DNA of 64,000 nucleotides, taken from positions 1 to 64,000 of IMG/VR virus record IMGVR_UViG_3300027759_000046, one strand, 5' to 3'. This document shows positions 1-64,000 of this stretch, piece after piece. Positions within the stretch are counted from its first letter, which is position 1, and every line of letters begins with the position of its first letter. The position numbers and the translations under genes were made by a program. The notes under the pieces were generated by a model. That model was not told the DNA's origin, did not search any database, and saw only the letters and a program-made list of their open reading frames with translations.

Positions 1-208
1 TGTCGTAGGAGCTGCAGTGGTGGTTGTCGTAGGAGCTGCAGTGGTGGTTGTCGTAGGAGCTGCAGTGGTGGTTGTCGTAGGAGCTGCAGTGGTGGTTGTC
101 GTAGGAGCTGCCGTTGTCGTCGTTGTCGTAGGAGCTGCCGTTGTCGTCGTTGTCGTAGGAGCTGCAGTAGTGGTTGTCGTAGGAGCAGCAGTTGTAGTAG
201 TAGTAGTA
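1..208. repeat. Coding tandem repeat with 24/27-bp units (TGTCGTAGGAGCTGCAGTGGTGGT)
   Basis: Four identical 24-mers (1-96), two 27-mers (97-150), one near-identical 24-mer (151-174) and a degenerate unit. Encodes T5-6AAP on the minus strand. No spacers, so not CRISPR. Confidence 0.95.
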
Positions 209-1827
209 TTACCTGCCGTTGTAGTGGTAGTAGTGTCGTCTTGGATTGGGACAATTACTTCATACTCGCATCCACCTTTTGTAAATAAGTAAGTTCCTAC
301 AACATTTGGAATTCCTTGAAATACTGGATTTGAGACATTAAATGTCCATGGTAATTCAACCATATCTCCAATTAATCCAGTTAAAGTATGCTCTTCTGAA
401 CTTTGATCCGTAAATACGACTTCAAATGGACCAGTTGGTGTTCCATCAAAAGTTACAGAGGTTGGAAGTTCGCCAGAACCCGGTTCGTATGTGATTTGAT
501 TTGGAACGCAGGTTGTGGTTGTGGTCGTTGCCGCTGTTGTTGTAGTTGTTGTGCTTGAAGTAGTGGTTGTTACTCCAGTATTTAGAATTAAATAGAATGG
601 ACTAAACGAATCTACTTGAGCATAAATTGAACGAGTTGCATAATCTGGAATGTATAAATCTCCAGCAATATCTCCAGGATCAACAGTTTCATCGACTAAT
701 ATTCCGCTAACTTCGTGGAATATTCGGATTAGGTCAAACTCGGCCTCGCTCATGCTCTGAGGCATTGTGAATTTAATAATTGTATCAGGTGGACATACTC
801 CATCCCAGTCAGTTATCGTAAATGCATATACTGAATTTTGTAGATAAAAACCTGGAGGTAGAGAGTCTCCGCCCAAGTTATCAATTGGATTTGGTCGCTT
901 ACAGATTGTCACTGGTGCAGTACCAGACGGTGCTCCAATAATTTCAATACCGAAATTAAATGAGGTTGAGCTTGAGTCAACAATCTCAGTGCTACAAGTA
1001 TAGCCAGTTTGTGAACAGAAAGGATCTTCTGTAAAATAGTGTAATAATAATTTATCACCAGTATCTAAGTTATAACCTGCAATACTTGGGTTCCAATATA
1101 ATTGACAAGTTGAATCAGCTTCATTAAATGTAACTGCGTTTAATCCGCCGTCATTACTTAGATATGCAGGTGAAGTAATATCACCATCTCCGACCGGTAC
1201 GAGTTGACCGTTTACAAATAGCATAAATGCAGTTGCTGCAAGTGGAGCGGGTACCAAAAATATTCCATTCTCAGAAGCATTTGTATTATCTACGCTAACA
1301 TTATCTGCTGTTGCACGCATAATAACTTCTTGCATGCACTTTGCGGTTGCTGAGGCGCCATTTCCGCCTGACAGTAGAGTCCAGCCGGTTGAAACTAGCC
1401 AAACATAAACTCCTTCAATTCGATTTCCTTGAGCCGCGATATAGACAATTTCACCAGGAACGCCAGTAGTCGGTAGAGCTCCAAATACTCTTAATCTCAG
1501 ACGTAAAATCTCTGCAACATCTTCGGCTACAAAGTTTTTAGCAGTAACTGTACCACTTGGTGAAAGATTAATTACGGTTGGATAATTACCGTTCTGTAAT
1601 TGAGTGCCGTATACTGAAAGTCCTCTTCGAACTGTGACTAGATCTGACGCAACTGTGTTAATGTCTACTGAAACATCATTCGTAGATTGATTATAATTTA
1701 TTGATGATAAGAACTCCTTAATCGCAGAAGTTATTTCACCAAAATTAAAATTGGAGAGCTCAACTAGTGATGTTGTGCTAGAATTAGATAGTTTTTTAAC
1801 CGATGTTAGTTTGACTTGTACTGCCAT
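1..1827 (-). CDS. Probable virion protein with mucin-like Thr-rich repeats (3' end runs off the window; at least 609 codons)
   Basis: Missing from the ORF track. Hand translation from ATG at 1827 (MAVQVKLTSVKKLSNSS...) is open to position 1 and ends ...PIQDDTTTTTTAGNTTTTTTAAP(TTTTTAAP)n. The ATAAATAA late motif lies upstream at 1852-1859. Confidence 0.85.
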   Translation of the reverse strand, partial: MAVQVKLTSVKKLSNSSTTSLVELSNFNFGEITSAIKEFLSSINYNQSTNDVSVDINTVASDLVTVRRGLSVYGTQLQNGNYPTVINLSPSGTVTAKNFVAEDVAEILRLRLRVFGALPTTGVPGEIVYIAAQGNRIEGVYVWLVSTGWTLLSGGNGASATAKCMQEVIMRATADNVSVDNTNASENGIFLVPAPLAATAFMLFVNGQLVPVGDGDITSPAYLSNDGGLNAVTFNEADSTCQLYWNPSIAGYNLDTGDKLLLHYFTEDPFCSQTGYTCSTEIVDSSSTSFNFGIEIIGAPSGTAPVTICKRPNPIDNLGGDSLPPGFYLQNSVYAFTITDWDGVCPPDTIIKFTMPQSMSEAEFDLIRIFHEVSGILVDETVDPGDIAGDLYIPDYATRSIYAQVDSFSPFYLILNTGVTTTTSSTTTTTTAATTTTTTCVPNQITYEPGSGELPTSVTFDGTPTGPFEVVFTDQSSEEHTLTGLIGDMVELPWTFNVSNPVFQGIPNVVGTYLFTKGGCEYEVIVPIQDDTTTTTTAGNTTTTTTAAPTTTTTAAPTTTTTTAAPTTTTTTAAPTTTTTAAPTTTTTAAPTTTTTAAPTTTTTAAPTT

Positions 1828-1851
1828 TTTAATGTTGGGCTTTTTCTGCTT

Positions 1852-1859
1852 TTATTTAT
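1852..1859 (-). promoter_or_regulatory. Late promoter motif ATAAATAA (T4 TATAAATA-like)
   Basis: Exact motif about 25 nt upstream of the ATG at 1827. The same motif recurs before many virion genes. Confidence 0.65.
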
Positions 1860-3208
1860 TACTTTTCTTCAATATCTCGAGTTTTTAGCTCTTTCAAGAA
1901 CTCTGTTTTTGAGTCTACTTTGCAATTTAAGGCAACTGTACCTGATCTAATGATACATTCGTTAAGATCTCCGTAAATTACATGACCTGGTTCGCTTTTA
2001 ATGTAGCTTAGGTCAAGACGATTGCGACCGTCTCTTTCAAATGTGCAATATTTAAGGTAAGAATATCGAATATCGTTACCGGTTATGATTCGTGCCTCAC
2101 GTAGATGAGACGATCTTACTTTACAGCCGTAAAATGTGCAATTTGTTAATTCCCCTTCTACTGAACAGTTAATAAAGTCAACATCACTTACTGAAAAGCT
2201 CTCTTTTAGGCGAGCATCTTTTATTTGAATGCGTTTGGCTTGAGTATCGTAGTTAACAATGCCTTTTTTAAGATTACCGGTAGTAATCAGCTCAAATAAT
2301 TTCTCTTTTATATTAGAATAATTTGATTCAACGATTCGTGGATCATTTCTAAGGTCAATGTATAGTTCAATATCCGGATATGTATTAATAAAGCTCTCAT
2401 AAGTTTTAACTGATTGTAATAATGATTTGTGTTTAGTTAAAATCTCAGAAATTCTACGAGTTTCATTAACTGTGTATACATGATTCTCTTGTAAAGTTGA
2501 ATATAGACTCTCGGCCATGTAGTTAATTAACTCAACTGAGTCTTTTTTCTTGGTTTCGTAGCCGGCTCCTCCTGCATATCGGACTTCTAGATAATTTTGA
2601 GATAACTTTGTGAAATTTATCCCAAAATACTTTGCATGAGGTAGGTTAAAATCAGTTGGGCTTGCTGGATATGCGTAATTTAGGCTTGTTTCAGCAATAA
2701 ACTTATTTTTAGGATAGATGTTTAAGACTGAGTTTTTATAGATCTTCTGCATTCTTGATTTGGCAGATGGCCACATATCAAAAATCTTAGATTCGTCTAA
2801 ATTTAAGATGTACTTGAAAACATTTAAGTTTTGAAGACGCTCAGTTAAGTCTAGATCAATTTCATTAAATGAAATATTGACATGAACTCCAGTCCTTTCG
2901 GTTGTAAACCCGTGTTCAGCAATAAAATTATAGATTTTAAACATTACATGAACTGCTTCGTTATACGGCATAACTCCGGTTACCAGCTCGTTCATTCTAA
3001 AACCGCCTGAGAAATCCGGTTCAATTTTAAAATCGTTTTCGGCAACTGGCATGTCAGAATGGTACTGATCAGTCCATTGCACGTTCTTTTTTAGAACCTT
3101 TGTAAGTTTTTCCGAAAGTTCCTTTCTGCTTAACGGCGAAAAGAATTCAAATTCGAATCCCAAATTCACGTTATCAAATAGGCGTTTCTTGTTTATATCT
3201 TTATACAT
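1859..3208 (-). CDS. Putative amidoligase (COOH-NH2 ligase type 2) with a C-terminal beta-helix-like repeat region
   Basis: Motifs GFEFEF, IEPD..GG, ELVT, GVHVNIS, KYFGIN and EVRYAGG. The C-terminal third has short periodic I/L/F-x-x-C/S repeats. Confidence 0.7.
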   Translation of the reverse strand: MYKDINKKRLFDNVNLGFEFEFFSPLSRKELSEKLTKVLKKNVQWTDQYHSDMPVAENDFKIEPDFSGGFRMNELVTGVMPYNEAVHVMFKIYNFIAEHGFTTERTGVHVNISFNEIDLDLTERLQNLNVFKYILNLDESKIFDMWPSAKSRMQKIYKNSVLNIYPKNKFIAETSLNYAYPASPTDFNLPHAKYFGINFTKLSQNYLEVRYAGGAGYETKKKDSVELINYMAESLYSTLQENHVYTVNETRRISEILTKHKSLLQSVKTYESFINTYPDIELYIDLRNDPRIVESNYSNIKEKLFELITTGNLKKGIVNYDTQAKRIQIKDARLKESFSVSDVDFINCSVEGELTNCTFYGCKVRSSHLREARIITGNDIRYSYLKYCTFERDGRNRLDLSYIKSEPGHVIYGDLNECIIRSGTVALNCKVDSKTEFLKELKTRDIEEK

Positions 3209-3212
3209 AGAG

Positions 3213-3220
3213 TTATTTAT
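3213..3220 (-). promoter_or_regulatory. Late promoter motif ATAAATAA
   Basis: Exact motif 4 nt upstream of the amidoligase ATG. Confidence 0.6.
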
Positions 3221-3226
3221 TAAAAT

Positions 3227-5311
3227 TTATCGGTTTATTGCTATAAATGGTACATTCAATCGAGGTCTGGCATTATCAATTATGGCTAGAGTAGATTCAT
3301 CTCTAATGAATAATTGACTCACTATGAATTCATGATCTTCGCTCTGGATCATTGTATTAAATAGTCTAACATTTGCAATTGAATAATTTGCACTAGGTAA
3401 ACACCAAGTTGCAGTGGTTTCAAATTCAAAGGTTCCAGTCGTAACAATATTTGAATTGGGGTTTAGTGGCACAATCTTATTGAAGTTCTTGATATTTGCT
3501 GGATCTTGCCTAAGTTCATACACATTTATTTCAAATTGACCGAACTGAGCAGAGATTGGAATGATGATTGGATACCATTTTGCGTATTCAATTGTTCCGA
3601 TCGGCTGACTGTATTCTTGATCATTTATTGTTATCTTAATGCTTAAATTAGGCGTACCTGATGCGTCAGCTATGATTGCCTGGATGATTAATCCTTTGCG
3701 GTCATAATCATCATAACCTCTAAATAGCGTCACATCCTGATCACCTCTGTTAAAATTAACTAGTGCAGAGAAAGTCATGTTTGGAGTCTCAGCAGTTGAG
3801 GCTTGTCGCTTGTAGACAACTGCATTCTCGGCCTGTTTAAAATTAACAATTCCTGAGCCTGAAGTAGTTTCAAGAATTGGTCTGCGTTCAGATGCCTTAA
3901 GGCTTAGCGTTTTATAACCCTCAACGATTACGTACTTTTGACCAGTATGCGGCGGCGCAAAGGACTCTTTTGGGCCATTCATTTTAATTCTGGCCTTGTT
4001 AGGATTAAGATCGGCAATATTAATATCACCTGTAACCAATTGATTTTGTCTCCAAGTTTTAAAAATATTGCTATCATCGTATGCATAAATTTCTCCGTCT
4101 GGCGAAAGTTCTTGCGCATCTGCTCCATTTGATGAAGTTAATGTGTATGGAACCAATTGCGGACGAATTGCACTCATATCATAATAGTATTCAATTAATG
4201 GAGCGTAATTAAATGTGATATCTAATATTTTGCTCTTGATATCTGGATGTAGAGTCTTTCGGACCTCATCAAATCGGGTAGAAGCGGTTGAAAATTGTTG
4301 TTTATCTAATGCGTCCTGTTTTTGAACCTTAGCCTCTGCTCCAAATAACTGTTCAGAACTCATAATGATATTGTCTAAGAAAGTTCTGTCATTGGCTTTC
4401 ATTAGCATATCAATATTGGGATGGAATTTGGTTAATTGAATTTTCCAATAAATTGGCTCCATCATAAATCCTCTGTATAGGTACGAACCTTGAATCTCGT
4501 ACATACGATTAACTAGAGGAAAGAAGAGATAGTCTCTCTTTCTAGGCTGCGAGCCTTTACCGAACATCATTTGAAAATAAGTATGATCAACATGAATTTC
4601 AAATGGAACTTCAAAATCAACTCCGAACTCTGTAAAATTGGGTTTGTTATCTGGAAACTTATTATCTGGTACCATTACCTTGATACACTTACGTTCAGTT
4701 GTTTTAAATAGAGTCCATTCTTTAAAGATAAAATCGCCGCCGTCTCTATCTGGTTCTGTTTTAAAATAGACAACCTCGTGTCCAAATATTTTATTGGTCT
4801 GTAGGCTTAATTCGTGTGCAATACCGGTTGCTGTACCAACCTCATAGGGTTTAAATGAGGCTTCGCGCTCAGCAATTATTACTGGACAGCGCTCATCTGA
4901 ACAAGAAACGGACGGGGTAAATAATTGGTCTTGAGGTTTGGTGCTCTCGACTCTGATCTTAACTTCATTGACTTTTAGCTCAGTTGAGAGAGCATCGTAT
5001 GTTGTATCGTCGTACTCATACTTCACTTCAAAAAAGACATTGGATTCCGCGAAGACTAACGTAGGTAAATCGCCTAAGTCGTCTGGCGTAAATGAGTACC
5101 AAAGAGACCAGTTTGATCGGTCGTTTGAATATCTTAACTTTCTGATAATATTTGCTGGATTTGCCGAGCCTAGGTCCAGGTCCTCATCGAAAGCTGTGAT
5201 TTTTACGGCTTTCTCTAGAGGTTCACCAGTTGAAAAAATTCGATAATTTTTTGAGAAACTTATTGAATTCTTGGCTGGATCAGTTATAATTTTATAGGCT
5301 ACTACTTGCAT
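3227..5311 (-). CDS. gp14: Neck/head-completion protein gp14-like, with N-terminal extension and C-terminal LamG/ConA-like domain
   Basis: The central segment GHEVVYF..DFIFKE..TEFGVDFEVPFEIHVD..GSQPRKRDYLFFPLVNRMYEI matches the T4 gp14 pattern ([50 protein letters not shown]). Start moved from 5362 to ATG 5311, which lies downstream of the late motif at 5328-5335. Confidence 0.7.
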   Translation of the reverse strand: MQVVAYKIITDPAKNSISFSKNYRIFSTGEPLEKAVKITAFDEDLDLGSANPANIIRKLRYSNDRSNWSLWYSFTPDDLGDLPTLVFAESNVFFEVKYEYDDTTYDALSTELKVNEVKIRVESTKPQDQLFTPSVSCSDERCPVIIAEREASFKPYEVGTATGIAHELSLQTNKIFGHEVVYFKTEPDRDGGDFIFKEWTLFKTTERKCIKVMVPDNKFPDNKPNFTEFGVDFEVPFEIHVDHTYFQMMFGKGSQPRKRDYLFFPLVNRMYEIQGSYLYRGFMMEPIYWKIQLTKFHPNIDMLMKANDRTFLDNIIMSSEQLFGAEAKVQKQDALDKQQFSTASTRFDEVRKTLHPDIKSKILDITFNYAPLIEYYYDMSAIRPQLVPYTLTSSNGADAQELSPDGEIYAYDDSNIFKTWRQNQLVTGDINIADLNPNKARIKMNGPKESFAPPHTGQKYVIVEGYKTLSLKASERRPILETTSGSGIVNFKQAENAVVYKRQASTAETPNMTFSALVNFNRGDQDVTLFRGYDDYDRKGLIIQAIIADASGTPNLSIKITINDQEYSQPIGTIEYAKWYPIIIPISAQFGQFEINVYELRQDPANIKNFNKIVPLNPNSNIVTTGTFEFETTATWCLPSANYSIANVRLFNTMIQSEDHEFIVSQLFIRDESTLAIIDNARPRLNVPFIAINR

Positions 5312-5327
5312 TCGACCCTTCTTTTTG

Positions 5328-5370
5328 TTATTTATCGCAGAGTTACCTGAATTACTTCGCAAATAAATAA
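5328..5370. promoter_or_regulatory. Divergent pair of late promoter motifs (minus 5328-5335, plus 5363-5370)
   Basis: ATAAATAA on each strand, facing the gp14-like gene and ORF 5390 respectively. Confidence 0.65.
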
Positions 5371-5389
5371 TAAGAAAACGGGTTAACCT

Positions 5390-6187
5390 ATGAAATCACT
5401 TAACCCCTTGCTGGTTTTGGATCCTACATGGATCTGCCAAGCATATAAAGTTGACCTGGAGTACTACACGTACCTTTTACTTGGTGCTCAGCAGACTTAT
5501 CTTAAGGGCCTTGAATCCGGTCGATTCGATCATTTTTATGAAATTGTTTTTCATTACCTAAATCTTAATACAATTATTGCAGATAGTAAAATATACGATT
5601 CTGGTCTTAAACCGGTTACTGCTGACCATAACTTACTGTTATTAATTAGCCAGCTAGCCGAGAAAGAAGACAGTCAAGGCAAGGAGATCATTAGAGAAAC
5701 TTCAAAGATTTTTGCAGATACTATGAATACGTACTTAGATAAGCTGATAGTTAGCCTTGATAAGATTCATTTTTATTTTAATAATAACTGGATTCACAAA
5801 CAGGATTTTATCTATTTTGTGTGTAAAACAATTGAGCCAGATCATTATGAAATTGTTAAACTTGATCTAAAGGACTCTCACAATTTTGGGTACTCAGTCT
5901 GTACAGTAGCAGAGGTTGAATTGCCTGGGCTTAAAGAGAATCAGTTTAAAGATCGTCTGCTTAAAAAATTACCTGAGCTCAAGGATTTTGATCCTGAGAA
6001 AAATGTGATGGTAATTGGTGGAGGAGTCAATATTGATCCAGTTAATCGAGTTTGTCTTGCGAAGGACACAGTTCTACTTAACCGAATTATGAATCATCAA
6101 CACGGATTTGACGGTAATGTTCTACTAGACTTTCACAGGTTACTAGAAAAGCAGAAGAGCATTCCCTTTAAATTAAAGATGAATTAG
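5390..6187 (+). CDS. Hypothetical protein (265 aa)
   Basis: Long ORF filling the gap between two minus-strand genes, with its own late motif. No recognisable domain. Confidence 0.8.
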   Translation: MKSLNPLLVLDPTWICQAYKVDLEYYTYLLLGAQQTYLKGLESGRFDHFYEIVFHYLNLNTIIADSKIYDSGLKPVTADHNLLLLISQLAEKEDSQGKEIIRETSKIFADTMNTYLDKLIVSLDKIHFYFNNNWIHKQDFIYFVCKTIEPDHYEIVKLDLKDSHNFGYSVCTVAEVELPGLKENQFKDRLLKKLPELKDFDPEKNVMVIGGGVNIDPVNRVCLAKDTVLLNRIMNHQHGFDGNVLLDFHRLLEKQKSIPFKLKMN

Positions 6188-6191
6188 CGAT

Positions 6192-8600
6192 CTACAGAGC
6201 TTCTTCAAATACATTATCATTATTCTGCTGGTCCTCAACGGTATAATTTCCGCCGACTGCCTGTTGAGTAGTTTGATGATTGGTAATATATGTTCCACTG
6301 ATTGTAACCCAAGTTTTATCAGCATTAGTAGATCCACCTGTTCGTTTTAGGAAATCCCAAATTGATACGTTGCAGTTCATTGCTGTCTCTTGATGTTCGG
6401 TGCCAGTAGTTCCCTCTTTTGCAAGAGTTCGGCTGCCACGCATAACAAACTGTGGATACCGGGTAAGAGTTCCGTACGTTGCAAAGATTGCATAAAGAGA
6501 AGAAGGTTGAATTGGATAAAATGTTGATGTTCCACTAGTTCCGGCACCGGCTGCTCCCCATTTATAGATTAATGGAAATGCTCGCATTGCACCTTGCCGG
6601 GTGCTATCTGCGTGCGCTCTCACGTTAAACTTCATAGTATCAATTGCTGGCCAGTGATTTGGAATTCCACGAACGCATAATTGATACGACTCATTGCCTA
6701 TTGCAGCAGGGTCAGTTGCAGTATTTCCGATATTGCCTATGTTGAATGTAGCTAAATCATTTGGCGCATTTGCTGCAATGGCAGAAGGGGCAGTTGAGGT
6801 TGCCCAACCTGTAATTGAGAATCTAAGCTGGATAGTAACTGTATTTCCAATTTTTGTGTAAACACCGGTTTTGTCTCCAATGGTTGGCTGTAGATTTGAA
6901 ACGTTTGTGTAGCCGTTCACGGTTGGCAGAGTTTGAGTTGCAGTATACCAGATATCTGGAGTAAAGGTTCCTTCTTGGTATTCGTCTAATACGTTAACAT
7001 CTGTGCTGCTGGCAGTAGGCAAAGTTCCAGTTGAAACCGGAAAAGGTATTGCACTATTTAATCGATTATTCTTGATTTTTAGGGCGTAGGTACTTGAGGT
7101 TGACCAGTTTATTCCAACGTTTGATGTGCCTGCTCCTAATATGATCTCTTTTGCGGTATTTGGCGCAAGTAACATTAGATTTCCACCGCCTGCTCCTCCG
7201 CTCTTAACCGTCATATCACCAGCTGCTCCGCTACCAGTTGAGGTAACTGTGAACGCTCCATTTGCAGTTAAGCTTGCAGGAAGAAGAGTTGCAGTTGATG
7301 TACTATTTTTAACAACAACGGCAATTTTATCGTAAATCATTGTGTCGACCGATTGCGATGAATCTGATCGCATAATGACGTTCTTCGTAGAATTGGTGTA
7401 GTTATCTGGATCAAATCCAAATCCAAATTTTTGAATTGAATCAAAATTGAAATGTATACCATCGACTAGCGCTCCAGTTATCTTAGCTTCAGTATTTGCG
7501 CTATTTTCTAAAATACTGTTTGAGATTCCAAATTTAATTATGCGATTATTTGGTGGAGATGAGGCTGTTGCGCCTGCTGCAGTTTTCTTGTTAATTGTCC
7601 ATGTGAATCTAGAGTTAAGAGCAGGTTGAGTAACTGAATCGGTTGCATGTAGATTAAAATCTGCACGGATTAGAGATTTGCCCGGAATAGTTGAATCGCT
7701 AATTCTAAATTTGCGAACTCTAAGATTTTGATATGTTGGACTTATTACATATTTTTGAGTAACCGTATTAGTTAAGTGTTCTTCAACTAGATCGTCAACT
7801 GATCCTAATTCAAGTTGATGACGATAACCGGTTGACCCAGTTAAATGATCGGCTTCGGTTGCAGCATCGGACGCAGAATAGAATGAGTATAGCGATAGTA
7901 AAGCTGAATACGGGAATGCCTCCTCGTTTATATCAACACCAGGTAAATTACCGAGTCTATTGTCACTTGGTGTAACGCTATAGCCGTTTAGGTCGCTTGA
8001 GCCTGAAACAATATTTCTGGCTGTCTTTGCATCAAAATTAAAGAGAACAACTTGCGAATTTTGAGTAGTTCCGCTCGAATCTCTCCAGTTAGGAGCATTG
8101 GTTGACCATGCACCGCCTGACGTTGAACCGACCGTTGTTATTCGGTCAAGACCTGATTTATTTTTAACCGGTAAAATTATCTTAGCCGTAGCTGAGACGC
8201 CGATTCCCAGCTGCCAAGTTGAATCGTTAACTTGGGAAATTGAGTTAAACAGATCGTAAAAATCTGAAACTTTATTCCATGTGCTTGTGCCGGATTTTTG
8301 ATAGATTGCATCTTCGCTTATGTAATAATCGTCAATTGCAGCAGATGTTGATGCTGGATAAGTAGTTGGACTTAGAGTTACACCAGTAACAATTGAATCT
8401 GAGTAAATTTGGGTGCCAGCGGCTCCTTCTGGTCCAATTGGACCTTCTGGGCCAGGTGAACCTGTTGTACCAGTTGCTCCAGTTTGGCCAGGTTGACCTA
8501 CTCCGAGCGCAAGAAATTGGTTAAAATTATAATTAAGTTTGCTAGCGAGATCTGCCGGATTGTCTACGGAAAAAACTTCTTTTAGGTTAATGTTTATCAT
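6192..8600 (-). CDS. Tail fibre-like virion protein with a short collagen (Gly-X-Y) segment
   Basis: GQPGQTGATGTTGSPGPEGPIGPEGAAG near the N-terminus, an LDEYQEGTFTP motif typical of phage fibre C-terminal modules, and S/T/G-rich composition. Confidence 0.65.
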   Translation of the reverse strand: MININLKEVFSVDNPADLASKLNYNFNQFLALGVGQPGQTGATGTTGSPGPEGPIGPEGAAGTQIYSDSIVTGVTLSPTTYPASTSAAIDDYYISEDAIYQKSGTSTWNKVSDFYDLFNSISQVNDSTWQLGIGVSATAKIILPVKNKSGLDRITTVGSTSGGAWSTNAPNWRDSSGTTQNSQVVLFNFDAKTARNIVSGSSDLNGYSVTPSDNRLGNLPGVDINEEAFPYSALLSLYSFYSASDAATEADHLTGSTGYRHQLELGSVDDLVEEHLTNTVTQKYVISPTYQNLRVRKFRISDSTIPGKSLIRADFNLHATDSVTQPALNSRFTWTINKKTAAGATASSPPNNRIIKFGISNSILENSANTEAKITGALVDGIHFNFDSIQKFGFGFDPDNYTNSTKNVIMRSDSSQSVDTMIYDKIAVVVKNSTSTATLLPASLTANGAFTVTSTGSGAAGDMTVKSGGAGGGNLMLLAPNTAKEIILGAGTSNVGINWSTSSTYALKIKNNRLNSAIPFPVSTGTLPTASSTDVNVLDEYQEGTFTPDIWYTATQTLPTVNGYTNVSNLQPTIGDKTGVYTKIGNTVTIQLRFSITGWATSTAPSAIAANAPNDLATFNIGNIGNTATDPAAIGNESYQLCVRGIPNHWPAIDTMKFNVRAHADSTRQGAMRAFPLIYKWGAAGAGTSGTSTFYPIQPSSLYAIFATYGTLTRYPQFVMRGSRTLAKEGTTGTEHQETAMNCNVSIWDFLKRTGGSTNADKTWVTISGTYITNHQTTQQAVGGNYTVEDQQNNDNVFEEAL

Positions 8601-11600
8601 TAAATGTATTTAATTTTTAATTTTGGAACCAAGCTTACTCCTGTACTTGACTTTTTGTAAATAGATCCGGACAAGATGGCTGATTTAGGGTTATTTATTT
8701 TAACCTCCTTTATTAACGAGTAATCTAGGTCATCCAGTTGCGAATATGGAACTTGCGCAATACTTAGTGAGTTATCGACAAGTGTATGGTCAGGTTTTTC
8801 ATAGAAGTCAATGACCTCTAATTCATAGAGTTTTACTAGGTTTGCTTTACAGTAAGCCGTTAAGTATTGATCAAGAGTTAATTCGCCAATTAGGGCAAGG
8901 TCGGTCACTAGCGGATTGCCAAGACCGTCAACAAAGAACTTTTCAAATTCAGCACGAAGGCCTGCTTCAATTAAGGTCTTTGCAATAATATTTGCTAAGT
9001 TTATTTTTAACTTAATCTCAGTCTTATACACAGAATACGCAATGTCAATGATTGATCCGTTTGCTTCGAGTTTTGCAAAGGCTGAATCAGTTATCTCAAA
9101 TTGAGAGTTTGTTAGCTGCTGAGTGTTAAATGACTCTGCTGTAAATTCAGTCGGTACATTTAGTAATTTTGAAGCAAATGAATAATCCTCGGTTACTCTA
9201 TTTGTACCAGCTATTTTAACCCGTTGAGATTTAGTTAAGTACTTATAATGATAGCCGAAATCCCAACTACTTGATAAACAATTATATGGCGCTGTGTCAA
9301 CTGGCGATTCGCCAATTAATGGATATTCTGCCTTGTATTTAGTCGATGATTCTAGGTCTAGAATTTGAGTGTCAGAGTATTTAACAAATGAAAACTCTGG
9401 CATAATAAAGAAGTCCTTAATGCTTGGATTTAGCAAGCAATTTGAACCAGTTAGATCAAAATTTCCTAACTGAGAAGTGTACTTGAATCCAGCAATTGGT
9501 CGATATAACACATCATACTCTCCAGAATATCTAAATACTTCGTATTTTTGACTTTTTGATTCAATATGAGTAAATCCGCCAACTACTGCGGTTGAAGCAG
9601 TTTCAATTTGTTCAGGGACCGCTGTAACAATGGTACTCTTCTCAATACGATCAGCCGTTTCAACGGAAAGTTTAATTTTTTGACCTGGAATAAGAGCTCC
9701 ATTTTGATAGGTTTCAAACTTAACTAGCGATGAATTGTTATCTAATAACGATATGAAATTTGCAAAAGAAATATTTTCAAATAGGTTTGTAAAATAGCTC
9801 TTTCCGCCAAACAATTGGAATTGTTGGCTTAAATTTAACCAATCGCTAGTTGATCCGCCTGGAAAAGCAGAGGCAGAGAGGCTAAGGGTTGGACCGGCAG
9901 CCGATGCTTCTAATTTAGGTCTTAGGATAAGAGTATCACGCTTACAGCTAATTAGCCAATCATTTGAATTGGATCCTGCACCGGTTTGATATCTAACTAA
10001 GAATGTTATTAGTAAGTTAGAGCCGGTTGCTGACAACTGAATTGCAGTTATTTGCGCTCTTAGGTATTGAGCTGAATTTGCGCTATCTTCAATTTTTACA
10101 ACGTCTCCAACTTTTAATTTAGTAGAGTCTATGCCAACTAGGGTTGCTGTGATATATTGACCAACGTAATTCGTTGATAAATTTATTCCTGGGAAGGCTG
10201 TTGTTGTAGTGGTAGTTGTACCGGAACTCGTTGTTGTAGTAGTTGTTCCTGAAATAGTTGTAGTAGTCGTTGTCGGTAAATACGCTGGATCAAGGATTAT
10301 GAAATCTGAGAATTCATAAATAATTTCTGGCGTTTCAAATATTAATAAATTCTCCTGTACCGATTTTAATAAATGAGTCGTTACCGTTGGATTAGATAAA
10401 TCATGTCTTAGCGTAGCAAGCGACGTATTTCCAGAAAAGTCAGCACTAGTTTTTAGTGGGATTGAGGCAATTCCGGTTTGGTTAATGAATAGTAATGGCG
10501 AAAATGCAGGCAATGGGCTTTCTGCGCCAATGCTAGGATTTATCAAAGTATCAAATGATGCACTAATTGGATTAATAAAATCTTCTAGTACAAATGCGTT
10601 AGTTGGAATTTGTGAAAGATTTTGAGAAACAGTTGACACCTGTTCAGGAGTTACGTATACTGAGCTTCCGCTAATATCAACACCAGCCGCAAGTTTTACA
10701 GTTGAAAATGCAGATTTGGTTGAATTATATTTTTTATCTTTGACTGAGTATATGAAATTATAGGTTAGATTACTTACGCCTGCTGGATTAAATGATATTC
10801 TATAATCTCCAAACGCTCCAAGGAAACTTGGCTTTGCTCCAACCACGCTAAATTTACTTAACGTTGTTAATGGGATTGGCGTTAATTGGGATGGATCGGT
10901 GCTATTATCAAATATTCTAATTAGGTCTGAGCCAGTTGATCCTAGTATAACGTGAACTGGGTTTGAGAATGTTAAATATTGGGATGGGTTCTCACTGTTA
11001 TATGAGCCGCTTAATAATTCTTGGTTTGTTGCGTTTACAAATAATTCGCTATTACTAAATGCTAAAATAAATTCTTCGCCGCTAGTCGGTTCAATAACTA
11101 ATATTACTGGATAATTATCAGCATCGTATTCGGTGCCGCCAATTAGCAAATTGACTGGTTGTGTTGACACTGGGTCAATTGCGGTTCCAGGTGTTGAACT
11201 GCCAATTGCTATTCCAGCTAAGCCTGAAACATTTGGGTATATTCCGTTCTTTAGCGAATTAAATTCGGTGCTTGAAGCTGCTGTGTAAATTGCAGATACA
11301 GTAAATTCGGTTGGCGCTAGATTATAAATTATCTTTGAGTTTAAAAATAATTTAGTTTGATCAAGCCTAAGGTCTTCAAATTCTTGACCTGCACTAATCA
11401 TCTCTGGAGAAGACTCGGCTAATAGCGCTGGATTTATTCTGGAAATATCACTAAGAGCTATCTCAATTAAAATTAGAATTGACTTTGCATCCATGTTTTC
11501 AATTACTCTAAATAAAACAGGGGATTGGGGTTTTTCTAGATCTTCTTTTACTGGTTTTAATAGAATACTGAAATTATAGTCTTCAAATCTATTCGTAACT

Positions 11601-14600
11601 GGTAAAATATCGCCATTGTCTTTTAATTCTGAAAATATGAATTTTGCACCGTTAAAAACAGTGTTATATTGATTTGTAAATTCGTCTTTAACGGTTTTAG
11701 AATATCTAAATTGAGGATGATCTAGCTCTACTCCGTTTATTGTTGGAATGTACGTAAAATACTTTTCAAAATAATCTGCCTCAGTAATTAACAAGTCAAC
11801 ATTGATTGGTGAATTGAAATAGTAGTAATTTTTTCTCAATAAAGTTTCATCTAACGAATAGTTAAAATCGGATTCAATATAGAACCATTCGTGTGTTAGT
11901 TTCTCAGCAGTTGGAGTATTTTCCCTATGCGATGGTCCAAAATTATCTTTACCGAATGCAATATCTGAATTTAATCGATATACATTACCCCTAGCGTCAG
12001 TTGAGTTAACAATTCCCCATTTTGAGATGTATGGAATAACTCTACCATCTATTGCAAAGGTCTTTGAAAAATTTTCCAAGTATATGTTATATTCACTTGC
12101 TAAATTATTGGTTTTAAATTTATCTCTATACTGGTAAGTAGGCAGAGCTGGATCAGGTGCACTATGGTCTGCTCCTAATGAAAAGAATCCTGTAAAGTTT
12201 TGAAGATTTTCATCCTCGTCGTATATTCCAATATCGGTTCGAATCGTACTTGCTGAATACGGTTTAATATTGGATTGAACTAGGGTAACATCTCCAGATA
12301 ATACTGAGTATGAGTGTAAACCTTCTCGGTCTTGCCAAACAGTATCGATTGATTCGCTATCATAAACAATTTCGTTAACTTGAATACTACCGATTCCAAT
12401 TAATGAATATTTGTATTTAGTAAAGTCTAGAATTTTAACATTTGCTGGCACCCAATAGTATTGGTATAGATCTACTTCTGGTATTTTTGAATATTCTGAG
12501 CTAAATACATTGAAATCGATGTCCCGGATTTCAAACAAAGACAGAACTCCAATTTTTGGTTTAAATAGTTTTCGAATTTCAATTTTATCGTATTGAACGA
12601 TTATTGGCTCGTCATCTTCTAGCATTAGGGTTGCATTTGAATTAAATGCTGAAATTGAGGCTTGCGATAATTCGCTGGTTTCGTTATTTAAACCTGCAGT
12701 TGATCTACATACTCTAAGAATTTTAGACCAATCTTTTTGAGTTTTTACAACAAGATCATCTAATAATGGAGTAAGTCTTTCAATGTTACCAATTGGTATG
12801 ATTGCTTGTTGCGATTCTAAAAATCCGCCGTCCGCATAAACAACTAAATTGGTTACACTCGCGTTTAATTTAATAGCTGAACTGCTTTGCAAGGTCTTAG
12901 CTGCAAGCATTCCATACTTATTTCCGTATGCTCGAGTTTGAATAATTGCGGTGTTTTTAAAAGAAGCACCTATCAAAAAACTATCAACGAGTTTTTCAAT
13001 TATTTTAACTACTGTTTGGGCTAATTTCGTAGTATCGGTACTTGCAACTGCATTAATTGTTGCATTCTCAATATTCACGTAAATTCTAGAACCTATTGTC
13101 TTAACCACATACTGTGAACCGTTCCAAATCCAGTTTATACCAGTTTGTGAAGATGTGTATTGTGTGCCAATAACTCCAGGTAGATTAGGAGTAAATATTG
13201 CAGCTGGGTCGTTTGGATCAGCTGTATCAAAATTTACAACTGAGAAAGTTGGGTAATTCAGAGAATATTCTTCTCCAGTTAAAAAGTATCCACTAACGAA
13301 TACAATATCATCGTATCTTCCGTTACTATCGGTTTTGTCAAAGGTTGAGCCGTTTTGATGATATACTCGCAGCGTATCTAAATTAGATGGAGCGGACTCA
13401 ATTGTAACTGATAATGAAGTTCGAGTATTTGCAGAGTATGCCTTTGCTCTTTCTTGTGAAAATAATTCGTCTGGTCCAAAGGTTAGGCCTAGATCGAACT
13501 CTGAATCGTCAATCGCAAAGGTTGCATTAGATCCAATTTGAGAAAATGTGGTTGCATTTGTGCTGTACTCGGTTTTTAGAAAGTGTAGATCATTGTTCTT
13601 TGTTTTTAAATATGGAAAGAATAATGACTCCTCAGTATCTAGCGCTGAATTAATAAAAGATAAGTCTTCTGTTAAATTTTCAGCACGTAAAACTACGCCG
13701 TTTGGATTTGAAATAGTTAAATTAATTTCGTCTGATGCCTTAAATTTATTCGGTAATGGATTATCATTATCCTCGTTTTCGTACATTTGATTTAGGTCAA
13801 TATCAAATGATGCAAGGTCTATTGAGTTACAGTAGAAACCAAAATATCGATTAAATTCGTATGGGTTTGAAGTATCATCATTGAATAAAAATTCCAGATT
13901 TAAAATCTTTGGATAGATTACATTATTTCTCTCAAATCCGCCGGTAATATATTTCTCAAGAGTTAGTTGAGGAACTGATTTAGTTAGAGTCGATGAAATT
14001 ATTTCTGGAATTTCAACGTATGTGCCTGAATTAATTGAAGCACCACGGTATAGAGAATATTTGTCTTTCTTAACATTAACGTACAACGGATTCTCCGGAT
14101 ACATTGGATTTGCAAAAATACGACGAACGTAGGTTCCAATATTAGAAGATTCGGTTAATGGGATTGCCTTTACTATTGTTGAATTTCTAAATAGATCTCT
14201 AGCAAAAGTTTTTTGGTCAACTGAGCCGTTGTGCTGATACCAGTCGGCTGCTGTATAGTTAGATGCCCCAGCTGCTTTAAAAATAACAAAATACTCCGGT
14301 AAAACTTTGTCTAGATATAACGGTGCAAGGTAACTAAATTTTTCAGAATAATTCTTGGAAGTTAGGTATTTTGCGCCGCTTGTGTATAGGTCAAAGTCGT
14401 ATTGATCCTTAAGATCTTTTGCAATAACATCAGTTCGAATAGATGAGCCTACTGCATAAGATATTTTGCTAGGAGTTGCCCCCATATCATAGAACCTAAA
14501 AATATTAACCTCATGATTTGATTCTGGATTAACTGCAAATTTTTTGTATTTCTGTTGAGCAAGTTGCTCGTTTGCATTAATTGAATTAAACCACAGATCT

Positions 14601-14716
14601 CCACTTGAGTCAACTGTCAATTTAAGATTTGAAGTTAACTTAGGATTTGTTCTAAGCAGCCCGAAACTTACATTCCTATCGGCTAATTTAGTATATGTTA
14701 GATTTTGACTAGGCAA
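8600..14716 (-). CDS. Very large virion structural protein (2038 aa; baseplate/tail-associated)
   Basis: Uninterrupted ORF in the late structural operon, translationally coupled at 8600, with a Thr-rich linker near 10200-10273. Function inferred from context. Confidence 0.7.
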   Translation of the reverse strand: MPSQNLTYTKLADRNVSFGLLRTNPKLTSNLKLTVDSSGDLWFNSINANEQLAQQKYKKFAVNPESNHEVNIFRFYDMGATPSKISYAVGSSIRTDVIAKDLKDQYDFDLYTSGAKYLTSKNYSEKFSYLAPLYLDKVLPEYFVIFKAAGASNYTAADWYQHNGSVDQKTFARDLFRNSTIVKAIPLTESSNIGTYVRRIFANPMYPENPLYVNVKKDKYSLYRGASINSGTYVEIPEIISSTLTKSVPQLTLEKYITGGFERNNVIYPKILNLEFLFNDDTSNPYEFNRYFGFYCNSIDLASFDIDLNQMYENEDNDNPLPNKFKASDEINLTISNPNGVVLRAENLTEDLSFINSALDTEESLFFPYLKTKNNDLHFLKTEYSTNATTFSQIGSNATFAIDDSEFDLGLTFGPDELFSQERAKAYSANTRTSLSVTIESAPSNLDTLRVYHQNGSTFDKTDSNGRYDDIVFVSGYFLTGEEYSLNYPTFSVVNFDTADPNDPAAIFTPNLPGVIGTQYTSSQTGINWIWNGSQYVVKTIGSRIYVNIENATINAVASTDTTKLAQTVVKIIEKLVDSFLIGASFKNTAIIQTRAYGNKYGMLAAKTLQSSSAIKLNASVTNLVVYADGGFLESQQAIIPIGNIERLTPLLDDLVVKTQKDWSKILRVCRSTAGLNNETSELSQASISAFNSNATLMLEDDEPIIVQYDKIEIRKLFKPKIGVLSLFEIRDIDFNVFSSEYSKIPEVDLYQYYWVPANVKILDFTKYKYSLIGIGSIQVNEIVYDSESIDTVWQDREGLHSYSVLSGDVTLVQSNIKPYSASTIRTDIGIYDEDENLQNFTGFFSLGADHSAPDPALPTYQYRDKFKTNNLASEYNIYLENFSKTFAIDGRVIPYISKWGIVNSTDARGNVYRLNSDIAFGKDNFGPSHRENTPTAEKLTHEWFYIESDFNYSLDETLLRKNYYYFNSPINVDLLITEADYFEKYFTYIPTINGVELDHPQFRYSKTVKDEFTNQYNTVFNGAKFIFSELKDNGDILPVTNRFEDYNFSILLKPVKEDLEKPQSPVLFRVIENMDAKSILILIEIALSDISRINPALLAESSPEMISAGQEFEDLRLDQTKLFLNSKIIYNLAPTEFTVSAIYTAASSTEFNSLKNGIYPNVSGLAGIAIGSSTPGTAIDPVSTQPVNLLIGGTEYDADNYPVILVIEPTSGEEFILAFSNSELFVNATNQELLSGSYNSENPSQYLTFSNPVHVILGSTGSDLIRIFDNSTDPSQLTPIPLTTLSKFSVVGAKPSFLGAFGDYRISFNPAGVSNLTYNFIYSVKDKKYNSTKSAFSTVKLAAGVDISGSSVYVTPEQVSTVSQNLSQIPTNAFVLEDFINPISASFDTLINPSIGAESPLPAFSPLLFINQTGIASIPLKTSADFSGNTSLATLRHDLSNPTVTTHLLKSVQENLLIFETPEIIYEFSDFIILDPAYLPTTTTTTISGTTTTTTSSGTTTTTTTAFPGINLSTNYVGQYITATLVGIDSTKLKVGDVVKIEDSANSAQYLRAQITAIQLSATGSNLLITFLVRYQTGAGSNSNDWLISCKRDTLILRPKLEASAAGPTLSLSASAFPGGSTSDWLNLSQQFQLFGGKSYFTNLFENISFANFISLLDNNSSLVKFETYQNGALIPGQKIKLSVETADRIEKSTIVTAVPEQIETASTAVVGGFTHIESKSQKYEVFRYSGEYDVLYRPIAGFKYTSQLGNFDLTGSNCLLNPSIKDFFIMPEFSFVKYSDTQILDLESSTKYKAEYPLIGESPVDTAPYNCLSSSWDFGYHYKYLTKSQRVKIAGTNRVTEDYSFASKLLNVPTEFTAESFNTQQLTNSQFEITDSAFAKLEANGSIIDIAYSVYKTEIKLKINLANIIAKTLIEAGLRAEFEKFFVDGLGNPLVTDLALIGELTLDQYLTAYCKANLVKLYELEVIDFYEKPDHTLVDNSLSIAQVPYSQLDDLDYSLIKEVKINNPKSAILSGSIYKKSSTGVSLVPKLKIKYI

Positions 14717-14731
14717 ATCTTATTTGTTATT

Positions 14732-17700
14732 TTATGCGTTTAGAGCAGCAGATGAAACTGTTGCGGTCTGCGCAATTGCAGTTGCTGGTGTAATTACAGC
14801 TGTTTCTTTTTCAAATTGTGCACTAACTAGGACGTCAAACGAGAACACTTCAGTTGATAAGTTAATATCAAATCCTATTTTCTTTGAGTATTTTACATTT
14901 CGTAAACCGGTTGTAGCATTTCCTCGATATCCTCCAACGTATTTTAAATAGTCGGCGCAGCGATATTGGAAAGTTAAAGGTATTTTAATTGAAGATTCAG
15001 TTCCGTAATTAACTGCACGTTTAGCAGCCGTTGGACTAAATGAAGTTGATCCAATACTATCGTATGAAGCTGGTGCAATGTATAAGTAGGCGCCGCACGT
15101 ATATTTTCCAATTAAGTACTTATCATTTTCGGAGAAGCCTAATTTAATTGGATAATTTTGCTCTCGCATGGCTGATGATGTTGTAACTAGAGCGCTTGGC
15201 GAAGTTGGTGTATTGTATGCAGCTTGTTGTGTATACTTTGCACCAAATGGGTTAGTTGCCTCAGCTGCAGAGATTTCGCAGTGGATTGCTTGACTAAACG
15301 GTAGGGTTATTTGCTTGGTCGCGCCAGTTGTATAAACTGGACGGTATACGCTTCCCCATGCTGCATTATATTTACCACCAGCTTTAATGTCTGGATGATC
15401 AATTGATATACAGAATTCAGATAGAAGACCATTACCTTTAGGAGCAGAGTTTGCGTCAATTTGACCGTTCCATACTGTTGCATTTGGAGAGAAAGAGATA
15501 GACACTCCGTTAATTAATATACTTAAACCGCCGACTGTTGGATTATATGGAACATAATGACCAGCTACATACGGCATGGTTGTGTTGCCAATTACAGCTC
15601 CTTGATAATTGTAGTTTCCGCTGCTTAGAGTTAAATCGTATGAAATATTTTCCGGATCAAGGCCGGTGATTTGTCTACGATCACCTTCTACTAGTTTCTC
15701 AGCTAAATTTACTGATTTAGTTCTGCGATATACGATTTGGCCCTGTACTTGAGATGATTGGTAACCGTCAGTTTGTCTAACGTCACCAATTAAACCAGCG
15801 CTAACGTCGGCTATTCCAATTGGAGCAGCATCGTAGCGTAAACTTGTGTGATACACCTCAGTTGGAGAAACTGCCGGGTTTGAAACTGGCGCTTTTTGGC
15901 CAAGACCACCAGTTAAGGCAGAGATGATTTGTAAAGGAGTTTGTGAAGTGTTTTCAACTTGAATGTAGTATTGATTTGTAATTACTTTACCCCAATCGTA
16001 TGAAACACTTGATCCAGAACTATTTTTAATTTGATCTTTATAATAACCTGCAAAGATTTGTACAGTTTGACCGTTTGAGACAGACACTTGATTACCGGTT
16101 TGATCAATGATACTAACTTTTAATTGGCCAGTACCGCTGGCTATTGAAGTTTGAACCGCGGTTAGTGAATCTGAGATTGTTTTAAGCTTTGTGAATAGGT
16201 CTACAATACTGCCGTCTGATGAAAAGAAGCCACTAGCCACATCTTCTGCTCTATGGGCAAAGTACTTATCACGGCTGGTGAATGATGTGCCTAGGTGAAT
16301 ATCTAACCCCTTAGAGTTAAGTTCATCTTGGAAATTTATCTTTGCTTCTTCAGCAAAGGCTTGTTGAGAAACAACTGAAATATCTTCAATTGTTTGAATA
16401 TTTGCTGGAAATTCAATTAAGATTAGGTTAGACCAGTCAGATTCAGCTGGCGTATCAGGCCAACCTGCTTCAGATAAACTCTTTACTCTGATCTCGAGAA
16501 CTTCACCTTTATTAATAGGTAGTTCAAGTTGATTTGAGTTAACTTCGTTTGGATCTGCGATCTTCTCCTCCTGCCATTCGTAAAAACCGGTAAGAGCATT
16601 GTACTTCTTAACTCTAGGTTTTGTGATAATTTCTTTCCATGGAGAGAATGACCCGGTTATCTTATTTCCTTTGGCATCAGTGAATGTGATTTGCTCAGCA
16701 GGCTCGCTTGTTCCAGTTTTACTTAGAACACGATATGCAATTTTAAATTGAACAACTTCTTGTAAACCATGAGCAGCTTCCTTTGGTTCAGGAACTGCCC
16801 AGAAACCTTTAACTTTGTAAGTTGGGACTTTAATTAATTGAGGCGTTGCTTTAACGGCAGTTGTCACTGAGCTAATTTTACTCGCATGTTGGCTACTTAA
16901 TGTTTTACGGTCATCTGCTAATCCGGATAAATCCTTAGTTAATCTTAGCGCTTGAGCTTCGCTTAGAGCGGAGTTTGTATTTAACTCTGCACGCTTTTCG
17001 CTAATTTGCTTGTCAACTTCTCGTATTTGAGACTTTACTGCTTCAATTGAAGAAATATTTTGCTTAATCTCTTTAATGTCATTGTCTGCTTGAATATGTA
17101 GGTCAGTTTGAACAACTTTAAAGTTTGCAGTATCTAGAGAAACTGCATTTGGAGTTTCACCAAGAGAAGAAGGTAATTTCTTTTCTTTTGCGTAATTTAA
17201 AAATAATAAGCCAAAATCAGATACAAACTTTTTATAGAAATTTGCAAGCGTCATTGATGTACCATTGTTCATGGTAATCGTTAATTCATTAGAGAATATG
17301 CCAATTCCTTGAGAGTACTTATCCGTTGTTACTTTTAATCTAGTGCTTGAAGGTTTAAGGAATAATACTTGGCGTTCGTTGTAGCCTAAATTAATTGGAA
17401 GGCTAGTAGATGGAGTGAGTTCTGGTTTTACTCTTAGAATATTTGCACCTTTCTTAAGTTCACCAATTCCGAATGTTCTAGTTACAGTAATGCTGCGTTG
17501 ATTTACGTCGATGTTTGTTACTTGATATTCAGAGTTATCAGAAGTTAACAAATAATCTCCAGCTTTTAGAGTTTTTTGAACTACGCCGTTTGGCGAAGCT
17601 GAAGATTTTTCAGTATACAATACTGAACTAAGAATGTATTTTGTAACATTAGTTACAACGGCAACTCCTGCAACAACCTTTGATTCAGAGTCACTTAATA

Positions 17701-18367
17701 TGTTAGTAATATCAAATGAACCGTATTTTGTGTTTTGCGCTGGCGGTAATGATACTTCATTTGTATCTTCAAAATAAGAAATGTCACGGGTTCCTAAATC
17801 TTTGATTAGATCTGCATATACGATTGCATTTTTACCTTTATAAGTTGAATCAAAATATGTTATGTCTGCTGCAACTTGTGAGGTCATGATTACTCGTAAA
17901 ACCTCAAATTTATCAATATCTGAAGTTACGATTGAATCGACTGGCAATTCAATATAGATTAGCGGATTTAAGAATGATTCAAAAAACCAGTTTGTCTTGT
18001 AATTAAAAGCAACTGGAGATTCAATTGTTTTTGAAGCAACTGCATCTAGGTCTGAAATTACTGCAGATAAATCCTGTAACTCAAATGTTTTAAGCTGACC
18101 GGCTGCGTCTTTTACACCGATTCTATTTTCATTACCTGAAAGTAATGAGTTAAATTTTGTATCTAACGCGTTTACTTTATTGCTTAAATACGCAAATGAT
18201 GGAACATTAAAAGTCTTAGAAGTTCCATCTTGTAAAGTTTGGTTAATAGCGACTGTGTCCGAATTTGTGGTTAACATTTGCGAGAGCTTATTTAAAAACT
18301 CTTGCATATTATTTACGTCAACACCAAGTTCGGCTAGGTAATCGGCTAATGTAGTTTTGTCGGCCAT
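14732..18367 (-). CDS. Large virion structural protein with a central coiled coil (1211 aa)
   Basis: Long ORF with a heptad segment (IKEIKQNISSIEAVKSQIREVDKQISEK) and a fibronectin-III-like stretch (EIRVKSLSEAGWPDTPAESDWS). Confidence 0.7.
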   Translation of the reverse strand: MADKTTLADYLAELGVDVNNMQEFLNKLSQMLTTNSDTVAINQTLQDGTSKTFNVPSFAYLSNKVNALDTKFNSLLSGNENRIGVKDAAGQLKTFELQDLSAVISDLDAVASKTIESPVAFNYKTNWFFESFLNPLIYIELPVDSIVTSDIDKFEVLRVIMTSQVAADITYFDSTYKGKNAIVYADLIKDLGTRDISYFEDTNEVSLPPAQNTKYGSFDITNILSDSESKVVAGVAVVTNVTKYILSSVLYTEKSSASPNGVVQKTLKAGDYLLTSDNSEYQVTNIDVNQRSITVTRTFGIGELKKGANILRVKPELTPSTSLPINLGYNERQVLFLKPSSTRLKVTTDKYSQGIGIFSNELTITMNNGTSMTLANFYKKFVSDFGLLFLNYAKEKKLPSSLGETPNAVSLDTANFKVVQTDLHIQADNDIKEIKQNISSIEAVKSQIREVDKQISEKRAELNTNSALSEAQALRLTKDLSGLADDRKTLSSQHASKISSVTTAVKATPQLIKVPTYKVKGFWAVPEPKEAAHGLQEVVQFKIAYRVLSKTGTSEPAEQITFTDAKGNKITGSFSPWKEIITKPRVKKYNALTGFYEWQEEKIADPNEVNSNQLELPINKGEVLEIRVKSLSEAGWPDTPAESDWSNLILIEFPANIQTIEDISVVSQQAFAEEAKINFQDELNSKGLDIHLGTSFTSRDKYFAHRAEDVASGFFSSDGSIVDLFTKLKTISDSLTAVQTSIASGTGQLKVSIIDQTGNQVSVSNGQTVQIFAGYYKDQIKNSSGSSVSYDWGKVITNQYYIQVENTSQTPLQIISALTGGLGQKAPVSNPAVSPTEVYHTSLRYDAAPIGIADVSAGLIGDVRQTDGYQSSQVQGQIVYRRTKSVNLAEKLVEGDRRQITGLDPENISYDLTLSSGNYNYQGAVIGNTTMPYVAGHYVPYNPTVGGLSILINGVSISFSPNATVWNGQIDANSAPKGNGLLSEFCISIDHPDIKAGGKYNAAWGSVYRPVYTTGATKQITLPFSQAIHCEISAAEATNPFGAKYTQQAAYNTPTSPSALVTTSSAMREQNYPIKLGFSENDKYLIGKYTCGAYLYIAPASYDSIGSTSFSPTAAKRAVNYGTESSIKIPLTFQYRCADYLKYVGGYRGNATTGLRNVKYSKKIGFDINLSTEVFSFDVLVSAQFEKETAVITPATAIAQTATVSSAALNA

Positions 18368-18371
18368 TTAG

Positions 18372-20612
18372 TTATCTTATTATTTTATCAACTTGGAACG
18401 TAAAGTTTACCGGATCGGTGCAAGTAATTTCAACAATTGGGCGACCAGTTCTTCCATAATTTATTGGAAAATCTGCTTGCGTTAATGTATCAATTATTAC
18501 GCTGTATGCTGATACTTGATTTGATGCATTTAATGCATCGGTTTTTATGGTAATGTTATACGAATTTGTTACAATTTGAGTGTCAATTACAAGTCTAAGA
18601 GTTTGACCCTTTCTCCAATTAAACACAGAATCATCAATTTTAATCTCTTGATCTGATGTAATTGTCCAAGTTGCCGGATTTGAATTACTTGGCGAAATTG
18701 GTTTGTAGTGCTTGTAATAAGTATTTGAAATTCCAAGAGGTAAGGTTATTACGTTTAACACGTTAACCGTAGTATCAGATAAGTTAACTTGATTCATGTT
18801 TGAATAGGCTTGAACATCTGATGCAATTGTCATTTGACCTGGAACGTGTTTGTCGAGCACAATACCGTAACCTTTTCTAAATGGAGCAAGGTTATACTCT
18901 AACTGTAGAGAACTTCTATTATTAAATAGATCATCCATTCTGCTATTTAAACTGTCAATTAGGTCCATGATTGAGCTGGCTTCATCGAATGCAGCAGTTG
19001 ATGCAGAAACGGTTGTTTCTAGAGTTGCGACTCTTGTGGCTAGCGAATCAAGTCCACTTGTATTAACTAGGGCCTGCTTAGCCGAGTCTAGATCAATTCT
19101 TAGATTTTCTAACTCTGCTAATTTATCATTAAATTTGGTCTGTAATCTTCTAAACTCGGTTAGGACATCTAGGAATAGATCAAGACCAAATGTTGTATAA
19201 TCATTTACTGATTTTTCAACGGCAACATCCTCAATCGAAGTATCAAACTTAAGATTGATTTTAAATGCAAATGCATTACCGTTGGTTTTATTAATTGGAT
19301 CAGGTTTTTCCTTTGTGATTGTTGGAATAACAAAATCGATTCCGCTTTGTTCTGCTTTATTTAAGAAATAAACTCCGTATAGGTTTGTTGCAACCGCTGG
19401 CTCAGAAGAACCTGCTACTGGAATTGGATCATATACATCATAGTAAACTAGGATTGCATTAAATTCAAAATCCGCATTACCTACTGAATCATTCAATTGA
19501 GCAAGACTTTTTATGTTGGTATTTTGAGCAGCCACTTGATAGTTAGCAAGATCAAAATCAACAGTTACACCGTCTAGCGTTGAACGTAAATATTCGACTG
19601 CTCGAGTTGGTGAAGGGTTTTTCTTGTAAAGTTTTTGGCTTTTTATTTGAGATGAACCGTTTGATGAGGTTCCGGTAAGCGCTCCATAATATGCAGCTTG
19701 ATCTGTGTGATATGAATTTTGTAATTGATTTGCTCCCCACCAAAAACCAATACCGGTTGGGTTTGAAATTGCATTATACGGTGTAGTGATACTTGTCCAG
19801 TTAATTACAGTATTTGTTACGTCAGAAATCTTCTGAGTTGAATTATCTGAATCTAAATCGTAGATTGCATGTAAATCCATACCGGCAAATGGGTGAGTCT
19901 CATTATAATGACGACCTGCTAAAAATTCAATATCAAGAGGATCTCCAGGAGAATTTGTGATTAACATATCTGGATGGTAGTTAACATCTGCGATTGAATT
20001 AAATAGGACAGTTGGAGTTGTTCCAACGCTAGTCGGCACGTGAATGTAGATTTCGCTATATGAATTATCTTTATTTCTAACTGAGTTAATTACATCAATA
20101 TCGCCTAAGTATTTTACAACTCGATTGTATGAAGTAGTGGACTCATCTCCCCAATCTTCGGCCCAACGCTTTTCTCCTGTAGGTAGAGTTTGAATTACTT
20201 CGGAATTATTGGCATCTCTCCAACGAATTGCGCCAGATTCTTTTAACCATTTCCAAAAAACTCTTTCGCTAACGTTTAATTTCTTTTCACGCTGATAGGC
20301 TTCTTGCGAAATTAATAGGGTCTCCAAGTTAAGAGCATAGTTTTGAAAACTATTTGCCAGGTTTAGATTTTGGTTTGCGCTTAATCCATCTAATACTGGG
20401 CTCTCCCCAACTGCTAGAAACTGAGTTCGGTTATCGGTAGCCATTGTGGTTGGAATCCCAATTTCTGGAATTCTCAATAGCGCAAATTTTGAAAATCTAA
20501 ACTTATTTGTATTGTTATTAAACGTTAAAGTTAGATCTTCAAGCGAACTCTGGAATGTGTAAAACATCCCCTTTTGAGTCTGAATAGGTTTTATTAGTGG
20601 AGCTACTGCCAT
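18372..20612 (-). CDS. Virion structural protein with coiled coil (746 aa)
   Basis: Long ORF in the late operon with a coiled-coil segment (LQTKFNDKLAELENLRIDLDSAKQAL). Confidence 0.7.
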   Translation of the reverse strand: MAVAPLIKPIQTQKGMFYTFQSSLEDLTLTFNNNTNKFRFSKFALLRIPEIGIPTTMATDNRTQFLAVGESPVLDGLSANQNLNLANSFQNYALNLETLLISQEAYQREKKLNVSERVFWKWLKESGAIRWRDANNSEVIQTLPTGEKRWAEDWGDESTTSYNRVVKYLGDIDVINSVRNKDNSYSEIYIHVPTSVGTTPTVLFNSIADVNYHPDMLITNSPGDPLDIEFLAGRHYNETHPFAGMDLHAIYDLDSDNSTQKISDVTNTVINWTSITTPYNAISNPTGIGFWWGANQLQNSYHTDQAAYYGALTGTSSNGSSQIKSQKLYKKNPSPTRAVEYLRSTLDGVTVDFDLANYQVAAQNTNIKSLAQLNDSVGNADFEFNAILVYYDVYDPIPVAGSSEPAVATNLYGVYFLNKAEQSGIDFVIPTITKEKPDPINKTNGNAFAFKINLKFDTSIEDVAVEKSVNDYTTFGLDLFLDVLTEFRRLQTKFNDKLAELENLRIDLDSAKQALVNTSGLDSLATRVATLETTVSASTAAFDEASSIMDLIDSLNSRMDDLFNNRSSLQLEYNLAPFRKGYGIVLDKHVPGQMTIASDVQAYSNMNQVNLSDTTVNVLNVITLPLGISNTYYKHYKPISPSNSNPATWTITSDQEIKIDDSVFNWRKGQTLRLVIDTQIVTNSYNITIKTDALNASNQVSAYSVIIDTLTQADFPINYGRTGRPIVEITCTDPVNFTFQVDKIIR

Positions 20613-20623
20613 TTATGGTTAAA

Positions 20624-21772
20624 TTAGTTTATAACAGTAATGTTGTGACTGTTAGTGATTGTAAAATATGATGAATTGGTCTCGTGTTGAGTTTTTGTTA
20701 AACTTACGCTTGAACCTCTTTTACTAGGAACAGTTCCGCTTTGCACGTTTGTGTTAAACAACTTGATATAGGCTTTGTTGGTAAGAGTTGAACCAGATGT
20801 AGTTGCTGTAACGGTCGCGGTTCCACTACCAGGTAAGGTATTCCAGAGAGCACTATTAATGTATCCAGTTTTTAATTTACCTGCACCAACTGATGCATCT
20901 TGAACGTATCCTGATATAATATTGATTCCTAGCGTAGCTGTTCCGCTTGGGTTTTGAGGAGTTGGCCAGTCCGTAACGGCAACTTCAGTTGTTCCATTAG
21001 ATTGAAAAATCTTATTGATTATAAATGTAAAGGTTTGGCCAACTGCTGGGCGATTATCAGTTGTTGTATAATCTTCATGTAATAGCAACCAGATTGGCTT
21101 ACTAGCTGATTGAGTATAGCCTGAAGGTAAAATAAGGTCTAAATAGATGAATTGTGGGTCAGTCTTAGCTAGTTTCAAGTTAGCATAAGAATATAGTCCG
21201 CCATTGTCAACTAGTTGAACTGTTCTTGAAAATACTGAGCTTTGTTGAATTGCCTGTTTTGCAAAATTAGCTTCTCCGTAAAATCTTGATGGAATTGCTG
21301 TACTGCTATCTGGATCTCCAACGTATAATCCCTTGTCTGCAATACCTGCTCCACCTGAAGTTGGGTATCCGATTGCTGCGCCGCCAGTAGTTGTTCCAAT
21401 AACAACAGTTGGAGTTGCAACTTTTGAACCGGTCGCGGTTGACTGCATCGTCTTAGTAAAAGAGATATTATCTGCTAAGAAAGTTGATACTCCTGCACTC
21501 TGGGTTAAAGAGGCAATCGTTGCAGCAGCTCCGCTTGTTCCATTTTTGAATAGAATTTGACTGCTTACTACTACATTTTCAGTATAAACTTTTCCAATTG
21601 GTGAATCGACACCAATGTACTTGTTTACCAAGTCAATTTGTAGCTCATTAATAACGTCCTCAATTTGAGTTCTCAAAAGAGTAACGTTTGCATTAACGAT
21701 TAATCTCATATCTGAGATAAAGGTTGTCTCCAATAGTGGAGTAGTTGATAGGTTTGTTGGAGTAAATGCCAT
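20624..21772 (-). CDS. Putative virion structural protein (382 aa)
   Basis: S/T/G-rich ORF; first gene after the late motif at 21797-21804. Confidence 0.7.
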   Translation of the reverse strand: MAFTPTNLSTTPLLETTFISDMRLIVNANVTLLRTQIEDVINELQIDLVNKYIGVDSPIGKVYTENVVVSSQILFKNGTSGAAATIASLTQSAGVSTFLADNISFTKTMQSTATGSKVATPTVVIGTTTGGAAIGYPTSGGAGIADKGLYVGDPDSSTAIPSRFYGEANFAKQAIQQSSVFSRTVQLVDNGGLYSYANLKLAKTDPQFIYLDLILPSGYTQSASKPIWLLLHEDYTTTDNRPAVGQTFTFIINKIFQSNGTTEVAVTDWPTPQNPSGTATLGINIISGYVQDASVGAGKLKTGYINSALWNTLPGSGTATVTATTSGSTLTNKAYIKLFNTNVQSGTVPSKRGSSVSLTKTQHETNSSYFTITNSHNITVIN

Positions 21773-21796
21773 TTTACTAGTTTCTTTTTTTCTTTT

Positions 21797-21804
21797 TTAT
21801 TTAT
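21797..21804 (-). promoter_or_regulatory. Late promoter motif ATAAATAA
   Basis: Exact motif about 25 nt upstream of the ATG at 21772. Confidence 0.65.
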
Positions 21805-21813
21805 CAAAACCCC

Positions 21814-24800
21814 TTAACGGTGGGTCATCCGGTGTTTTCGGTCGTTTAATTGTTTCTCAATATTTCTAAAGTAGTCATCTGCTGATAACACATTACATAT
21901 TGAAGTTGTATATGCCGTTTCAGATACGTTATTTCGAGTATCTGTTGATTTTGCAGTTAGTCGATACTGGCCAGGTTCAGGAAATCTCCAAATAAAATAA
22001 GATGGAGATTTAACGGTAATGATCTCAGTATCAGTCTGATCATATAGAGTCCATTCGGTCTCAGTATTGGAAACAAGGTTTGAGATGTTTACAATGACCG
22101 GATGGAATACTGGAACAGTTAGAGTATCGCTAGTAGATTTTATATTAACTAAGTTAAATGAGTTTTCGTCGTAGTAAGACGGTAGAAAGCCAGTCTGTTC
22201 CCCAGTAGCATCGTCGAATTTAACATAACCTGCATCAATCCAGAATTGAATATTTGAAGCTGGCGCGGGTTTTCCCTGATCAATGTCTTTAACGATATTA
22301 TCAAATTCACAAGCTAGGAAGAGTAGATCTTCATCAACCTGGCGATTGACCTGAGAAAGGGTTTGTTGGATACTAGTAAAAGTATCGTCATCAAAAATAT
22401 TTCTAGGGTTATTAAATGTGTAAACTGGAAGGACTTGCCTAACTGTAAAGCTAGATAAATCTATACCGACTGTGGTTGACGCAATCATTTTAAAACTGTT
22501 AACTGTAACTTCGGTAACTAGTCCTTCTGCGTAATTAGCCGAACCATTAAACAGCTGAACTTGATCTCCGATTGATAAAATTAAATGAATATTTGGATCA
22601 GGACCGCCTGAGTATACAATTTCGTAAGTTTCGCCTAAGTTAATTACTGAGTTTGAAGCACCTGAGTTACTATCATCAATTTGATATGCTGATCCAATTG
22701 AGTCTATTCCAGTAACTAATTTTACTAATCTGATAATTGCATTATTTGTTTTTTGGAAAAACTTTGAGGTTGCTTTAATTGTTGAACCGACTATTTGATA
22801 TCTAAAATTATCCCAACCTGGATAAGAGGTAGTTGATAAGAAAGTTACAAGATCTGTGATTCTAATGCTTGAGCCTAATTCTGCGACAAGATCGATTTCA
22901 TGGAATCCACTGTATTGTATGCTTAGCACATTTAGGAATGGATCATTTGTTAAATCTGTTAAATCGGTTAGAGTGTAACCATTTAAGGTATCGCCAATGT
23001 AGCCAAAATCACTAAAGTCTAGATGATATAAGTCTTTAAATTTAGCAGTATCATAATCTTGAATTGTTGCCTGGCCATTTTTTGTACCTGTACCCCAATG
23101 TAGTTTGTCTGGGTGATTTGAATTAGCAAATGCCTCAAAGCCGTTTGCGACTGGGTTAAAGATTTGAATTTGGTCTTGATGACCTCCAATACTGTAATAA
23201 TTTGAATATGTGTACCAGTCTAGATAGTGACTGTTAATATCTGTAATTGCTCCATTTGGTCCATTTGGATTTATGACATTCGCAAATGGATCATATAGTG
23301 GACTGTTTGAAAGATCTCCAATTGTAACATTATGCAGGTTTCGGAAATTGTAACGGAATTTATCTTGCATCTTCATGAACGCTTGCAGAACTGGTGTATC
23401 CTTTTGAACTGTGATTCTTTGATAATCAACTGAAGTTCCGCCTTGCATGTCAAATGCCTTTATCTGAATTAAGTATTCTCCAGTGTGAGGTAGCATGTGA
23501 GGAATTTGTGCAAGCTCCGTGATTTTACCTCGGCGTTGGAAGAAATAACTTTGTGGACCTGTGATAGTCCATTCTAATTCATAACTATTTCTGTACTTAA
23601 TATTTGAGATTGTAAAATGTGAATCTATAATATGCAGTGTCCATGAAGTATTTGAAGTTAGGTAACCATTATAGTTTGTGATAGATATCGCTAAGGTATT
23701 GATTGGATATCCGATTGGATTTATCTCAGTTACGGTACCTTCCATCCATTGAGAATGGTCAGTTGTAACGTAAATTTTTAACTCCATGCCAACTGTAAAA
23801 GGTTGGACTGTTACGCACGTAAAATACTTGGTTCCAGTACCGATACTATTATTTGAAGAAGATGTTGTTGGAGAAATTGTAATAAAATCTCTAAATGTAA
23901 TGCTGTCTAGTTCTTGTAAAGTTAAGTCTGGAATATTTGCCTCTAATACGACTGGGCAGCCAATACTATCTAGCACATCATCACCTGAGTTTAACGGAGA
24001 AGACTCTCCGATATGTTTAAATTCATAATCTTTTAGTGCAGCATAATAGTCGCTGACCGCATTGATTAGGTATTGTGTTTGATTGAGCGGATACGCTTGC
24101 GAATCTTGATATGGGTTAACTTGGCCGTAATTAAAGGTTAGCGCTGGAAATGCGGTGATTCCATTTAATTTTGGATATAGGGTTTTTAGGTCCCTAATCT
24201 TTAACTCGGTTGAGGTTACGTCTGGGTAGATCAACTTTATTTTGTAGGTATCATTGATTTGTAAAGCCTCAATTTGAGTTAGGTCTAACCAGTTTCTAAG
24301 GTTAAATTTCTCAAAATAGATGAATTCTCCAATAATGTCTTTGATGATTACATTAATGGGGATAATTTCATTCTTTAGTTTTCTGGCAAGCCCATGTAAT
24401 TTAAAGAAGATCTCGTCTACTGTAAAATCAGTAGTTGAGACTACTTCAGGTAATCCATCATCGTCGTAAGTATCGCCAGCTATTGTGAACTCGTATGCAA
24501 GTGCAAGAAATTCAGTTTTTCTAAATTTGCCGCCTTTTTTAATTTGGCCGTTTTCGTCAACTAAGTTTATCTTGCTAGAGTCTCCGATCTGCATTAGGTC
24601 AGTGACATCAACCATTGCAAACTTTTTAAAATAAGTTGAATTTGGGTCAGCATCTCGCCAGTATTCTTTCACTCGAAGAATATCACGATAGCCCATTAAG
24701 TCAATTAGGTTAAGTAGACCTTTATAAGTACCGACGTACGGATAAACTTGATCAACGTTAACAAGTAATTGTTTTCTGGCTTGATTAATTTGGGCCCAAT

Positions 24801-25398
24801 CCGGTAAACCTTCTTTTAGATCGTAGTCTTTAAGTAATAGAGCATCTTCTCTATTAAACTTAACTCCAAAATTACTTAGCCAAACTCTAAAGCGTTCGTC
24901 TTCATCTTCGCCTTCTCCGTAAAAATTCATCTCTAAGACTAGAGTTGACTCAGTTAAGGTTGTGTAATGGATTTGAAGAGTGCGAGCATAGCTCTTTTCT
25001 TCAATTGGAGAAAATCCAATATTTAGTTGAAGCGGATATGTTAAGTCTAGTTGAGTTTGTGATTGACTAAAATCGCTGTGATTAATGGTTAGAGACTCTT
25101 CTCGATTTAAAAAAACGTTTGAGTCAGCGTGTAGACCTTCTCGAGTTACTGTGAAAATGAAAAAATTATCCTTGGCCTCAGCTGTTTTCCAGGTAACCTC
25201 AAATTTAGAGCCTGCATCCATCTTTGGAAATGAATAGACGCCGTTTGTATTTTCTAAGATAAAGAGGTTTGAGCAGTCATATAGGGCAACTGATATTGGT
25301 AAAAAATAGTCTGCCCCCTCCCAAAATCCATCAGTTGATTGACTTAGGTTATAGGATTCTCCGTTCTTATCGAAAAATACGAGGTTATTAATATTCAT
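21814..25398 (-). CDS. Large virion protein, baseplate-wedge-like, with PKD/Ig-like domains (1194 aa)
   Basis: The YPYVGTYKGLLNLIDLMGY..LRVKEYW segment resembles baseplate wedge proteins. PKD-like motifs (PHTGEYLIQIKAFD; FPEPGQYRLTAKSTD). Late motif at 25419-25426. Confidence 0.6.
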   Translation of the reverse strand: MNINNLVFFDKNGESYNLSQSTDGFWEGADYFLPISVALYDCSNLFILENTNGVYSFPKMDAGSKFEVTWKTAEAKDNFFIFTVTREGLHADSNVFLNREESLTINHSDFSQSQTQLDLTYPLQLNIGFSPIEEKSYARTLQIHYTTLTESTLVLEMNFYGEGEDEDERFRVWLSNFGVKFNREDALLLKDYDLKEGLPDWAQINQARKQLLVNVDQVYPYVGTYKGLLNLIDLMGYRDILRVKEYWRDADPNSTYFKKFAMVDVTDLMQIGDSSKINLVDENGQIKKGGKFRKTEFLALAYEFTIAGDTYDDDGLPEVVSTTDFTVDEIFFKLHGLARKLKNEIIPINVIIKDIIGEFIYFEKFNLRNWLDLTQIEALQINDTYKIKLIYPDVTSTELKIRDLKTLYPKLNGITAFPALTFNYGQVNPYQDSQAYPLNQTQYLINAVSDYYAALKDYEFKHIGESSPLNSGDDVLDSIGCPVVLEANIPDLTLQELDSITFRDFITISPTTSSSNNSIGTGTKYFTCVTVQPFTVGMELKIYVTTDHSQWMEGTVTEINPIGYPINTLAISITNYNGYLTSNTSWTLHIIDSHFTISNIKYRNSYELEWTITGPQSYFFQRRGKITELAQIPHMLPHTGEYLIQIKAFDMQGGTSVDYQRITVQKDTPVLQAFMKMQDKFRYNFRNLHNVTIGDLSNSPLYDPFANVINPNGPNGAITDINSHYLDWYTYSNYYSIGGHQDQIQIFNPVANGFEAFANSNHPDKLHWGTGTKNGQATIQDYDTAKFKDLYHLDFSDFGYIGDTLNGYTLTDLTDLTNDPFLNVLSIQYSGFHEIDLVAELGSSIRITDLVTFLSTTSYPGWDNFRYQIVGSTIKATSKFFQKTNNAIIRLVKLVTGIDSIGSAYQIDDSNSGASNSVINLGETYEIVYSGGPDPNIHLILSIGDQVQLFNGSANYAEGLVTEVTVNSFKMIASTTVGIDLSSFTVRQVLPVYTFNNPRNIFDDDTFTSIQQTLSQVNRQVDEDLLFLACEFDNIVKDIDQGKPAPASNIQFWIDAGYVKFDDATGEQTGFLPSYYDENSFNLVNIKSTSDTLTVPVFHPVIVNISNLVSNTETEWTLYDQTDTEIITVKSPSYFIWRFPEPGQYRLTAKSTDTRNNVSETAYTTSICNVLSADDYFRNIEKQLNDRKHRMTHR

Positions 25399-25418
25399 GC
25401 AAGCTAGCCACCTTTCAA

Positions 25419-25426
25419 TTATTTAT
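25419..25426 (-). promoter_or_regulatory. Late promoter motif ATAAATAA
   Basis: Exact motif about 20 nt upstream of the ATG at 25398. Confidence 0.65.
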
Positions 25427-25443
25427 TAAGGGTAGGACTGGAG

Positions 25444-25887
25444 TTAAATAGTGTAGATCTCGCTCTCACCTGTAAAGCTCAACGAAACAAATTCAACTTT
25501 TTCACCCTTACCGATATGTTTGTAAATTTTCTTGTATTCTTTAGCGTATCCATTCTTTGCAATTTGTGTGAAATATGCAAAAGCGTTGTTGGATTTCTCT
25601 TCGTTAAAATTTCTCCAATATCTCAGTAGATCAAGTAGCGCCGACTGAATACAATCTTCTTTGTCTAGCGGATTTGAGAAAGTTAGTTTTAGGATAGCTC
25701 GATTTGCTAGTAGTATAAAGTACTCTACTGCTCTCGGTGAAAGCTCACCAGCTGTGTGTTGGTAGCCAGTTTCTTCGTTTAAGTGCCCGTGTTTACATCG
25801 AATGATCTCATTTGTGAAATCTCGATTATTTATGTAGTACTTGCTCTGTTTTGCTTTACTTAGTGGTTTAACTACTTCAGTTGACAT
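25444..25887 (-). CDS. gp55: Late-transcription sigma factor (T4 gp55-like)
   Basis: YINNRDF..YFILLANR..DKEDCIQSALLDLLRYWRNFNEEKSNNAFAYFTQIAKNGY matches the gp55 family signature. Confidence 0.85.
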   Translation of the reverse strand: MSTEVVKPLSKAKQSKYYINNRDFTNEIIRCKHGHLNEETGYQHTAGELSPRAVEYFILLANRAILKLTFSNPLDKEDCIQSALLDLLRYWRNFNEEKSNNAFAYFTQIAKNGYAKEYKKIYKHIGKGEKVEFVSLSFTGESEIYTI

Positions 25888-25888
25888 G

Positions 25889-26557
25889 TTAATTTGGTTC
25901 TTTTAGGGACTCGTGTATTTTTAAAACAGCTAAGTAGGAGTCAATCATGTCCATAAATGGTGATTTGACCTCTTGTTTTTTAAGTATTAGATCTTCATAC
26001 TTATTTATTGCATTGTGTAGATCGCTGTTGATTGCGAGTCTTGGGTTTTCTTTAAAAGTTTGGTATACGTCATACTTACCGGCATTACCTTTAGCGCCAA
26101 TTGCATTCTTTAGCTCTCCTGGTGAAAAAATGAATAGCTTTTCGCTATGGCCATTTAGTAATCTGTCTAATAAGGCTTTTCTCATCATACCGGTTGACTG
26201 TGCAATATCTAATAGGGCATTACCTTGGGCGCCGTACGCAATTCCTTCAATAGAAACTATGACACGGTCATCATTTTTCACATGCGCTAATATCTGAGTG
26301 ACGAATGTATCGACTAGAGTTGAATAGTTAGAAAGCTTTGACCTTTCAATTGCTGAATAGGTATCTTGGCCTTTCTCTCTAGCTGGTAAATGAACAAATT
26401 TTAGATTTTTGAACTCAAGTTCAGTATCATCTAGGAACTTTTTATGGATTTTAGTGGTATTAGTATTAACACAGGCCACCCAGTTGAAACTTTTAAAGTC
26501 TCTACTGATGCATGCTGCAGGATACTGTATCGAAAAATCTATTCCAATGATGATCAA
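25889..26557 (-). CDS. RuvC-like Holliday junction resolvase / RNase H-fold nuclease
   Basis: N-terminal IIGIDFS.QYPAAC, central SIEG..YGAQG, AGKYDV and C-terminal DMIDSY acidic residues. TTG start. Confidence 0.7.
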   Translation of the reverse strand: MIIIGIDFSIQYPAACISRDFKSFNWVACVNTNTTKIHKKFLDDTELEFKNLKFVHLPAREKGQDTYSAIERSKLSNYSTLVDTFVTQILAHVKNDDRVIVSIEGIAYGAQGNALLDIAQSTGMMRKALLDRLLNGHSEKLFIFSPGELKNAIGAKGNAGKYDVYQTFKENPRLAINSDLHNAINKYEDLILKKQEVKSPFMDMIDSYLAVLKIHESLKEPN

Positions 26558-26580
26558 GGTTCATAAATGTCATTTTGTCT

Positions 26581-26608
26581 ATTCTACTCATAAAAAAAAT
26601 TTAGTTTT
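26581..26608 (-). promoter_or_regulatory. Putative phage early/middle promoter AAAACT-N16-TAGAAT
   Basis: Same 16-nt-spaced bipartite motif as at six other intergenic sites. Faces the RuvC-like/gp55 genes. Confidence 0.6.
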
Positions 26609-26613
26609 TATTC

Positions 26614-26641
26614 AAAACCTTTTGAATGCATACTGTAAAAA
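26614..26641 (+). promoter_or_regulatory. Putative phage early/middle promoter AAAACC-N16-TAAAAA
   Basis: Motif match, back-to-back with the minus-strand copy. Faces the exonuclease-groEL genes. Confidence 0.5.
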
Positions 26642-26763
26642 AAGGGTGTTGGGAGGGTATAGTCTCTTAGGTTCTTAGTTACTTAGTCTACTTATTTTAT
26701 TAATAATAAAGATTAGAGATTCTAAGTATCTAGGCTCTTAGCAGCCAAATCTCAACACTCTTT
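26641..26763 (+). other. Long imperfect inverted repeat (rod-like hairpin; candidate structured RNA or origin element)
   Basis: 26641-26654 pairs with 26750-26763 (14 bp, 2 G-U). Inner stems: TACTTAG/CTAAGTA, CTTAG/CTAGG, TCTA/TAGA and TTTATT/AATAAA. Confidence 0.55.
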
Positions 26764-26796
26764 AGTACATTGTGATTAACTTCTAAATATAAATTC

Positions 26797-27540
26797 ATGT
26801 TCGATCAACACCAAACTGAGAAATTCCTATTTTTTGACATTGAAACTGCGGGCATTGAGGCCGATTTTTCAAACCTGTCGCCCAGACTACAAGAGCAATG
26901 GCAGCATCGCGCTGAGTTCTTAAGAAATCAACTTGCACAAAAGTATCCGGACAATGCAGGTAAAGAAACTGCTGAGCTTTTTGCTGAAAAGGCAGCATTG
27001 CAGGCTGAATTCGGTAGAATTGTTTGTATTTCATTTGGAAAAATTAAGTTTAATGAAGATCTTGAGCCAGTTGCTCAATTAGTTTCATATACTGGAACAG
27101 AAGAAGAGATCTTAACCAATTCTTTTAAATTAATAAGCGGCTTAACTAAACAAGGTGTCAAGCTAGTCGGTCACAATATTAAAAGATTCGATATTCCGTT
27201 CTTATGTAAAAGAGCTTTCATCAATCATATAGAAGTCCCAACAGCCCTTCAAGTCTGGGATCGTAAACCTTGGGAAATTCCAGTAGTCGATACTTCAGAA
27301 CTTTGGAGTTTTGGCGCATGGCAAGAAGGATTCACCTCACTTGATCTGCTTTCTGCCGTTTTAGGATTGCCTTCACCAAAAGATGAGATGAAAGGCTCAG
27401 AGGTTCATAGCGAATTTTATTCTGGCAACATCTTAGAGATTCAAAAATACTGTCAAAAAGACGTAGTTTCCTTAATAAAGATAATTCTTTCTCTTTCAAA
27501 CCTAAACCAATTGGAAGATTCGAATATAATAATCAAGTAA
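26797..27540 (+). CDS. Stand-alone DEDD 3'-5' exonuclease (PolB exonuclease-like family)
   Basis: FFDIETA (ExoI), AEFGRIVCIS, VGHNIKRFDIPFL (ExoII) and YCQKDV (ExoIII). Confidence 0.85.
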   Translation: MFDQHQTEKFLFFDIETAGIEADFSNLSPRLQEQWQHRAEFLRNQLAQKYPDNAGKETAELFAEKAALQAEFGRIVCISFGKIKFNEDLEPVAQLVSYTGTEEEILTNSFKLISGLTKQGVKLVGHNIKRFDIPFLCKRAFINHIEVPTALQVWDRKPWEIPVVDTSELWSFGAWQEGFTSLDLLSAVLGLPSPKDEMKGSEVHSEFYSGNILEIQKYCQKDVVSLIKIILSLSNLNQLEDSNIIIK

Positions 27541-27554
27541 AATAACACAATTAG

Positions 27555-29135
27555 ATGAAAGAAATCATTTTTAAGACTGACGCTAGGACTCAGTTAGGTA
27601 ATGGAATTAATGCTCTAGCTGAAGCCGTTAAAGTGACGTTAGGCCCTCGCGGTCGTAATGTTGTTATCTCTAGGGATAATAGTGTTGCTATAACTAAAGA
27701 CGGTGTAACAGTTGCTAGAGAAGTACATTTAGAAAATCATTTGGAAAACGTTGGAGCCCAAATGGTAAAACAAGTTGCAAATAAAGTAGCACTTGAAGCC
27801 GGAGATGGAACAACCACCGCAACAGTATTAGCGCATGCTATCTTTACTGAAGGTAATCGTCTTGTTGTTGCAGGAACCCATCCAATGGAATTAAAAAAGG
27901 GTATTGAGCTTGCATCCAAGCAAATCATTGAAAATCTTCGTTCACAAGCAATTAAGGTCGAAGATTTTGAACAGATTAAACAGGTTGCAACAATCTCTGC
28001 AAATAACGATGAGGAAATTGGCCAAATTATCGCGGACGCAATGGAAGCGGTAGGATTCGATGGAATTATCACAACCGGTGAAAGTAAAACTGGCGAAACC
28101 TACGTTGAAATTGTTGAAGGAATGCAATTCGCTAACGGCTACTTATCTCCGTATTTTATTAATACAGATAAGTCAACGGTTGAGTTTGAAAAACCTTTAA
28201 TTCTATTGTACGATGGTCGTATTTCAAACTTACAAGACTGCTTACAATACTTAGAGCACTCAAACAAGTCAATGAGACCTCTACTTATTATTGCTGAAAG
28301 TGTTGATGGCGAGGCCTTAAATACTCTTCTAGTCAATAAGATTAAGGGAACCCTCAGAGTTGCTGCAATTAAATCTCCAGGATTTGGCGAGCAACGCAAA
28401 TTAAAATTAGATGATATTGCGATCTTAACTGGTGCAAAAACCATCTCAGAAATTGAGGGCCAAACCTTAAAAGAGTCAATTGCTGCAAATTTCGTAGGTA
28501 GCTGTGATCGAGTTGTAATCTCAAATGATTCAACCATGATTATTGGTGGACACGGAAGCAGTTCTGCAATTGAGACACACGTTGCGGACCTAAAATCTCA
28601 AATTGATAATTTAGATGACGAATCCAAAAAGTTAATTCTTAAAGAACGCCTTTCTAAATTCCAAGGCGGAGTTGCTATCATTAAAATTGGTGCAACTTCC
28701 GAGATTGAAGCTAGAGAAAAATTTGATCGTATTGATGATGCCCTTGGTGCAACTAGATCAGCTGTTTCTGAAGGAATTATCCCAGGAGGCGGTATTACAC
28801 TAGCCCTAACGGCTGACTCATTAACTCTATCATTACCGAATCGTGATCAACAATTGGGTGTTGAGCTTTTAAAGAAAGCATGCTCCCAACCATTCCGCGT
28901 AATCTTAGAAAACGCAGGCCTTAGTCCAGACGTTATCTGGAATGAAATTAAATCAAAGGGTCTAGGCTTTAACGTTAAAACTGAAGAATATGTTGACATG
29001 ATTAAGGCTGGAATTATTGATCCAGTTAAAGTTACAAAAACTGCCCTAGAGAACGCTGTATCAATTTCAGCTCTTCTATTGACAACTGACTGCCTAATGG
29101 TACAAAAACCCCAAGTGAACTCACAAGTTCAATAG
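27555..29135 (+). CDS. groEL: Chaperonin GroEL
   Basis: [47 protein letters not shown] and [16 protein letters not shown]. No GGM tail. Confidence 0.97.
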
Positions 29136-29156
29136 TCAAATAGCCATCGACGAGTA

Positions 29157-29197
29157 AAACGCCTGGGACAGTAACTATCCTGGGCGTTTGCTTTTTT
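29157..29197 (+). terminator. Rho-independent terminator after groEL
   Basis: AAACGCCTGGGA...TCCTGGGCGTTT stem (2 G-U) followed by GCTTTTTT. Confidence 0.7.
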
Positions 29198-29235
29198 AGT
29201 GGCCTCAATAGATAAAATAAAATCAAATCACGTTA

Positions 29236-32200
29236 ATGGCGACCAATACGCTATTTAAAGAATTACTAAAACAGGTTAAGTGCGAAGAGATCTCAAGCAC
29301 AGGATTTAGTCAGGCTGACCTAGATGCGGTCAAGGCGTGTATTCAAAACGTAAAACCACCAGACACACCAGTTTCAATAAAATTACCAGCTCAGCCGTCA
29401 CCAGATTGTGTTCCAGCTGCAAACGAACAGGTTAAAAAGATAATAGCTGATGAACAACGTAAGTTACCCATTGCAATTCGTAAATCAATCCTAAAAGCAA
29501 AAGTCCAAGAGTTAAGAGATAATTTAACACCAATCAAGGAATATTACAACGCTCGCTATGATTTTTACACAGCAACTGTCAAAAAAGTCGAGCCAAGTAC
29601 CTCTCAATATTTGTATTGGGAAGATGAGTATAACCGGCTAACTAACTTAACCAAGTCACTATACACCATATTATCCAACGATTCTGAACTGTATTTTAGT
29701 TGGGGCTATACTGTTATTTACGTAATTAATAGAGCAAATGAAGATTTTGATAATTCAGAGGTTAGACAGTTTTTTAAAAAATTACCAGATGACCTAAATA
29801 GCTCAAGCTCAATTAGCTCAATTATCAACACAATTCCTTCCAACCCATATAATGATGAATACTTTGCAACAGTAGTCAACAATATATTAGGCACTCTACT
29901 TAAAGCTCCAAAATTTATTGAATGGCTTGTTGCCAGCAGAGCTAGAGCATACGCTTACGAAAGCCGTGAAATTGCAATTGGAAACGCCACAAATTCTCAA
30001 AATACTCAAATACAAAATATAGAGGCACTGCCTTCACAGGCATCAGCGCAAGCGTTAATTCAAAACACGTTTAGGAAAATATCCAGACAATTACTTGTAA
30101 CCTTTCAATCGAATACTGGTACGCAAAACGGATTAACCGTTCCATCTAAAACAGCCGGCTTAACTCTTACACTAATCGGTAAAAACGGAGTATCCGCAAA
30201 GTTACCAGTAATTCATGATGATGGTACAACTGAGCAAATTGATACAATTATTCCAATCAACGGAAGTGCTGATCTAATTAAACCAATTTTTTCAACCAAA
30301 ACCTCTTTTTCAACTCAGCATATCAATCAATACGACCCAGAAAGCTCAACAAATCCACCTAGGTCAGATTCAGATTACACTATCCTAAGCGGTCTATTGT
30401 ATAATGGCGGAGTTCAATATAATTCGTATATTGGCCTCTATAATAAAGTCTCAAATCCAATTTCAAAATTATTCACATTAGAAGAGAGAGGCTTAACCAT
30501 TAATGAATCACAAATTGATCCAAAATTAAAAGAGGCTAAGGACGCGCCAACTTCAATTAAACAGGACAATATAACTCTATATGTTGCCAATCAAACAAAA
30601 TACGAAGACTTTTATACAAACTTAGATAAATCCTATCCAGTTAAGATAAAAGAAGAATACTCAAACGTTTATCCAGCAGCAATCAAGTCAACTCTTGCTG
30701 ACCTAAGAATTCTTGCTCAACGCGAAGCAGCTGACCAATTCAGAAAAGTCCCTAATTCATTTTTAAAATTAGCCAGACCAACAAGCTACACAGCCTCACC
30801 AGGATCCACAGTATTTAATAGCGGAACATTTACGTATAGCTCAGTCGATTCAACTCTATCTCAGGTGCTAGCATATTACAAAAAAGCAAACGAAGAAATA
30901 GATCAATTAATCAAAGACTGTGATGATCAAATTTCCCAACTGGAAAAGGATATTAAAGCAAACTTAATGGATCAAGATATAATCTCAAAAAAGATTCTAG
31001 GCATTCCATGTTTTGCAAAAACTCCAACAATTCCGTCTGACCCAAATTGTGAAGCTGCTGCACTTGCTAAACTTGGAACAGATCCATTATACATTCATAC
31101 GTTAGGCGGAACCGATAGCTCATTACCTGATTTTACAACCCAATGTTACTGGAAAAAATTTACAGATGCCTTAAATAAGGTCTCGTTATTGCCATTTCCA
31201 GACATAAGCGGCCCACCGCCAGCAAACACAGTATTTAGATATTGGCCAATCAACTGTATTATTCCAGCCGGCCCAGCTCTAGTTCTTTTACCAATTCCAC
31301 CAAAGTGGTCCCCGTTATTTGTCTTACCGACACCTCTTGGAACCCTAGTGTGTTTATTAACAATGCCAATTGCTCCAGTTGGAATACCTCTACCTTCAGT
31401 CTCGCTATTCTATTTTGCTCCAGATTCAAATAAGTATCTAGTTGCAAGTACAAATATTCCATTGCTATTCTCTGATCCAACGTTTACAACTCTTAAATTT
31501 GGATTTGAACTAGACAACTCACCAACCTCAATTAACCCGTTAGGTCTTCATCCAACTAATCCATATAAAGGCCAAATGGTTAAGGGCTCAATTCAAGTGC
31601 CAGTTGCAGTCTCCGCTGCAATTGCTAAAGCCAAGCGTCTTGCTGAAATTGCAGCACTTATTGCTCAAGGTAAAATTCCAAATCTGCCGTTAAGTATGAT
31701 TGAGGATCTGCTGAACTTATTAAATGAATCGCCTGATTCAGATTTTGCTAGACAGGTCAAGAAATTTAGAGGAACAGTTAACACCCAGCTTAATAAACTT
31801 GGTGAAATGCAAACCAACGCAATCGAAGACCTAAAGAATAAATTAAAGGACGCTAGAGATGCCGCTCTCGATAAAACATTTGGTGAAAAGGATCCAGCGA
31901 AACGTCGCAAAAGCAGAAAGAACGCTAGGGACTTACAAATTCTGGAATTACAGGAAAAAATAGACGCAACGCTAAACTGCTTTGATCCATGGATTGATAA
32001 TATAAAATTTGGAACAATCTCATATCCAAAGGACGCAACGAAACATAATCCACAGTTGCCCAAAGCCGCTCAAACCGTTATTGAACTATTGGAGCTAGCA
32101 TCACGTGGAGATCTTATGCTTAAATCAATGAGCCTTAATAAAAAATTAATTAAGATCATTAACAAAGTAAATATCAAGAAATTTATCAAAAAGACCGAAT

Positions 32201-33717
32201 TTACAATAGACACAGAAGCTGGCGTAAATGAAGTTAAAGATACTCTTAGTAAACTATTCGAAGGTATGCTAGACTATCTAAAGGGCAAACCTTCTGAACC
32301 TGATACAACTGGGCTATCTAAGGAGGAAGCTGCACGTCGAGCTAAAGCCGAAAAGGCCGTACAGGACGTAATTGCCAAAGCTCTAGCATTAACTGCCTTT
32401 GCAACCTCTGTCCCTATCCCAATCGTTACGTTTGACCTAAGTAAAAAATGTTGTAAAACCGAGCCGGTCAGTTTTCCAACAATTGATCCAGCCCTTGCTG
32501 CCGCCTTTTCAATAATACTTGCACTAGTTAACGCCGTGATTGGTGGTCTAAAGGCCGAAGATTTTATGGCCGCTCTCGGAATACCCGATATAAAACAAAA
32601 AATTAGCATACAATTAATTTTTGACATGCTAATTGCAATAATTGAATCAATTCCAGAAGTTCCACTGCCAGATCCATCAAGTATCGTTAACTTATTTAAG
32701 TCAACAATCATTCCAATGTTTACTTCAACCTCATTACCTGGTGCTCCAAACCCATTACACCCGCCAATGTTCCCAATTGTAATTCCGTTAGATCCAATTT
32801 TAAAACCTCTAATTAAAATTGCATTAGGTTTATTAATCGAAGCTATCTTAAAGCTCTTATCTAGAGCTGATGCTAATTTAAAAGCAGCGTCTGGTGCTGA
32901 TCAGAAAGGTGGGCTATATAATTCAGATCAACTACTTAATCAGGTTTTAACTGAGGCATGTGGCAATACTGGAATCTCAGCAAATCTAACATTTGATCAA
33001 GTTGGATCAAATCTAAATTCTTCAAATGTTAGTATCACAGTAACTCTGCCAAACGGTAAGAAATTTAAGTTGCCTAAAATACCAGCATTTCCAGTTGATG
33101 TAATTGCATACTTCCAATTGTTAACTGGTCCAGACATCATTGAATTAGTTAGAAGCCTGTTCAACGGCATATTTGATCAAATAATGGATCCAATTGTCCA
33201 AATCGTTAATATAGTTTCAGCCATTGCTAAATCACTAGACACTTACGAGTTTAATCTAATCGAAGCCGGTATTCCGCAAGTCACCATAATCAAGTTACTC
33301 ATAATGAAGCTTGATTCCATGATTCCAAAGGGTATCAAAACCAAAATAATTAGTCCTGAAGTAATGGCAATAATTCAAGCAGCAACCATTCCAGCTCTAA
33401 AATTTGCAGAACCGGTAGTTAAAGAAGTTGCATGGATCGGCGTTCTTGCACTATGCGCGGCCGCTTCACCAGCCACTGCATATAAAACTGTATCGATTGC
33501 GCGTATGTTTCATCCAATAGTGAATCAAGACGATCTACCACCATGGGAAAGGTTAACTCATAAGAATCCATTATTCGCGATTTTCCTTGACGAGATAGCC
33601 TGGAGAGGATCAATCTATTCAACCGGTTCACTAATATTTCAGACGAAAACTCCAGCAGTTTTACCGTACACACCAATTTTTCCGATCATCCACATTTCGC
33701 CACATACTCTCGGTTAA
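29236..33717 (+). CDS. Large hypothetical protein (1493 aa) with coiled coils and Pro-rich hydrophobic segments
   Basis: Uninterrupted ORF; no domain recognised. Confidence 0.85.
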   Translation: MATNTLFKELLKQVKCEEISSTGFSQADLDAVKACIQNVKPPDTPVSIKLPAQPSPDCVPAANEQVKKIIADEQRKLPIAIRKSILKAKVQELRDNLTPIKEYYNARYDFYTATVKKVEPSTSQYLYWEDEYNRLTNLTKSLYTILSNDSELYFSWGYTVIYVINRANEDFDNSEVRQFFKKLPDDLNSSSSISSIINTIPSNPYNDEYFATVVNNILGTLLKAPKFIEWLVASRARAYAYESREIAIGNATNSQNTQIQNIEALPSQASAQALIQNTFRKISRQLLVTFQSNTGTQNGLTVPSKTAGLTLTLIGKNGVSAKLPVIHDDGTTEQIDTIIPINGSADLIKPIFSTKTSFSTQHINQYDPESSTNPPRSDSDYTILSGLLYNGGVQYNSYIGLYNKVSNPISKLFTLEERGLTINESQIDPKLKEAKDAPTSIKQDNITLYVANQTKYEDFYTNLDKSYPVKIKEEYSNVYPAAIKSTLADLRILAQREAADQFRKVPNSFLKLARPTSYTASPGSTVFNSGTFTYSSVDSTLSQVLAYYKKANEEIDQLIKDCDDQISQLEKDIKANLMDQDIISKKILGIPCFAKTPTIPSDPNCEAAALAKLGTDPLYIHTLGGTDSSLPDFTTQCYWKKFTDALNKVSLLPFPDISGPPPANTVFRYWPINCIIPAGPALVLLPIPPKWSPLFVLPTPLGTLVCLLTMPIAPVGIPLPSVSLFYFAPDSNKYLVASTNIPLLFSDPTFTTLKFGFELDNSPTSINPLGLHPTNPYKGQMVKGSIQVPVAVSAAIAKAKRLAEIAALIAQGKIPNLPLSMIEDLLNLLNESPDSDFARQVKKFRGTVNTQLNKLGEMQTNAIEDLKNKLKDARDAALDKTFGEKDPAKRRKSRKNARDLQILELQEKIDATLNCFDPWIDNIKFGTISYPKDATKHNPQLPKAAQTVIELLELASRGDLMLKSMSLNKKLIKIINKVNIKKFIKKTEFTIDTEAGVNEVKDTLSKLFEGMLDYLKGKPSEPDTTGLSKEEAARRAKAEKAVQDVIAKALALTAFATSVPIPIVTFDLSKKCCKTEPVSFPTIDPALAAAFSIILALVNAVIGGLKAEDFMAALGIPDIKQKISIQLIFDMLIAIIESIPEVPLPDPSSIVNLFKSTIIPMFTSTSLPGAPNPLHPPMFPIVIPLDPILKPLIKIALGLLIEAILKLLSRADANLKAASGADQKGGLYNSDQLLNQVLTEACGNTGISANLTFDQVGSNLNSSNVSITVTLPNGKKFKLPKIPAFPVDVIAYFQLLTGPDIIELVRSLFNGIFDQIMDPIVQIVNIVSAIAKSLDTYEFNLIEAGIPQVTIIKLLIMKLDSMIPKGIKTKIISPEVMAIIQAATIPALKFAEPVVKEVAWIGVLALCAAASPATAYKTVSIARMFHPIVNQDDLPPWERLTHKNPLFAIFLDEIAWRGSIYSTGSLIFQTKTPAVLPYTPIFPIIHISPHTLG

Positions 33718-33732
33718 TAATCTATATTTTCT

Positions 33733-33760
33733 AAAACCTGTGGTGAAATCTCTGTATAAT
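33733..33760 (+). promoter_or_regulatory. Putative phage early/middle promoter AAAACC-N16-TATAAT
   Basis: Intergenic motif upstream of the S1-like gene. Confidence 0.65.
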
Positions 33761-33787
33761 TTATTACTTAACTTTAAAAAATAGTAA

Positions 33788-34969
33788 ATGGAAAACAACC
33801 AATTCACGACCGAAGAACTTGATGCTCTATTCAGTCAATCGACATCGAAGTACAACACTACAATCAAATTAACTGAAGCTGACCGTAGAGCTGGCGTAAA
33901 GATTTTATGTAAAGAGCCCTATGCTCAAGAATTATATGATCTCTATTCTAGATTCGAATCAGGTTCACCAATTACATCAAAAGACTTTACCGAAGGTCAA
34001 TTATGTACAGTTATCGCAAAGAGTATTGATTTTGACGGTAAGATGATTATTGCAGATGAGAAATTCTCAAAATCAACAGTTTACATTCCATTTAGAGAAT
34101 TTACAGAAGAGCCATCATTATTACTTAATGACGGAGACCTACGAGAATTTAAAGTAGTTATTACTAAAGCAACTGCTGGAGACTATGTTGGATCTGAGAA
34201 GAAATGCGCAGCGTTTACTTATCGTGAAAACTTAAATAGCTTCATGAAGGACGAAAAATGGTTCTACGTAAAAGTTGTTAGCTTAGTAAAAGGCGGATAC
34301 CTTGCTCTATATAAAGGAACCGTTAAATGTTTCTTACCTGGATCTCATGCAGCAGCCAACGTAATTAGAGACTTTAATGAGTACTTAAACACTGAAATTC
34401 CAGTTATGATTGAGAATTTTGATGCAACAAATGACCTGTTCATTGTTTCTTACAAGAAGTACATCAAACACACATTACCTCAAAAAGTATACGAATTGGA
34501 ATTCGGTAAAGAGTACAAAGGTATCTTAACCAATAAACCATACGATTTCGGTATCTTTGTTGAATTCCAAAATTACTACACAGGTTTAATCCATAAGAGC
34601 GAATTTGAAAATTATGCAGAATTTGCAGAAGGTCGTAAATCAGGCGATGAGATTTCATTCTACATCAAGGATATTATCATCAAGAAAGGAGAACCTCGTA
34701 TTGTGTTAACCGACACACTTGATAAAGTAGATTACGAAAAAATTCAATGGCAAAGTCTAAAAGATAGAGTTGAAGGTCACACCCTAAACTTTACGTTAGA
34801 CAAAGAAGACTTTTCAATTGAATTGGAGATGCCAGACGAAGATATTGTCTTCAGAACTGACGTAAGTCACCTTAAGGGCCGAATCCGAATACCTAATGAA
34901 GGCCAGGTGAAAATCCTACGAGTTGATACCTTTAGAAAAAATTTAAAATTTGATTTCTTACAAGCTTAG
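33788..34969 (+). CDS. rpsA: Ribosomal protein S1 (bS1)-like protein with about 3-4 S1/OB domains
   Basis: VKVVSLVKGGY..KCFLPGSH..IPVMIENFD..FIVSYK (D2-like) and YKGILTNKPYDFGIFVEF..YTGLIHKSEF (D3-like), plus degenerate flanking repeats. Confidence 0.8.
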   Translation: MENNQFTTEELDALFSQSTSKYNTTIKLTEADRRAGVKILCKEPYAQELYDLYSRFESGSPITSKDFTEGQLCTVIAKSIDFDGKMIIADEKFSKSTVYIPFREFTEEPSLLLNDGDLREFKVVITKATAGDYVGSEKKCAAFTYRENLNSFMKDEKWFYVKVVSLVKGGYLALYKGTVKCFLPGSHAAANVIRDFNEYLNTEIPVMIENFDATNDLFIVSYKKYIKHTLPQKVYELEFGKEYKGILTNKPYDFGIFVEFQNYYTGLIHKSEFENYAEFAEGRKSGDEISFYIKDIIIKKGEPRIVLTDTLDKVDYEKIQWQSLKDRVEGHTLNFTLDKEDFSIELEMPDEDIVFRTDVSHLKGRIRIPNEGQVKILRVDTFRKNLKFDFLQA

Positions 34970-35000
34970 TAGTTATTTGGTACTTTAATAAATAACTAAG

Positions 35001-35144
35001 ATGTATAAGTCAAACTTTAAAAACACGCAATTCGGTTCACAGGTTAGTAAATTTTACTCAAACCACTTATTAGCTAACCGCCGATCAAGCGCCAGTACTT
35101 ATACACACAATACCAGTATTAACCGTAAAATTTACTTAAACTAA
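35001..35144 (+). CDS. Possible 47-aa basic small protein ([14 protein letters not shown]...RKIYLN)
   Basis: ATG 5 nt after an exact ATAAATAA motif (34988-34995). Fills the rpsA-nrdB gap and ends 7 nt before nrdB. Below the ORF-track size cut-off. Confidence 0.4.
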
Positions 35145-35151
35145 AAAATTA

Positions 35152-36111
35152 ATGGAACCTATCCTAGTAGAGAATCCCAATCGATTCGTTGTCTTCCCAA
35201 TCCAGCATCATGACTTGTGGGAATATTATAAAAAAGCGGAAGCTAGTTTTTGGACAGCTGAGGAAATTGACCTTGCTGCCGACCTAGTCGACTGGCGAAC
35301 TAAATTAAATGATGACGAGAGACACTTTATCAAGCATGTATTAGCATTCTTTGCAGCGAGTGATGGAATAGTTAACGAGAATTTAGCTGAGAATTTTGTT
35401 AAAGAAGTTCAATACCCAGAGGCTAAATTTTTCTATGGATTCCAAATTATGATGGAAAATATCCACTCTGAGACCTACTCATTGCTTATTGATACCTATA
35501 TTGCTGATCCGGAAGAGAAAATGAAATTGTTTAGAGCAATCGATACTATTCCAGCAGTTGCTAAAAAGGCAGAGTGGGCATTACGTTGGATCAAGAATTC
35601 AACTTTCCAAGAAAGACTTGTTGCGTTTGCAGCAGTCGAAGGAATCTTCTTCTCAGGATCGTTCTGTTCTATTTTTTGGTTGAAAAAACGGGGCCTTATG
35701 CCAGGATTAAGTTTCTCAAATGAACTTATTTCAAGAGACGAAGGCTCGCATACAGATTTTGCAGTTCACCTACACAATAATCATATCAACAATAAAGTTT
35801 CTCCAGAGAGAATCAAAGAGATCTTATTATCTGCTCTAGAAATTGAAAAAGAATTTATCATTGATGCATTACCAGTCAAAGTAATCGGTATGAATTCTGA
35901 CTTAATGTCTCAATACTTAGAGTTTGTAACAGATCGACTATTACAAGATTTAGGTTGTGAAAAGGTCTTCAATGTGCAAAATCCGTTTGATTTTATGGTA
36001 AACATCGCGTTAAATGGAAAAACTAATTTCTTCGAGAAGAGAGTTGGCGAATATCAGAAAGCGGGAGTAAAATCCGGAGATACAGGTTTTTCAATGGATG
36101 CAGATTTTTAA
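35152..36111 (+). CDS. nrdB: Ribonucleotide reductase class Ia beta subunit
   Basis: [50 protein letters not shown] and FFEKRVGEY. Confidence 0.97.
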
Positions 36112-36135
36112 CAATAAAAAACAAGGATTTAAGAA

Positions 36136-38544
36136 ATGAAAGTAATAAAAAGAGATGGCCACGCAGAAACTCTGCGCCTTGATAAAATAACTAACCGTAT
36201 CAAGAAACAAACTTACGGATTAGACACAGACCATGTAGATGCCCTTGAGGTTGCAACGAAAGTTGTATCAGGCCTATATGACGGAATTAGCACAGAAAAA
36301 CTTGATAGCCTTGCGGCCGAGACATCGGCTGCACTAGCCTACATTCACCCAGACTATTCAATCTTAGCTGCACGAATAGCAATCACCAGATTACATAAAA
36401 CAACTACTAAATCGTTTAGTGATACGATTGAACACCTTTACACCTACATCGATCCAAAGACTGGCCAGAATGCCGGCTTAATTTCAGACGAAACGTATGC
36501 AGCAGTTAAGAAGAATGCAAGTACTTTAAATGAGGCAATCATTCATGATAGAGATCTTAATTTCGACTATTTTGGTTTCAAGACCCTCGAGAGAAGTTAC
36601 CTATTAAAAACTAACGGTCAGCCTGCTGAATCCCCACAACATCTTTACATGAGAGTTGCGGTTGGAATTTGGGGCACAGACGTTCAAAATGTCCTAAAGA
36701 CATACGAACTCTTGTCAACTCATCAAATGACTCACGCAACACCTACTCTATTTAATGCAGGTACAAAACGTCCACAATTATCTTCATGCTTCTTATTAAC
36801 AATGCAAGAAGATTCAATCTCTGGAATTTACAAGACCTTAACTGACGTTGCTGCAATTTCGCAAAACGCTGGAGGAATAGGTTTAGCCATTTCAAATATC
36901 CGAGCAACAGGTTCTTACATTAAAGGAACTAACGGTACATCAAATGGTATTGTGCCAATGCTTAAAGTATTCAATGAAACAGCTAGATACGTTGATCAAG
37001 GCGGCGGAAAGCGTAAAGGTTCATTTGCAATCTATTTAGAGCCATGGCATGCCGATATTGAAGACTTCTTGGAATTAAGAAAGAATCACGGTAAAGAAGA
37101 ACGTCGTGCAAGAGATTTATTCTTGGCGTTATGGACACCAGATCTTTTCATGAAACGTGTTGAAGAAGATGCAGATTGGACTCTATTCTGTCCTGCTGAA
37201 ATCAATTGCGAACTTTGGGAAATGTACGGCGAAGAATTTGAAAAGAATTACATTCGTCTTGAACAAGAAGGAAAAGGACGCCACACAGTTAAGGCCAGAG
37301 TTCTTTGGCAAAAGGTGCTAGAGGCTCAAGTTGAAACCGGTACACCATACATCCTATTTAAAGATGCAGCAAACATCAAATCAAATCAAAAAAATCTAGG
37401 TACAATCAAGTCATCAAACTTATGTACTGAAATTATTGAATACACGTCAAAGGATGAGCAAGCTGTATGTAACTTAGCGTCAATTCCAGTAAATCAATTT
37501 ATCAATATTGGAAAACGTTCAGGTAAATTAAGAAAACCTCAATGCGATTATAATTTTACAGAATTGTATGAAGTTGCATATCAAACTACTCTAAACCTAA
37601 ATAAGGTAATTGATGTAAACTACTATCCAACTGTTGAAACTAAAAATTCAAATGTAAAGCATCGACCTATCGGGATCGGAATCCAAGGATTAGCCGATAC
37701 ATTTGCAATCATGGGTTACGAATTCAGTAATGATGAGGCTAAGAAATTAAATAGCGATATTTTTGAGACTATTTACTTCGCGGCAATGGAAGCATCAATT
37801 GACCTTGCTAAAAAAGAAGGATCATACGAGTCATATCAAGGTTCTCCATTAAGCCAAGGCCAATTTCAGTTTAATCTATGGGGAGTAAACGAATCTGAAC
37901 TATCTGGACTTTGGGATTGGACCGCTCTTCGCAAGAAATTAATGAAGTGGGGAGCTCGTAACTCTCTATTGCTTGCTCCGATGCCAACCGCTTCAACTGC
38001 TCAAATTATGGGTAATAATGAAGCCTTTGAACCATTCACTTCAAATATTGGAACTCGTAGAACTCTTGCTGGCGAATTTATAGTAGTTAACAAACATCTA
38101 GTTAAAGATCTAGTTGAATTGGATCTATGGAACGAATCTATGCGAAACCGAATTATCAGCGAAAAGGGCTCTGTCCAAAATATTCCAGAAATTCCAACTG
38201 AAATTAAAGCAATCTATAAAACCGTTTGGGAGATCAAGCAGAAAGATCTAATTGATATGGCAGCTGACCGTGGCAGATTCATCTGTCAATCACAGTCTCT
38301 AAATATCTTTATTAGAGATGTTAATACTGCAAAGCTTACATCAGCGCACTTCCATGCATGGAGAAAAGGCCTAAAAACCGGTATGTATTACTTACGAACA
38401 GAAGCTGCTTCTTCAGCAATTGCCTCGCTTGGATTAGATTTTAACGCAAAACCCGAAATAAAGCCTGTCGATATATTGGAAAACCTGGATGACATTACCT
38501 GTTCTCTAGATAACCCAGAGGATTGCATTGCATGTAGTTCATAA
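36136..38544 (+). CDS. nrdA: Ribonucleotide reductase class Ia alpha subunit with N-terminal ATP cone
   Basis: VIKRDG ATP cone, [40 protein letters not shown] and C-terminal CIAC. Confidence 0.97.
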
Positions 38545-38574
38545 CCCTGGACTCAAATTTATTAAACCAAGTAC

Positions 38575-38601
38575 AAGGGAGGATTTTATCCTCCCTTTTT
38601 T
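38575..38601 (+). terminator. Rho-independent terminator after nrdA
   Basis: Perfect stem AAGGGAGGAT/ATCCTCCCTT followed by a T tract. Confidence 0.8.
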
Positions 38602-38602
38602 A

Positions 38603-38610
38603 ATAAATAA
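38603..38610 (+). promoter_or_regulatory. Late promoter motif ATAAATAA
   Basis: Immediately after the terminator and 24 nt upstream of the ATG at 38635. Confidence 0.65.
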
Positions 38611-38634
38611 CCCTAGTAAAAAAGCTATAAACTC

Positions 38635-39183
38635 ATGAGAATATTAGAATTTAAAGAATTCAGAAGACTATTATTGGAGGACGATCCTGCTCCAGCGCCA
38701 GATGCAGCAGCAGCTCCACCTCCACCGCCGCCGGCTGACCCAGCCGCAGCAATGCCACCTCCACCAATGGATATGGGCATGCCAGGCGCATTACCGCCTG
38801 ACCCAAACGCAGCACCAGCTGGTCCAACTGCTCCAACTGGCCTAAAATTCATTTTTATCCAGGATGCAGAGAATAAAAAATGGCACGGGTCTCACAACGA
38901 AGATGGCGGAACCAAAAGATTTACTCAATACGAAGTAACTCCAGACGAGCTAACTAAATGGTTAGAAGCTCACAAACTTGACAAAGATAAGGATCTAGTC
39001 TTAGCTGCATTAGCCGGAAGACGCCCAATGCCCGAAACAGTTTACTCAACTTTTAAGAAAGAGGTAATTGATGGCGATTTGGGATCTGATAAAGGAACTC
39101 TAGACATTAAATTTGATTCAGGTGATAATTTCAGCCACCCATCAACGTCTGATCTAGAAGTAGTATTTTTAAAATCTAAATAA
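38635..39183 (+). CDS. Hypothetical protein with Pro/Ala-rich linker; candidate capsid-internal protein
   Basis: N-terminus MRILEFKEFRRLLLE followed by a low-complexity PAPAPDAAAAPPPPPP segment. Confidence 0.8.
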   Translation: MRILEFKEFRRLLLEDDPAPAPDAAAAPPPPPPADPAAAMPPPPMDMGMPGALPPDPNAAPAGPTAPTGLKFIFIQDAENKKWHGSHNEDGGTKRFTQYEVTPDELTKWLEAHKLDKDKDLVLAALAGRRPMPETVYSTFKKEVIDGDLGSDKGTLDIKFDSGDNFSHPSTSDLEVVFLKSK

Positions 39184-39887
39184 TGCAAAAGTTTAAGCAT
39201 TTCATATACGAGTCAAAGTTTGATTCGTTTTCAAATATTATTGCCGAAGAGATCCTTGAGATTGTCAAAGGCAGTACTACGAGCAAACGAACAATAACCC
39301 GTGATTTGAATTACGATGAGCCGGTCTCATTCTTCTTAACCTTAAGTATTACCCGATCAAAAACATTTTCTCCAGCCAAGAGCAAGAATTTCAAGAGTCT
39401 TCCTTGGGAAACTATCAATTTTGAAAGACGCGGCTTTGTAATAGATGCAAACTCCTACATTCCAGGAAATGATGAAGAACCTGAGATTGAAATGTTTATC
39501 GTAATTAGCCCAGAGGCTGAGCCGACCTGCTATCAAACTCTATATTTTAAAATCTTAGATATTATTCGCCACGAGATGGAGCACCTACTTCAAAAAGGCG
39601 CAAACCGACAAGCAGGTCATGCTGTTACAACAAGACAAAAGACTCGCACTGCCGCTGAAGAATCTTACGAATATTTTTTGCTACCTGATGAAATTCCATC
39701 AATGGTCTCGGGTATGCATTTAGCCGCGGCAAAAAAGAGAATTCCAATCGACGCAGAATTTGAGGACTACTTATTACCATTTATTAAATCCGGTTTTATA
39801 ACTCAAGCAGAAGCGGATAAAGTTATTAGTGTATGGTTAGACTTTGCAAGAAAGCACTTTCCAAATACAAAAGTAGGAATTAATTGA
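39183..39887 (+). CDS. Zincin-like (HEXXH) protein; candidate capsid-internal protein
   Basis: IIRHEMEHLLQ with a downstream YFLLPDEI glutamate. N-terminus MQKFKHFIYES. Confidence 0.7.
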   Translation: MQKFKHFIYESKFDSFSNIIAEEILEIVKGSTTSKRTITRDLNYDEPVSFFLTLSITRSKTFSPAKSKNFKSLPWETINFERRGFVIDANSYIPGNDEEPEIEMFIVISPEAEPTCYQTLYFKILDIIRHEMEHLLQKGANRQAGHAVTTRQKTRTAAEESYEYFLLPDEIPSMVSGMHLAAAKKRIPIDAEFEDYLLPFIKSGFITQAEADKVISVWLDFARKHFPNTKVGIN

Positions 39888-39916
39888 TATTCTGAATAAT
39901 ATTTACCACATTATTT

Positions 39917-39944
39917 AAAACCGGGTGAGACTCGGTAATATAAG
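39917..39944 (+). promoter_or_regulatory. Putative phage early/middle promoter AAAACC-N16-TATAAG
   Basis: Intergenic motif upstream of the Hc1-like gene. Confidence 0.6.
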
Positions 39945-39965
39945 ATACAAAAAACTGATTAAATT

Positions 39966-40157
39966 ATGAATCCACAATGGTTAGAAGATCTTAAAGCTGC
40001 AATGAGTCAGTTAGAAGCTGAAACAAGCAAATTCTACGAAAAGGGTAACAAATCAGCAGGAACACGCGCTCGTAAATCTTTACAAGATATCAAAGCTTTG
40101 TGTCAAGCAGGTCGTACTCACATTCAAGAGTCTAAAGTTGAAGCTCCTAAAGCTTAA
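39966..40157 (+). CDS. Histone H1-like (Hc1 family) small DNA-binding protein
   Basis: KFYEKGNKSAGTRARKSL matches the KGNKAAGTRARK signature of Hc1-family proteins. Confidence 0.8.
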   Translation: MNPQWLEDLKAAMSQLEAETSKFYEKGNKSAGTRARKSLQDIKALCQAGRTHIQESKVEAPKA

Positions 40158-40181
40158 TACAAGATCACACGAATTATCATT

Positions 40182-40214
40182 AAGGGCAAAGTTTTTAAAA
40201 CTTTGCCCTTTTTT
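40182..40214 (+). terminator. Rho-independent terminator
   Basis: 14-bp inverted repeat AAGGGCAAAGTTTT/AAAACTTTGCCCTT plus a T tract. Confidence 0.8.
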
Positions 40215-40217
40215 ATT

Positions 40218-40245
40218 GAAACTCCACCAACTTTTTTAGTACAAT
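40218..40245 (+). promoter_or_regulatory. Putative phage early/middle promoter GAAACT-N16-TACAAT
   Basis: Motif directly after the terminator and upstream of the gp32-like gene. Confidence 0.65.
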
Positions 40246-40277
40246 TTATAAGTAAACATTAAAAATCATAAAGAACA

Positions 40278-41321
40278 ATGGAAGATCTATTCAATCTCAA
40301 TCCAGATGATTTCTCAGGTAAATCATCTTCTGCCGCCCGCAAGACGGACGACAACATCTACAATCCAGGCCCAGACCAAGGCCAAAATGGAATCTACAAA
40401 TCGGTAATCCGTTTTATTCCATGGGTAGGAGACCCATCAAAGAGCAAGTACAAAAAGTACGCTGCTAAATTAGTTAACCCATTAACGAATGAGCGTCTAA
40501 TCGTAGACTGTCCATCAACTAATGGAGGACCTTCAATTCTTTGGTCTCTTGACTTAGAATTGAAAAAATTAGCAAACGAAGAGCCAACTGTAGTTGAAGA
40601 AATTCGCAAGTATTTCAATCGTTACTACAATTACTACTCTTGCGTTTACATCAAGAAAGATCCTCAATTCCCAGCGAATGAAGGCAAAATCAAAGTTTAT
40701 TCTTACGGATACACTATTGACAACTTGATCCAACAAGAGATCAATCCAGAAGCAGAGTTAGTTACGACTCAGAAAATCAATCCATTCTCTTTGACGCAAG
40801 GAAAAGATTTCGTATTGGTGATCAAGCGTAAAACAAAAGCATGGAGAGATTTTAGCTCAAGCAAATTCATGAGCGAAGTAAGTCCATTAATCATCACTCA
40901 CAATGGCAAAGAAATCCCAGTATCAAATGATCCAAAAGTAATGGGATTTGTGTCTGAATATTTCAAAAAGAATTCACCAGACTTAAGTCAATACTTCTAC
41001 AAAGAATGGACAGATGCAGAATACGAAAAAGTTGCAGAGTTTATCAAAGCAATCGTTCCGTACAAGCAAATCATTGATAACTTGGTTAGCAACTTGAAAG
41101 ATGAGAAAATGAAGAAATACTTCACTAACTCTAAACCAGTTTCTCGCACAGTTGCACCGGCCGGCGAAGACTTAGAGTTTACTCCAGCTCCAGCTCAAAC
41201 CAAAAGTGCAAGCGTATCAGTTGACTTAGACATGGATTTCGATTCTACGCCAGCTCCTGCTCCAGCTAAGGCTGCTGCAAAACCGGCTGATGACTTAGAC
41301 GATCTTTTTGCAGACCTTTAA
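40278..41321 (+). CDS. gp32: Single-stranded DNA-binding protein (T4 gp32-like)
   Basis: SVIRFIPW, YYSCVYIKKDPQFPANEGKIKVYSYG, INPFSLTQGKDFVL and an acidic tail ending DDLDDLFADL. Confidence 0.88.
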   Translation: MEDLFNLNPDDFSGKSSSAARKTDDNIYNPGPDQGQNGIYKSVIRFIPWVGDPSKSKYKKYAAKLVNPLTNERLIVDCPSTNGGPSILWSLDLELKKLANEEPTVVEEIRKYFNRYYNYYSCVYIKKDPQFPANEGKIKVYSYGYTIDNLIQQEINPEAELVTTQKINPFSLTQGKDFVLVIKRKTKAWRDFSSSKFMSEVSPLIITHNGKEIPVSNDPKVMGFVSEYFKKNSPDLSQYFYKEWTDAEYEKVAEFIKAIVPYKQIIDNLVSNLKDEKMKKYFTNSKPVSRTVAPAGEDLEFTPAPAQTKSASVSVDLDMDFDSTPAPAPAKAAAKPADDLDDLFADL

Positions 41322-41336
41322 AAATAACTGAATATC

Positions 41337-41651
41337 ATGTCAGAAAACACAGAACAAATAACCGAGATTGAAGACGTTGCTCAACAAGAGGCAATCGCTG
41401 AACCGAAACCGCCAATGGCAACATTGTTAGGCTCAATCAGCTACGAGAACCATAAAGATTACGAAAATTTTCTTAATGGCTTAACTCTTGAGCACGCTGC
41501 AATCGTGCTAATCTCAGCGGCAAATTACGCTCACACAAAGGGTGCATTTTCGCTGGATGAGTCTGAGCTAATTGCGAAAGCAATCAAGCGAATGACAACG
41601 AAGCCTGAGAACGACTCAGCTTCGAATACTGAACCTCAAACTGAGCAATAA
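41337..41651 (+). CDS. Hypothetical protein (104 aa)
   Basis: ORF tightly packed between gp32 and the RNase H gene. Confidence 0.75.
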   Translation: MSENTEQITEIEDVAQQEAIAEPKPPMATLLGSISYENHKDYENFLNGLTLEHAAIVLISAANYAHTKGAFSLDESELIAKAIKRMTTKPENDSASNTEPQTEQ

Positions 41652-41653
41652 AA

Positions 41654-42766
41654 ATGAATATAGTAATCGACGGTAATGCTTTTCTAAACGTTGCGACAAG
41701 TATCGTTAAGAACATCCTCTCTGCAGATAAGCGTATCGGCGAGAAATACTATGTGTCAGATTTATTATCAGATGAAGAATTCATTCTCAAACAGGCAAGC
41801 AAAGATGCTTTTAGATCGTTCTCTCTGAATTATTTAGGAAGCATCTTTGCACCGTTTAAGGATAACATTACGTCAGTATTTTTTGTATTCGACTCTAAGA
41901 GCTGGAGAAAGAAATTTATCAAAGAACATTTTGCGGAGCACGGTGAAGGCGACTTCAGCTACAAAGGCCAACGTAAGTATGATGACAAAATCTATCTGTT
42001 TTTTGATTATTTCCAAAATGATATTCTTCCCACTCTAACTGACGAATACGGTATTCTAGCAAACCGAGTACAAGGAGCCGAGGGCGATGACCTAATTGCT
42101 TACATCTGCGAAAATCTTAAAGAAGATATCTGCATCTGGTCAGTTGATAAAGATTTAACTCAATTACTAGAGAGCCGTGACCGTAAAGTTATTCTGCTAA
42201 TGCCTAAACAGCAAACCAAATTTAAAAAGGTTTACACAACAGAAGATTTCGATTCTCAGCCAGTTCAACCGGATATTGACCTATTTAATTTTGAAATGGG
42301 ATCGATAGACAACTCAACGGTTGCAAATGTTATCAATGATCTAGTTAAAAAAGACTATCAACATTTTAAGATAGATCCAGCACTAGACGTCTTAACTAAA
42401 GTAATTGCAGGTGATCAATCTGACAATATTCCAAGATCTCATCCTAAACTAACTGCATCAAAGGTAACTAGAGTAATTGAGTTAATGAGAGAACGTGCAG
42501 ACTGGCCGTCTATTAAATATCTAATAGACCAGAATGATTCTGGGTTCATGGAAGCATTGAATGATGTAATATGTGAAGTGCTAAAGATAAGTGATTCTGG
42601 TGAAAGCCTGACGATCAGAAACAACCTAAGCCGTAATCGTACAATAATTCGATTAAGCACAGCGGTATTTCCACAGGAAATCACAGAGGCTATTGCAAAC
42701 TCCGTTAAACTTGAAAACCGTAGACGTTTTAACTATTTTAAATTTAAAAAAACATATAAGAGCTAA
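41654..42766 (+). CDS. rnh: 5'-3' exonuclease / RNase H (T4 rnh, FEN-like)
   Basis: IVIDGN, FVFDSKSWRK, YKGQRK, EGDDLIA, SVDKDLTQL and GDQSDNIP. Confidence 0.88.
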   Translation: MNIVIDGNAFLNVATSIVKNILSADKRIGEKYYVSDLLSDEEFILKQASKDAFRSFSLNYLGSIFAPFKDNITSVFFVFDSKSWRKKFIKEHFAEHGEGDFSYKGQRKYDDKIYLFFDYFQNDILPTLTDEYGILANRVQGAEGDDLIAYICENLKEDICIWSVDKDLTQLLESRDRKVILLMPKQQTKFKKVYTTEDFDSQPVQPDIDLFNFEMGSIDNSTVANVINDLVKKDYQHFKIDPALDVLTKVIAGDQSDNIPRSHPKLTASKVTRVIELMRERADWPSIKYLIDQNDSGFMEALNDVICEVLKISDSGESLTIRNNLSRNRTIIRLSTAVFPQEITEAIANSVKLENRRRFNYFKFKKTYKS

Positions 42767-43092
42767 TGAGCGAAAATAAAGAATTTACACCGTTATTCGA
42801 AAGAGTCCTAATTAAGCCGGACAGTGTCGAAACCAAAACAGAGACAGGCATCATCTTACCAGTTGAGTCCCGTAAACGTCCAAATACAGGCATTGTTATT
42901 TCGCTAGGTCACCTAGTTTCAGATAACTCAAAATGCCCAGTAAAAGAAGGCGACCGCGTTTTATACCAGAGATACTCTGGCTTAGATGTGAAAGTAAATG
43001 GCGAAGCGCATCATTTAGTTATGGCCAACGATTTAGTTGGAATTATAAATAATAATGCAAATAGCACAATTGAAATCGCAGACTATGCTTAA
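42766..43092 (+). CDS. groES: Co-chaperonin GroES
   Basis: PLFERVLIK, mobile loop KTETGIILP, VKEGDRVLY..YSG and DLVGII. Confidence 0.92.
   Translation: MSENKEFTPLFERVLIKPDSVETKTETGIILPVESRKRPNTGIVISLGHLVSDNSKCPVKEGDRVLYQRYSGLDVKVNGEAHHLVMANDLVGIINNNANSTIEIADYA
43045..43052 (+). promoter_or_regulatory. Late promoter motif (T)ATAAATAA embedded in the groES 3' end
   Basis: TATAAATAA about 33 nt upstream of the HAD-gene ATG at 43085. Confidence 0.55.
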
Positions 43093-43660
43093 GAAATTCT
43101 CACAATTCATTAATGAAAAACGCGGCGGAACTAAACAGATCTTCTGTGATCTAGACGGAGTTATCGTTGATTTCAATCGAGGTTTTAAAAACATTGAAGC
43201 AAACGACGATAAGCTGACTCCTGAAAAATACAATGACAAGCACGGTAAGCATTCCATGTGGAAAATTGTAGATCCGGAAGGCGAAAAGTTTTGGGCAAGA
43301 TTAAAGTGGATGAAAGATGGTAGAGAGTTATGGGATTACCTATCTCAATATGACCCAATCATTCTGTCTTCACCTAGTCGTAGCAAACACTCAATTCCAG
43401 GTAAAATGGAATGGATTAAGAGAAATCTTGGAATAAATCAAGCCAAACCAACTACATCAGCATCAGATTGGGATCCAGCTAGTCGAATCATCTTAAGTTC
43501 AGACAAATTCAAATTTGCAAGATCCAAAGACGATATCCTAATTGACGATACTCGTGCTAAGTTGGACAAATGGACAGCCGCTGGTGGAACAGGTATATTC
43601 CACAACGATGCAACTGATACAATTCGAGTTCTCGAGGAAATCTTTACGAAAAACGATTAA
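43085..43660 (+). CDS. HAD-superfamily 5'(3')-deoxyribonucleotidase-like protein
   Basis: IFCDLDGVIVDF (motif I), ILSSP, K..W and ILIDD (motif IV). Start moved from 43055 to ATG 43085 (MLKKFSQFINE), overlapping the groES stop. Confidence 0.85.
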   Translation: MLKKFSQFINEKRGGTKQIFCDLDGVIVDFNRGFKNIEANDDKLTPEKYNDKHGKHSMWKIVDPEGEKFWARLKWMKDGRELWDYLSQYDPIILSSPSRSKHSIPGKMEWIKRNLGINQAKPTTSASDWDPASRIILSSDKFKFARSKDDILIDDTRAKLDKWTAAGGTGIFHNDATDTIRVLEEIFTKND

Positions 43661-43718
43661 AAAGTTCTTGGACTTAAACCAAGTGGTGGATCTCTGACCA
43701 ATTCCGGTCGGCCCTAAC

Positions 43719-43750
43719 AAAAAAAGGACTCTTTCGAGTCCTTTTTTTTT
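43719..43750. terminator. Bidirectional Rho-independent terminator
   Basis: A7-GGACTC-TTTC-GAGTCC-T9 between convergent genes. Confidence 0.88.
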
Positions 43751-43781
43751 GTCTTAATTCAAACCGTTAAAAAGCAAGAGT

Positions 43782-43943
43782 TTACTTATTTTTAACGATT
43801 GACCAAATACCGCCTGCTAGTGTTAAAACCGCACCAGTTAGTTCAGCATTTAAAGCGTCTGTAAGAATGCCTCTCATAATGAGAATACCGCCAACAAAGG
43901 TAAGTGTGTGTCTAACGATTCCTAGAAATTGTTCTTTTGTCAT
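43782..43943 (-). CDS. Small two-TM membrane protein, putative holin (53 aa)
   Basis: Missing from the ORF track. Hand translation: MTKEQFLGIVRHTLTFVGGILIMRGILTDALNAELTGAVLTLAGGIWSIVKNK, with two hydrophobic helices and a basic C-terminus. Confidence 0.75.
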   Translation of the reverse strand: MTKEQFLGIVRHTLTFVGGILIMRGILTDALNAELTGAVLTLAGGIWSIVKNK

Positions 43944-44000
43944 GTTTTTGTTGTTTTTTTTATTACAAAGGCCCTGTTAAGCTGAGTCCTAATTTTTTTC

Positions 44001-47000
44001 TTAGAAAGAAGGCGTAAATCCAGTTGAGTTAGAAGCAAGTTGACCTCCAGCTCTTGTGATTGTAATACGGTTGATAAATTTGTGGATTCCACGTGGGAAG
44101 TCTACAATAATATCGATGATACCTGCATTATTCTCAAGAACTTCTGATCCATTGTTTGAATCATCAAAGATAACTTCAGCGCTTGCAATACCTCTAGCGT
44201 CTTGAACAGCTGCTAAGTAATTCTTAACTAGAGTTTTAACTCTCATACGAGTAGTTACATCATTAAAGTCAAATAAGAAGTTCAATAAGATTCTTTCAAT
44301 ATCTCTTTCAATTGTAACTAGAGCCTCTCTAACGTGGATGTTATTAAGAGCAGATTTTACTCTTTGGTAACCTGTGTTGTTTGAGAATACCATTACTCCG
44401 AAACCTCTACGTCTAACGATCAAGTTGAAACCAACTGGCTCTAAGAAATCACGATCTTCATTTGTTAAATCATATTCTAATCCAGAGATTTCTCCATCAG
44501 TTAAAATACCGCGTTTACCGCCTACAATTGAGAAAGTATTTCCGCTTGTGTATTTTTTCATGAACGCATTTGCAACGTACATTGCCGGTGGAATTGATTT
44601 GTTCTTACCGCTTTCAAAGATTACAACGTTTGGCATGAAATATGAAGAGTAAGAAGAGATTGGAATACCATTCTTATCTCCACTTGCAAATCCCATTGTA
44701 AACGCTGGATTTGAGTTTAAGTCTCCACCTGTTGCAATTGCTGCAGGCGAAACTAATCTAGTTGTTAGATCGATAAAGCTTGGATCAGCAGATCTTTCAT
44801 ATTGAGCAAATGATGGTGCATTACAGATAGCTAGTGCTTTTCCGTGATTTGCAGCAAGTTGAACAATTTGTTGTTTTGAGCTTGGTGAAATTTGACCTTC
44901 GAATGAATCGATAATATAACGGAAATCAACGGTCTCATTGTCAGCCAATGTCATTCCTAAGTTACTACCTTCCATTACGAAATCTAAGATCTTATCTTGA
45001 CGATCAGAAGTTCCATTTGGATAAAGGTCTACATCTGCTAATTTAAGAGCAGGAAGTATTGCACCTTTTAAGCTCTTAACGTAGTTTTTAATTCCTTTAA
45101 ATACTCTGATTGTAGAACCGTCAAAGTTAATTCCTAAGTTATTTCCATCAACTGATGATTCAGTTGTGATTGTGTACTTAAGAGTAGTTACTGTGCTGCT
45201 TGATGGCCCAAACGCAGTTTTTTGTATTTTTTGAGCGTATACTGATTTAATACGTAGTGCACGGCCTCTTTCAAGAGGATCGCCATTACTGTCAGTTTTG
45301 ATTTTTGCTTTGATGTATTGACCCGGTTTAAAGAAGTTATCTACAGTAAGTCTTTTTGATGAACTGTAAGAGTATCCAGCTGCAGCATTTGCAGTAGCAC
45401 TTTCATTTTTTGCAGGGTTTCCATAAAGAGTTGGATCAACTTCAAAAACAATTTTGTTTGGAGCAAAATAGCTAAAGTTAATAAACATGTCAGTGTCGCT
45501 TAGATCAAAATCATGTTTAAATGAATCAGCTGTCGCATTTACAATCCATAAGTATTCATCACCACCATCTAAAATAGTTTCAATATCTACTTGATTTGTT
45601 CTTGTGATGTCTGCGTAAACCGAGAATACTAAGTATTTTACTGAGTTTTGAGTTTTAAATTCTCCGTCAGTTCCAATGTATAAAGTTTGAACATTACTTG
45701 AAGCATCTGTGTACTTCAATAAGTCTCCGCTTTTAACGAATCCATTAGAGTATGCATTGTACAATTTGCTACCTTCAACTGCAATAATATTTGTAGTTGC
45801 GTTTAGATCAACGTAAGTTTCTCCGTTTGCGTAAGTTGAAGAATATGTGTCAACTGCAAAATAGAAAGTCGAATCAGTTGGCTTAGTGTAAGATAGTGTA
45901 TCAATAAGAGCAACTGGATCAATTCCAGTAATACCATTATCTACAGTGTATAGAGTTTTAGCAGTGTCTGTCGTATTTAATTCATCAACACCATAACCAA
46001 CTAAGTCAATACGTTGTTCAGCCATAGGCTCAGTAGAAGATCCACTATCAAATGTTGCATTAGTTAAGTCAATTAAGTCTACTTTTCTTGAATCAAGAGC
46101 GCAATAGATTCCAATTTGAGGAAATAATCTGTTGAAATTTGTATCTAATGAAACAAATGTACCAGTTAAATCTCTAAAGTCTGGAATAATACAACCTTGA
46201 GTTTTTGCAAGTAACTTAACCTCTTTTAGAGAAACGAAATCTCCGAGTTTAGAATCAATAATACCTGCTGCTGTGAAGTACTGTTTGTAAACTGGATCAG
46301 TTGACAATTTCAAGTAATCATTCCAATTACCTTCAACCACTACTAATTCAACAAAATAGTCAGCAACAATATCATCTGGATTTAAAAATTCCGGAATTTC
46401 AACCTTATCTCCTAACAAACGATAGTAATCCTTAACGCTAATATCATAACCGTTAGTATCAGCTACTCTAACCCAAGCAGTTACGTCTTTTCTAGATAAA
46501 TTAACTAACGTTAAAATTTTGTTAGCATCCTTATCAGCTTCACCGTATGTGCCTGGACTAAGAATATAATCATCTCCTAGTTTAATGTTCTTGTACTTAT
46601 TAATTTGAGCAGCGTCAGCAAACCATAACTTTTGAGTGTTATAGAAATGAGACATTGCGTCAGAATTTGAGTTAGCTGACCAAGTTGAGTTATTCGAAGC
46701 AGCTTCGGAGTTAAAGGTCTTAAAGTAAGCAATATCACTATCACTAACTGGTAAAACGTTCAATGCATAAACTGGTCCTTGTCTTAACCCTACGTCTATC
46801 GTACGATGAAAATAGCTACCATTTTTTTCTAATTTAGTATCGATTTCGCCGTATACTGCGTTTAGTGTTCGAGAGTCGTTTACGAGTACTACTGAATTGA
46901 TTGGTCCTTTTTTGCTAGAGCCAATCACAAGTCTACCGGTTGAAATCGGAAGACTTAGGTTAGTGCTTTCGTCAATTTCAATTGTGTATACACCACTGGA

Positions 47001-47033
47001 CTTGAACCTGTTCAGATTTAATTTTTCTGCCAT
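44001..47033 (-). CDS. gp18: Contractile tail sheath protein (T4 gp18-like)
   Basis: N-terminal FKSSGVYTIEIDES..GSSKKGPIN. C-terminal IPPAMYVA, NLIVRRRGFGVMVFSNNT, ALNNIHVREAL and NDVTTRMRV. Late motifs at 47059-47070. Confidence 0.93.
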   Translation of the reverse strand: MAEKLNLNRFKSSGVYTIEIDESTNLSLPISTGRLVIGSSKKGPINSVVLVNDSRTLNAVYGEIDTKLEKNGSYFHRTIDVGLRQGPVYALNVLPVSDSDIAYFKTFNSEAASNNSTWSANSNSDAMSHFYNTQKLWFADAAQINKYKNIKLGDDYILSPGTYGEADKDANKILTLVNLSRKDVTAWVRVADTNGYDISVKDYYRLLGDKVEIPEFLNPDDIVADYFVELVVVEGNWNDYLKLSTDPVYKQYFTAAGIIDSKLGDFVSLKEVKLLAKTQGCIIPDFRDLTGTFVSLDTNFNRLFPQIGIYCALDSRKVDLIDLTNATFDSGSSTEPMAEQRIDLVGYGVDELNTTDTAKTLYTVDNGITGIDPVALIDTLSYTKPTDSTFYFAVDTYSSTYANGETYVDLNATTNIIAVEGSKLYNAYSNGFVKSGDLLKYTDASSNVQTLYIGTDGEFKTQNSVKYLVFSVYADITRTNQVDIETILDGGDEYLWIVNATADSFKHDFDLSDTDMFINFSYFAPNKIVFEVDPTLYGNPAKNESATANAAAGYSYSSSKRLTVDNFFKPGQYIKAKIKTDSNGDPLERGRALRIKSVYAQKIQKTAFGPSSSTVTTLKYTITTESSVDGNNLGINFDGSTIRVFKGIKNYVKSLKGAILPALKLADVDLYPNGTSDRQDKILDFVMEGSNLGMTLADNETVDFRYIIDSFEGQISPSSKQQIVQLAANHGKALAICNAPSFAQYERSADPSFIDLTTRLVSPAAIATGGDLNSNPAFTMGFASGDKNGIPISSYSSYFMPNVVIFESGKNKSIPPAMYVANAFMKKYTSGNTFSIVGGKRGILTDGEISGLEYDLTNEDRDFLEPVGFNLIVRRRGFGVMVFSNNTGYQRVKSALNNIHVREALVTIERDIERILLNFLFDFNDVTTRMRVKTLVKNYLAAVQDARGIASAEVIFDDSNNGSEVLENNAGIIDIIVDFPRGIHKFINRITITRAGGQLASNSTGFTPSF

Positions 47034-47058
47034 CGCGTGCTATTGTTATTTTTTAAAG

Positions 47059-47070
47059 TTATTTATTTAT
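47059..47070 (-). promoter_or_regulatory. Overlapping late promoter motifs ATAAATAAATAA
   Basis: Upstream of the sheath ATG at 47033. A further copy lies at 47123-47130. Confidence 0.65.
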
Positions 47071-47201
47071 CAATCTATTCCCAAAATTGAGCTATTTTAA
47101 GTCTAGTTTGCTATTGCTAGAGTTATTTATCAGCAACCAAGGTGCTAAACTTAAACCCTTTTTCATTTATCGAATAAAAGAAACTATAAAACTGTACAAA
47201 T

Positions 47202-47669
47202 ATGGCAAATACTGACAATTCTTGCGCGAATTTAGAAATTGAAAACCTTTACTCAGCTAGCAAAGATACGCTAGGTGACATCATGACAATCCAGGCCGAG
47301 ACTCAAAAAAATGTTTACGGCTATAACTTCCAAGACATGACATTACGTGATTTAATGACCTTTTGGCACATGAATAATCATGCAATGATCGACGAGATCC
47401 ACGAGGCAACTGATGCTCTTGGCGGAATCAAAGACGGTGCAGGCAATGCAATCTGGAAGCGTTGGAAACAGGCTCACGAGAGCTTCTCTGACAAGAGATT
47501 CTCTGATCTATCTGAATCTGATCAACTTGAATGCAAATTTGAGATTGTGGACATACTGCACTTCTTTATGAATTATGCAATCTCAGTCGGAATGACTCCT
47601 CAGGAAATGTACAATATGTACATGTCAAAGAATGAAGAAAACCGAGCTCGTCAACAGAGAGGCTATTAA
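47202..47669 (+). CDS. gp56: dCTP/dUTP pyrophosphatase (T4 gp56-like, all-alpha NTP-PPase)
   Basis: NSCANL, IDEIHE, AIWKRWK, SDQLECKFEIVDILHFFMN and KNEENRARQQRGY parallel T4 gp56 (NECAHL, AVWKKWK, EDQLEIKFELVDIFHFVLN, KNKHNFERQDNGY). Confidence 0.85.
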   Translation: MANTDNSCANLEIENLYSASKDTLGDIMTIQAETQKNVYGYNFQDMTLRDLMTFWHMNNHAMIDEIHEATDALGGIKDGAGNAIWKRWKQAHESFSDKRFSDLSESDQLECKFEIVDILHFFMNYAISVGMTPQEMYNMYMSKNEENRARQQRGY

Positions 47670-47686
47670 TTTAGTATAATAATTTC

Positions 47687-48049
47687 ATGACACTATTAAT
47701 TGAACAGCTCAATACAGCTTTGGGGTATCCAGGGCGTATGATATCCGGTAGTAAAAGCGGTTACCGTGACCGTCATCCAGATAACTTTGCAATTTTTAAC
47801 TCAAATATCTGCACAGAGTCCGGCAAAGTCTGGTTCGGCGATATTGATTTAACCTTGCAAAAAGAAGCTCTTTGCGAATTAGCGAAGGCTCATAATGAAA
47901 CAATATACGTCCTATATGAAATGGACGCGCGTTTTGAAAACGAGGAAACTCCTCTATTGGGAAAAGCCCCAATCAAATTTTTACCAGATGGCACGTTTAA
48001 AGTTGCCGATCGTTTAGTACAATATATTTCTAAATCCTTTTTTGAATGA
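47687..48049 (+). CDS. Hypothetical protein (120 aa)
   Basis: ORF overlapping the polymerase start by 4 nt (ATGA). Confidence 0.75.
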   Translation: MTLLIEQLNTALGYPGRMISGSKSGYRDRHPDNFAIFNSNICTESGKVWFGDIDLTLQKEALCELAKAHNETIYVLYEMDARFENEETPLLGKAPIKFLPDGTFKVADRLVQYISKSFFE

Positions 48050-49437
48050 TAGTAAGCACAGAATTTAATAGTGACGACTCTACGTTAGTCATCTCGTATT
48101 ATGACGAGACTGGCAATATTGCGTTTGTAAAAAAACCAATCCAACAAACCGATCTTTTTAACTGGGCAACTACTCCAACTCCAACTGAGTTTAGAAATTG
48201 GGATAATCGCTTTCTTAAAAAGGCTCCAAACAAGTGGTTAAGTCGTTTTCGTCTTGAGGAGTTAACTCAAAGCCGTTTACACCAATCTGAACTTGATCTA
48301 ATCTATTCAGACCTTAGCCCCAAGAAATACTATCTCGATATTGAGATTCAATTGACTTCACAAGATTTCCCAGATCCAGCAAAAGCCTTGATGCCAGTTA
48401 ACTTAATTACGTTTGTTAACGAAGATAACGTGTGTTTCATTATGTCAACCATGAAAGACTTAGCACCAGACGTAATGCAACAAATGGAATTAGAGGTAAA
48501 TGATTACTTTAAAGCCCATAAACAAACATTCACGTTAAAATACTTGTTCTTTGAGAAAGAAGAAGATTTAATGGCAACATTTTTTCATAAAGTCCTTCCG
48601 AAAATTCCATTCTTAACTGGCTGGAACGTAATAGGATTTGACTGGATTTATCTTATTAATCGCTGCAAGCGTTTAAATATTGATCCAATGGAAACTATGC
48701 CATGTAAAAAAATGATTGGTCAAGCAAAAATGCCAATTCACTTAGGTCTTCTCGATTACATGGAAGTTTTCATGAATACTAAGCCATACAAAGTTGTTGA
48801 GAATTATAAACTAGACTACATTGCAAATCTAGTGTTAGGTACCACTAAATTGCATAGTGAATACGCAACTATGATGGAAGCTCAGCAAGATATTGAGAAT
48901 TTCGTTAAGTATAACGTGATTGATACGATTCTAGTCAAACTTCTTGAAGATAAACTTGGTCTACTTGACGTAGCTTTTGCGATTTCAAAATTTGCGAAGG
49001 TTGACGTATCTAAAGTATTCTCAGCAGTATTCATCACTGAAGCCTTAATGTGCCGTGAATTCTTAGAGCGTGGCCGTTACATGGCAAATGATAAACGTGA
49101 TATTGAGAGCGAAGCGACATACGATGGAGCATTCGTTGCAAAACCTGATCCAGGCTATTACAAGTACGTTTCATGTTTTGACTTTGCGTCCATGTATCCA
49201 AATATCCAAATCCAGTTTAATATTTCGCCAGATGCTTACATGGGTAAAAAGAAATCAGATTCTCAACTTACTCCTGAAACTATCTTAACTAAGAACGATA
49301 CAATATTTACCAAGAAATTCGATTCAGCCGCTCGAACTATATTAACTCGATTGTATAATGGTCGTGTCGATACGAAAAACGAAATGAAAAAACTAGAAGA
49401 ACAACTTCAAAGTGAAAAAACTACTAAAAATACTTAA
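48046..49437 (+). CDS. gp43: Family-B DNA polymerase, N-terminal subunit only (exonuclease + motif A)
   Basis: YLDIE (ExoI), GWNVIGFDW (ExoII), YKLDYIA..YNVIDT (ExoIII) and CFDFASMYPNIQIQFNISPD (motif A). Stops at TAA in the fingers helix; no KxxxNSxYG or YGDTDS motif. Confidence 0.85.
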   Translation: MIVSTEFNSDDSTLVISYYDETGNIAFVKKPIQQTDLFNWATTPTPTEFRNWDNRFLKKAPNKWLSRFRLEELTQSRLHQSELDLIYSDLSPKKYYLDIEIQLTSQDFPDPAKALMPVNLITFVNEDNVCFIMSTMKDLAPDVMQQMELEVNDYFKAHKQTFTLKYLFFEKEEDLMATFFHKVLPKIPFLTGWNVIGFDWIYLINRCKRLNIDPMETMPCKKMIGQAKMPIHLGLLDYMEVFMNTKPYKVVENYKLDYIANLVLGTTKLHSEYATMMEAQQDIENFVKYNVIDTILVKLLEDKLGLLDVAFAISKFAKVDVSKVFSAVFITEALMCREFLERGRYMANDKRDIESEATYDGAFVAKPDPGYYKYVSCFDFASMYPNIQIQFNISPDAYMGKKKSDSQLTPETILTKNDTIFTKKFDSAARTILTRLYNGRVDTKNEMKKLEEQLQSEKTTKNT

Positions 49438-49447
49438 GAAAATTATT

Positions 49448-50092
49448 ATGGGATACGATATTGATGCACTAATGGCTGTAAAAGACAGCTTTCAGAACCA
49501 AAACTTTCAATGGGTTAAAACTAAAGACCGTTCTAAATTAGGAAAGGTCGTTAAAGTAACCGACATTGCTCCAGGTAGAAATGGATACGTTGCTCAGTTG
49601 TCAGACGGTTCAACCATTCCAACTGACCGTCTAACTAGCGATCTATTAATGCTAATGGACGAACAACCTGCCTTATCAATGGAAGAGATCATGTCAATAA
49701 ATTACGTACCGGGACTATCAGACGCTGAAATTCAAGTAGCAGATACTATTCCAGCAGATTTTAAGCAGGAAATCTTGTCTCAGCCAAAGCCTCAAGTTCA
49801 AATAGAACAAGCTTCACCTCAAGTTCAGGTCAGGACACCGAATTCTGAACCTGGTGATCTGTTTGGCATGTTTTCGCTAGAAGAGACTGACCTAAGCCTA
49901 ATTGTATCAGTCAAGTTGCCGGCTAAGAACTTGCTAAAGATGATGTATTCAAATTCACAAGATCAGGAACAATTCTTAAATAGGTTGGCCGGCTATATAA
50001 ATAATAGTGTAACACCTGATTCAATTAAAGACTCATTAAGAAAGTCATTGGGTCAAGATAAAAAGAAGAAAATGGATGCAACTTCAGCCTAA
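49448..50092 (+). CDS. Hypothetical protein
   Basis: ATG 49448 preferred (the track uses GTG 49412). No polymerase motifs. Confidence 0.75.
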   Translation: MGYDIDALMAVKDSFQNQNFQWVKTKDRSKLGKVVKVTDIAPGRNGYVAQLSDGSTIPTDRLTSDLLMLMDEQPALSMEEIMSINYVPGLSDAEIQVADTIPADFKQEILSQPKPQVQIEQASPQVQVRTPNSEPGDLFGMFSLEETDLSLIVSVKLPAKNLLKMMYSNSQDQEQFLNRLAGYINNSVTPDSIKDSLRKSLGQDKKKKMDATSA

Positions 50093-50663
50093 CAAAATAA
50101 ACAAAAGCACTTCCCAAATTTTAGGTGGGGCATTTGATGTAGTTTCTTTGACTCGAGACACCGATAAAGCGGATCGTCTTATGTGCAAGGTAAACTACAT
50201 TGCTGTTTTACCTTTTGAGAGAACAGCAGACGATCGTATTAAAGCAATTTACGGTCTAAAATTTGAAAATCATGCAACTGGCCAATCTGATACTAGTTTA
50301 TTAGTTGACACGGTTGATCCATCCAAAGACCAAACTCCATTCGACACAGTTTGTCGTGCTCTACTTGAAGAGGCTGGAGTAAATATTGAAGAGCTTGGAG
50401 TAGACGAGAACGATATTTACTATTTAGGTAATATTTCAACCTCAATTCCAGTTAATTCTAAGTTTAAGTGTTATGCAGTTGACTTAACTAAAGCTGCAAA
50501 CCCAGAATCACCAATCGAGTTCGCTCGAACCCTTTCCAAATCAAAATTCGACAAAGATTCTTCTGAAATTGTTAAACTTGGGTTTCACCAAGTTGTAAAT
50601 GGCGATTTTACTGATTCAACTATCCTAGCCGGCTCATTTTTATTAGTTTCATACTTTAATTGA
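50076..50663 (+). CDS. Degenerate Nudix-fold protein
   Basis: IAVLPF..DQTPFDTVCRALLEEAGV..YYLG resembles a Nudix box, with substitutions at the conserved G, E and RE positions. Confidence 0.6.
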   Translation: MQLQPNKINKSTSQILGGAFDVVSLTRDTDKADRLMCKVNYIAVLPFERTADDRIKAIYGLKFENHATGQSDTSLLVDTVDPSKDQTPFDTVCRALLEEAGVNIEELGVDENDIYYLGNISTSIPVNSKFKCYAVDLTKAANPESPIEFARTLSKSKFDKDSSEIVKLGFHQVVNGDFTDSTILAGSFLLVSYFN

Positions 50664-50689
50664 AACTAGAGTGAATCTCAGTGTACAAG
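50662..50689 (+). promoter_or_regulatory. Putative phage early/middle promoter GAAACT-N16-TACAAG
   Basis: Intergenic motif upstream of uvsX. Confidence 0.65.
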
Positions 50690-50715
50690 AATACTGAAAT
50701 TAAACTCTAAATAAA

Positions 50716-51909
50716 ATGGCAAAAACTACAATGGACGCTTTCGCAAAGTTTAACGACTTGCTAGAGAAAAAGGTAAAATCTAAAATTGAAATCCGTGGAT
50801 TCTCCGATATCGAAGAGTACATCCCAACCGGAAACTACTTATTAAATGCACAAATGTCTGGCTCAGTATTTGGCGGATATCCAAACACTAGAAGTATTGG
50901 AATCGCTGGAGACTCTGGCGCTGGTAAAACATTCCTCTGCCTGAATGCAGTTCGCGAATTACAGAAGAAAGATTACATGGTTATCTACATTGATACCGAA
51001 GGTGCAATCGATTCGACTGATTACGTAAAATTTGGAGTAGATCTTACTAAACTAAAGTACTTACGCATGGGTCTAATTAGCGAAGTTAAATTCTACGTTA
51101 ATGACCTAATTGACACAATCAAAGAGAACCCAGGCCTTAAAATTGCTCTATTCGTTGACTCAGTCGGAATGTTAGACACAGATAAGAGTAAACGTGACAT
51201 GGATGCAGGTAAAAATGCGGCAGATATGGGTCTTCGTGCAAAAGAGATGAGATCGTTATTTAAGTCTCTAACTCTAGACCTTTCAAATTACAAAATCCCA
51301 TTCATCTTTACAAACCACACCTATGCCTCTATGGATCAATACACTCCAAAGGGAATGTCTGGAGGTGGAGGTCCTGAGTTCTCAGCTTCAATTATCTTGA
51401 TGTTGAGTAAAGGAACTCTTCGTGATGAGGCTAAGACCACAACCGGAATCATTGTTAGATCCAAGACAAAAAAGAATCGTCTTGCTAAACCAATCGATAT
51501 TGAATTCCATATCTCATTCCATAAGGGTATGAATCCGTTCGTTGGTCTTGAACAATACGTAAATTGGGAAAATTGCGGAGTAGGTCGCGGCAATAAGTTG
51601 ACAGAAAAAGAATTTTCAAAACTTAAACCAGACGAAGCTGACCTATGTTCAAAATTTGAACTTGGCGGTGAAACTTTCTACTTTTTACCTAAGAAATTAG
51701 GAAAAACATATATTGTCAGACATAACGGTGATGCAGTTCCAGTTAAGGAATTCTTTTCAAATAGACTTTTCACAAATGAAGTTTTAACAGAACTCGATGA
51801 GAAGGTTATTAAGCCAACGTTTAAATTCCCTGAAACTCAGGATGGAATTGATACAATGGAAATTGATGAATTAGAAGACTTAACTCCAACTGAAGAGCAT
51901 GACCTTTAA
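50716..51909 (+). CDS. uvsX: RecA-like recombinase UvsX
   Basis: IPTGNYLLN, Walker A GDSGAGKT, YIDTEGA, LFVDSVG, FTNHTY and SGGGG..FSASII. Confidence 0.93.
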   Translation: MAKTTMDAFAKFNDLLEKKVKSKIEIRGFSDIEEYIPTGNYLLNAQMSGSVFGGYPNTRSIGIAGDSGAGKTFLCLNAVRELQKKDYMVIYIDTEGAIDSTDYVKFGVDLTKLKYLRMGLISEVKFYVNDLIDTIKENPGLKIALFVDSVGMLDTDKSKRDMDAGKNAADMGLRAKEMRSLFKSLTLDLSNYKIPFIFTNHTYASMDQYTPKGMSGGGGPEFSASIILMLSKGTLRDEAKTTTGIIVRSKTKKNRLAKPIDIEFHISFHKGMNPFVGLEQYVNWENCGVGRGNKLTEKEFSKLKPDEADLCSKFELGGETFYFLPKKLGKTYIVRHNGDAVPVKEFFSNRLFTNEVLTELDEKVIKPTFKFPETQDGIDTMEIDELEDLTPTEEHDL

Positions 51910-52237
51910 GATACAAACAGGGCTACCGATTAAATACTCGCTAGCCCTTCATTCAGCTTTACCGAGCTACCCCAATTCATCTGACTTTTTATTTGACGTT
52001 GCCTCCCATATTATTAGAGTAACTGAACTAAAGTCTAAAGAGTGGGATTCAGCCGATATTAAATTCTCAACCAAAACTTTAAAATATGTTTTTGGCGAGC
52101 ACATGGCATCCGAGCAGTTTAAGGATAAGATTAGAAATATCTTAAAGGATCTCATTGCTAGTGGAACGCTAACCAAAAAAGGCGAATTTATTTTTATACC
52201 CGAAACGGAATTTTCTAAGTACTATATAATAGCATAA
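51899..52237 (+). CDS. Hypothetical protein, possible winged-helix fold
   Basis: 112-aa ORF coupled to uvsX; C-terminal helix-beta pattern (LKDLIASGTLTKKGEFIFI). Confidence 0.65.
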   Translation: MTFKIQTGLPIKYSLALHSALPSYPNSSDFLFDVASHIIRVTELKSKEWDSADIKFSTKTLKYVFGEHMASEQFKDKIRNILKDLIASGTLTKKGEFIFIPETEFSKYYIIA

Positions 52238-52257
52238 TAAGTGCTCACCAACAACCT

Positions 52258-53802
52258 ATGATGATTGATTTTAAAGAAAATATTGAATTATTAGAAAAGA
52301 TAATTTTCAATTTTATTTTAACCGAAGAAGATAATGAAGTAGTAATCAAGCCCAAGAATTACGATTCATTGGACATGAGAGAGATCATTCCAATGGTTAA
52401 ACCACATTACTTCAACGATGACAATCTTCAGAGATTATATCGTGAAGCCAAAAAGTTCTTTCTAGAATACAAGAAGATTCCAACTCGAAATGAATTAAAG
52501 CAATTAGCTAATCTTTCAAACATGGATTTGCCCGATGCAAAATTCAATAGCTATTTTGAAGTTGATCTCGGCAGCTATAATTACGATTTTCTATTTAAGT
52601 ACACAAAGGCCTTTATTTTCTACAAGAATCTTAATGAGTCTGTTATTGATGTCTTATCGTTTATCAAAACGACTGACGTAAATCCAGAAAACGTGGAGAT
52701 CATTACCAATCAGGTTAGAGAAAAGTTTAATGAAAAGCTTAATGTATCTTTTACGAGTGCTGAGTCTGGCCTAAACTTCTTTAATGCAGTGGATCACGTT
52801 CAGCTGAGTAAAATCGGTAATCCAACTGGATTCAAATTCTTTGATAAAACGCTAGGCGGCGGTTGGAATCCAAAAACACTTGTTGTTTTCCAAGGTCGAC
52901 CTAAAGTCGGTAAGTCGATGGTGCTTTCTAATATTGCAGGTCGAGCATTTATATCTGGCTGTAATGTTGGTATTGCAACTCTTGAATTATCTGATCGTAA
53001 GTACATGAAACGACTAGGATCCATGATCTTAGATATTCCATTTAAGGATTATGATTCAATGTTAAATCCTGGCCAAGTTTCAGCAGTGGATGCTCGAATG
53101 AAAAACTTAAAAGAGACGGTGTCTACTCTTGGCGAATTGCAAGTAAAAGAATTTCCAACTGGAACAGCTACCGCAATTGACGTTGAAAACTATTTCTTAA
53201 AGGTTCAGCAAAATACTGGCAAGAAGTTCACCGTAATTGTTGTCGATTATATTAACTTAATGAGACCTATGCGAGAGCAAGGAAATACTTATGAAAAGAT
53301 CAAAGTAATCTCAGAAGAGTTAAGAGCAGTTGCTATTCGAAATGAATGGTGTATTATTACCGCAACTCAAATCAAAAGAGACGCAGTAGACGATCAAGAC
53401 TTAAGTATGTCAGATATCGCTGAATCGTTCGGTTTGGTACACACAGTAGATTCTCTATTCGGCCTAATGAGAGGCCCGATGGAGAAACGTATGAAGATTA
53501 AATTGATTGCAAACCGAGATGGTGGATACAACGAAAGTTTTAAAATGTATAGAATGAGTTATGAATTTGCTAAATTAGTTGAAGAAACTGATCCAGCTTC
53601 AGAATTCTATTCAGATGACGATGATACTCAATCATTGGAGAATCAAATGCGAAACCAGTATCAAACTGCCGCAACCACAACACTACCTCCAAATTTGATA
53701 CCGTACGATTTAGCAATAAGCCCAGACTATCAGCCTAAGCATGCAAGTCCGGAGCCACCTAAATCCTCTAATTACGACGATATCTTAAATATGATTAACT
53801 AA
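52258..53802 (+). CDS. gp41: Replicative DnaB-like helicase (T4 gp41-like)
   Basis: LDKTLGGG-type segment, Walker A GRPKVGKS, ATLELS, VKEFPTG, IVVDYINLM, TATQIKR and IAESFGLVHTVD. Confidence 0.93.
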   Translation: MMIDFKENIELLEKIIFNFILTEEDNEVVIKPKNYDSLDMREIIPMVKPHYFNDDNLQRLYREAKKFFLEYKKIPTRNELKQLANLSNMDLPDAKFNSYFEVDLGSYNYDFLFKYTKAFIFYKNLNESVIDVLSFIKTTDVNPENVEIITNQVREKFNEKLNVSFTSAESGLNFFNAVDHVQLSKIGNPTGFKFFDKTLGGGWNPKTLVVFQGRPKVGKSMVLSNIAGRAFISGCNVGIATLELSDRKYMKRLGSMILDIPFKDYDSMLNPGQVSAVDARMKNLKETVSTLGELQVKEFPTGTATAIDVENYFLKVQQNTGKKFTVIVVDYINLMRPMREQGNTYEKIKVISEELRAVAIRNEWCIITATQIKRDAVDDQDLSMSDIAESFGLVHTVDSLFGLMRGPMEKRMKIKLIANRDGGYNESFKMYRMSYEFAKLVEETDPASEFYSDDDDTQSLENQMRNQYQTAATTTLPPNLIPYDLAISPDYQPKHASPEPPKSSNYDDILNMIN

Positions 53803-53817
53803 AAAAACCTAAACGTT

Positions 53818-54471
53818 TTGGCAAAAAGAAAAAAAGAAGAACTGTTCGAAGATCTAGGATTTGAAGAACAAGATGATTTATCATACGAATCGGGGTTTGA
53901 CGATATTAGTGTAGTCGATGAGACTGATGGAGAAGATCCAGTTGAGCTTGAAAGACGTCGTACTGAATATGCTCGACTTAGAAAAAATGATAAGATTTTT
54001 AATAACTCATACAATATGGGTCAAAACTTATCAGAAGAAGACGAGGGCGAAGCCCGATCTCATTCGGAAATTAAATTAGATTCAAGCTCACCAGACTACC
54101 ATCTATACGATCGAGACCAATACTCAGATCACATTGACAACAAGATAACTCAATACGATATAGATCAATTCGTATCAGTATCTACTGACATCCAGGCGAT
54201 CCTAGGTGATCAACCTGATAAGCGTAAATTTACAAAGCCTGAGATAAATGAACTGTTCCAATTAATAACAGTTGGCGTAAGCAAAGGCGAAGATACAAGC
54301 GTATTCGTTAGTCCAATCCATATTCTTGATGCAATCTCGTCTTTGACCTGCATGGAATATAAGAAATTGTTTGACATGTTAACTTACGAACACAAGGAGA
54401 TTCTTCTATTGGAACTAAACAAGAAATACGGCTTTCTAGACAAGCCCTCCAAAAACCTTAAAATGTTTTAA
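53818..54471 (+). CDS. Acidic hypothetical protein (217 aa)
   Basis: TTG start; ORF fills the helicase-gp47 gap. Confidence 0.75.
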   Translation: MAKRKKEELFEDLGFEEQDDLSYESGFDDISVVDETDGEDPVELERRRTEYARLRKNDKIFNNSYNMGQNLSEEDEGEARSHSEIKLDSSSPDYHLYDRDQYSDHIDNKITQYDIDQFVSVSTDIQAILGDQPDKRKFTKPEINELFQLITVGVSKGEDTSVFVSPIHILDAISSLTCMEYKKLFDMLTYEHKEILLLELNKKYGFLDKPSKNLKMF

Positions 54472-54474
54472 TTA

Positions 54475-55590
54475 ATGAAACTATCAAATATTAGAAAAAT
54501 TAACCTAGTTGGAGATCTTCACCTAGGTATCAGAAATAACTCAGTTGAATGGTTAGAGATCCAAAAAGATTTTCTAACCGACTTTTTATTTAAGACGATT
54601 GACCAAGATTTTGATGAAGACCGAGATATTCTAATATTGGAAGGCGACATATTTCATTCAAGAGAATCAATTAACGTCAGAATCCAAAATGAAGCATTCG
54701 ATATCTTTAAGAAACTTTCAGCAAAGTTTAAAAGAGGAGTCTACATCATTATCGGAAACCACGACGTTTATTACAAAGACAAAAATGAAGTTCACTCGCT
54801 AAAGTCGTTAAACTACTTAGCTGAGAATATTCACGTATTCGAAACTCCAGAAATTCTAACAATTAATGGATCCCATAACTTCTTAATGTTACCTTGGATC
54901 GAAGACGTTTCGAGACTTTCAAATGTTGTAAACGATCACCGTAATATTTGCCAGTACATTGTATGTCATGCAGATATCAAAGGTCTAAAATTTAATAAGT
55001 GGACTCATGTTGAGCACGGTATTGAAATTGATGCACTTGATACCTATAAGAGAGTTTACGGCGGTCATATCCACCACAGACAAGAGAGCCGTAACGTTCT
55101 CTATACCGGAACTCCTTATCAAATGGATCGAGGTGACATGGGTAATGCCAAAGGATTCTATCAGCTAACGGTTGATACTCCTGAATTAAAAGAAGTGTTT
55201 GTTGAAAATACACAGTCTCCAACCTTTGTTAAGTTCGATATCATGAATGTTTTGGAATTAACGCATGCTGAAATTGAGGAAAGGTTCAGAAATAATTTTG
55301 TAGACTTAATGATCAATGTTAATTTTGCAAATAGGTTCTCAGTAACTCGTTTTCTTGAAGAGATCTCAGCAGTACCTCACCGTAAAATTGAATTTTTTAC
55401 TTACGTTGATCAGACTCAAGCTGATGCTGAAATGAATTCCGAATTTAATCCAGAAGAGGGCTTTAATATAACTGATATTTTTAAAATGTATGTAAAGTCA
55501 AGAGACTACTCACAAGACTTTAAATCTGACTTAGCTAGAAAATTCATTGAAATACATCAAGCCGTAAAAGAAGACAATACTTATGCCTAA
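54475..55590 (+). CDS. gp47: Recombination nuclease, Mre11/SbcD-like (T4 gp47)
   Basis: Metallophosphoesterase motifs GDLHLG, GDIFH, GNHD and GHIH, plus YTGTPYQ. Confidence 0.92.
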   Translation: MKLSNIRKINLVGDLHLGIRNNSVEWLEIQKDFLTDFLFKTIDQDFDEDRDILILEGDIFHSRESINVRIQNEAFDIFKKLSAKFKRGVYIIIGNHDVYYKDKNEVHSLKSLNYLAENIHVFETPEILTINGSHNFLMLPWIEDVSRLSNVVNDHRNICQYIVCHADIKGLKFNKWTHVEHGIEIDALDTYKRVYGGHIHHRQESRNVLYTGTPYQMDRGDMGNAKGFYQLTVDTPELKEVFVENTQSPTFVKFDIMNVLELTHAEIEERFRNNFVDLMINVNFANRFSVTRFLEEISAVPHRKIEFFTYVDQTQADAEMNSEFNPEEGFNITDIFKMYVKSRDYSQDFKSDLARKFIEIHQAVKEDNTYA

Positions 55591-56071
55591 TCCATCAATT
55601 AGTAAATACGTTCGAATTATTGAAATGAATCGGGAATTTAAAGCGATTGCTGCAATGGATGTTCCGGAAAACACAATAATTGAAATTTGCCCAGTTCTAA
55701 TTAGTAGCGCTAAAGCAATCATGTCATTAACTAATTCAGATTCTAAACTTGCAAGCAAAATCATAATTGACGAGGCTGCCATTGACAGGGAATATCAAGT
55801 GTTTGCTGAGCTTGGTGAAATGGAATTGGAAAGAAGGCTTGATTCAGGCCAAATTACACCAGCTGAGTATACTCAAATACTAAGATCTAAGGTCAACATA
55901 AACTCTCTACTAAATGCTAAAACTCACGGTCTGCCATTAGGAAACGGATTAATTTATGGAATAAGTGATTTTCCAAATATGGTCAGAGAATATCATTCAA
56001 GTAGTAAACTTTGCGTGTTTAGATCAGTACAATACATAATAGAAGGCAGTGAACTAACTTACTCCAAATAA
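55583..56071 (+). CDS. Degenerate SET-domain-like protein
   Basis: KAIAAMDVPENTIIEICPVL...LPLGNGLIYGISDFPN...VFRSVQYIIEGSELTY follows the bacterial SET pattern (VFA.RDI..GEIIE.CPV...LALGYGSLYNHS..PN...F.A.RDI..GEEIT.NY), but NHS is replaced by GIS. Confidence 0.55.
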   Translation: MPNPSISKYVRIIEMNREFKAIAAMDVPENTIIEICPVLISSAKAIMSLTNSDSKLASKIIIDEAAIDREYQVFAELGEMELERRLDSGQITPAEYTQILRSKVNINSLLNAKTHGLPLGNGLIYGISDFPNMVREYHSSSKLCVFRSVQYIIEGSELTYSK

Positions 56072-56077
56072 TATTAA

Positions 56078-57751
56078 ATGAAGATAACTCAATTCTCTTT
56101 TAAGAACATTTGTTCTTATGGCAATAAATTACAGACTTTTAAATTCTCAGAAGATCCTCAATTAGTATTGGTTCAGGGTAAGAATGGCAGCGGTAAATCT
56201 TCAATTTCCGATGCTCTAACTGTTGCACTATATGGCAAATCATCAATTCGTAAAACAAAAGAGATTCCAAATCGAATCAATAAAAATGCATACACGCATG
56301 TAGAGTTTTTAACCGGATCCGGCGATACGATTGAAATTGAAAGAGGCCTAGAGCCTAACTTTTCAAAATTATTAATCAATGGAACTGAGCATAATTTGCC
56401 AGATAAACGCCGAGTAGACGATTTTATCGAAGAAGAACTTACAAAGATCCCATTCAACGTATTCTCAAACACAATCAGTCTATCAGTTAATGATTTCAAG
56501 AGCTTTGTTAAGTTAAGCCCTCATGACAAGCGCCAAATTATTGATAAAATCTTTGGTTTAGATATTGTAAATGACATGTCTAAAATTGCCAAGGAAGAAG
56601 TTCGTGAATTAAAAGTATCAATACAAACAATTGACTCAACTGTTCTTAATAATGAAGCTCTGCTCCAAAATTCACAAGATCAGCTAACGAATCTTAAGCA
56701 AGATCTATCGTCGGCTAAAGATTCTAGGATTTTAGAGTTAACAACCGAAATTTCTGAGCTAAATAAAACTAAAGAGATTTATAAAGCCGAATACACAGGC
56801 TTTCAAGCCGAGTTAAAGAAATTAGAATCAGCAGTAACAGACGCTAGAGAAAAGAAGTCAAATATTCAATTAACTATTTCTGAAATTCAGAAAAAACTTG
56901 ACCTGTACTCCAAGAATAAGTGTCCACACTGTCTATCTGATCTTACTGACGCTGCACATTTAGGCATAAAGGATAAGCTAGTTGCTAAGAAACAGGAGCA
57001 AACTGACCTGATTCCAACTGCTAACTCTCAAATTACTGAAGCGAATCAATTACTTGAAGATCTAAAGGCTGCTCAAAGTTCTGCTCGAGATAAATTTTAT
57101 CAAGTGGATGGAGTTCTTGCTCCGCTAAAGAAAGAACTTTCTGAACTAAATGATACACCTGAGTCGACTGATAAGAAGTCTGGCACAACATACATAAATG
57201 GAGTAATTTCAAATATTGAATCTGAGATTTCAAAATTATCAGAAGAAAGAGCTAAATTAAGTTCACAATTATCAATTTCTCAAGAGATGGAAGACATTCT
57301 ATCAGATAATGGAATGAAGCGTGTTCTAATGAGTCAAATTATTCCAATGCTAAATAAGAAAATCTTGAAGACTTCAAAGCTTCTTGAATTTAAGTTTGCA
57401 TTTGAATTTGATTTAGAATTTAATCCAATAATTACTCACTTAGGAATGCAAATTTCTCCAGACTCGTTATCTGCTGGAGAACAAAAGAAGATGAACTTAA
57501 TCGTTCTATTGTGTATTTTGGAGCTCTTAAAATTAAAACATCACAAGGTTAATCTATTATTCCTAGATGAAGTATTCTCATCATTAGATGTTGAATCAAT
57601 CTATAGAGTAGTTGACCTATTGAAAACTTTTGCAAAAAAGTACAACATGACAGTATTCGTAATCTCTCATGATCCTTTACCTGAGGAGTTTTTCGACACA
57701 AAGTTAATGGTTGAAAACACCGACCACTTCTCAGACATCAAGTTCTTGTAA
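56078..57751 (+). CDS. gp46: Recombination ATPase, Rad50/SbcC-like (T4 gp46)
   Basis: GKNGSGKS, coiled coil with CPHC zinc hook, LSAGEQKK signature, LFLDE and ISH. Confidence 0.93.
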   Translation: MKITQFSFKNICSYGNKLQTFKFSEDPQLVLVQGKNGSGKSSISDALTVALYGKSSIRKTKEIPNRINKNAYTHVEFLTGSGDTIEIERGLEPNFSKLLINGTEHNLPDKRRVDDFIEEELTKIPFNVFSNTISLSVNDFKSFVKLSPHDKRQIIDKIFGLDIVNDMSKIAKEEVRELKVSIQTIDSTVLNNEALLQNSQDQLTNLKQDLSSAKDSRILELTTEISELNKTKEIYKAEYTGFQAELKKLESAVTDAREKKSNIQLTISEIQKKLDLYSKNKCPHCLSDLTDAAHLGIKDKLVAKKQEQTDLIPTANSQITEANQLLEDLKAAQSSARDKFYQVDGVLAPLKKELSELNDTPESTDKKSGTTYINGVISNIESEISKLSEERAKLSSQLSISQEMEDILSDNGMKRVLMSQIIPMLNKKILKTSKLLEFKFAFEFDLEFNPIITHLGMQISPDSLSAGEQKKMNLIVLLCILELLKLKHHKVNLLFLDEVFSSLDVESIYRVVDLLKTFAKKYNMTVFVISHDPLPEEFFDTKLMVENTDHFSDIKFL

Positions 57752-57776
57752 ACTATTCACGTTTTTTTAGTATATT
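57749..57776 (+). promoter_or_regulatory. Putative phage early/middle promoter TAAACT-N16-TATATT
   Basis: Motif spans the gp46 stop and the short intergenic region before the gp42-like gene. Confidence 0.55.
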
Positions 57777-57782
57777 TTATTT

Positions 57783-58664
57783 ATGATAGTATTTAAAGGC
57801 CAGACTTTTGCCGAGTGTTACCGTGACTCGCTAATCAATCTTTTCGAAGATGGTATTGAAAATAATGCCAGAGGCACCGTGAGCAAGGAGTTGCTTGACG
57901 TTGCGTTAGTTGTCGAAGATCCAACTCAATGCCTATATCAAAACGATAGGCGAGGTTCTCAAAAGAAGTATATTGCGGCTGAATTTTTGTGGTATTACTC
58001 AGGGCGTAATGACGTTAAGTTTATTGCGAATTGGGCTAAGTTTTGGGAATCAATCCAAAACGAAGACGGTTCAGCTAACTCAGCTTACGGCAACCTAATC
58101 TTTAAGGTTAGAAATCAGCACAATCTCTCCCAATACCAGTGGGCAATGCAAAGCTTAATCAGCGATCCTAACACGAGACAAGCTGTAATGCATTTCAATA
58201 TGCCGACTCACCAGTACAATGGAAACAAGGATTTTGTTTGTACAATGTACGCAAACTGCCATATCCGAAACAATAAGTTCTATATGTCAGTTTACATGAG
58301 AAGCAATGACGCTGTTTGGGGTACACCAACTGACGTAGCTTTCTTCTGTTCTTTACAGATGCAAATGTATTCTCAATTAAAAAACTTCTATCCAGAGTTA
58401 GAGCTTGGTTCGTATACTCACGTTGCAAATTCATACCACGTTTACGATAGACATTATGAATTAGGAACAGCAATGCTAGAGACAGCATTCAAACCAGAAG
58501 CACTTCCACACGTTGTCGCAGATCTAGTCGATATCGATGGAGAGCCTAGCCGTAATTTATTAATCTTAATGGATGCGTTATTTGCAAACGATGAGCCGTA
58601 TCTAATTTTTCAAGATGGTCCAGATATGTTAAAATGGATTCATACAAATGTTTCAAAGAAATAA
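57783..58664 (+). CDS. gp42: Thymidylate-synthase-superfamily enzyme, most like dCMP hydroxymethylase (T4 gp42)
   Basis: NSAYG, DPNTRQA, DFVCT (catalytic Cys), MRSNDAVWGTPTD and SYHVYDRH align with T4 gp42 (NSNYG, NPDSRRG, DFMCT, MRSNDVVFGFRND, SLHVYSRH). Asp sits where dUMP-specific ThyA has Asn. Confidence 0.75.
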   Translation: MIVFKGQTFAECYRDSLINLFEDGIENNARGTVSKELLDVALVVEDPTQCLYQNDRRGSQKKYIAAEFLWYYSGRNDVKFIANWAKFWESIQNEDGSANSAYGNLIFKVRNQHNLSQYQWAMQSLISDPNTRQAVMHFNMPTHQYNGNKDFVCTMYANCHIRNNKFYMSVYMRSNDAVWGTPTDVAFFCSLQMQMYSQLKNFYPELELGSYTHVANSYHVYDRHYELGTAMLETAFKPEALPHVVADLVDIDGEPSRNLLILMDALFANDEPYLIFQDGPDMLKWIHTNVSKK

Positions 58665-58666
58665 TC

Positions 58667-59122
58667 ATGACGCCAAAGCAACATAAAATAGACCTCGCTT
58701 ACATTAAGATGGCCCAAGTCTGGGCAGATCTATCTCATGCCACTCGTAAAAAAGTTGGAGCTCTAATTGTTAAAAATAACACAATCATCTCTGATGGGTT
58801 CAACGGAACTCCGTCTGGTTTTGAAAATGAATGTGAAGAAGCTATCCATAATGAAGACGGTTCATTTAAAGAATATAAAACCAAATGGTATGTTTTACAT
58901 GCCGAATCAAATGCATTAGCTAAAGTTGCCAAATCAACACAAAGTAGCGATGGCGCAACCCTCTATATTACATATTCCCCATGCACAGATTGTAGTAAAT
59001 TAATTCTACAGGCTGGTATTAAACGCGTTGTTTACTTGGAAGAGTATCGTGATACAAACGGCTTGGACTTTTTACGAAGAGCCGGTGTTGAGGTTAAAAA
59101 AATCAACATACAAAATGATTGA
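58667..59122 (+). CDS. cd: dCMP deaminase
   Basis: KVGALIVK, GFNGTPSG, HAESNAL and SPCTDC zinc motifs. Start moved from 58634 to ATG 58667, just after the upstream stop. Confidence 0.93.
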   Translation: MTPKQHKIDLAYIKMAQVWADLSHATRKKVGALIVKNNTIISDGFNGTPSGFENECEEAIHNEDGSFKEYKTKWYVLHAESNALAKVAKSTQSSDGATLYITYSPCTDCSKLILQAGIKRVVYLEEYRDTNGLDFLRRAGVEVKKINIQND

Positions 59123-59516
59123 TACTACAAATCGCGTACTTGAAATAGTCTTCGTTAAAGATCTAAAACAATTCGTTCAAGTCCTGCACAAAAAATGCAA
59201 ATCCGACTATCTTTTAAATGTCAATAAGATAATTAGGGAGAAATTTGAACAAGATATTCTTGTACCAAATAAAATTCAATCTTTCTTAATTAATTACGAA
59301 ATCAAGAAATTAATTGATAAAGCAGTCAATGTTAGAAACCGCAAATACAGTCGAATAATCTACGTTAACTCAAGTCTGTCAAAGAATACTGTGTTAAACA
59401 CAATCGACTTTCTATCGAATGCTTATGAAGAGGTTAAATTTGAACCTCTAATAATTGATTTAGAAGAGGACTTTTGCACAGAGCTAAAGATTAAAACAAT
59501 AAAAAAGGGACGATAA
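59115..59516 (+). CDS. Hypothetical protein (about 133 aa)
   Basis: ATG 59115 overlaps the deaminase stop; the longer 59028 start is unlikely. Confidence 0.7.
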   Translation: MIDTTNRVLEIVFVKDLKQFVQVLHKKCKSDYLLNVNKIIREKFEQDILVPNKIQSFLINYEIKKLIDKAVNVRNRKYSRIIYVNSSLSKNTVLNTIDFLSNAYEEVKFEPLIIDLEEDFCTELKIKTIKKGR

Positions 59517-59526
59517 ACGTCCCTTT
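59501..59526. terminator. Terminator hairpin between convergent genes
   Basis: AAAGGGACG-ATAAA-CGTCCCTTT, with an A tract on the left giving a U tract on the minus strand. Confidence 0.75.
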
Positions 59527-59551
59527 CTAGTATTCAATAAGTTTTAAAAGA

Positions 59552-60157
59552 TTAAGCTCCTTCTTCAGTATTCTCTTCTTCACCTTCTTCGCCTTCTTCC
59601 TCTTCTTTGCACATTTTTTCAATTGCTGCACATAATAGGTCGCAAACTTCTTCTTTTTCGATTTCCATTTTCTCGCAAATGTCATCAATTAAATCTTGAA
59701 GATCGTCTCCGAATTCTTCCATTAATTTTTCCAATTGCTCCTCGTCTACTTCGTATCCAAGGTCTACATTTTCATCATCTTCTAAAGGTTCTTCAGCTTC
59801 GTTAAATTCATAGTTTTCATTTACGAATTCTTGGTATCTTGCGATCTTTCCTTCTTCAACTGCATCAGTTGTTGCGATAGTTGGTTTAGCGTACATTTGT
59901 GTATAAGGTTTTTTCTTTGCTGTTTTATAAACGATATCGCTGGAAAATCCTTTCCAAGCAGAATCATAATTTGGGTTGAATCGGCCTCCTTCAGCATTAG
60001 GATCGCGCTCAACAACTCTTTGATATCCATCTAGAGATTTTCTCTTTGATTTATCGAAATCTTCTTTTTCAGAAGGACCACCGAACGCAGGTTTCTTTGG
60101 GTTTGTCCATCTTTCTAGAGAAGGATTATCTCTGCGTTTTACGTTAAACATGTCCAT
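59552..60157 (-). CDS. Hypothetical protein with basic N-terminal half and very acidic C-terminal half; candidate head-core protein
   Basis: Contains KIARYQEFVNE followed by E/D-rich helices. Confidence 0.78.
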   Translation of the reverse strand: MDMFNVKRRDNPSLERWTNPKKPAFGGPSEKEDFDKSKRKSLDGYQRVVERDPNAEGGRFNPNYDSAWKGFSSDIVYKTAKKKPYTQMYAKPTIATTDAVEEGKIARYQEFVNENYEFNEAEEPLEDDENVDLGYEVDEEQLEKLMEEFGDDLQDLIDDICEKMEIEKEEVCDLLCAAIEKMCKEEEEGEEGEEENTEEGA

Positions 60158-60174
60158 GTCTTACTTTAGTATTT

Positions 60175-60777
60175 TTATTGACCAATACGAGTTTCAACGT
60201 AACGATCCGCTACGAATCCAATTGTAAGATCGGCAATTTTATCGTCTGCATAACTTAAGGTTTGCTCTGTAAATTTCTCAGTATCTATGAAAACTGGAGA
60301 GAAAACAAACTCTCTAAAGATTACACCAGAACGGTTGAATTGAGTTACTTGAATTACTGCTGGACTAGCAACAGTACCTGCGTAATCTTTTTTCAATCCT
60401 TGCGCACCAGTCATTGGATCATAGATCAAATTAGACCAAGCGCGGAATGCGTTATAAATGTAATTATCGTTATCGTCATTTAAGTTCAATTCAAATGCAA
60501 TCTTGAATTTAGCTAACGTTGTTGTAGGTTTAGCAGCAGCGTAAGCTCTTTCAGAGAATTTGAATCTCTGTGTTTGCAAAGCACCACCGGCGTTACCGTG
60601 AAGTTCTGGAAGTCCAGTAACCGTCTTAACGTGTTCTAGAGTTAGATTATTGTTAAATCCAATTTTTGCAGAGACAGCAGGTGGAGGCGTAATAATTACT
60701 TCAAACTGATTTAAGTAAATCGGTTCATATCTTCCTGGACCTGCGGTTGAGTTTTTAAAATGTGGTAGACCAGCCAT
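60175..60777 (-). CDS. gp19: Tail tube protein (T4 gp19-like)
   Basis: EPIYLNQFEV, FRAWSNLIYDPMTG..GLKKDYAG, VTQFNRSG..REF and LSY..LTIGFVADRY. Late motif at 60797-60804. Confidence 0.85.
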   Translation of the reverse strand: MAGLPHFKNSTAGPGRYEPIYLNQFEVIITPPPAVSAKIGFNNNLTLEHVKTVTGLPELHGNAGGALQTQRFKFSERAYAAAKPTTTLAKFKIAFELNLNDDNDNYIYNAFRAWSNLIYDPMTGAQGLKKDYAGTVASPAVIQVTQFNRSGVIFREFVFSPVFIDTEKFTEQTLSYADDKIADLTIGFVADRYVETRIGQ

Positions 60778-60796
60778 CTTGTCTTATTTTTTTAAT

Positions 60797-60804
60797 TTAT
60801 TTAT
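60797..60804 (-). promoter_or_regulatory. Late promoter motif ATAAATAA
   Basis: Exact motif about 20 nt upstream of the tail-tube ATG. Confidence 0.65.
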
Positions 60805-60820
60805 TCGAGAGTTTCGCAGT

Positions 60821-61726
60821 TTATCGCGGACCGACCGGAGTTGGGTCAGCTTTTTTGTTAACCTCATTCTTAATTTCGGTGAATTCGCGCTCCTTTGCGC
60901 CGGAACCCTTTAAGCTTTTAAGTGCTTTAAACACCCAGTCTTCGTCTTCTGCATCCTTTCCTTTTGGAACAACTGAATTTTCGCCAACGGTAAATGATAA
61001 TTCAATCGAAGGCAATACTTCAGCTAAGAGATTCTTTTGAACTCCACCGCCTTCGCCTTCAACTGTAAAATCTGAATAACTGAATTCAATTGTGTCTCCC
61101 ATAATACCGCCAAATTTAACTATTGCTTTAATTTTGCTAGAGTTGTCAAGATTTTCATCTCCGACCATCTTAGTTATATTATTGGTTGCACGATACTGAA
61201 TAGTTACTCCGCTTCCGCCTTTTTCCTGAACATCAATGAATCTCATTCTATCAGCAATCACATGAACAGAATAACTTCCATTAAATGCAGGAGTCTTCTC
61301 TGGATCCTTAGGCTCATCTTTCTTTGGCTCGTCATTAGTTATCTCATCTTCAGGTTCTAGTGAATCCTGATCATCCTGAGTTTTATCTATGACAGCTGGC
61401 AGTCCAGGCTTTTGGAAAACTGCTGGTAAATTCTTATCATTACCGGCAGGCAATGCTAGAGTTTCGTTTGTCTTCTTTGTTAGCTTAGAATCAATTACTG
61501 CATTAATCTCTTTAAGTAGATTAATTAACTTATCGGCGCTTGTGTACTTGTAATAAGTTGCAAGAGCAGAAGCCTTTGTAAACAATAAGTCCGGATAAAT
61601 GTCAGTAGTATGCAGTTCAATATCTTGAGCATTCTGATCCCAATGAGGCTGTCCGCCGTTTCCGGGATTGGTCCACTTAATATTAAAGCTTATGTATGAC
61701 TCTGCAATTACGCCGTTTCCTATCAT
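60821..61726 (-). CDS. Hypothetical protein (301 aa)
   Basis: ORF in the late operon between the capsid and tube genes. Confidence 0.78.
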   Translation of the reverse strand: MIGNGVIAESYISFNIKWTNPGNGGQPHWDQNAQDIELHTTDIYPDLLFTKASALATYYKYTSADKLINLLKEINAVIDSKLTKKTNETLALPAGNDKNLPAVFQKPGLPAVIDKTQDDQDSLEPEDEITNDEPKKDEPKDPEKTPAFNGSYSVHVIADRMRFIDVQEKGGSGVTIQYRATNNITKMVGDENLDNSSKIKAIVKFGGIMGDTIEFSYSDFTVEGEGGGVQKNLLAEVLPSIELSFTVGENSVVPKGKDAEDEDWVFKALKSLKGSGAKEREFTEIKNEVNKKADPTPVGPR

Positions 61727-61729
61727 TTA

Positions 61730-62233
61730 TTAGCCGATTTCTTTATCTCCGCGGAATTCTTTTCCACGATTTGCTTTTTTCTTATCTGGATCAACTGTTT
61801 TATAGTTAGCCCAAATTTCGTTGTAAATACGGCAAGATGCTCCCATGAAATTAACGATACCTACATATTTCTTGCGATCATCACCTTTCATTTTTGAAAT
61901 CTTCTTACCGATTGAACGAGCATCATCTAAATCAAGTTCTTCCTCGTCAGATTTTCCAACCAAGTCCTTAAGCGAATTTGCTTCGTACATATACGATTCA
62001 AACGTTGGATGCACGTGTGGTCCTCGTGGGCCCATTGGATCCAGGTCAATATCTTCTGATTCAATATCAGCAGATCCACCCATTCTTTTTATTTGAGCAA
62101 GGCCTTCTTCCTGAGAGTTTACTGGAATCAAAGTGTTTTGACCAACTACATAGTAGCCGTCTTCGCGCTCTTCAATTCTCAATGGTCCAGACAGATCGAA
62201 TTCCATGCCATCACTAAATTTAAGTTTTGACAT
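61730..62233 (-). CDS. Hypothetical protein (167 aa)
   Basis: ORF in the late operon; internal PTFESYMYEA motif. Confidence 0.75.
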   Translation of the reverse strand: MSKLKFSDGMEFDLSGPLRIEEREDGYYVVGQNTLIPVNSQEEGLAQIKRMGGSADIESEDIDLDPMGPRGPHVHPTFESYMYEANSLKDLVGKSDEEELDLDDARSIGKKISKMKGDDRKKYVGIVNFMGASCRIYNEIWANYKTVDPDKKKANRGKEFRGDKEIG

Positions 62234-62244
62234 AGTTAACTGAT

Positions 62245-62604
62245 TTATTTAGGCATCTTTGCCATAGCTGGATCAACTTTCTTGTTGATAGCTTTACCTT
62301 TGATAACAAGCTTAGAGATCTTAGGATCAACTTCTTTCTTAGAAGCAGTTCCACGACCCTTAGGCATATCGGCCATTTCAGGTTTCACCATTTTATTAGA
62401 AGCAGAACCACGACCCTTAGGCATATCAGCCATTTCAGGTTTTACAGTTTTACTGATTGCTCTACCTTTTCCAACAGGAAGTGCAGACATCTCATCATCA
62501 ACTTGTTTTGTAATTCTTTTGCCTTTAGCTGGAGCGCCTTTAGCAAGATCTTGATTCGTTTTCTTTTCAAAAAGATACTCTTCGTAGCTTAAAACTGATT
62601 TCAT
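62245..62604 (-). CDS. Small basic repeat protein; candidate capsid-internal DNA-binding protein
   Basis: N-terminus MKSVLSYEEYLFE, then Lys-rich repeats of about 19 aa (VKPEMADMPKGRG twice, with degenerate flanks). Confidence 0.78.
   Translation of the reverse strand: MKSVLSYEEYLFEKKTNQDLAKGAPAKGKRITKQVDDEMSALPVGKGRAISKTVKPEMADMPKGRGSASNKMVKPEMADMPKGRGTASKKEVDPKISKLVIKGKAINKKVDPAMAKMPK
62341..62443. repeat. 57-bp-period coding tandem repeat
   Basis: AGAAGCAG..CCACGACCCTTAGGCATATC.GCCATTTCAGGTTT starting at 62341 and 62398. Confidence 0.85.
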
Positions 62605-62651
62605 GTGAATTTTGTTTTTTTGTAATTTCTTTTTTGCTAATCCTAGCTAGG

Positions 62652-62659
62652 TTATTTAT
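62652..62659 (-). promoter_or_regulatory. Late promoter motif ATAAATAA
   Basis: Just downstream of the capsid terminator and upstream of the ATG at 62604. Confidence 0.65.
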
Positions 62660-62674
62660 TAGTGAAAGTCGGCT

Positions 62675-62708
62675 AAAAAAGAAAAGGCTCCCTTTTGAGG
62701 AGCCTTTT
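62675..62708 (-). terminator. Rho-independent terminator after the major capsid gene
   Basis: Stem AAAAGGCTCC/GGAGCCTTTT; on the minus strand it is followed by TCTTTTTT. Confidence 0.8.
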
Positions 62709-62730
62709 ACTATGAATAATCTAGTTAAGA

Positions 62731-64000
62731 TTAAGCTGCGTATCCAGTTGAAGGAGCAACAGAACCAGTCAATACTCCTAGGCCAGTTACTTCCATAGTG
62801 ATGTATTGTGTTTCTGGGTGCCATCCAGCTTCCGTGATAGCATAACGAGATTTCATACCAATTTTCGGAGAGAAAGTACCCTCTGCAATTGTTTGAAGAC
62901 TCTCAGCCATGATATATGGAAGGAATTTAACACCTGGCTCTTCGTCAGCGCCTTTACGTCCGATGTGGATGCGGTTGTCGCTGAATTTCAAGTTAGGATC
63001 TACGTATACAGTTAAACCGTGTACTTTACCAGCTGGGTAAAGTTGACCAGGTCCTGAAGGAAGATCGTTATTGAATGGAGCAAAAGAGTAACCAGCAACG
63101 TCAGCAAGAGCTGAAGCTACACGGCCGTTAGTAACGATGTATGTACCAGCACCGAAACGACCTCTGTGATAAATCAAGTTAGCCATTTCAAGGATTTTAG
63201 TAACAACACGACGTTGTAGAGTTGAGATGTTTTCGAAACCTGAACCGATCGTAAGATCTAAGTTAACGATTCCAGCGCCTTCAACTGCTTCTAACGTAGT
63301 TTTATGAGTTTTACCTAAGTTAAATACTCTGTCAACTAATTTTTTGTTGATACCTTGTGCAAGTTCATTAACTGCTACGTTCTCTAACATAGAGATTACG
63401 TCGAAATTCCAAACTCGGTTAAGATCTTGGATTTGCTCAACAGTTGCAGAGATTGCTACTTGGTCTCCTTTTGCCTCAATGAATTTCGTAAACATACGAA
63501 GACCCATTTGACGGAATTTAGAAGCTTCAGCAACTTCACGAGTCATACCGTCGTAGTTAACTTGAGAACCAGTAGAACCTAAGAAAGGACCATCGAAATC
63601 AACGTCAGCTTCAGTTGTAGTTGAAGTGAAACCTGAAATGTGGTTTTCTAAAGCAGATACTAGAGCTGCAGTTTGAGTAGTCAAAGACTTAGTGTAAGCG
63701 TGAGAAGCACCATTAACTGTAATAGTTGTGAAAGTTTCACCGTTAGTTACGAAATCATTGATTGTCTTAGTCTCATCGCCAGTTGTGTTAACTACTTTAA
63801 ACATAGCTACTCCATCAATACGTGAGAATCCGATGAATGATAAGTTCAATACGTCTCCACCACCTAAATCGATCTTAGAAGTATCACCAGCTACGAAAGA
63901 AGCTAGAGTACCTGTAGAAAGAGTAGTAGTTTTAACGAAACCGTTGATTTTGATTACGAAAGGCTCGTATTGTTTGTCAACGTTACCACCTTGGTATACG
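62731..64000 (-). CDS. gp23: Major capsid protein (T4 gp23-like), 5' end outside the window
   Basis: QIQDLNRVWNFD..NELAQGINKKLV, GAGTYIVTNGRVASAL and FSPKIGMKSRY. The frame stays open from the track start (63849) to the window edge (VYQGGNVDKQYEP...). Confidence 0.92.
   Translation of the reverse strand, partial: VYQGGNVDKQYEPFVIKINGFVKTTTLSTGTLASFVAGDTSKIDLGGGDVLNLSFIGFSRIDGVAMFKVVNTTGDETKTINDFVTNGETFTTITVNGASHAYTKSLTTQTAALVSALENHISGFTSTTTEADVDFDGPFLGSTGSQVNYDGMTREVAEASKFRQMGLRMFTKFIEAKGDQVAISATVEQIQDLNRVWNFDVISMLENVAVNELAQGINKKLVDRVFNLGKTHKTTLEAVEGAGIVNLDLTIGSGFENISTLQRRVVTKILEMANLIYHRGRFGAGTYIVTNGRVASALADVAGYSFAPFNNDLPSGPGQLYPAGKVHGLTVYVDPNLKFSDNRIHIGRKGADEEPGVKFLPYIMAESLQTIAEGTFSPKIGMKSRYAITEAGWHPETQYITMEVTGLGVLTGSVAPSTGYAA

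What the first reader, a model, noticed from the sequence alone, without database searches (positions are those of the whole stretch)
26581..57776. Phage-specific bipartite promoter AAAC(C/T)-N16-TAnAA(T/G) in front of replication and takeover genes
Seen: seven copies at gene boundaries, all with exactly 16-nt spacing: 26608-26581 (minus, AAAACT/TAGAAT), 26614 (AAAACC/TAAAAA), 33733 (AAAACC/TATAAT), 39917 (AAAACC/TATAAG), 40218 (GAAACT/TACAAT), 50662 (GAAACT/TACAAG) and 57749 (TAAACT/TATATT). Six have G immediately before the -10. Weaker candidates occur near 47153 and 52202. Established: this is not the E. coli TTGACA -35, the Bacteroidota TTTG/TAnnTTTG promoter, the T4 early GTTTAC, or the MotA box. 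Inference: a phage-encoded sigma factor or activator defines an early/middle regulon (gp55, groEL, S1, Hc1, gp32, uvsX, gp42).
Basis: partly seen in the sequence, partly recalled or inferred. Interest (0 to 1): 0.68.

Follow-up and report, generated by a model that had tools for sequence, protein, structure and literature searches.

The report
Conserved middle-gene promoter of a jumbo phage
The two-box motif AAAC(C/T)-N16-(G)TAnAAT is a real, evolutionarily conserved promoter in front of the replication, recombination and chaperone genes of an uncultured 253-kb lake phage, most likely read by a sigma factor the phage encodes itself; which of its sigmas does so is unresolved.

Summary
The strict pattern occurs 8 times in the window against 1.8 expected. 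It occurs 23 times in the whole 253-kb phage genome, and 16 of those lie 5-45 nt upstream of a same-strand start codon (P about 1e-20). Only spacings of 16, and less so 17, are enriched.

The boxes are invariant and the spacer is free in 27 distinct relatives' gp32 upstream regions. Orthologous genes in two diverged relatives keep the motif. A very distant 636-kb phage (LR756504) has about 60 copies in front of the same kinds of genes.

Lake metatranscriptome contigs begin at the Hc1 promoter, although contigs locate a start only roughly.

The phage encodes no RNA polymerase and no MotA/AsiA, but it has three sigma factors:
- an RpoD-like one behind host-type (Bacteroidota-like) early promoters;
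- an ECF-like one behind the large-terminase (terL) gene;
- a gp55-like one that is itself downstream of this motif.

The motif is therefore best read as the middle tier of an early, middle, late cascade, with late promoters of the form ATAAATAA. Which sigma reads it is not settled: roughly 0.5 for the RpoD-like sigma and 0.3 for the ECF-like one.

It is a new variant of a known kind of system.

The parts
26581..26608 (-). Promoter of the RuvC-like / gp55-like-sigma operon. The -35 is AAAACT at 26608-26603 and the -10 is TAGAAT at 26586-26581. The start codon lies 24 nt downstream.
   Evidence: It scores 23.5 bits on the matrix. Spacing 16 is conserved in G001.
26614..26641 (+). Divergent partner promoter. 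The -35 is AAAACC at 26614-26619 and the -10 is TAAAAA at 26636-26641. It is followed by a conserved G-rich block and a leader of about 150 nt before the exonuclease gene at 26797-27540.
   Evidence: The relatives have AAACC-N16-TAGAAT (G001) and AAACC-N16-TAAAAT (G002) at the homologous place.
27504..27530 (+). Promoter of the GroEL-like gene, AAACC-N16-TATAAT. It lies inside the 3' end of the exonuclease ORF, 25 nt before the ATG at 27555.
   Evidence: It is conserved in G001 and reads TATAAC in G002.
33733..33760 (+). Promoter of the S1-domain protein gene (33788-34969).
   Evidence: Spacing 16 is conserved in G001 and G002. The ortholog in LR756504 also has the motif.
39917..39944 (+). Promoter of the Hc1 histone-like gene (39966-40157). 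The -10 is TATAAG at 39939-39944.
   Evidence: Metatranscriptome contigs show zero depth over 39343-39933 and depth of about 10 from about 39934-39970 onward. A relative's contig starts at about 39933.
40182..40210 (+). Intrinsic terminator after Hc1: 13 pairs followed by a T run. It sits immediately upstream of the gp32 promoter.
   Evidence: Relatives show compensatory stem changes.
40218..40245 (+). Promoter of the gp32-like ssDNA-binding protein gene (40278-41321), GAAACT-N16-TACAAT.
   Evidence: In 27 distinct relatives the positions A,A,C and G,T,A.,A,A never vary, while spacer entropy is 1.4-1.9 bits. The same motif lies before gp32 in LR756504.
47153..47180 (+). Promoter before gene 47202-47669 (weak dUTPase_2 match, below Pfam's cut-off), AAACC-N17-TAAAAG.
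   Evidence: G001 has spacing 16 here.
50662..50689 (+). Promoter of the RecA/UvsX gene (50716-51909), GAAACT-N16-TACAAG.
   Evidence: G001 has spacing 17. In G002 the -35 has degenerated.
56006..56033 (+). Spacing-17 site, AAACT-N17-TACAAT, 45 nt before the Rad50/SbcC-like gene (56078-57751).
   Evidence: It is conserved in G001. The ortholog in LR756504 has the motif.
57749..57776 (+). Weak site, TAAACT-N16-TATATT, with the ATG of the thymidylate-synthase-family gene only 7 nt downstream.
   Evidence: It scores 16.2 bits on the matrix. It is not conserved in G001 or G002.
18382..18408 (-). Strict match inside the end of the upstream ORF, 15 nt before the 1211-aa gene 14732-18367.
   Evidence: G001 has spacing 17 and G002 has no site. 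It scores low on the matrix (14.2 bits).
52202..52230 (+). Doubtful candidate, GAAACG-N17-TATAAT, before the DnaB-like helicase gene (52258-53802).
   Evidence: It is not conserved in the relatives.
25444..25887 (-). Gene for the gp55-like late sigma (147 aa, region 2 only). It is the second gene of the operon driven by the promoter at 26581-26608.
   Evidence: Sigma70_r2 scores 28.2 bits. phrog_234 'late sigma transcription factor' matches at 2.3e-17.
25889..26557 (-). RuvC-like resolvase gene, the first gene of that operon.
   Evidence: phrog_159 matches at 1.4e-8.

Best explanation
The motif is a sigma-70-family two-box promoter. The -35 element is (T/G)AAAC(T/C) and the -10 element is (A)GTAnAAT(A). 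They lie 16 nt apart, sometimes 17, and transcription is predicted to start about 7 nt after the -10. This leaves an A-rich leader of 13-26 nt without a Shine-Dalgarno sequence.

The promoter heads the middle tier of the phage's programme: DNA replication, recombination and nucleotide-metabolism genes, chaperones, and the gene for the late sigma.

Proposed mechanism (inferred):
1. Host RNA polymerase with host sigma-A transcribes a cluster of early genes from Bacteroidota-like promoters. That cluster includes a 239-aa phage sigma (genome 182275-182994, outside the window).
2. A phage sigma then redirects the host core enzyme to about 30 AAAC/TAnAAT promoters.
3. One of these promoters expresses the gp55-like sigma.
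4. That sigma in turn reads the roughly 55 ATAAATAA late promoters in front of structural genes.

My preferred reader of the motif is the early-expressed 239-aa sigma. Its region 2 is close to that of primary sigmas, which fits a TAnAAT -10. Its region-4 recognition helix is different, which fits a non-TTGACA -35.

What is shown and what is inferred:
- Shown: the motif's position, spacing and conservation; the gene contents; the sigma genes; and which promoter type precedes which gene.
- Inferred: the timing, the start sites, and which sigma binds.
For: The motif is a promoter:
- Enrichment, orientation and distance to start codons.
- An unbiased dyad search recovers it.
- Footprint before gp32 in 27 distinct relatives: invariant boxes, free spacer, constant length in 23 of 27 and one nt longer in 4.
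- Orthologs keep the motif. G000-G001: 14 of 18, Fisher P = 5e-15. G000-G002: 5 of 16, P = 3e-4.
- The same spacing peak occurs in G001, G002 and the distant LR756504.
- RNA contigs from a lake metatranscriptome start at the Hc1 promoter after 590 nt of zero depth.

A phage sigma acting on the host core enzyme:
- Three sigma genes are present and conserved in the relatives.
- No T7-like or multisubunit RNA polymerase, MotA or AsiA gene was found.
- The -10 is unlike the host-type TAnnTTTG (PMC6847099).

The cascade:
- The 239-aa sigma gene is preceded by the host-like early promoter in all three genomes.
- The gp55-like gene lies behind the AAAC promoter.
- ATAAATAA precedes the tail sheath, head protease and baseplate wedge genes.

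The 239-aa sigma specifically:
- Its region 1.2-2.4 aligns with SigA at E = 7e-33. Most of the region 2.3-2.4 segment (KFITYAQFWIR against KFSTYATWWIR) is kept.
- Its region-4 helix reads TPVEVNR where SigA has TRERIRQ.
Against: - No read-level transcription start data exist. Contigs only bracket a start, and the gp32 contig begins inside the upstream terminator.
- LR756504 has the same motif before orthologous genes, yet it has no homolog of the 239-aa sigma. It has only three ECF-like sigmas and a gp55-like one.
- Lak-B5 carries a homolog of the 239-aa sigma and shows no enrichment of the motif; LR756500 also carries homologs, with a doubtful excess under one of the two patterns.
- AAC in the -35, a 16-17 nt spacer and GT at the start of the -10 are the usual hallmarks of ECF-sigma promoters. 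This rests on my own knowledge, not a tool result.
- The invariant G just before the -10 is not typical of primary-sigma promoters.
Confidence: 0.5

Rival explanations
1. The promoter reading is the same, but the cognate factor is the phage's 208-aa ECF-type sigma (genome 241171-241797). Its region 4 would read the AAC of the -35 and its region 2 the GTA of the -10.
For: - The protein is ECF-type: TIGR02985 matches at 1e-18.
- Its region-4 helix reads NTVKTKIRKAR. From my own knowledge this matches the usual ECF pattern.
- AAC, a 16-17 nt spacer and GT are typical of ECF promoters (own knowledge).
- It is conserved in G001, G002 and G005.
- Its best homolog is present in LR756504, which has the motif but lacks the RpoD-like sigma.
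Against: - In all three genomes the gene sits behind baseplate-wedge, terL and PhoH genes, in an operon headed by a late ATAAATAA promoter.
- It would therefore depend on the gp55-like sigma, which itself depends on this motif. That is circular unless the protein is packaged or there is an internal promoter.
- The -10 is 7-8 nt long and TATAAT-like, longer than usual for ECF sigmas.
- LR756502 and LR745206 have homologs at 27-28% identity but no motif enrichment.
- No copy of the motif lies directly before its own gene, whereas ECF genes are usually self-regulated.
Confidence: 0.3
2. Sigma appropriation, as at T4 middle promoters. The host sigma-A would read the -10, while a phage activator bound at the AAAC box replaces the -35 contact.
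For: - The regulon (gp32, UvsX, nucleotide metabolism) resembles that of T4 middle genes.
- The upstream box is phage-specific.
- Many small early genes of unknown function could encode such factors.
Against: - No MotA or AsiA homolog was found.
- The -10 (TAnAAT) differs from both the Bacteroidota -7 element TAnnTTTG and the phage's own host-type early promoters, TATATTTAC. Host sigma-A would therefore not be expected to read it.
- The box lies 16 nt from the -10, as a -35 does, not at about -30.
Confidence: 0.07
3. The motif is read by a host alternative sigma, for example a host ECF sigma, that the phage exploits.
For: Bacteroidota encode many ECF sigmas, and the -35 looks ECF-like (own knowledge).
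Against: - Host ECF sigmas are normally held inactive by anti-sigmas.
- The phage carries three sigmas of its own.
- The motif travels with the phage lineage, including a phage of 26% GC that presumably has a different host.
Confidence: 0.05
4. The motif is not a promoter. The conserved boxes would be a chance composition effect, or an RNA- or DNA-level element with another role.
For: The genome is AT-rich, and A-rich sequences are common before start codons.
Against: - The sharp peak at spacing 16-17, the strand and distance bias, the free spacer between invariant boxes, and recurrence in four genomes all argue against chance.
- RNA contigs begin at one of the sites.
Confidence: 0.03

Closest known systems
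Phage sigma cascades: Bacillus phage SPO1 (gp28 for middle, gp33/34 for late) and phiEco32 gp36
   Same: A host sigma reads the early genes. An early phage-encoded sigma-70-family protein then redirects the host core enzyme to a phage-specific two-box promoter, and a further phage sigma drives the late genes. The SPO1 scheme is summarised in PMC13401047.
   Different: The box sequences are different. The host here appears to be a Bacteroidota member, whose own promoters follow another grammar. Three sigmas of three different types are present, and the pairing of sigma with promoter has not been demonstrated.
T4 middle promoters (MotA box plus sigma-70 -10, with AsiA)
   Same: A phage-specific upstream element in front of gp32-, UvsX- and nucleotide-metabolism-type genes. 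It sits between an early tier and a gp55-dependent late tier.
   Different: There are no MotA or AsiA genes. The box sequence and its distance from the -10 differ. The -10 is not the host type.
T4 and T4-like cyanophage late promoters (TATAAATA / NATAAATA, read by gp55)
   Same: This genome has that class too: ATAAATAA lies about 20-25 nt before structural genes, and a gp55-like sigma is encoded.
   Different: That is a separate class from the finding. It has no -35 box and drives a different set of genes. The finding's motif lies upstream of the gp55-like gene rather than being read by gp55.
ECF sigma promoters (AAC in the -35, 16-17 nt spacer, CGT/GTC in the -10; for example B. subtilis sigma-W, TGAAAC-N16-CGTA)
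   Same: The -35 core AAC, the spacer length and a G-T at the start of the -10 are shared. An ECF-type sigma is encoded by the phage.
   Different: The -10 continues as a TATAAT-like hexamer. The ECF gene is not preceded by the motif and sits in a late operon. The consensus sequences quoted are from my own knowledge.
Bacteroidota housekeeping promoters (-33 TTTG / -7 TAnnTTTG)
   Same: The phage's early-gene cluster uses a close match, TATATTTA(C/G), with an AT-rich upstream block. This supports a Bacteroidota host, as does the absence of Shine-Dalgarno sequences (PMC6847099).
   Different: The finding's motif does not match this consensus in either box.
'Moraphages', a lineage of large aquatic phages (PMC12619734)
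   Same: The paper describes the same kind of genome: Hc1-like histone, DnaJ and other chaperones, a shared sigma factor, predicted Flavobacteriia hosts, and a sister relationship to Lak phages. The nearest named relatives of this phage's gp32 and UvsX are Lak phages, at 33-38% identity.
   Different: Its one use of the word 'promoter' concerns another subject, so it appears to hold no promoter analysis (term search only). Membership of this genome in that lineage was not tested by phylogeny here.

Membership tests
Sigma-70-family two-box promoter | Two conserved boxes at a fixed distance of 16-18 nt | tested here: met
   There is a sharp peak at spacing 16, and a lesser one at 17, in four genomes. 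Boxes are invariant and the spacer is free in 27 relatives.
Sigma-70-family two-box promoter | Located upstream of genes, on the sense strand, at a consistent distance | tested here: met
   16 of 23 strict matches lie 5-45 nt before a same-strand start, P = 8e-21.
Sigma-70-family two-box promoter | Transcripts start about 6-8 nt after the -10 | tested here: inconclusive
   Metatranscriptome contigs begin between 39933 and about 39970, and the -10 ends at 39944. Contigs cannot fix a 5' end, and the gp32 contig starts in the upstream terminator.
Sigma-70-family two-box promoter | Initiation depends on a specific sigma factor | not testable with these tools
   Three candidate sigma genes are present. 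A co-occurrence test across 7 other phage genomes was inconclusive.
T4 MotA-dependent middle promoter | MotA box (a/t)(a/t)TGCTT(t/c)A centred near -30 | tested here: not met
   The consensus upstream box is taAAAC(t/c), 16 nt from the -10.
T4 MotA-dependent middle promoter | MotA and AsiA genes in the genome | tested here: not met
   PF09114 and PF09010 give no match at E of 1 or below. Very divergent analogs cannot be excluded.
T4-type late promoter (gp55) | A single TATAAATA-like -10 box without a -35, before late genes | tested here: not met
   The finding has a required -35 box and a different -10. The ATAAATAA class is separate and precedes structural genes.
ECF sigma promoter | AAC motif in the -35 and a spacer of 16-17 nt | tested here: met
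   In the matrix, C of AAAC is the most informative position at 1.98 bits. Spacing is 16-17.
ECF sigma promoter | A short CGT/GTC-type -10 | tested here: inconclusive
   G-T-A is invariant, but it is followed by conserved nAAT, giving a TATAAT-like element.
ECF sigma promoter | The sigma gene is preceded by its own promoter (autoregulation) | tested here: not met
   No motif lies before the ECF-like gene. It lies inside an operon headed by a late promoter in all three genomes.
Bacteroidota housekeeping promoter | A -7 element TAnnTTTG, with TTTG near -33 | tested here: not met
   The -10 is TAnAAT. The TAnnTTT-type element is found instead in the early cluster at genome positions 178-186 kb. 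The consensus is taken from PMC6847099.
E. coli-type sigma-70 promoter | TTGACA-N17-TATAAT | tested here: not met
   The -10 resembles TATAAT but the -35 does not match. Sites of this type number 47 against 53.8 expected.

The most novel reading that the evidence does not exclude
A clade of very large, probably Bacteroidota-infecting phages shares one middle-promoter grammar. The clade would include this 253-kb lake lineage and the 636-kb LR756504.

The grammar is a hybrid: an ECF-like AAC -35 joined to a TATAAT-like -10. The host's own sigma cannot read it. A phage sigma gives the Bacteroidota core enzyme this new specificity.

The full programme would have four tiers: host-type early promoters; AAAC/TAnAAT middle promoters; a TAGTATAATA subclass producing leaderless mRNAs and the phage tRNA and tmRNA transcripts; and gp55-type late promoters. 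Three phage sigmas would be involved.
Probability: 0.4. Interest if true: 0.7.

Novelty: new variant of a known kind. Interest (0 to 1): 0.55.

Why it matters
My literature searches turned up no account of how phages of Bacteroidota time their genes. Host promoters in that phylum follow a different grammar from the textbook one.

This finding gives a concrete, testable map for an uncultured but widespread lake phage lineage: about 30 middle promoters, about 55 late promoters, a cluster of host-type early promoters and three candidate sigma factors. It also shows that the middle-promoter grammar is shared with a very distant 636-kb phage.

The map would help in three ways:
- annotating transcription units in large-phage metagenomes;
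- predicting the temporal class of the many genes of unknown function;
- providing orthogonal sigma/promoter pairs for genetic tools in Flavobacteriia and Bacteroides.

Conceptually it remains a phage sigma cascade, which is a well-known strategy.

Tried and rejected
- **Rfam scan of the window:** no family reached its threshold.
- **Consensus scan for TTGACA/TATAAT promoters:** not enriched, 47 against 53.8.
- **Pfam searches of the genome:**
  - MotA and AsiA: none found.
  - Multisubunit RNA polymerase domains: none found, and the controls rang.
  - T7-type RNA polymerase: none found, but the control rang nowhere, so this is uninformative.
- **Assigning the sigma by co-occurrence across seven other large phages:**
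  - With the G-anchored pattern the motif is enriched only in LR756504: 25 against 7 in the control. With the TATAAT pattern it is 37 against 13.
  - LR756500 shows a doubtful excess, 14 against 4.
  - Homologs of either sigma occur both with and without the motif.
  - The one informative case is LR756504, which has the motif without the RpoD-like sigma.
- **Searching for a separate ECF-type motif** (dyads with CGT or GTC): none emerged.
- **A long-range stem in the 26641-26763 leader**: the pairing is not evident in G001, so I dropped it as a conserved RNA structure.
- **A spacing-17 match inside the ECF sigma gene,** conserved in three genomes: it overlaps the codons of the region-4 helix, so I judged it coding conservation rather than a promoter.
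- **Metatranscriptome evidence:** only assembled contigs were available, so no 5' ends could be called. I laid reads on 5,901 bases, within the operators' 6,000-letter limit.
- **Restrictions:** No alternative genetic code and no spliced model was used.

Full report
**What the window is**

The 64-kb window is the first quarter of a single-contig viral record of 253,137 bp at 39% GC. The record is from IMG/VR and is estimated 94% complete.

Its replication module is T4-like:
- gp32 and a 5'-3' exonuclease;
- family-B DNA polymerase and a DnaB-like helicase;
- Mre11/Rad50-like proteins and RecA/UvsX;
- ribonucleotide reductase and a thymidylate-synthase-family enzyme;
- GroEL, an S1-domain protein and an Hc1 histone-like protein.

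No cultured close relative exists. The nearest named matches of gp32 and UvsX are Prevotella Lak phages and metagenomic 'huge phages', at 27-38% identity.

The gene content fits the recently described 'moraphages' (PMC12619734). These are large aquatic phages with predicted Flavobacteriia hosts, Hc1, DnaJ and a shared sigma factor. Its one use of the word 'promoter' concerns another subject (term search).

Start codons here are preceded by A-rich leaders without Shine-Dalgarno sequences. That is the Bacteroidota habit (PMC6847099).

- The strict pattern AAACY-N16-TANAAK occurs 8 times in the window against 1.84 expected. None of 100 shuffles reached 8.
- Genome-wide there are 23 matches. Sixteen lie 5-45 nt upstream of a same-strand start codon, where 0.6 would be expected (P = 8e-21).
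- The spacer was varied from 10 to 24 nt. Spacing 16 gives 23 matches with 16 near starts. Spacing 17 gives 19 with 7, and spacing 18 gives 11 with 4. The other spacings give 1-13 matches with 0-2 near starts.
- An unbiased search of all 4-mer dyads upstream of genes ranks AAAC-N15-AGTA second in this genome and third in relative G001.
- The refined consensus is taAAAC(t/c)-N9-tt-N3-aGTAnAATA. A matrix built from it finds 30 sites at 16 bits or more, against 1.0 in shuffled genomes.
- All seven listed sites are present. Six are convincing.
- The site at 57749 is weak: its -10 is TATATT, the ATG follows 7 nt later, and it is not conserved.
- The site at 26614 has a poor -10 in this genome, but the relatives have TAGAAT and TAAAAT there.

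**Conservation**

Seventy IMG/VR loci encode a gp32 that is 62-96% identical. I aligned their 27 distinct upstream regions. The alignment shows:
- a terminator hairpin with compensatory changes;
- then A, A, (A), C, which never or hardly ever vary;
- then eight spacer positions with entropy of 1.4-1.9 bits and a T-rich stretch;
- then G, T, A, n, A, A, T, in which five positions never vary;
- no length change in 23 of the 27, and one extra base in the other four.

I fetched two whole relatives, G001 (270 kb) and G002 (217 kb). Their median protein identity to this genome is 61% and 48%. Both show the same spacing-16 peak.

Orthologous genes keep the motif far more often than chance. For G001 it is 14 of 18 (Fisher P = 5e-15). 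For G002 it is 5 of 16 (P = 3e-4).

Unexpectedly, the 636-kb, 26%-GC phage LR756504 has AAACT-N16-TATAAT before its gp32, although that gp32 is only 27% identical.
- Genome-wide it has 64 spacing-16 matches with 34 near starts, and 62 spacing-17 matches with 26 near starts.
- Other spacings give 28-46 matches with 0-3 near starts.
- The sites lie before its orthologs of the S1 protein, gp32, Rad50, Mre11, DNA polymerase, helicase and RNR-beta.
- A match also abuts its gp55-like gene, but its -10 ends only 2 nt before the ATG, so it cannot serve that gene.

Lak-B5, LR756502, LR745206, LR756501 and Tenacibaculum phage pT24 show no enrichment.

**RNA evidence**

A lake-water metatranscriptome holds 64% of the sampled words of 33600-41400.
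- Its assembled contigs are 100% identical to the window.
- They give zero depth over 39343-39933, then depth of about 10 from roughly 39934-39970 onward.
- A relative's contig from another run begins at about 39933.
- The Hc1 promoter's -10 box is at 39939-39944.

This is what a start at that promoter would look like. However, contigs cannot fix a 5' end, and the gp32 contig begins inside the upstream terminator. The evidence is therefore supportive, not decisive.

**Other promoter classes put the motif in context**

K-mer enrichment and inspection of all upstream regions show three further classes.

1. *ATAAATAA.* It precedes about 55 genes and ends about 20-25 nt before the start. The genes include tail sheath, head maturation protease and baseplate wedge. 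It is conserved before orthologs (30 of 36 in G001, P = 8e-23). This is the T4 and cyanophage late type.
2. *A long conserved block ending in TATATTTAC.* It occurs in 5-12 clustered copies: genome 178-186 kb here, and homologous clusters in G001 and G002. It closely matches the Bacteroidota -7 element TAnnTTTG and precedes small genes of unknown function. I take this to be the host-sigma early class.
3. *TAGTATAATA.* It is often placed right after a terminator.
   - The ATG follows only 7-10 nt later, which predicts leaderless mRNAs.
   - It precedes ClpP, DNA ligase, topoisomerase subunit A, exonuclease and UvdE genes.
   - It also precedes the 18-tRNA cluster and the tmRNA gene.

**Who reads the motif**

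The genome has three sigma-family genes and no detectable RNA polymerase, MotA or AsiA gene.

*The 239-aa sigma (genome 182275-182994).*
- It resembles RpoD/RpoS/SigA strongly over regions 1.2-2.4 (E = 1e-35 and 7e-33).
- Most of the region 2.3-2.4 segment is retained (KFITYAQFWIR against KFSTYATWWIR).
- Its region-4 helix is TPVEVNR where SigA has TRERIRQ.
- Its gene follows the host-type early promoter in all three genomes.

*The 208-aa sigma (genome 241171-241797).*
- It is ECF-type.
- In all three genomes it lies behind the baseplate-wedge, terL and PhoH genes, in an operon headed by a late promoter.

*The 147-aa sigma (window 25444-25887, minus strand).*
- It is gp55-like (phrog_234, 2e-17).

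The simplest cascade is this. Host sigma drives the early genes, which include the 239-aa sigma. That sigma drives the AAAC/TAnAAT genes, which include the gp55-like sigma. The gp55-like sigma drives the ATAAATAA late genes.

Against this assignment:
- LR756504 has the motif but no homolog of the 239-aa sigma. It has only three ECF-like sigmas and a gp55-like one.
- The features AAC, a 16-17 nt spacer and GT are, from general knowledge, ECF hallmarks.
- Co-occurrence across seven other phages did not settle the matter.

I therefore put about 0.8 on 'promoter read by a phage-encoded sigma'. Within that, I put about 0.5 on the 239-aa sigma and 0.3 on the ECF-like one.

**Comparison with known systems and novelty**

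Functionally this is a phage sigma cascade of the SPO1 or phiEco32 kind, with a T4-like late tier. It is not a MotA-type, T4-late, E. coli-type or Bacteroidota-type promoter; each was tested and failed on a defining feature.

The new elements are:
- the box sequences themselves;
- their use in a phage lineage whose host promoters follow another grammar;
- the sharing of the motif with a very distant 636-kb phage.

I rate it a new variant of a known kind, of moderate interest. The mechanism is plausible but unproven. The key open point, which sigma reads the motif, is directly testable.

Noticed in passing
Window about 5363-5369(+), 21798-21804(-), 25420-25426(-), 38603-38609(+), 47060-47070(-), and upstream of 60777(-) and 62604(-); about 55 genes genome-wide: A second promoter class, ATAAATAA(c), ends about 20-25 nt before the start codons of structural genes (tail sheath 44001-47033, head protease, baseplate wedge). 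It is conserved before orthologs in G001 and G002. It looks like the T4 and cyanophage late promoter read by gp55.
   Followed up: partly
Window 47674-47680(+); genome G000 127064, 133699, 140587, 151328, 171575, 194032, 213992, 216226, 216915, 219137 (all minus strand); also 137964(-) and 247517(+): TAGTATAATA sites have the ATG only 7-10 nt after the -10, which predicts leaderless mRNAs for ClpP, DNA ligase, topoisomerase A, exonuclease and UvdE. Many sit directly after a terminator hairpin. The same box precedes the 18-tRNA cluster and the tmRNA gene (247539-247907). F. johnsoniae transcripts are reported to be mostly leadered (PMC6847099).
   Followed up: partly
Genome G000 178-186 kb (outside the window); G001 234-243 kb; G002 0.3-9.4 kb: There is a cluster of 5-12 near-identical long promoters: an AT-rich block, then GTCAA, then TATATTTAC. 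They precede small genes of unknown function and the 239-aa sigma gene. The -7 box matches the Bacteroidota consensus TAnnTTTG in 7 of 8 positions. These are probably host-sigma early promoters, and they are a clue to the host.
   Followed up: partly
Window 26642-26796: The plus-strand promoter at 26614 is followed by a block, GGGTGTTGGGAGGGTATAG, conserved in G001 and partly in G002. Several CTTAG repeats follow in a stretch of about 150 nt before the exonuclease gene. A second, -35-less box tttAGTAyATT lies 25-30 nt before that gene's ATG in all three genomes. This could be a leader, a small RNA or a protein-binding region. There is no Rfam match, and the long stem seen here is not evident in G001.
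   Followed up: partly
Genome G000 241171-241797(-), outside the window: An ECF-type sigma gene lies directly behind the terL, a 99-aa ORF and PhoH, and is followed by a 168-aa ORF with no family match. The operon is headed by a late promoter, and the arrangement is the same in G001 and G002. A sigma made late is odd. It may be packaged into virions, or the 168-aa ORF may be its anti-sigma.
   Followed up: no
LR756504.1 (loci L140-L171): This 636-kb phage has its own late-type box, tttTAATATATA, before about 110 genes, including the tail-sheath ortholog. Many of these have the ATG only 4-5 nt after the box. One of its ECF-like sigma genes (456029-456634) is preceded by AAACT-N17-TATAAG, which may indicate self-regulation.
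   Followed up: partly
Window 1-100: The contig begins with head-to-tail copies of a 24-nt unit, TGTCGTAGGAGCTGCAGTGGTGGT, inside an open frame that runs off the end. This is either a repetitive protein or an assembly edge.
   Followed up: no
Window 48046-50663: The family-B DNA polymerase ORF is only 463 aa, covering the exonuclease domain and the start of the polymerase domain. Two short ORFs of 226 and 195 aa follow it. The polymerase may be split, interrupted or frameshifted.
   Followed up: no
G001 241416-241829(-): Relative G001 carries a second, partial paralog of the 239-aa sigma, 35% identical over 139 aa. This genome lacks it.
   Followed up: no

Follow-up and report, generated by a model that had tools for sequence, protein, structure and literature searches.

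Predicted late proteins of a 253-kb lake phage carry putative T4-type capsid-targeting leaders

Phage T4 packages and injects the ADP-ribosyltransferase Alt, which has a cleaved N-terminal propeptide. Two aromatic positions of the T4 capsid-targeting sequence (CTS) guide a protein to the scaffold core of the prohead under assembly, and the gp21 protease cuts at the I-x-E. The CTS and the proteins that bear it, namely IPI, IPII, and IPIII, have been described by Mullaney and Black (1996) and reviewed since (PMC9026906, PMC3012670). In IPIII, residues 4 and 7 of the CTS are needed for targeting and residues 8 and 10 for processing, and the cut is made after L/I-x-E (PMC9026906). Injected T4 proteins counter host defenses: IPI acts against GmrSD, and certain hosts can be infected only with IPIII (bioRxiv 10.1101/2022.04.14.488369). 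In the phiKZ-like giants 201phi2-1, phiKZ, and SPN3US, a distant relative of T4 gp21 cleaves many head-internal proteins behind a Glu, and these proteins are ejected into the host (PMC9026906).

We analyzed a 64,000-nt window from the 253-kb genome of a lake phage that is a distant relative of T4; 7.4 kb megablasted against GenBank phages gave no match. A sequence-only reading of the window had listed six similar peptides, four of them N-terminal, as an address tag that takes a dispersed cargo into the capsid. All six peptides are found where that reading placed them, and the four N-terminal cases head the genes that start at 38,635 (+), 39,183 (+), 43,085 (+), and 62,604 (−) (Table 1). Direct comparison sets MKTYQEFIAE of T4 IPII/IPIII beside MQKFKHFIYE and MLKKFSQFINE of this phage. 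The leaders begin at Met1, are approximately 10 to 15 residues long, contain a pair of aromatics at a spacing of three that corresponds to positions 4 and 7 of IPIII, and end in [L/I/V]-x-E (IYE, INE, LFE, and LLE). They are retained in orthologues on about 70 related contigs, across roughly 50% sequence divergence; F, F, and E are invariant and encoded by mixed synonymous codons, whereas the linkers and intervening positions vary.

The motif of the earlier reading was post hoc, so it was recast from T4 mutagenesis data as aromatic-x-x-aromatic-[ILV]-x-E, beginning at residue 10 or earlier, and retested on sequence beyond that reading. Within the window, the motif was observed three times in the first 10 residues compared with 0.055 expected (0 of 2000 shuffles), and [FY]xx[FY][ILVM]xE occurred seven times anywhere in the window proteins (20.6k residues), compared with 2.5 expected. 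A scan of 132 kb, or 52% of the genome, identified the N-terminal motif in 9 of 136 genes, compared with 0.22 expected from composition-keeping shuffles. At least five further tagged proteins are encoded elsewhere on the genome, and these five have no PHROG or Pfam match. When 70 kb of T4 was scanned with the same pattern, ipII and ipIII were the sole matches. The observation is genuine and well beyond chance. The leader appears to be carried by at least eight or nine mutually unrelated late proteins in the scanned half of the genome; one match, L158:2985-3233, is without late context.

Table 1. Leaders, late motifs, terminators, and related genes in the 64,000-nt window.
Feature	Position	Strand	Details
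gp55-like late sigma factor	25444..25887	−	phrog_234, E 2e-17
Intrinsic terminator	38575..38597	+	10-pair stem then T run; ends ribonucleotide reductase operon
Late-promoter-like motif ATAAATAA	38603..38610	+	25 nt 5' of 38635 ATG
Cargo candidate, 182 aa	38635..39183	+	variant leader, residues 1-15
HExxH protein, 234 aa	39183..39887	+	canonical leader MQKFKHFIYE; F4/F7/I8/E10
Hc1 histone H1-like protein	39966..40157	+	PF07432, E 1.9e-17; third cassette gene; no leader
Intrinsic terminator	40182..40210	+	closes late cassette ahead of gp32 gene
Late motif ATAAATAA	43045..43052	+	33 nt 5' of ATG 43085
HAD-type 5'(3')-deoxyribonucleotidase-like enzyme, 191 aa	43085..43660	+	phrog_2643, E 4e-24
Intrinsic terminator	43719..43748	+	after nucleotidase gene
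201-aa protein	59552..60157	−	internal KIARYQEFVNE (residues 104-114); core YQEFVNE 108-114, window 59816-59836
Late motif ATAAATAA	60797..60804	−	20 nt 5' of tail tube gene (60175-60777)
167-aa protein	61730..62233	−	internal FESYMYE (residues 78-84; window 61982-62002)
119-aa protein	62245..62604	−	leader MKSVLSYEEYLFE; directly downstream of capsid gene
Late motif ATAAATAA	62652..62659	−	48 nt 5' of ATG 62604; upstream of 18/22 orthologues
Major capsid protein, T4 gp23 family	62731..64000	−	PF07068, E 2.5e-42

Two of the four leaders head adjacent genes in a cassette that sits among early genes and is flanked on both sides by terminators, the first of which is predicted to shield the cassette from early transcription. 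ATAAATA stands upstream of the first gene in 36 of 36 orthologues and in 18 of 18 from a distant clade. The protein encoded there begins with MRILEFKEFRRLLLE, a variant leader (F6/F9, a longer spacer, then L-L-E15) that the strict pattern misses, and its distant orthologues bear the canonical form MLKNFxxWLxE. Beyond the leader, a Pro/Ala-rich linker of hypervariable sequence connects to a conserved C-terminal domain; the protein has no Pfam or PHROG match, and an Atlas search with the C-terminal domain gave chance-level results, an "IpIV" match scoring 0.50. The second gene starts in an overlap with the stop codon of the first, to which it is predicted to be translationally coupled, and the key positions of its leader coincide with those of T4 IPIII. 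Its viral-only family has an invariant R129-H130-E131-x-x-H134 and H146, and the leader is missing from the most distant clade. The earlier designation of this protein as a zincin is partly backed, by the invariant HExxH; its confident model (pLDDT 90) has no PDB fold match at E < 0.001. The notion that DNA-binding proteins are among the cargo fared similarly: the 119-aa protein near the capsid gene, which is repetitive and very basic, hints at it, whereas the Hc1-like protein, the sole clear DNA-binding protein of the cassette, is untagged.

In the protein encoded at 43085, the leader MLKKFSQFINE is followed by a variable linker and a DxDGV core (FCDLDGV). This nucleophile motif and the HAD 5'(3')-deoxyribonucleotidase profile bear out the earlier annotation as a nucleotidase, with putative 5'(3')-deoxyribonucleotide substrates; there was no Pfam match at E 0.01. 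Almost every one of the 120 top-scoring homologues retains the leader or a close variant. A longer reading frame starting at 43055 was rejected; position 43085 is taken as the true start because the extension is unconserved, several orthologues start exactly at MLKKF, MIKKF, or MFKKF, and the 43055 ATG lies only 2 bases 3' of the late motif. This motif is kept in just 10 of 38 orthologues, and the gene is also reachable by read-through from the GroES gene. The role of a packaged nucleotidase is not obvious, which counts against its being cargo.

The remaining peptides are encoded near the capsid gene, which extends 410 nt beyond the window end and specifies a protein 26% identical to T4 gp23. 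The body of the 119-aa protein is Lys-rich, with a pI of 10.3, and seems to resemble an internal protein. In the 167-aa protein, FESYMYE immediately precedes a highly conserved C-terminal domain, and in three relatives the protein starts approximately 10 residues ahead of the motif. In the 201-aa protein, YQEFVNE marks the junction between a basic N-terminal domain (pI 9.2) and an acidic C-terminal domain (pI 4.1) and is kept in 7 of 7 relatives; this product is a candidate prohead-core protein.

The late motifs that had been noted ahead of the 38635, 43085, and 62604 genes are present, and the same motif precedes the tail tube gene and the tail sheath gene (47059-47070). With the tail tube gene as a positive control, the motif marks structural genes, and the gp55-like sigma factor likely reads it. 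A co-occurrence scan, as had been proposed, found an ATAAATA motif of their own in 5 of 9 tagged genes compared with 16 of 127 untagged ones (Fisher p = 0.005), and three further tagged genes are in operons behind such a motif. No N-terminal tags were found on the approximately 29 early and replication genes in the window, where an equal frequency would have spoken against the tag. At the level of promoter motifs, these data suggest that the tagged genes are expressed late.

Just past the capsid gene, 429 nt beyond the window end, lies the gene for a prohead protease of the gp21 family (PF03420, Peptidase_S77; 33 bits compared with a cutoff of 27). The protease also scores on Peptidase_S80, which we take to be the phiKZ gp175 type. 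Invariant residues H84 and S139 align with H85 and S140, the catalytic residues of T4 gp21 (PMC12991175). Protease and scaffold are fused in a single 660-aa polypeptide, the scaffold part of which contains eleven 14-residue repeats, each with an aromatic-x-x-aromatic-[LIV]-[AG]-E core that relatives and a 462-kb phage share. A PSSM and an HMM derived solely from these repeats did not place the leaders among their top matches; scaffold and tag therefore resemble each other at four core positions and no further. No co-variation between tag and scaffold repeat was seen across clades, and a distant clade has F-x-x-W in its tags, yet Y-x-x-Y in its scaffold. Because the AlphaFold model of the fusion has low confidence (pLDDT 46), its structure is described here only as helical repeats. 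The fusion of a repeat scaffold to the protease suggests a mode of tag recognition.

Similar leaders occur in other phages. In another T4-like phage (contig L113), the leader heads a PF03496 ADP-ribosyltransferase whose gene directly follows the portal gene in a canonical T4-type head module; by analogy, this enzyme would be the counterpart of T4 Alt. A whole-genome scan of the 462-kb huge phage showed 20 genes that begin with MK[YF]I..Y.[ED]F[LIV].E, compared with 1.3 (1.27) expected, and these include a putative metallopeptidase (metallopeptidase-VWA) and LRR proteins. In this huge phage, LR756500, no N-terminal tags were present within 42 kb around the head genes, and the tags emerged only from the scan of the entire genome. 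A 1211-aa protein of our window (14732-18367, − strand), which starts with the Alt-leader-like MADKTTLADYLAE, was excluded from the tagged set; its entire N terminus is conserved in relatives, so the start is not tag-specific. A literature search, which was incomplete, did not find such tags outside T-even phages, and they may have been described.

We consider it probable that the peptides are T4-type capsid-targeting and cleavage leaders. This reading is supported by a grammar that matches what experiments have established for the T4 CTS, by the presence of the same leader on unrelated proteins here and in other phages, and by a gp21-family protease, a gp23-type capsid protein, and a gp55-type sigma factor in the same genome. 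By analogy with T4, we infer that the tagged proteins are packaged, cleaved after Glu, and injected. They would be made late in infection and use the leader to enter the scaffold core, whereupon the shell would close around both; the protease would then cut after Glu in scaffold repeats and leaders alike, the scaffold peptides would exit, and the mature cargo would remain with the DNA and accompany it into the next host. Within the window, the cargo candidates are the HAD nucleotidase, the HExxH protein and its operon partner, and the basic repeat protein.

Like the T4 internal proteins, these proteins have a Met1 leader of about 10 residues with aromatics at 4 and 7, I/L at 8, and Glu at 10, on unrelated, fast-evolving carriers, together with a gp21-family protease, predicted late expression, and a small basic cargo candidate (the 119-aa protein). 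Unlike in T4, the candidate cargo includes enzymes, there are at least eight to nine tagged genes in half a genome compared with three, and these genes are scattered, some in terminator-bracketed late cassettes among replication genes; the mature proteins have no homology to any T4 internal protein (PHROG, Pfam). Alt is a head-carried enzyme with a short cleaved leader, to which the tagged PF03496 protein of L113 would correspond, but that gene lies outside our window and genome part, and the Alt leader MELITELFDE has aliphatics where the leaders here have aromatics. The T4 core (gp21 with gp22, gp67, and gp68) shares the S77 fold signature with its catalytic His/Ser, as well as a scaffold in which [IL]-x-E sites abound and which in T4 is cut to small peptides, whereas here one protein combines the protease with regular CTS-like repeats. 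The phiKZ-like propeptides differ in being long, with a minimal x-x-E logo and no stereotyped 10-residue label. Encapsulin cargo-loading peptides are also short terminal peptides that suffice to load diverse enzymes into an HK97-fold shell, but they are usually C-terminal, bind the shell, and remain uncleaved, with no DNA or cell-to-cell delivery. The reach of the leader is probably broader than described so far.

The leaders could instead be propeptides only, cut by the prohead protease to activate or destroy enzymes late, with no head carriage or injection. We regard this as unlikely, even though the [ILV]-x-E site and an S77 protease are both present, timed control of a nucleotidase that could damage the phage dNMP pool when free is plausible, and the internal motifs of the 201-aa and 167-aa proteins look like simple processing sites. 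T4 gp21 works inside the prohead, where the same leader delivers its substrates (PMC9026906), and the aromatics, needed in T4 for targeting and not for cleavage, are the most conserved residues here; the tagged ADP-ribosyltransferase also parallels packaged Alt. Somewhat more improbable still is a docking helix for a non-capsid partner, such as phage chaperones or an oligomerization interface. An amphipathic helix is predicted for the leader, and the phage encodes GroEL, GroES, and a ClpB-like ATPase, with DnaJ directly upstream of the protease-scaffold gene; however, such docking leaves unexplained the invariant Glu two residues past an aliphatic, the identity with the T4 CTS grammar, the core that leaders and scaffold repeats have in common, and the association with late promoters.

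There is very little chance that the 5' ends are conserved as an RNA element that governs mRNA stability or the initiation of translation. The tagged genes have A/T-rich 5' coding regions and lack a Shine-Dalgarno sequence, but both synonymous codons are used at the invariant residues, with similar counts in two of the three families (TTT/TTC 9:7 and 7:9 in the nucleotidase family; GAA/GAG 11:5), neighboring codons freely change amino acid, and the peptide recurs at internal positions and within the scaffold repeats. Hardly any weight is left for an artifact of Lys/Phe-rich N termini in an AT-rich genome or of miscalled starts. The original motif was loose as well as post hoc, L158:2985-3233 is possibly a chance match, and the 43055 start was ambiguous at first; nonetheless, the shuffles (0.22 compared with 9, and 1.27 compared with 20), the conservation across divergent relatives, and the orthologues that fix the 43085 start effectively refute it.

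If the T4 label holds in these lineages, scanning N termini would yield candidates for packaged effectors with no data other than sequence. In this phage the candidates are the nucleotidase, the HExxH protein, proteins with basic repeats, and many that lack known relatives; in other phages they are the ADP-ribosyltransferase, the metallopeptidase-VWA protein, and LRR proteins. The label could also be used, ready made, to load foreign proteins into the capsids of non-model phages. A bolder version of the capsid-targeting reading, which we hold only tentatively and think somewhat more apt to be wrong than right, is that the leader is a free-standing scaffold repeat with which cargo co-assembles as a mimic, in a code common to T4, jumbo phages, and the largest phages known, with cargo growing with genome size. 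If this were true, the injected first-response effectors of uncultured phages could be read directly from metagenomes. T4 has 3 tagged genes, whereas the phage studied here has at least 9 and the 462-kb phage at least 20.

So as not to rest the test on a motif chosen after the fact, we drew the motif definition from T4 experiments, in which residues 4 and 7 of IPIII serve targeting, residues 8 and 10 serve processing, and gp21 cleaves after L/I-x-E (PMC9026906). The pattern, aromatic-x-x-aromatic-[ILV]-x-E with its first position among residues 1 to 10, matches only ipII and ipIII in a T4 control (173 ORFs, 70 kb). All six peptides that the sequence-only reading had compared with the T4 capsid-targeting sequence were confirmed at their stated positions. 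With a near-identical pattern, the window has three N-terminal matches versus 0.055 expected, and 0 of 2000 shuffles reached this count. The fourth N-terminal case, ORF 38635, has the aromatic pair, a longer spacer, and then LLE. In its distant orthologues the form is canonical, MLKNFxxWLxE. The nucleotidase truly starts at 43085: orthologues do not conserve the stretch added upstream from 43055, and several of them start exactly at the tag.

The contig was walked beyond the window, over 64–132 kb, which revealed five further tagged genes, all directly behind ATAAATA or in operons behind one, and a sixth, doubtful case. No known relatives of these further tagged proteins were found. Across the 136 genes in 132 kb, nine tags were counted versus 0.22 expected (maximum of 4 in 1000 shuffles). 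The proposed co-occurrence with late promoters was borne out by the scan of these genes, as 5/9 tagged and 16/127 untagged genes have their own late motif (Fisher p = 0.005). Equal frequency on early genes, which had been named as grounds for refutation, was not seen, no replication gene being tagged. Two small opposite-strand genes between tagged late genes, at approximately 79–81 kb of the genome, encode N-termini that resemble signal peptides or lipoproteins. A 354-aa late protein and a 983-aa protein that has an RNA-ligase domain contain two internal canonical motifs each; both are possibly multiply processed head proteins.

In the window, ATAAATA precedes the sheath and tube genes and several genes of the baseplate region, as well as 38635 and 43085, by 20 to 33 nt, and the post-capsid gene 62245 by 48 nt. 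The region 38603–40210 reads, in order, terminator, late motif, 38635, 39183 (the HExxH protein), an Hc1 histone-like gene, and second terminator, and appears to form a late cassette of its own, surrounded by early genes. The late motif precedes 36/36 orthologues of 38635, plus 18/18 in a distant clade, and 18/22 post-capsid genes, but only 10/38 nucleotidase genes. The Hc1-like protein lacks a leader and could condense or accompany packaged DNA. Elsewhere among early genes, ATAAATAA lies 6 nt upstream of a 47-codon ORF; either the ORF may be a real small gene, or the motif may serve the reductase small subunit gene as a late promoter.

Locations of the tagged genes and other features. L-numbers denote further sequence pieces, from related phages for L113 and L138 and otherwise from the same genome; other coordinates refer to the window unless marked
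Feature	Location	Strand	Leader or remark
ORF 38635	start 38635		
HExxH protein	start 39183		M-I-K-R-F-x-x-F-I-[YF]-E-S (family)
Nucleotidase	start 43085		M-L-K-K-F-x-Q-F-[IVL]-x-E (family)
Post-capsid protein 62245	start 62604	-	V-L-[SN]-Y-x-x-[YF]-L-x-E-K (family)
Further tagged, 204 aa	genome 64–132 kb		MAIIKRYTQWLNE
Further tagged, 212 aa	genome 64–132 kb		MQLIKGYKQWLNE
Further tagged, 261 aa	genome 64–132 kb		MVKTFSQFITE
Further tagged, 192 aa	genome 64–132 kb		MKNLKGFTDFISE
Further tagged, 88 aa	genome 64–132 kb		MNHVKSFTTFITE
Protease-scaffold gene	L001:6194-8176 (genome 64429-66411)		just past window end; protease fused to repeat scaffold
gp55-like late sigma factor	25444-25887		profile match
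Hc1 histone H1-like protein	39966-40157	+	PF07432, E 1.9e-17
47-codon ORF	35001-35144	+	
1211-aa protein	14732-18367	-	MADKTTLADYLAE
301-aa protein	60821-61726	-	MIGNGVIAE-S
Small opposite-strand gene	L149:5171-5614	-	
Small opposite-strand gene	L149:6416-6820	-	
983-aa protein	L151:6800-9751		
354-aa late protein	L156:14133-15197		
GroEL	27555-29135	+	
GroES	42766-43092	+	
DnaJ-domain protein	L001:5249-6127		
ClpB-like AAA+ ATPase	L156:17707-19683		
Polymerase-like part, 463 aa	48046-49437	+	
3'-5' exonuclease	26797-27540	+	
DNA_pol_B piece, 485 aa	L154:8477-9934		
Repeat array of LR756500	L138:19968-21866		
ADP-ribosyltransferase	L113:7642-8511	-	MLKKFNQFIHE; PF03496, E 2.8e-21

Related contigs were gathered via gp32 (about 70) and via the protease (about 20). 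In orthologues of all four window genes, the leader is kept despite divergence to 35 to 60% identity, and among the best 120 database homologues of the nucleotidase nearly all have it or a close variant, followed by a linker variable in length and sequence and an invariant DxDGV core. The internal motifs are also conserved, that of ORF 59552 where a basic domain meets an acidic one and that of ORF 61730 ahead of a highly conserved C-terminal domain; in three relatives, the 61730 orthologue starts about ten residues ahead of the motif. A search of all viral contigs with a DNA pattern encoding M-[LF]-K-K-F-x-x-F-[IV]-x-E found 45 sites: 27 nucleotidase orthologues, approximately 15 starts of unrelated proteins in other contigs of 120 to 340 kb, and 3 junk sites, matching chance expectation. 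Judged from these comparisons, the tags appear to be a peptide signal that is under selection and can be carried by different proteins.

The capsid gene extends past the window end, and the whole protein on the extended contig has 559 aa (Gp23 family; PF07068, E 2.5e-42). Directly upstream, a gene encodes a 660-aa protein; over its N-terminal 170 residues it scores above the Pfam cutoff for Peptidase_S77, the family of T4 gp21. The catalytic His85 and Ser140 of T4 gp21 (PMC12991175) align with GELDH84P and TS139SR, both invariant in eight relatives. The remainder is a putative scaffold, in which residues 286 to 439 form eleven perfect 14-residue repeats, K-x-I-x-Y-x-x-Y-[LIV]-[AG]-E-x-[VL]-x, kept repeat by repeat in relatives. 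The last, IAYSEYIAE, is close to the T4 leader KTYQEFIAE. As the repeats have the aromatic-x-x-aromatic core, the protease's presumed main substrate shares a four-position core with the tags. A profile made from the repeats alone did not retrieve the tags; because the flanking positions differ, we offer mimicry of a scaffold repeat by the tag as a hypothesis.

The best reading of the tags, which we consider quite probable, is a T4-type capsid-targeting and cleavage leader; injection of the tagged proteins is less certain than their targeting. Chance is a weaker explanation, to be set beside the shuffle counts. An RNA element is also a weaker one: the two aromatics and the Glu are invariant in the families of the nucleotidase and the post-capsid protein and are encoded by both synonymous codons in comparable numbers while the intervening residues change freely, which rules out an explanation at the RNA level; the HExxH family has a stronger codon bias. 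A propeptide serving processing only, or a docking helix for chaperones, would likewise account less well for the tags than a targeting and cleavage leader, the mechanism of which is already known from T4. What is new here is the lineage, how many proteins carry the tag and of what kind they are, the protease-fused repeat scaffold, and the extension to huge phages. A possible short propeptide is seen in the 301-aa protein, whose gene has the tagged genes on one side and the tail tube gene on the other: MIGNGVIAE may, as in T4 gp24, be an [IV]-x-E propeptide, and relatives keep the site as [IV]-[AVC]-E. The 1211-aa protein starts like the T4 Alt leader, and this start is kept in relatives; its entire N-terminus is conserved, not the leader-like part alone.

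Regarding the candidate cargo, 43085 is a HAD nucleotidase-like enzyme with intact motifs. For 39183, a zincin is only partly backed: HExxH and a further His are invariant, but the confident predicted structure found no match among solved folds, leaving a zincin unproven. In ORF 38635, the tag is followed by a Pro/Ala-rich linker and a domain of no assigned function. The most distant clade tags 38635 only, its HExxH partner lacking the tag, which hints that the two proteins may travel as a pair. After the predicted cut, 62245 has 106 residues and a pI of 10.3 and would resemble an internal protein; DNA binding is a guess.

The viral contig comes from the metagenome of a freshwater lake (IMGVR_UViG_3300027759_000046; JGI Ga0209296_1000013) and is 253,137 bp long; the window represents its bases 1 to 64000, and no close relative was found among GenBank phages. 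Its genes identify the phage as a distant T4-like myovirus: the window encodes ribonucleotide reductase, gp32, UvsX, a gp41-like helicase, gp46/47, thymidylate synthase, and dCMP deaminase, together with tail sheath, tail tube, a gp23-family capsid protein, and the late sigma factor. The nearest GenBank relatives of the head protease are those of the uncultured huge phages LR756500-504 (33% identity) and the Lak phages of Prevotella. These relatives, and the absence of a Shine-Dalgarno sequence from almost all gene starts across the window, suggest a Bacteroidota host. The phage encodes GroEL and GroES, and its chaperone set is full, with a ClpB-like ATPase and a DnaJ-domain protein whose gene lies directly upstream of the protease-scaffold gene.

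A scan of the whole 462-kb genome of LR756500.1 found 20 genes starting with MK[YF]I..Y.[ED]F[LIV].E versus 1.27 expected (maximum of 6 in 300 shuffles). Several are clustered, and among the products are a putative metallopeptidase (DUF2201) that has a VWA domain and three proteins with leucine-rich repeats. This phage also has the scaffold array, as about a dozen less regular 14-residue repeats. A literature search, incomplete in coverage, did not find such tags described outside T-even phages. T4 Alt is packaged and injected, and a counterpart is seen in another T4-like phage, where a tagged ADP-ribosyltransferase is encoded directly after, and translationally coupled to, the portal gene, in a head module of canonical T4 order (sheath, tube, portal, ADP-ribosyltransferase, gp67-like, gp21-like, scaffold, gp23).

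Finally, the family-B DNA polymerase of the lake phage is apparently split into a polymerase-like N-terminal part and a separate 3'-5' exonuclease, and a DNA_pol_B piece lies approximately 45 kb away, adjoining a TnsA-like endonuclease gene.

What the first reader, a model, noticed from the sequence alone, without database searches (positions are those of the whole stretch)
47202..47669. Close T4 gp56-type dCTPase next to the DNA polymerase gene
Seen: motif-level agreement with T4 gp56 along the whole length. Established: gp56 hydrolyses dCTP/dCDP (and dUTP) to keep unmodified cytosine out of T4 DNA and to feed dCMP to gp42. Inference: independent support for cytosine replacement in this phage.
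Basis: partly seen in the sequence, partly recalled or inferred. Interest (0 to 1): 0.6.

Follow-up and report, generated by a model that had tools for sequence, protein, structure and literature searches.

The report
Distant gp56-type dCTPase/dUTPase gene
The gene is a real but distant (33% identical) relative of phage T4's dCTP/dUTP-destroying enzyme gp56 in an uncultured 253-kb freshwater T4-like phage. The enzyme alone does not show that the phage replaces cytosine, but a dCMP-hydroxymethylase-type gene 10 kb away makes that likely.

Summary
The ORF at 47202-47669 (+, 155 aa) is real. It is under strong purifying selection (dN/dS about 0.05) and lies under contigs from two lake RNA libraries. 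It is homologous to T4 gp56 over residues 6-155 (33% identity, E 7e-26). It keeps all five motifs of the dimeric-dUTPase/gp56 family and folds as an all-alpha NTP pyrophosphohydrolase (pLDDT 91).

"Close" is an overstatement. The protein belongs to a separate freshwater clade that is sister to all Straboviridae gp56.

"Next to the polymerase" is roughly right. A 120-aa ORF intervenes, and the polymerase gene is only the N-terminal part of a split PolB.

The inference needs correction. gp56 homologues also occur in T4-like phages that lack gene 42, so gp56 is not independent evidence of cytosine replacement.

The context does support that reading:
- It is the only dUTPase/NTP-PPase detected in the genome.
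- A thymidylate-synthase paralogue at 57783-58664 carries the full published dCMP-hydroxymethylase signature (S-x-Y, D-x-x-C, Asp at T4 D179).
- Every relative at least 80% complete has an Asp-type paralogue.
- A thymidylate-kinase-fold ORF could replace the missing gp1.

Most likely it is a bifunctional dCTPase/dUTPase feeding a 5-hmC-type pathway. Substrate specificity cannot be read from the sequence.

The parts
47202..47669 (+). gp56-type all-alpha dNTP pyrophosphatase gene (155 aa), predicted dCTPase/dUTPase
   Evidence: ORF. 33% identity to T4 gp56, E 7e-26. phrog_173 2.8e-18. AF2 pLDDT 91.4, all-alpha. Fold matches to DCTPP1, MazG, HisE and dimeric dUTPases. dN/dS about 0.05.
47271..47312 (+). 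Motif I (residues 24-37, LGDIMTIQAETQKN), base-binding helix with Q31 and Q35
   Evidence: Q35 invariant and Q31 nearly invariant. Aligns to the LQQKLN segment of C. jejuni dUTPase 1w2y. Motif I coordinates the U/C base (PMC12524310).
47385..47426 (+). Motif II (residues 62-75, MIDEIHEATDALGG), metal-binding D64/E65/E68
   Evidence: E68 invariant, D64 and E65 nearly invariant. Motifs II and IV coordinate Mg.
47448..47468 (+). Motif III (residues 83-89, AIWKRWK), phosphate-binding 'latch' supplied to the partner subunit
   Evidence: K86 and W88 invariant, W85 nearly invariant. Same WKxWK as T4 and C. jejuni. Role.
47529..47573 (+). Motif IV (residues 110-124, ECKFEIVDILHFFMN), metal-binding E114/D117 and the deoxyribose-selecting H120-F121 pair
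   Evidence: E114, D117, H120 and F121 invariant. Role of the His-Phe couple from PMC5608427.
47619..47666 (+). Motif V (residues 140-155, YMSKNEENRARQQRGY), phosphate and deoxyribose contacts
   Evidence: Y140, K143, N147, R150 and Y155 invariant. This is the stretch that matches Pfam PF08761 and 1w2y.
47034..47201 (.). Intergenic region between the divergently oriented tail-sheath gene and the gp56-like gene
   Evidence: RNA-library contigs stop on both sides (X3: none over 47036-47169; X19: gap 47113-47159), while DNA run X4 bridges it. No convincing sigma-70-type promoter above shuffles.
47687..48049 (+). 120-aa ORF of unknown function inserted between the gp56-like gene and PolB-N
   Evidence: No Pfam or PHROG hit. 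Found only here and in L021/G002 (70% identity) among 80 related loci.
48046..49437 (+). N-terminal (exonuclease plus start of polymerase domain) part of a split family-B DNA polymerase
   Evidence: PF03104 and PF00136 positions 17-145, phrog_2062/262. The C-terminal part is at G000:94354-95811.
57783..58664 (+). Thymidylate-synthase paralogue with dCMP-hydroxymethylase signature (E67, S100-x-Y102, D150-x-x-C153, D184)
   Evidence: 30% identity to T4 gp42, E 3e-22. PF00303 71 bits. Signature columns read against Park et al. 2019 (PMC6400193) and MetaGPA (PMC8670742).
58634..59122 (+). dCMP deaminase, overlapping the end of the TS paralogue
   Evidence: phrog_174 3e-52. PF00383 2.6e-22.
35152..38544 (+). 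Class I ribonucleotide reductase small (35152-36111) and large (36136-38544) subunits
   Evidence: phrog_86 1.8e-63 and phrog_84 1e-204.
43055..43660 (+). 5'(3')-deoxyribonucleotidase-like protein; its role in the nucleotide pool is unknown
   Evidence: phrog_2643 4.7e-24. No Pfam or NCBIfam hit.

Best explanation
The ORF encodes a member of the gp56 branch of the dimeric-dUTPase / all-alpha NTP-pyrophosphohydrolase family.

Shown: homology to T4 gp56 over the whole length; all metal-, phosphate- and sugar-binding motif residues intact; an all-alpha fold; strong purifying selection; presence in RNA libraries.

Inferred mechanism: as a homodimer (motif III of one subunit completes the partner's active site) it uses Mg2+ bound by D64/E65/E68 and E114/D117 to hydrolyse pyrimidine deoxynucleoside tri- and diphosphates to the monophosphates.

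Inferred role: it acts as T4 gp56 does. It removes dCTP/dCDP so that unmodified C is kept out of phage DNA, and it delivers dCMP to the neighbouring dCMP-hydroxymethylase-type enzyme (57783-58664) and to dCMP deaminase (58634-59122). It also removes dUTP/dUDP, because the genome has no other dUTPase. 5-hm-dCMP would then be phosphorylated by a kinase other than gp1, possibly the thymidylate-kinase-fold ORF at G000:88761-89369, and incorporated by the split PolB encoded beside the gene.
For: Homology and family.

Motifs: with motif roles from PMC12524310 and PMC5608427.

Fold: AF2 pLDDT 91.4. The Foldseek top hits are mouse and human dCTPase DCTPP1 and S. aureus-phage dimeric Dut. The twelve best VIA-align hits are all all-alpha NTP-PPases, Z 5.9-7.8, and 1w2y scores Z 5.1.

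Selection: dN/dS 0.05-0.06 with saturated dS.

Only candidate enzyme in the genome: no trimeric dUTPase, no MazG, no PRA-PH, no second dUTPase_2 or gp56 copy.

Partner enzyme: the TS paralogue has the full hydroxymethylase signature S-x-Y, D-x-x-C and Asp at T4 D179, whereas the genome's own canonical ThyA has P-x-Y, L-x-x-C and Asn (PMC6400193; PMC8670742).

Co-occurrence: an Asp-type TS paralogue is present in all 7 genomes at least 80% complete that carry this gp56-like gene (G000, G002, G006, G010, G011, G021, G023) and in several fragments.

Rest of the T4-like scheme: dCMP deaminase and a canonical ThyA are present.

Candidate kinase: thymidylate-kinase fold, with Atlas look-alikes pointing the same way.

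Expression hint: RNA-library contigs identical to the gene, with a gap over the upstream intergenic region that a DNA run bridges.
Against: Substrate specificity was not and cannot be read from the sequence. gp56 homologues from phages without gene 42 share the same motif residues, and the window clade lies outside the whole Straboviridae gp56 group.

No gp1-type dNMP kinase and no T4 alpha- or beta-glucosyltransferase were found (the latter two searches had no positive control).

Pfam dUTPase_2 is missed by 1.4 bits (21.5 against 22.9), although T4 gp56 itself scores only 25.4.

Fold-search Z values are middling for a helical protein.

The RNA-library evidence rests on contigs and cannot prove transcription.

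Confidence: 0.6

Rival explanations
1. Housekeeping dUTPase only. The enzyme hydrolyses dUTP/dUDP to protect phage DNA from uracil and to feed dUMP to the phage ThyA, with no physiologically relevant dCTPase activity. Any cytosine modification would then be partial or made by other means.
For: The family is annotated and modelled as dUTPase (PF08761, NF049964). gp56 homologues exist in T4-like phages that lack gene 42: Petrov 2010 and 4 of 13 in my sample. The genome has no other dUTPase but does have dCMP deaminase and ThyA, which need dUTP control. Motif residues do not distinguish the two cases.
Against: A dCMP-hydroxymethylase-signature enzyme is conserved beside it in every near-complete relative. 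It needs a dCMP supply and is useless for protection unless dCTP is excluded. No other NTP-PPase is encoded to do that. Characterised dimeric dUTPases of phages tend to accept dCTP as well (PMC5608427; PMC12524310).
Confidence: 0.27
2. A broader or different 'house-cleaning' NTP pyrophosphatase of the MazG/DCTPP1 type, whose main substrate is another canonical or non-canonical dNTP (for example 5-substituted dCTP, dTTP or dITP) rather than dCTP/dUTP.
For: The best structural matches are DCTPP1, HisE and MazG proteins rather than the C. jejuni dUTPase. One S. aureus-phage dimeric Dut also shows dITPase activity.
Against: Sequence similarity is far stronger to gp56 (E 1e-23) than to any MazG; there is no PF03819 or PF01503 hit. 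The dimeric-dUTPase-specific motifs III and V and the His-Phe pair are present. Hydrolysing 5-hm-dCTP would defeat the co-encoded hydroxymethylase.
Confidence: 0.08
3. The protein mainly acts through binding rather than catalysis, for example as a moonlighting regulator (like staphylococcal phage Duts that bind Stl) or as a structural member of a dNTP-synthesis/replisome complex. That would explain its unusual conservation and its fixed place beside PolB.
For: It is 70-81% identical between lineages whose PolB-N is only 31-35% identical. It lies within 300 nt of PolB-N in 73 of 80 loci, on either side of it. It has a conserved N-terminal N-x-C (Cys8) with no known catalytic role.
Against: All catalytic residues are invariant under strong purifying selection, which indicates that catalysis is retained. 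No partner was tested. A binding role would add to the enzymatic one rather than replace it.
Confidence: 0.05

Closest known systems
Phage T4 gp56 dCTPase-dUTPase (and Straboviridae homologues, PHROG 173)
   Same: Homologous over the whole length (33% identity, E 7e-26). Same five motifs, including QxxxQ, DExxE, WKxWK, ExxDxxHF and YxxKNxxNxxRQxxGY-COOH at the very C-terminus. Conserved N-terminal N-x-C. Encoded in a T4-like replication module together with gp41, UvsX, gp46/47, a gp42-type enzyme, cd and a canonical TS.
   Different: It is 16 residues shorter, lacking part of the N-terminal helix region. It forms a separate clade outside all sampled Straboviridae gp56. It sits beside the split PolB rather than near primase, dam or soc. 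The pathway around it lacks gp1 and the glucosyltransferases. Its activity is untested.
Dimeric dUTPases of Campylobacter jejuni and trypanosomatids (Pfam PF08761; PDB 1w2y/2cic, 2yay, 1ogl)
   Same: Same superfamily and motif set. A profile of the gp56 group finds 1w2y at E 1.8e-5. Structural match Z 5.1 over 105 residues. Metal ligands and the His-Phe sugar gate are conserved.
   Different: Those enzymes are 229-280 aa with an extra mobile domain. The second base-side residue aligns as Asn in C. jejuni and Gln here. Pfam score is just below the gathering threshold. The NCBIfam epsilonproteobacterial dUTPase model scores 22.9 bits against a cut-off of 300.
Dimeric Duts of Staphylococcus aureus phages (phiDI, phiNM1; PDB 5myf/5myi/5myd)
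   Same: Small phage-encoded all-alpha enzymes of similar length with measured dCTPase as well as dUTPase activity (PMC5608427). Structural matches: Foldseek probability 0.96-0.97 and VIA Z 5.7.
   Different: They replace the motif IV His by Ala and have a truncated motif V. The window protein keeps H120-F121 and a full motif V. There is no variable 'motif VI' insert here.
DCTPP1 / MazG-type all-alpha NTP pyrophosphatases
   Same: Best structural matches: 2a3q Z 7.8 over 109 residues, and 6sqz mouse dCTPase with dCMPNPP. Same four-helix core and metal-binding ExxE/ExxD pairs.
   Different: No detectable sequence-family match (PF03819 and PF01503 negative). They lack motifs III and V of the dimeric dUTPase/gp56 type.

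Membership tests
gp56-type dCTPase/dUTPase (T4 gp56, PHROG 173) | Significant full-length sequence homology to T4 gp56 | tested here: met
   BLASTP 33% identity, residues 6-155 against 5-171, E 7e-26. phrog_173 is the top family for both proteins. The best phage-database hits are gp56 genes.
gp56-type dCTPase/dUTPase (T4 gp56, PHROG 173) | Five conserved motifs with the Mg-binding acidic residues, the WKxWK latch, the His-Phe sugar gate and the C-terminal KN..N..RQ..GY | tested here: met
   All present. 14 columns are invariant across 12 diverse sequences.
gp56-type dCTPase/dUTPase (T4 gp56, PHROG 173) | All-alpha NTP-pyrophosphohydrolase fold | tested here: met
   AF2 model pLDDT 91.4, helices only. 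The top 12 VIA-align matches are all superfamily members, Z 5.9-7.8. Z values are middling for helical proteins.
gp56-type dCTPase/dUTPase (T4 gp56, PHROG 173) | Hydrolysis of dCTP/dCDP (as well as dUTP/dUDP) to the monophosphate | not testable with these tools
   No sequence determinant separates gp56 of gene-42-plus and gene-42-minus phages. An enzyme assay is needed.
gp56-type dCTPase/dUTPase (T4 gp56, PHROG 173) | Homo-oligomer (dimer or tetramer) with motif III donated across the interface | not tested
gp56-type dCTPase/dUTPase (T4 gp56, PHROG 173) | Membership of the Straboviridae gp56 clade in a phylogeny | tested here: not met
   The window clade (13 rows, support 90/82) is separate from the Straboviridae clade (95/94), with long internal branches. 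It is a sister lineage, not a close T4 relative. Bacterial dimeric dUTPases were not in the tree.
Pfam dUTPase_2 (PF08761) | Score at or above the gathering threshold (22.9 bits) | tested here: not met
   21.5 bits, E 3e-4. T4 gp56 scores 25.4, and relatives L228 and L230 score 28.9 and 33.5. This is a marginal miss that is typical of this branch.
T4-type cytosine-replacement pathway (gp56 + gp42 + gp1, with or without glucosyltransferases) | dCMP hydroxymethylase: TS homologue with catalytic Cys, Asp at T4 D179, Asp three residues before the Cys, and S-x-Y | tested here: met
   Window 57783-58664 has C153, D184, D150 and S100/Y102. The own ThyA has L, N and P at the corresponding positions. 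SP8 dUMP-HMase has Asn. Signature from PMC6400193.
T4-type cytosine-replacement pathway (gp56 + gp42 + gp1, with or without glucosyltransferases) | gp1-type dNMP kinase that accepts 5-hm-dCMP | tested here: not met
   phrog_139 gives only a 13-bit P-loop hit with stops, and tblastn with T4 gp1 is negative. A thymidylate-kinase-fold ORF (G000:88761-89369) is a possible substitute; its substrate is unknown.
T4-type cytosine-replacement pathway (gp56 + gp42 + gp1, with or without glucosyltransferases) | alpha- or beta-glucosyltransferase acting on hmC DNA | tested here: inconclusive
   No tblastn or PHROG hit, but the PHROG searches had no positive control, and many hmC phages lack these enzymes.
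Trimeric dUTPase (PF00692) | Match to the beta-barrel dUTPase family | tested here: not met
   No hit in the ORF or anywhere in the 253-kb genome.

The most novel reading that the evidence does not exclude
A widespread freshwater clade of 250-270-kb T4-like phages, with kin of the same enzyme in 78-kb phages, runs a re-tooled cytosine-replacement pathway. Its parts would be a deeply diverged gp56-like dCTPase (their most conserved protein, held beside a split PolB), a new subfamily of dCMP hydroxymethylase, and a thymidylate-kinase-fold kinase in place of gp1. No known glucosyltransferase is present. Their DNA would therefore carry 5-hmC or a not yet described derivative, which would make part of lake viromes resistant to restriction and CRISPR and skew sequencing-based surveys.
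Probability: 0.4. Interest if true: 0.55.

Novelty: new member of a known kind. Interest (0 to 1): 0.35.

Why it matters
On its own the gene is an ordinary, correctly recognised member of a known enzyme family. Its value lies in context. Together with the hydroxymethylase-signature gene, it predicts that an abundant, uncultured group of large freshwater phages replaces cytosine in its DNA. More than 100 IMG/VR contigs and over 650 protein clusters belong to this group. The prediction is directly testable by an enzyme assay, by nucleoside LC-MS, or by modification-selective sequencing of lake viromes. The work also gives a practical caution for annotation: a gp56 homologue by itself does not predict modified DNA, whereas the S-x-Y / D-x-x-C / Asp signature of the TS paralogue is the informative marker.

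Tried and rejected
1. I looked for sequence determinants that separate dCTPase-competent gp56 from dUTPase-only gp56. I split 13 Straboviridae homologues by presence of a gp42-type gene. No column or clade discriminates in a way that places the window protein. In particular, the His of the motif IV His-Phe pair, proposed as a uracil determinant, is present in T4 gp56 too.

2. A megablast of 8 kb around the gene against the phage database found no match, so no cultured close relative was identified.

3. A single-sequence PDB search gave only a weak hit to 1w2y (E 0.013). A profile search improved this to 1.8e-5.

4. Foldseek against the PDB gave no hit at E <= 0.001. I relied on the consistency of the hit list and on VIA-align.

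There is therefore no evidence either way on oligomerisation.

6. Searches for gp1, alpha-gt, beta-gt, tk and dam by tblastn were all negative. gp44, gp62 and gp55 were also missed in that run, so BLAST negatives in this divergent genome carry little weight.

7. The promoter and terminator scan gave nothing above shuffled expectation upstream of the gene.

8. I considered recent horizontal transfer as the reason for the high conservation across lineages. I rejected it because synonymous sites are saturated.

9. I considered thymine replacement (a dUMP hydroxymethylase pathway, as in SPO1/SP8), because the TS paralogue's database hits include such enzymes. I rejected it because the specificity residue is Asp rather than Asn, and because the phage keeps a canonical ThyA.

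10. The large representative-protein search was not used. The family assignment was already settled by cheaper searches.
Full report
**1. The observation**

The window holds a single ORF at exactly 47202-47669 on the + strand (155 aa, ATG start). It lies between a divergently oriented 1010-aa tail-sheath gene (44001-47033, minus strand) and a replication module.

A pairwise BLASTP with T4 gp56, taken from NC_000866, gives 33% identity and 51% positives over residues 6-155, E 7e-26. The top PHROG family is phrog_173 (2.8e-18), which is also the family of T4 gp56.

A tblastn against 50,697 phage records finds 1476 records. The best are annotated gp56/dCTPase genes of T4-like phages of Providencia, Morganella, Aeromonas, Salmonella, Yersinia and Escherichia, at 35-39% identity and E about 1e-23. 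The match is therefore real and far beyond chance, and it runs along the whole protein.

"Close" is not justified, because no phage record reaches 60% identity.

**2. Family features**

I aligned the ORF with gp56 of T4, 44RR2.8t, Acj61, PSTRCR_121, GEC-3S, Rpl1 and S16, two clade relatives and two actinophage dimeric dUTPases. Fourteen columns are invariant: Q35, E68, G74, K86, W88, E114, D117, H120, F121, Y140, K143, N147, R150 and Y155. Seven more are nearly invariant: Q31, D64, E65, W85, E110, G130 and E135.

These residues fall into the five motifs of dimeric dUTPases:
- Motif I, on the base-binding helix, holds Q31 and Q35.
- Motifs II and IV bind the metal (D64/E65/E68 and E114/D117).
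- Motif IV also holds the His-Phe deoxyribose gate (H120-F121).
- Motifs III (WKRWK) and V (YMSKNEENRARQQRGY) contact the phosphates.

The motif roles come from PMC12524310 and PMC5608427.

A profile of this alignment finds the C. jejuni dimeric dUTPase 1w2y at E 1.8e-5.

Pfam dUTPase_2 scores 21.5 bits, just under its 22.9-bit threshold. T4 gp56 itself reaches only 25.4 bits, so the miss is a property of this branch and is no argument against membership.

**3. Fold**

AlphaFold2 on a 20-sequence alignment (A2) gives pLDDT 91.4, pTM 0.82 and an all-helical model.

Foldseek finds no PDB match at E <= 0.001. Its first rows are nevertheless mouse and human dCTPase DCTPP1, RS21-C6, S. aureus-phage dimeric Duts and MazG proteins, with probabilities near 1.

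VIA-align against 48,161 representative chains ranks twelve all-alpha NTP pyrophosphohydrolases first (Z 5.9-7.8), with 5myd at Z 5.7 and 1w2y at Z 5.1. These Z values are middling for helical proteins. It is the consistency of the list that agrees with the sequence assignment.

**4. Is it a working gene?**

The word search found 657 homologous protein clusters. The top 120 are 75-99% identical and lie on contigs of up to 349 kb. IMG/VR holds 112 related contigs.

Against relatives, dN/dS is 0.05-0.06, and synonymous sites are saturated in the more distant comparisons.

The stretch occurs in freshwater, lake and river metagenomes. Two lake or freshwater RNA libraries contain contigs over the gene: X3 is identical and X19 comes from a roughly 91% relative. 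Both libraries have a gap over the upstream intergenic region, which a DNA run bridges. This is consistent with transcription, but contigs cannot prove it.

**5. Genome context**

The window is the first 64 kb of a 253,137-bp IMG/VR virus record estimated to be 94% complete. The gene order is:
- gp56-like gene
- a 120-aa ORF
- PolB N-terminal part
- two ORFs of unknown function
- UvsX
- a further ORF of unknown function (51899-52237)
- gp41 helicase
- gp47 and gp46
- a thymidylate-synthase paralogue
- dCMP deaminase

. Upstream are nrdB/nrdA, gp32, RNase H, a GroES-like protein and a 5'(3')-deoxyribonucleotidase-like protein.

The polymerase is split. Residues matching PF00136 positions 17-145 are in the window, and the rest is in a 485-aa ORF at G000:94354-95811, followed by primase.

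The 120-aa ORF between the gp56-like gene and PolB-N is found only here and in one relative. In 73 of 80 related loci PolB-N lies within 300 nt of the gp56-like gene, downstream in 57 and upstream in 16. "Next to the polymerase" is therefore a true and conserved feature of the clade, with the qualifications given in the observation check.

**6. Does gp56 imply cytosine replacement?**

In general it does not. Petrov et al. (PMC2993671) list gene 56 alleles in all the T4-related genomes of their table except Aeh1, 65, KVP40 and nt-1, but gene 42 only in a subset.

I checked this directly on 13 Straboviridae carrying a gp56 homologue. Nine also have a short TS paralogue of gp42 type. Four have only the canonical TS: GEC-3S (Krischvirus), Rpl1 (Slopekvirus), and Cronuts and EC-F1 (both Pseudotevenvirus).

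The gp42-minus proteins keep the same motifs. In the ML tree they sit inside the Straboviridae clade. The window protein belongs to a separate clade of 13 freshwater sequences (support 90/82) that joins the Straboviridae clade (95/94) through long branches.

Phylogeny and motifs therefore cannot assign dCTP specificity.

**7. Evidence that does bear on cytosine replacement**

(a) The TS paralogue at 57783-58664 is 30% identical to T4 gp42 (E 3e-22). It has Asp (D184) at the position of T4 Asp179 / E. coli Asn177. This is the established determinant of dCMP versus dUMP specificity (Graves et al. 1992, Hardy & Nalivaika 1992 and Liu & Santi 1992, as cited in PMC8670742; and PMC6400193).

It also has the signature that Park et al. 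propose for hydroxymethylation: an Asp three residues before the catalytic Cys (D150-F-V-C153) and S-x-Y (S100, Y102). In the same alignment the phage's own canonical ThyA (G000:206230-207372) shows L-x-x-C, P-x-Y and Asn. The SP8 dUMP hydroxymethylase shows D-x-x-C with Asn.

(b) The gp56-like protein is the only candidate for both the dUTPase and the dCTPase job. The genome shows no trimeric dUTPase, no MazG, no PRA-PH and no second dUTPase_2 or gp56 copy.

(c) Co-occurrence. Every genome of the clade or its kin that is at least 80% complete and carries this gp56-like gene also has an Asp-type TS paralogue. These are G000, G002, G006, G010, G011 and the two complete 78-kb phages G021 and G023. 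The contigs without one are all 15-54% complete.

Some lineages (G007, G010, G019, G021, G023) carry a different Asp-type paralogue with H-x-Y and R-x-x-C. Its chemistry is unclear.

(d) dCMP deaminase and a canonical ThyA are present, as in T4.

**8. Missing or replaced parts of the T4 scheme**

No gp1-type dNMP kinase was found.

A 202-aa P-loop ORF (G000:88761-89369, minus strand) is conserved in the closer relatives. It has no PHROG match and only sub-threshold generic P-loop (AAA-type) matches in Pfam. It resembles viral thymidylate-kinase/dNK-like clusters in the ESM Atlas. It folds (pLDDT 84) like thymidylate kinases: vaccinia 2v54 at E 3.9e-6, plus yeast and M. tuberculosis TMPK. It is a candidate for the kinase step and nothing more.

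T4 alpha- and beta-glucosyltransferases were not detected. Those PHROG searches had no positive control, and many hmC phages lack these enzymes anyway.

**9. Conclusion on function**

The most likely reading (about 0.6) is a bifunctional dCTPase/dUTPase working as in T4. It would degrade dCTP/dCDP and dUTP/dUDP to the monophosphates, feed dCMP to the hydroxymethylase-type enzyme and to dCMP deaminase, and keep C and U out of phage DNA.

The main rival (about 0.27) is a dUTPase-only housekeeping role. Minor rivals are another NTP-PPase specificity and a predominantly binding or scaffolding role.

Family membership itself is very likely (above 0.9). The substrate range is inferred from context and was not tested.

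**10. Novelty**

This is a new, deeply branching member of a known enzyme family in an uncultured freshwater phage group. It is not a new kind of system.

The more interesting implication is the predicted modified cytosine in an abundant lake phage clade, together with the unusual conservation and placement of the gene. It is 70-81% identical where PolB-N is only 31-35% identical.

**11. Limits**

- No bacterial or trypanosomatid dimeric dUTPase was in the tree.
- The large representative-protein search was deliberately not used.

Noticed in passing
window 48046-49437, and G000:94354-95811 (L010:8355-9812): The family-B DNA polymerase is split into two genes 45 kb apart; the C-terminal part sits just before the primase gene. 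In a more distant relative (L086) the two parts are only about 4 kb apart, separated by RNR-like genes.
   Followed up: partly
window 47202-47669 compared with loci L012-L091: The gp56-like protein is the most conserved protein across these lineages: 70-81% identity where PolB-N is 31-35%, UvsX 42% and gp41 35%. Synonymous sites are saturated, so this reflects constraint and not recent transfer. The gene stays within 300 nt of PolB-N in 73 of 80 loci, on either side of it.
   Followed up: partly
window 47687-48049: A 120-aa ORF with no family match is inserted between the gp56-like gene and PolB-N. Among 80 related loci it is present only here and in one relative (L021, 70% identity).
   Followed up: partly
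window 47223-47225 (Cys8): An N-terminal N-x-C motif (Cys8) is invariant in the whole freshwater clade and is shared with T4-type gp56 (FNEC), but is absent from the actinophage dUTPases. No role is known for it.
   Followed up: no
L107, L108, L246, L247, L250 (records G010, G007, G021, G023, G019): Other phages that carry this gp56-like gene have a different thymidylate-synthase-like paralogue. It has Asp at the specificity position but H-x-Y and R-x-x-C in place of the hydroxymethylase signature. It may be a different dCMP-modifying chemistry.
   Followed up: no
G000:88761-89369 (L010:2762-3370, minus strand): A 202-aa P-loop ORF has no PHROG match and only sub-threshold generic P-loop matches in Pfam, but its predicted structure resembles thymidylate kinases (vaccinia TMPK 2v54, E 3.9e-6). 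It is a candidate replacement for the missing gp1 dNMP kinase.
   Followed up: partly
window 43055-43660: A 5'(3')-deoxyribonucleotidase-like gene (phrog_2643, 4.7e-24) lies beside the replication and nucleotide-metabolism genes. Its role in shaping the dNMP pool is unknown.
   Followed up: no
G000:206230-207372 (L011:6230-7372, minus strand): The canonical thymidylate synthase is 380 aa. The Pfam match is broken into two pieces, which suggests an insertion of roughly 100 residues relative to ordinary ThyA. Relatives have similar lengths (354-432 aa).
   Followed up: no
window 44001-47033 and 8600-14716 (minus strand): The tail sheath protein is unusually long (1010 aa, with PHROG tail-sheath matches mainly at its C-terminal end), and there is a 2038-aa ORF in the structural module.
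   Followed up: no
window 46500-50500 in runs X3, X18 and X19: Lake and freshwater metatranscriptome libraries contain contigs identical or about 91% identical to this region. This suggests active infections in the sampled lakes. The window itself probably derives from a freshwater metagenome.
   Followed up: partly
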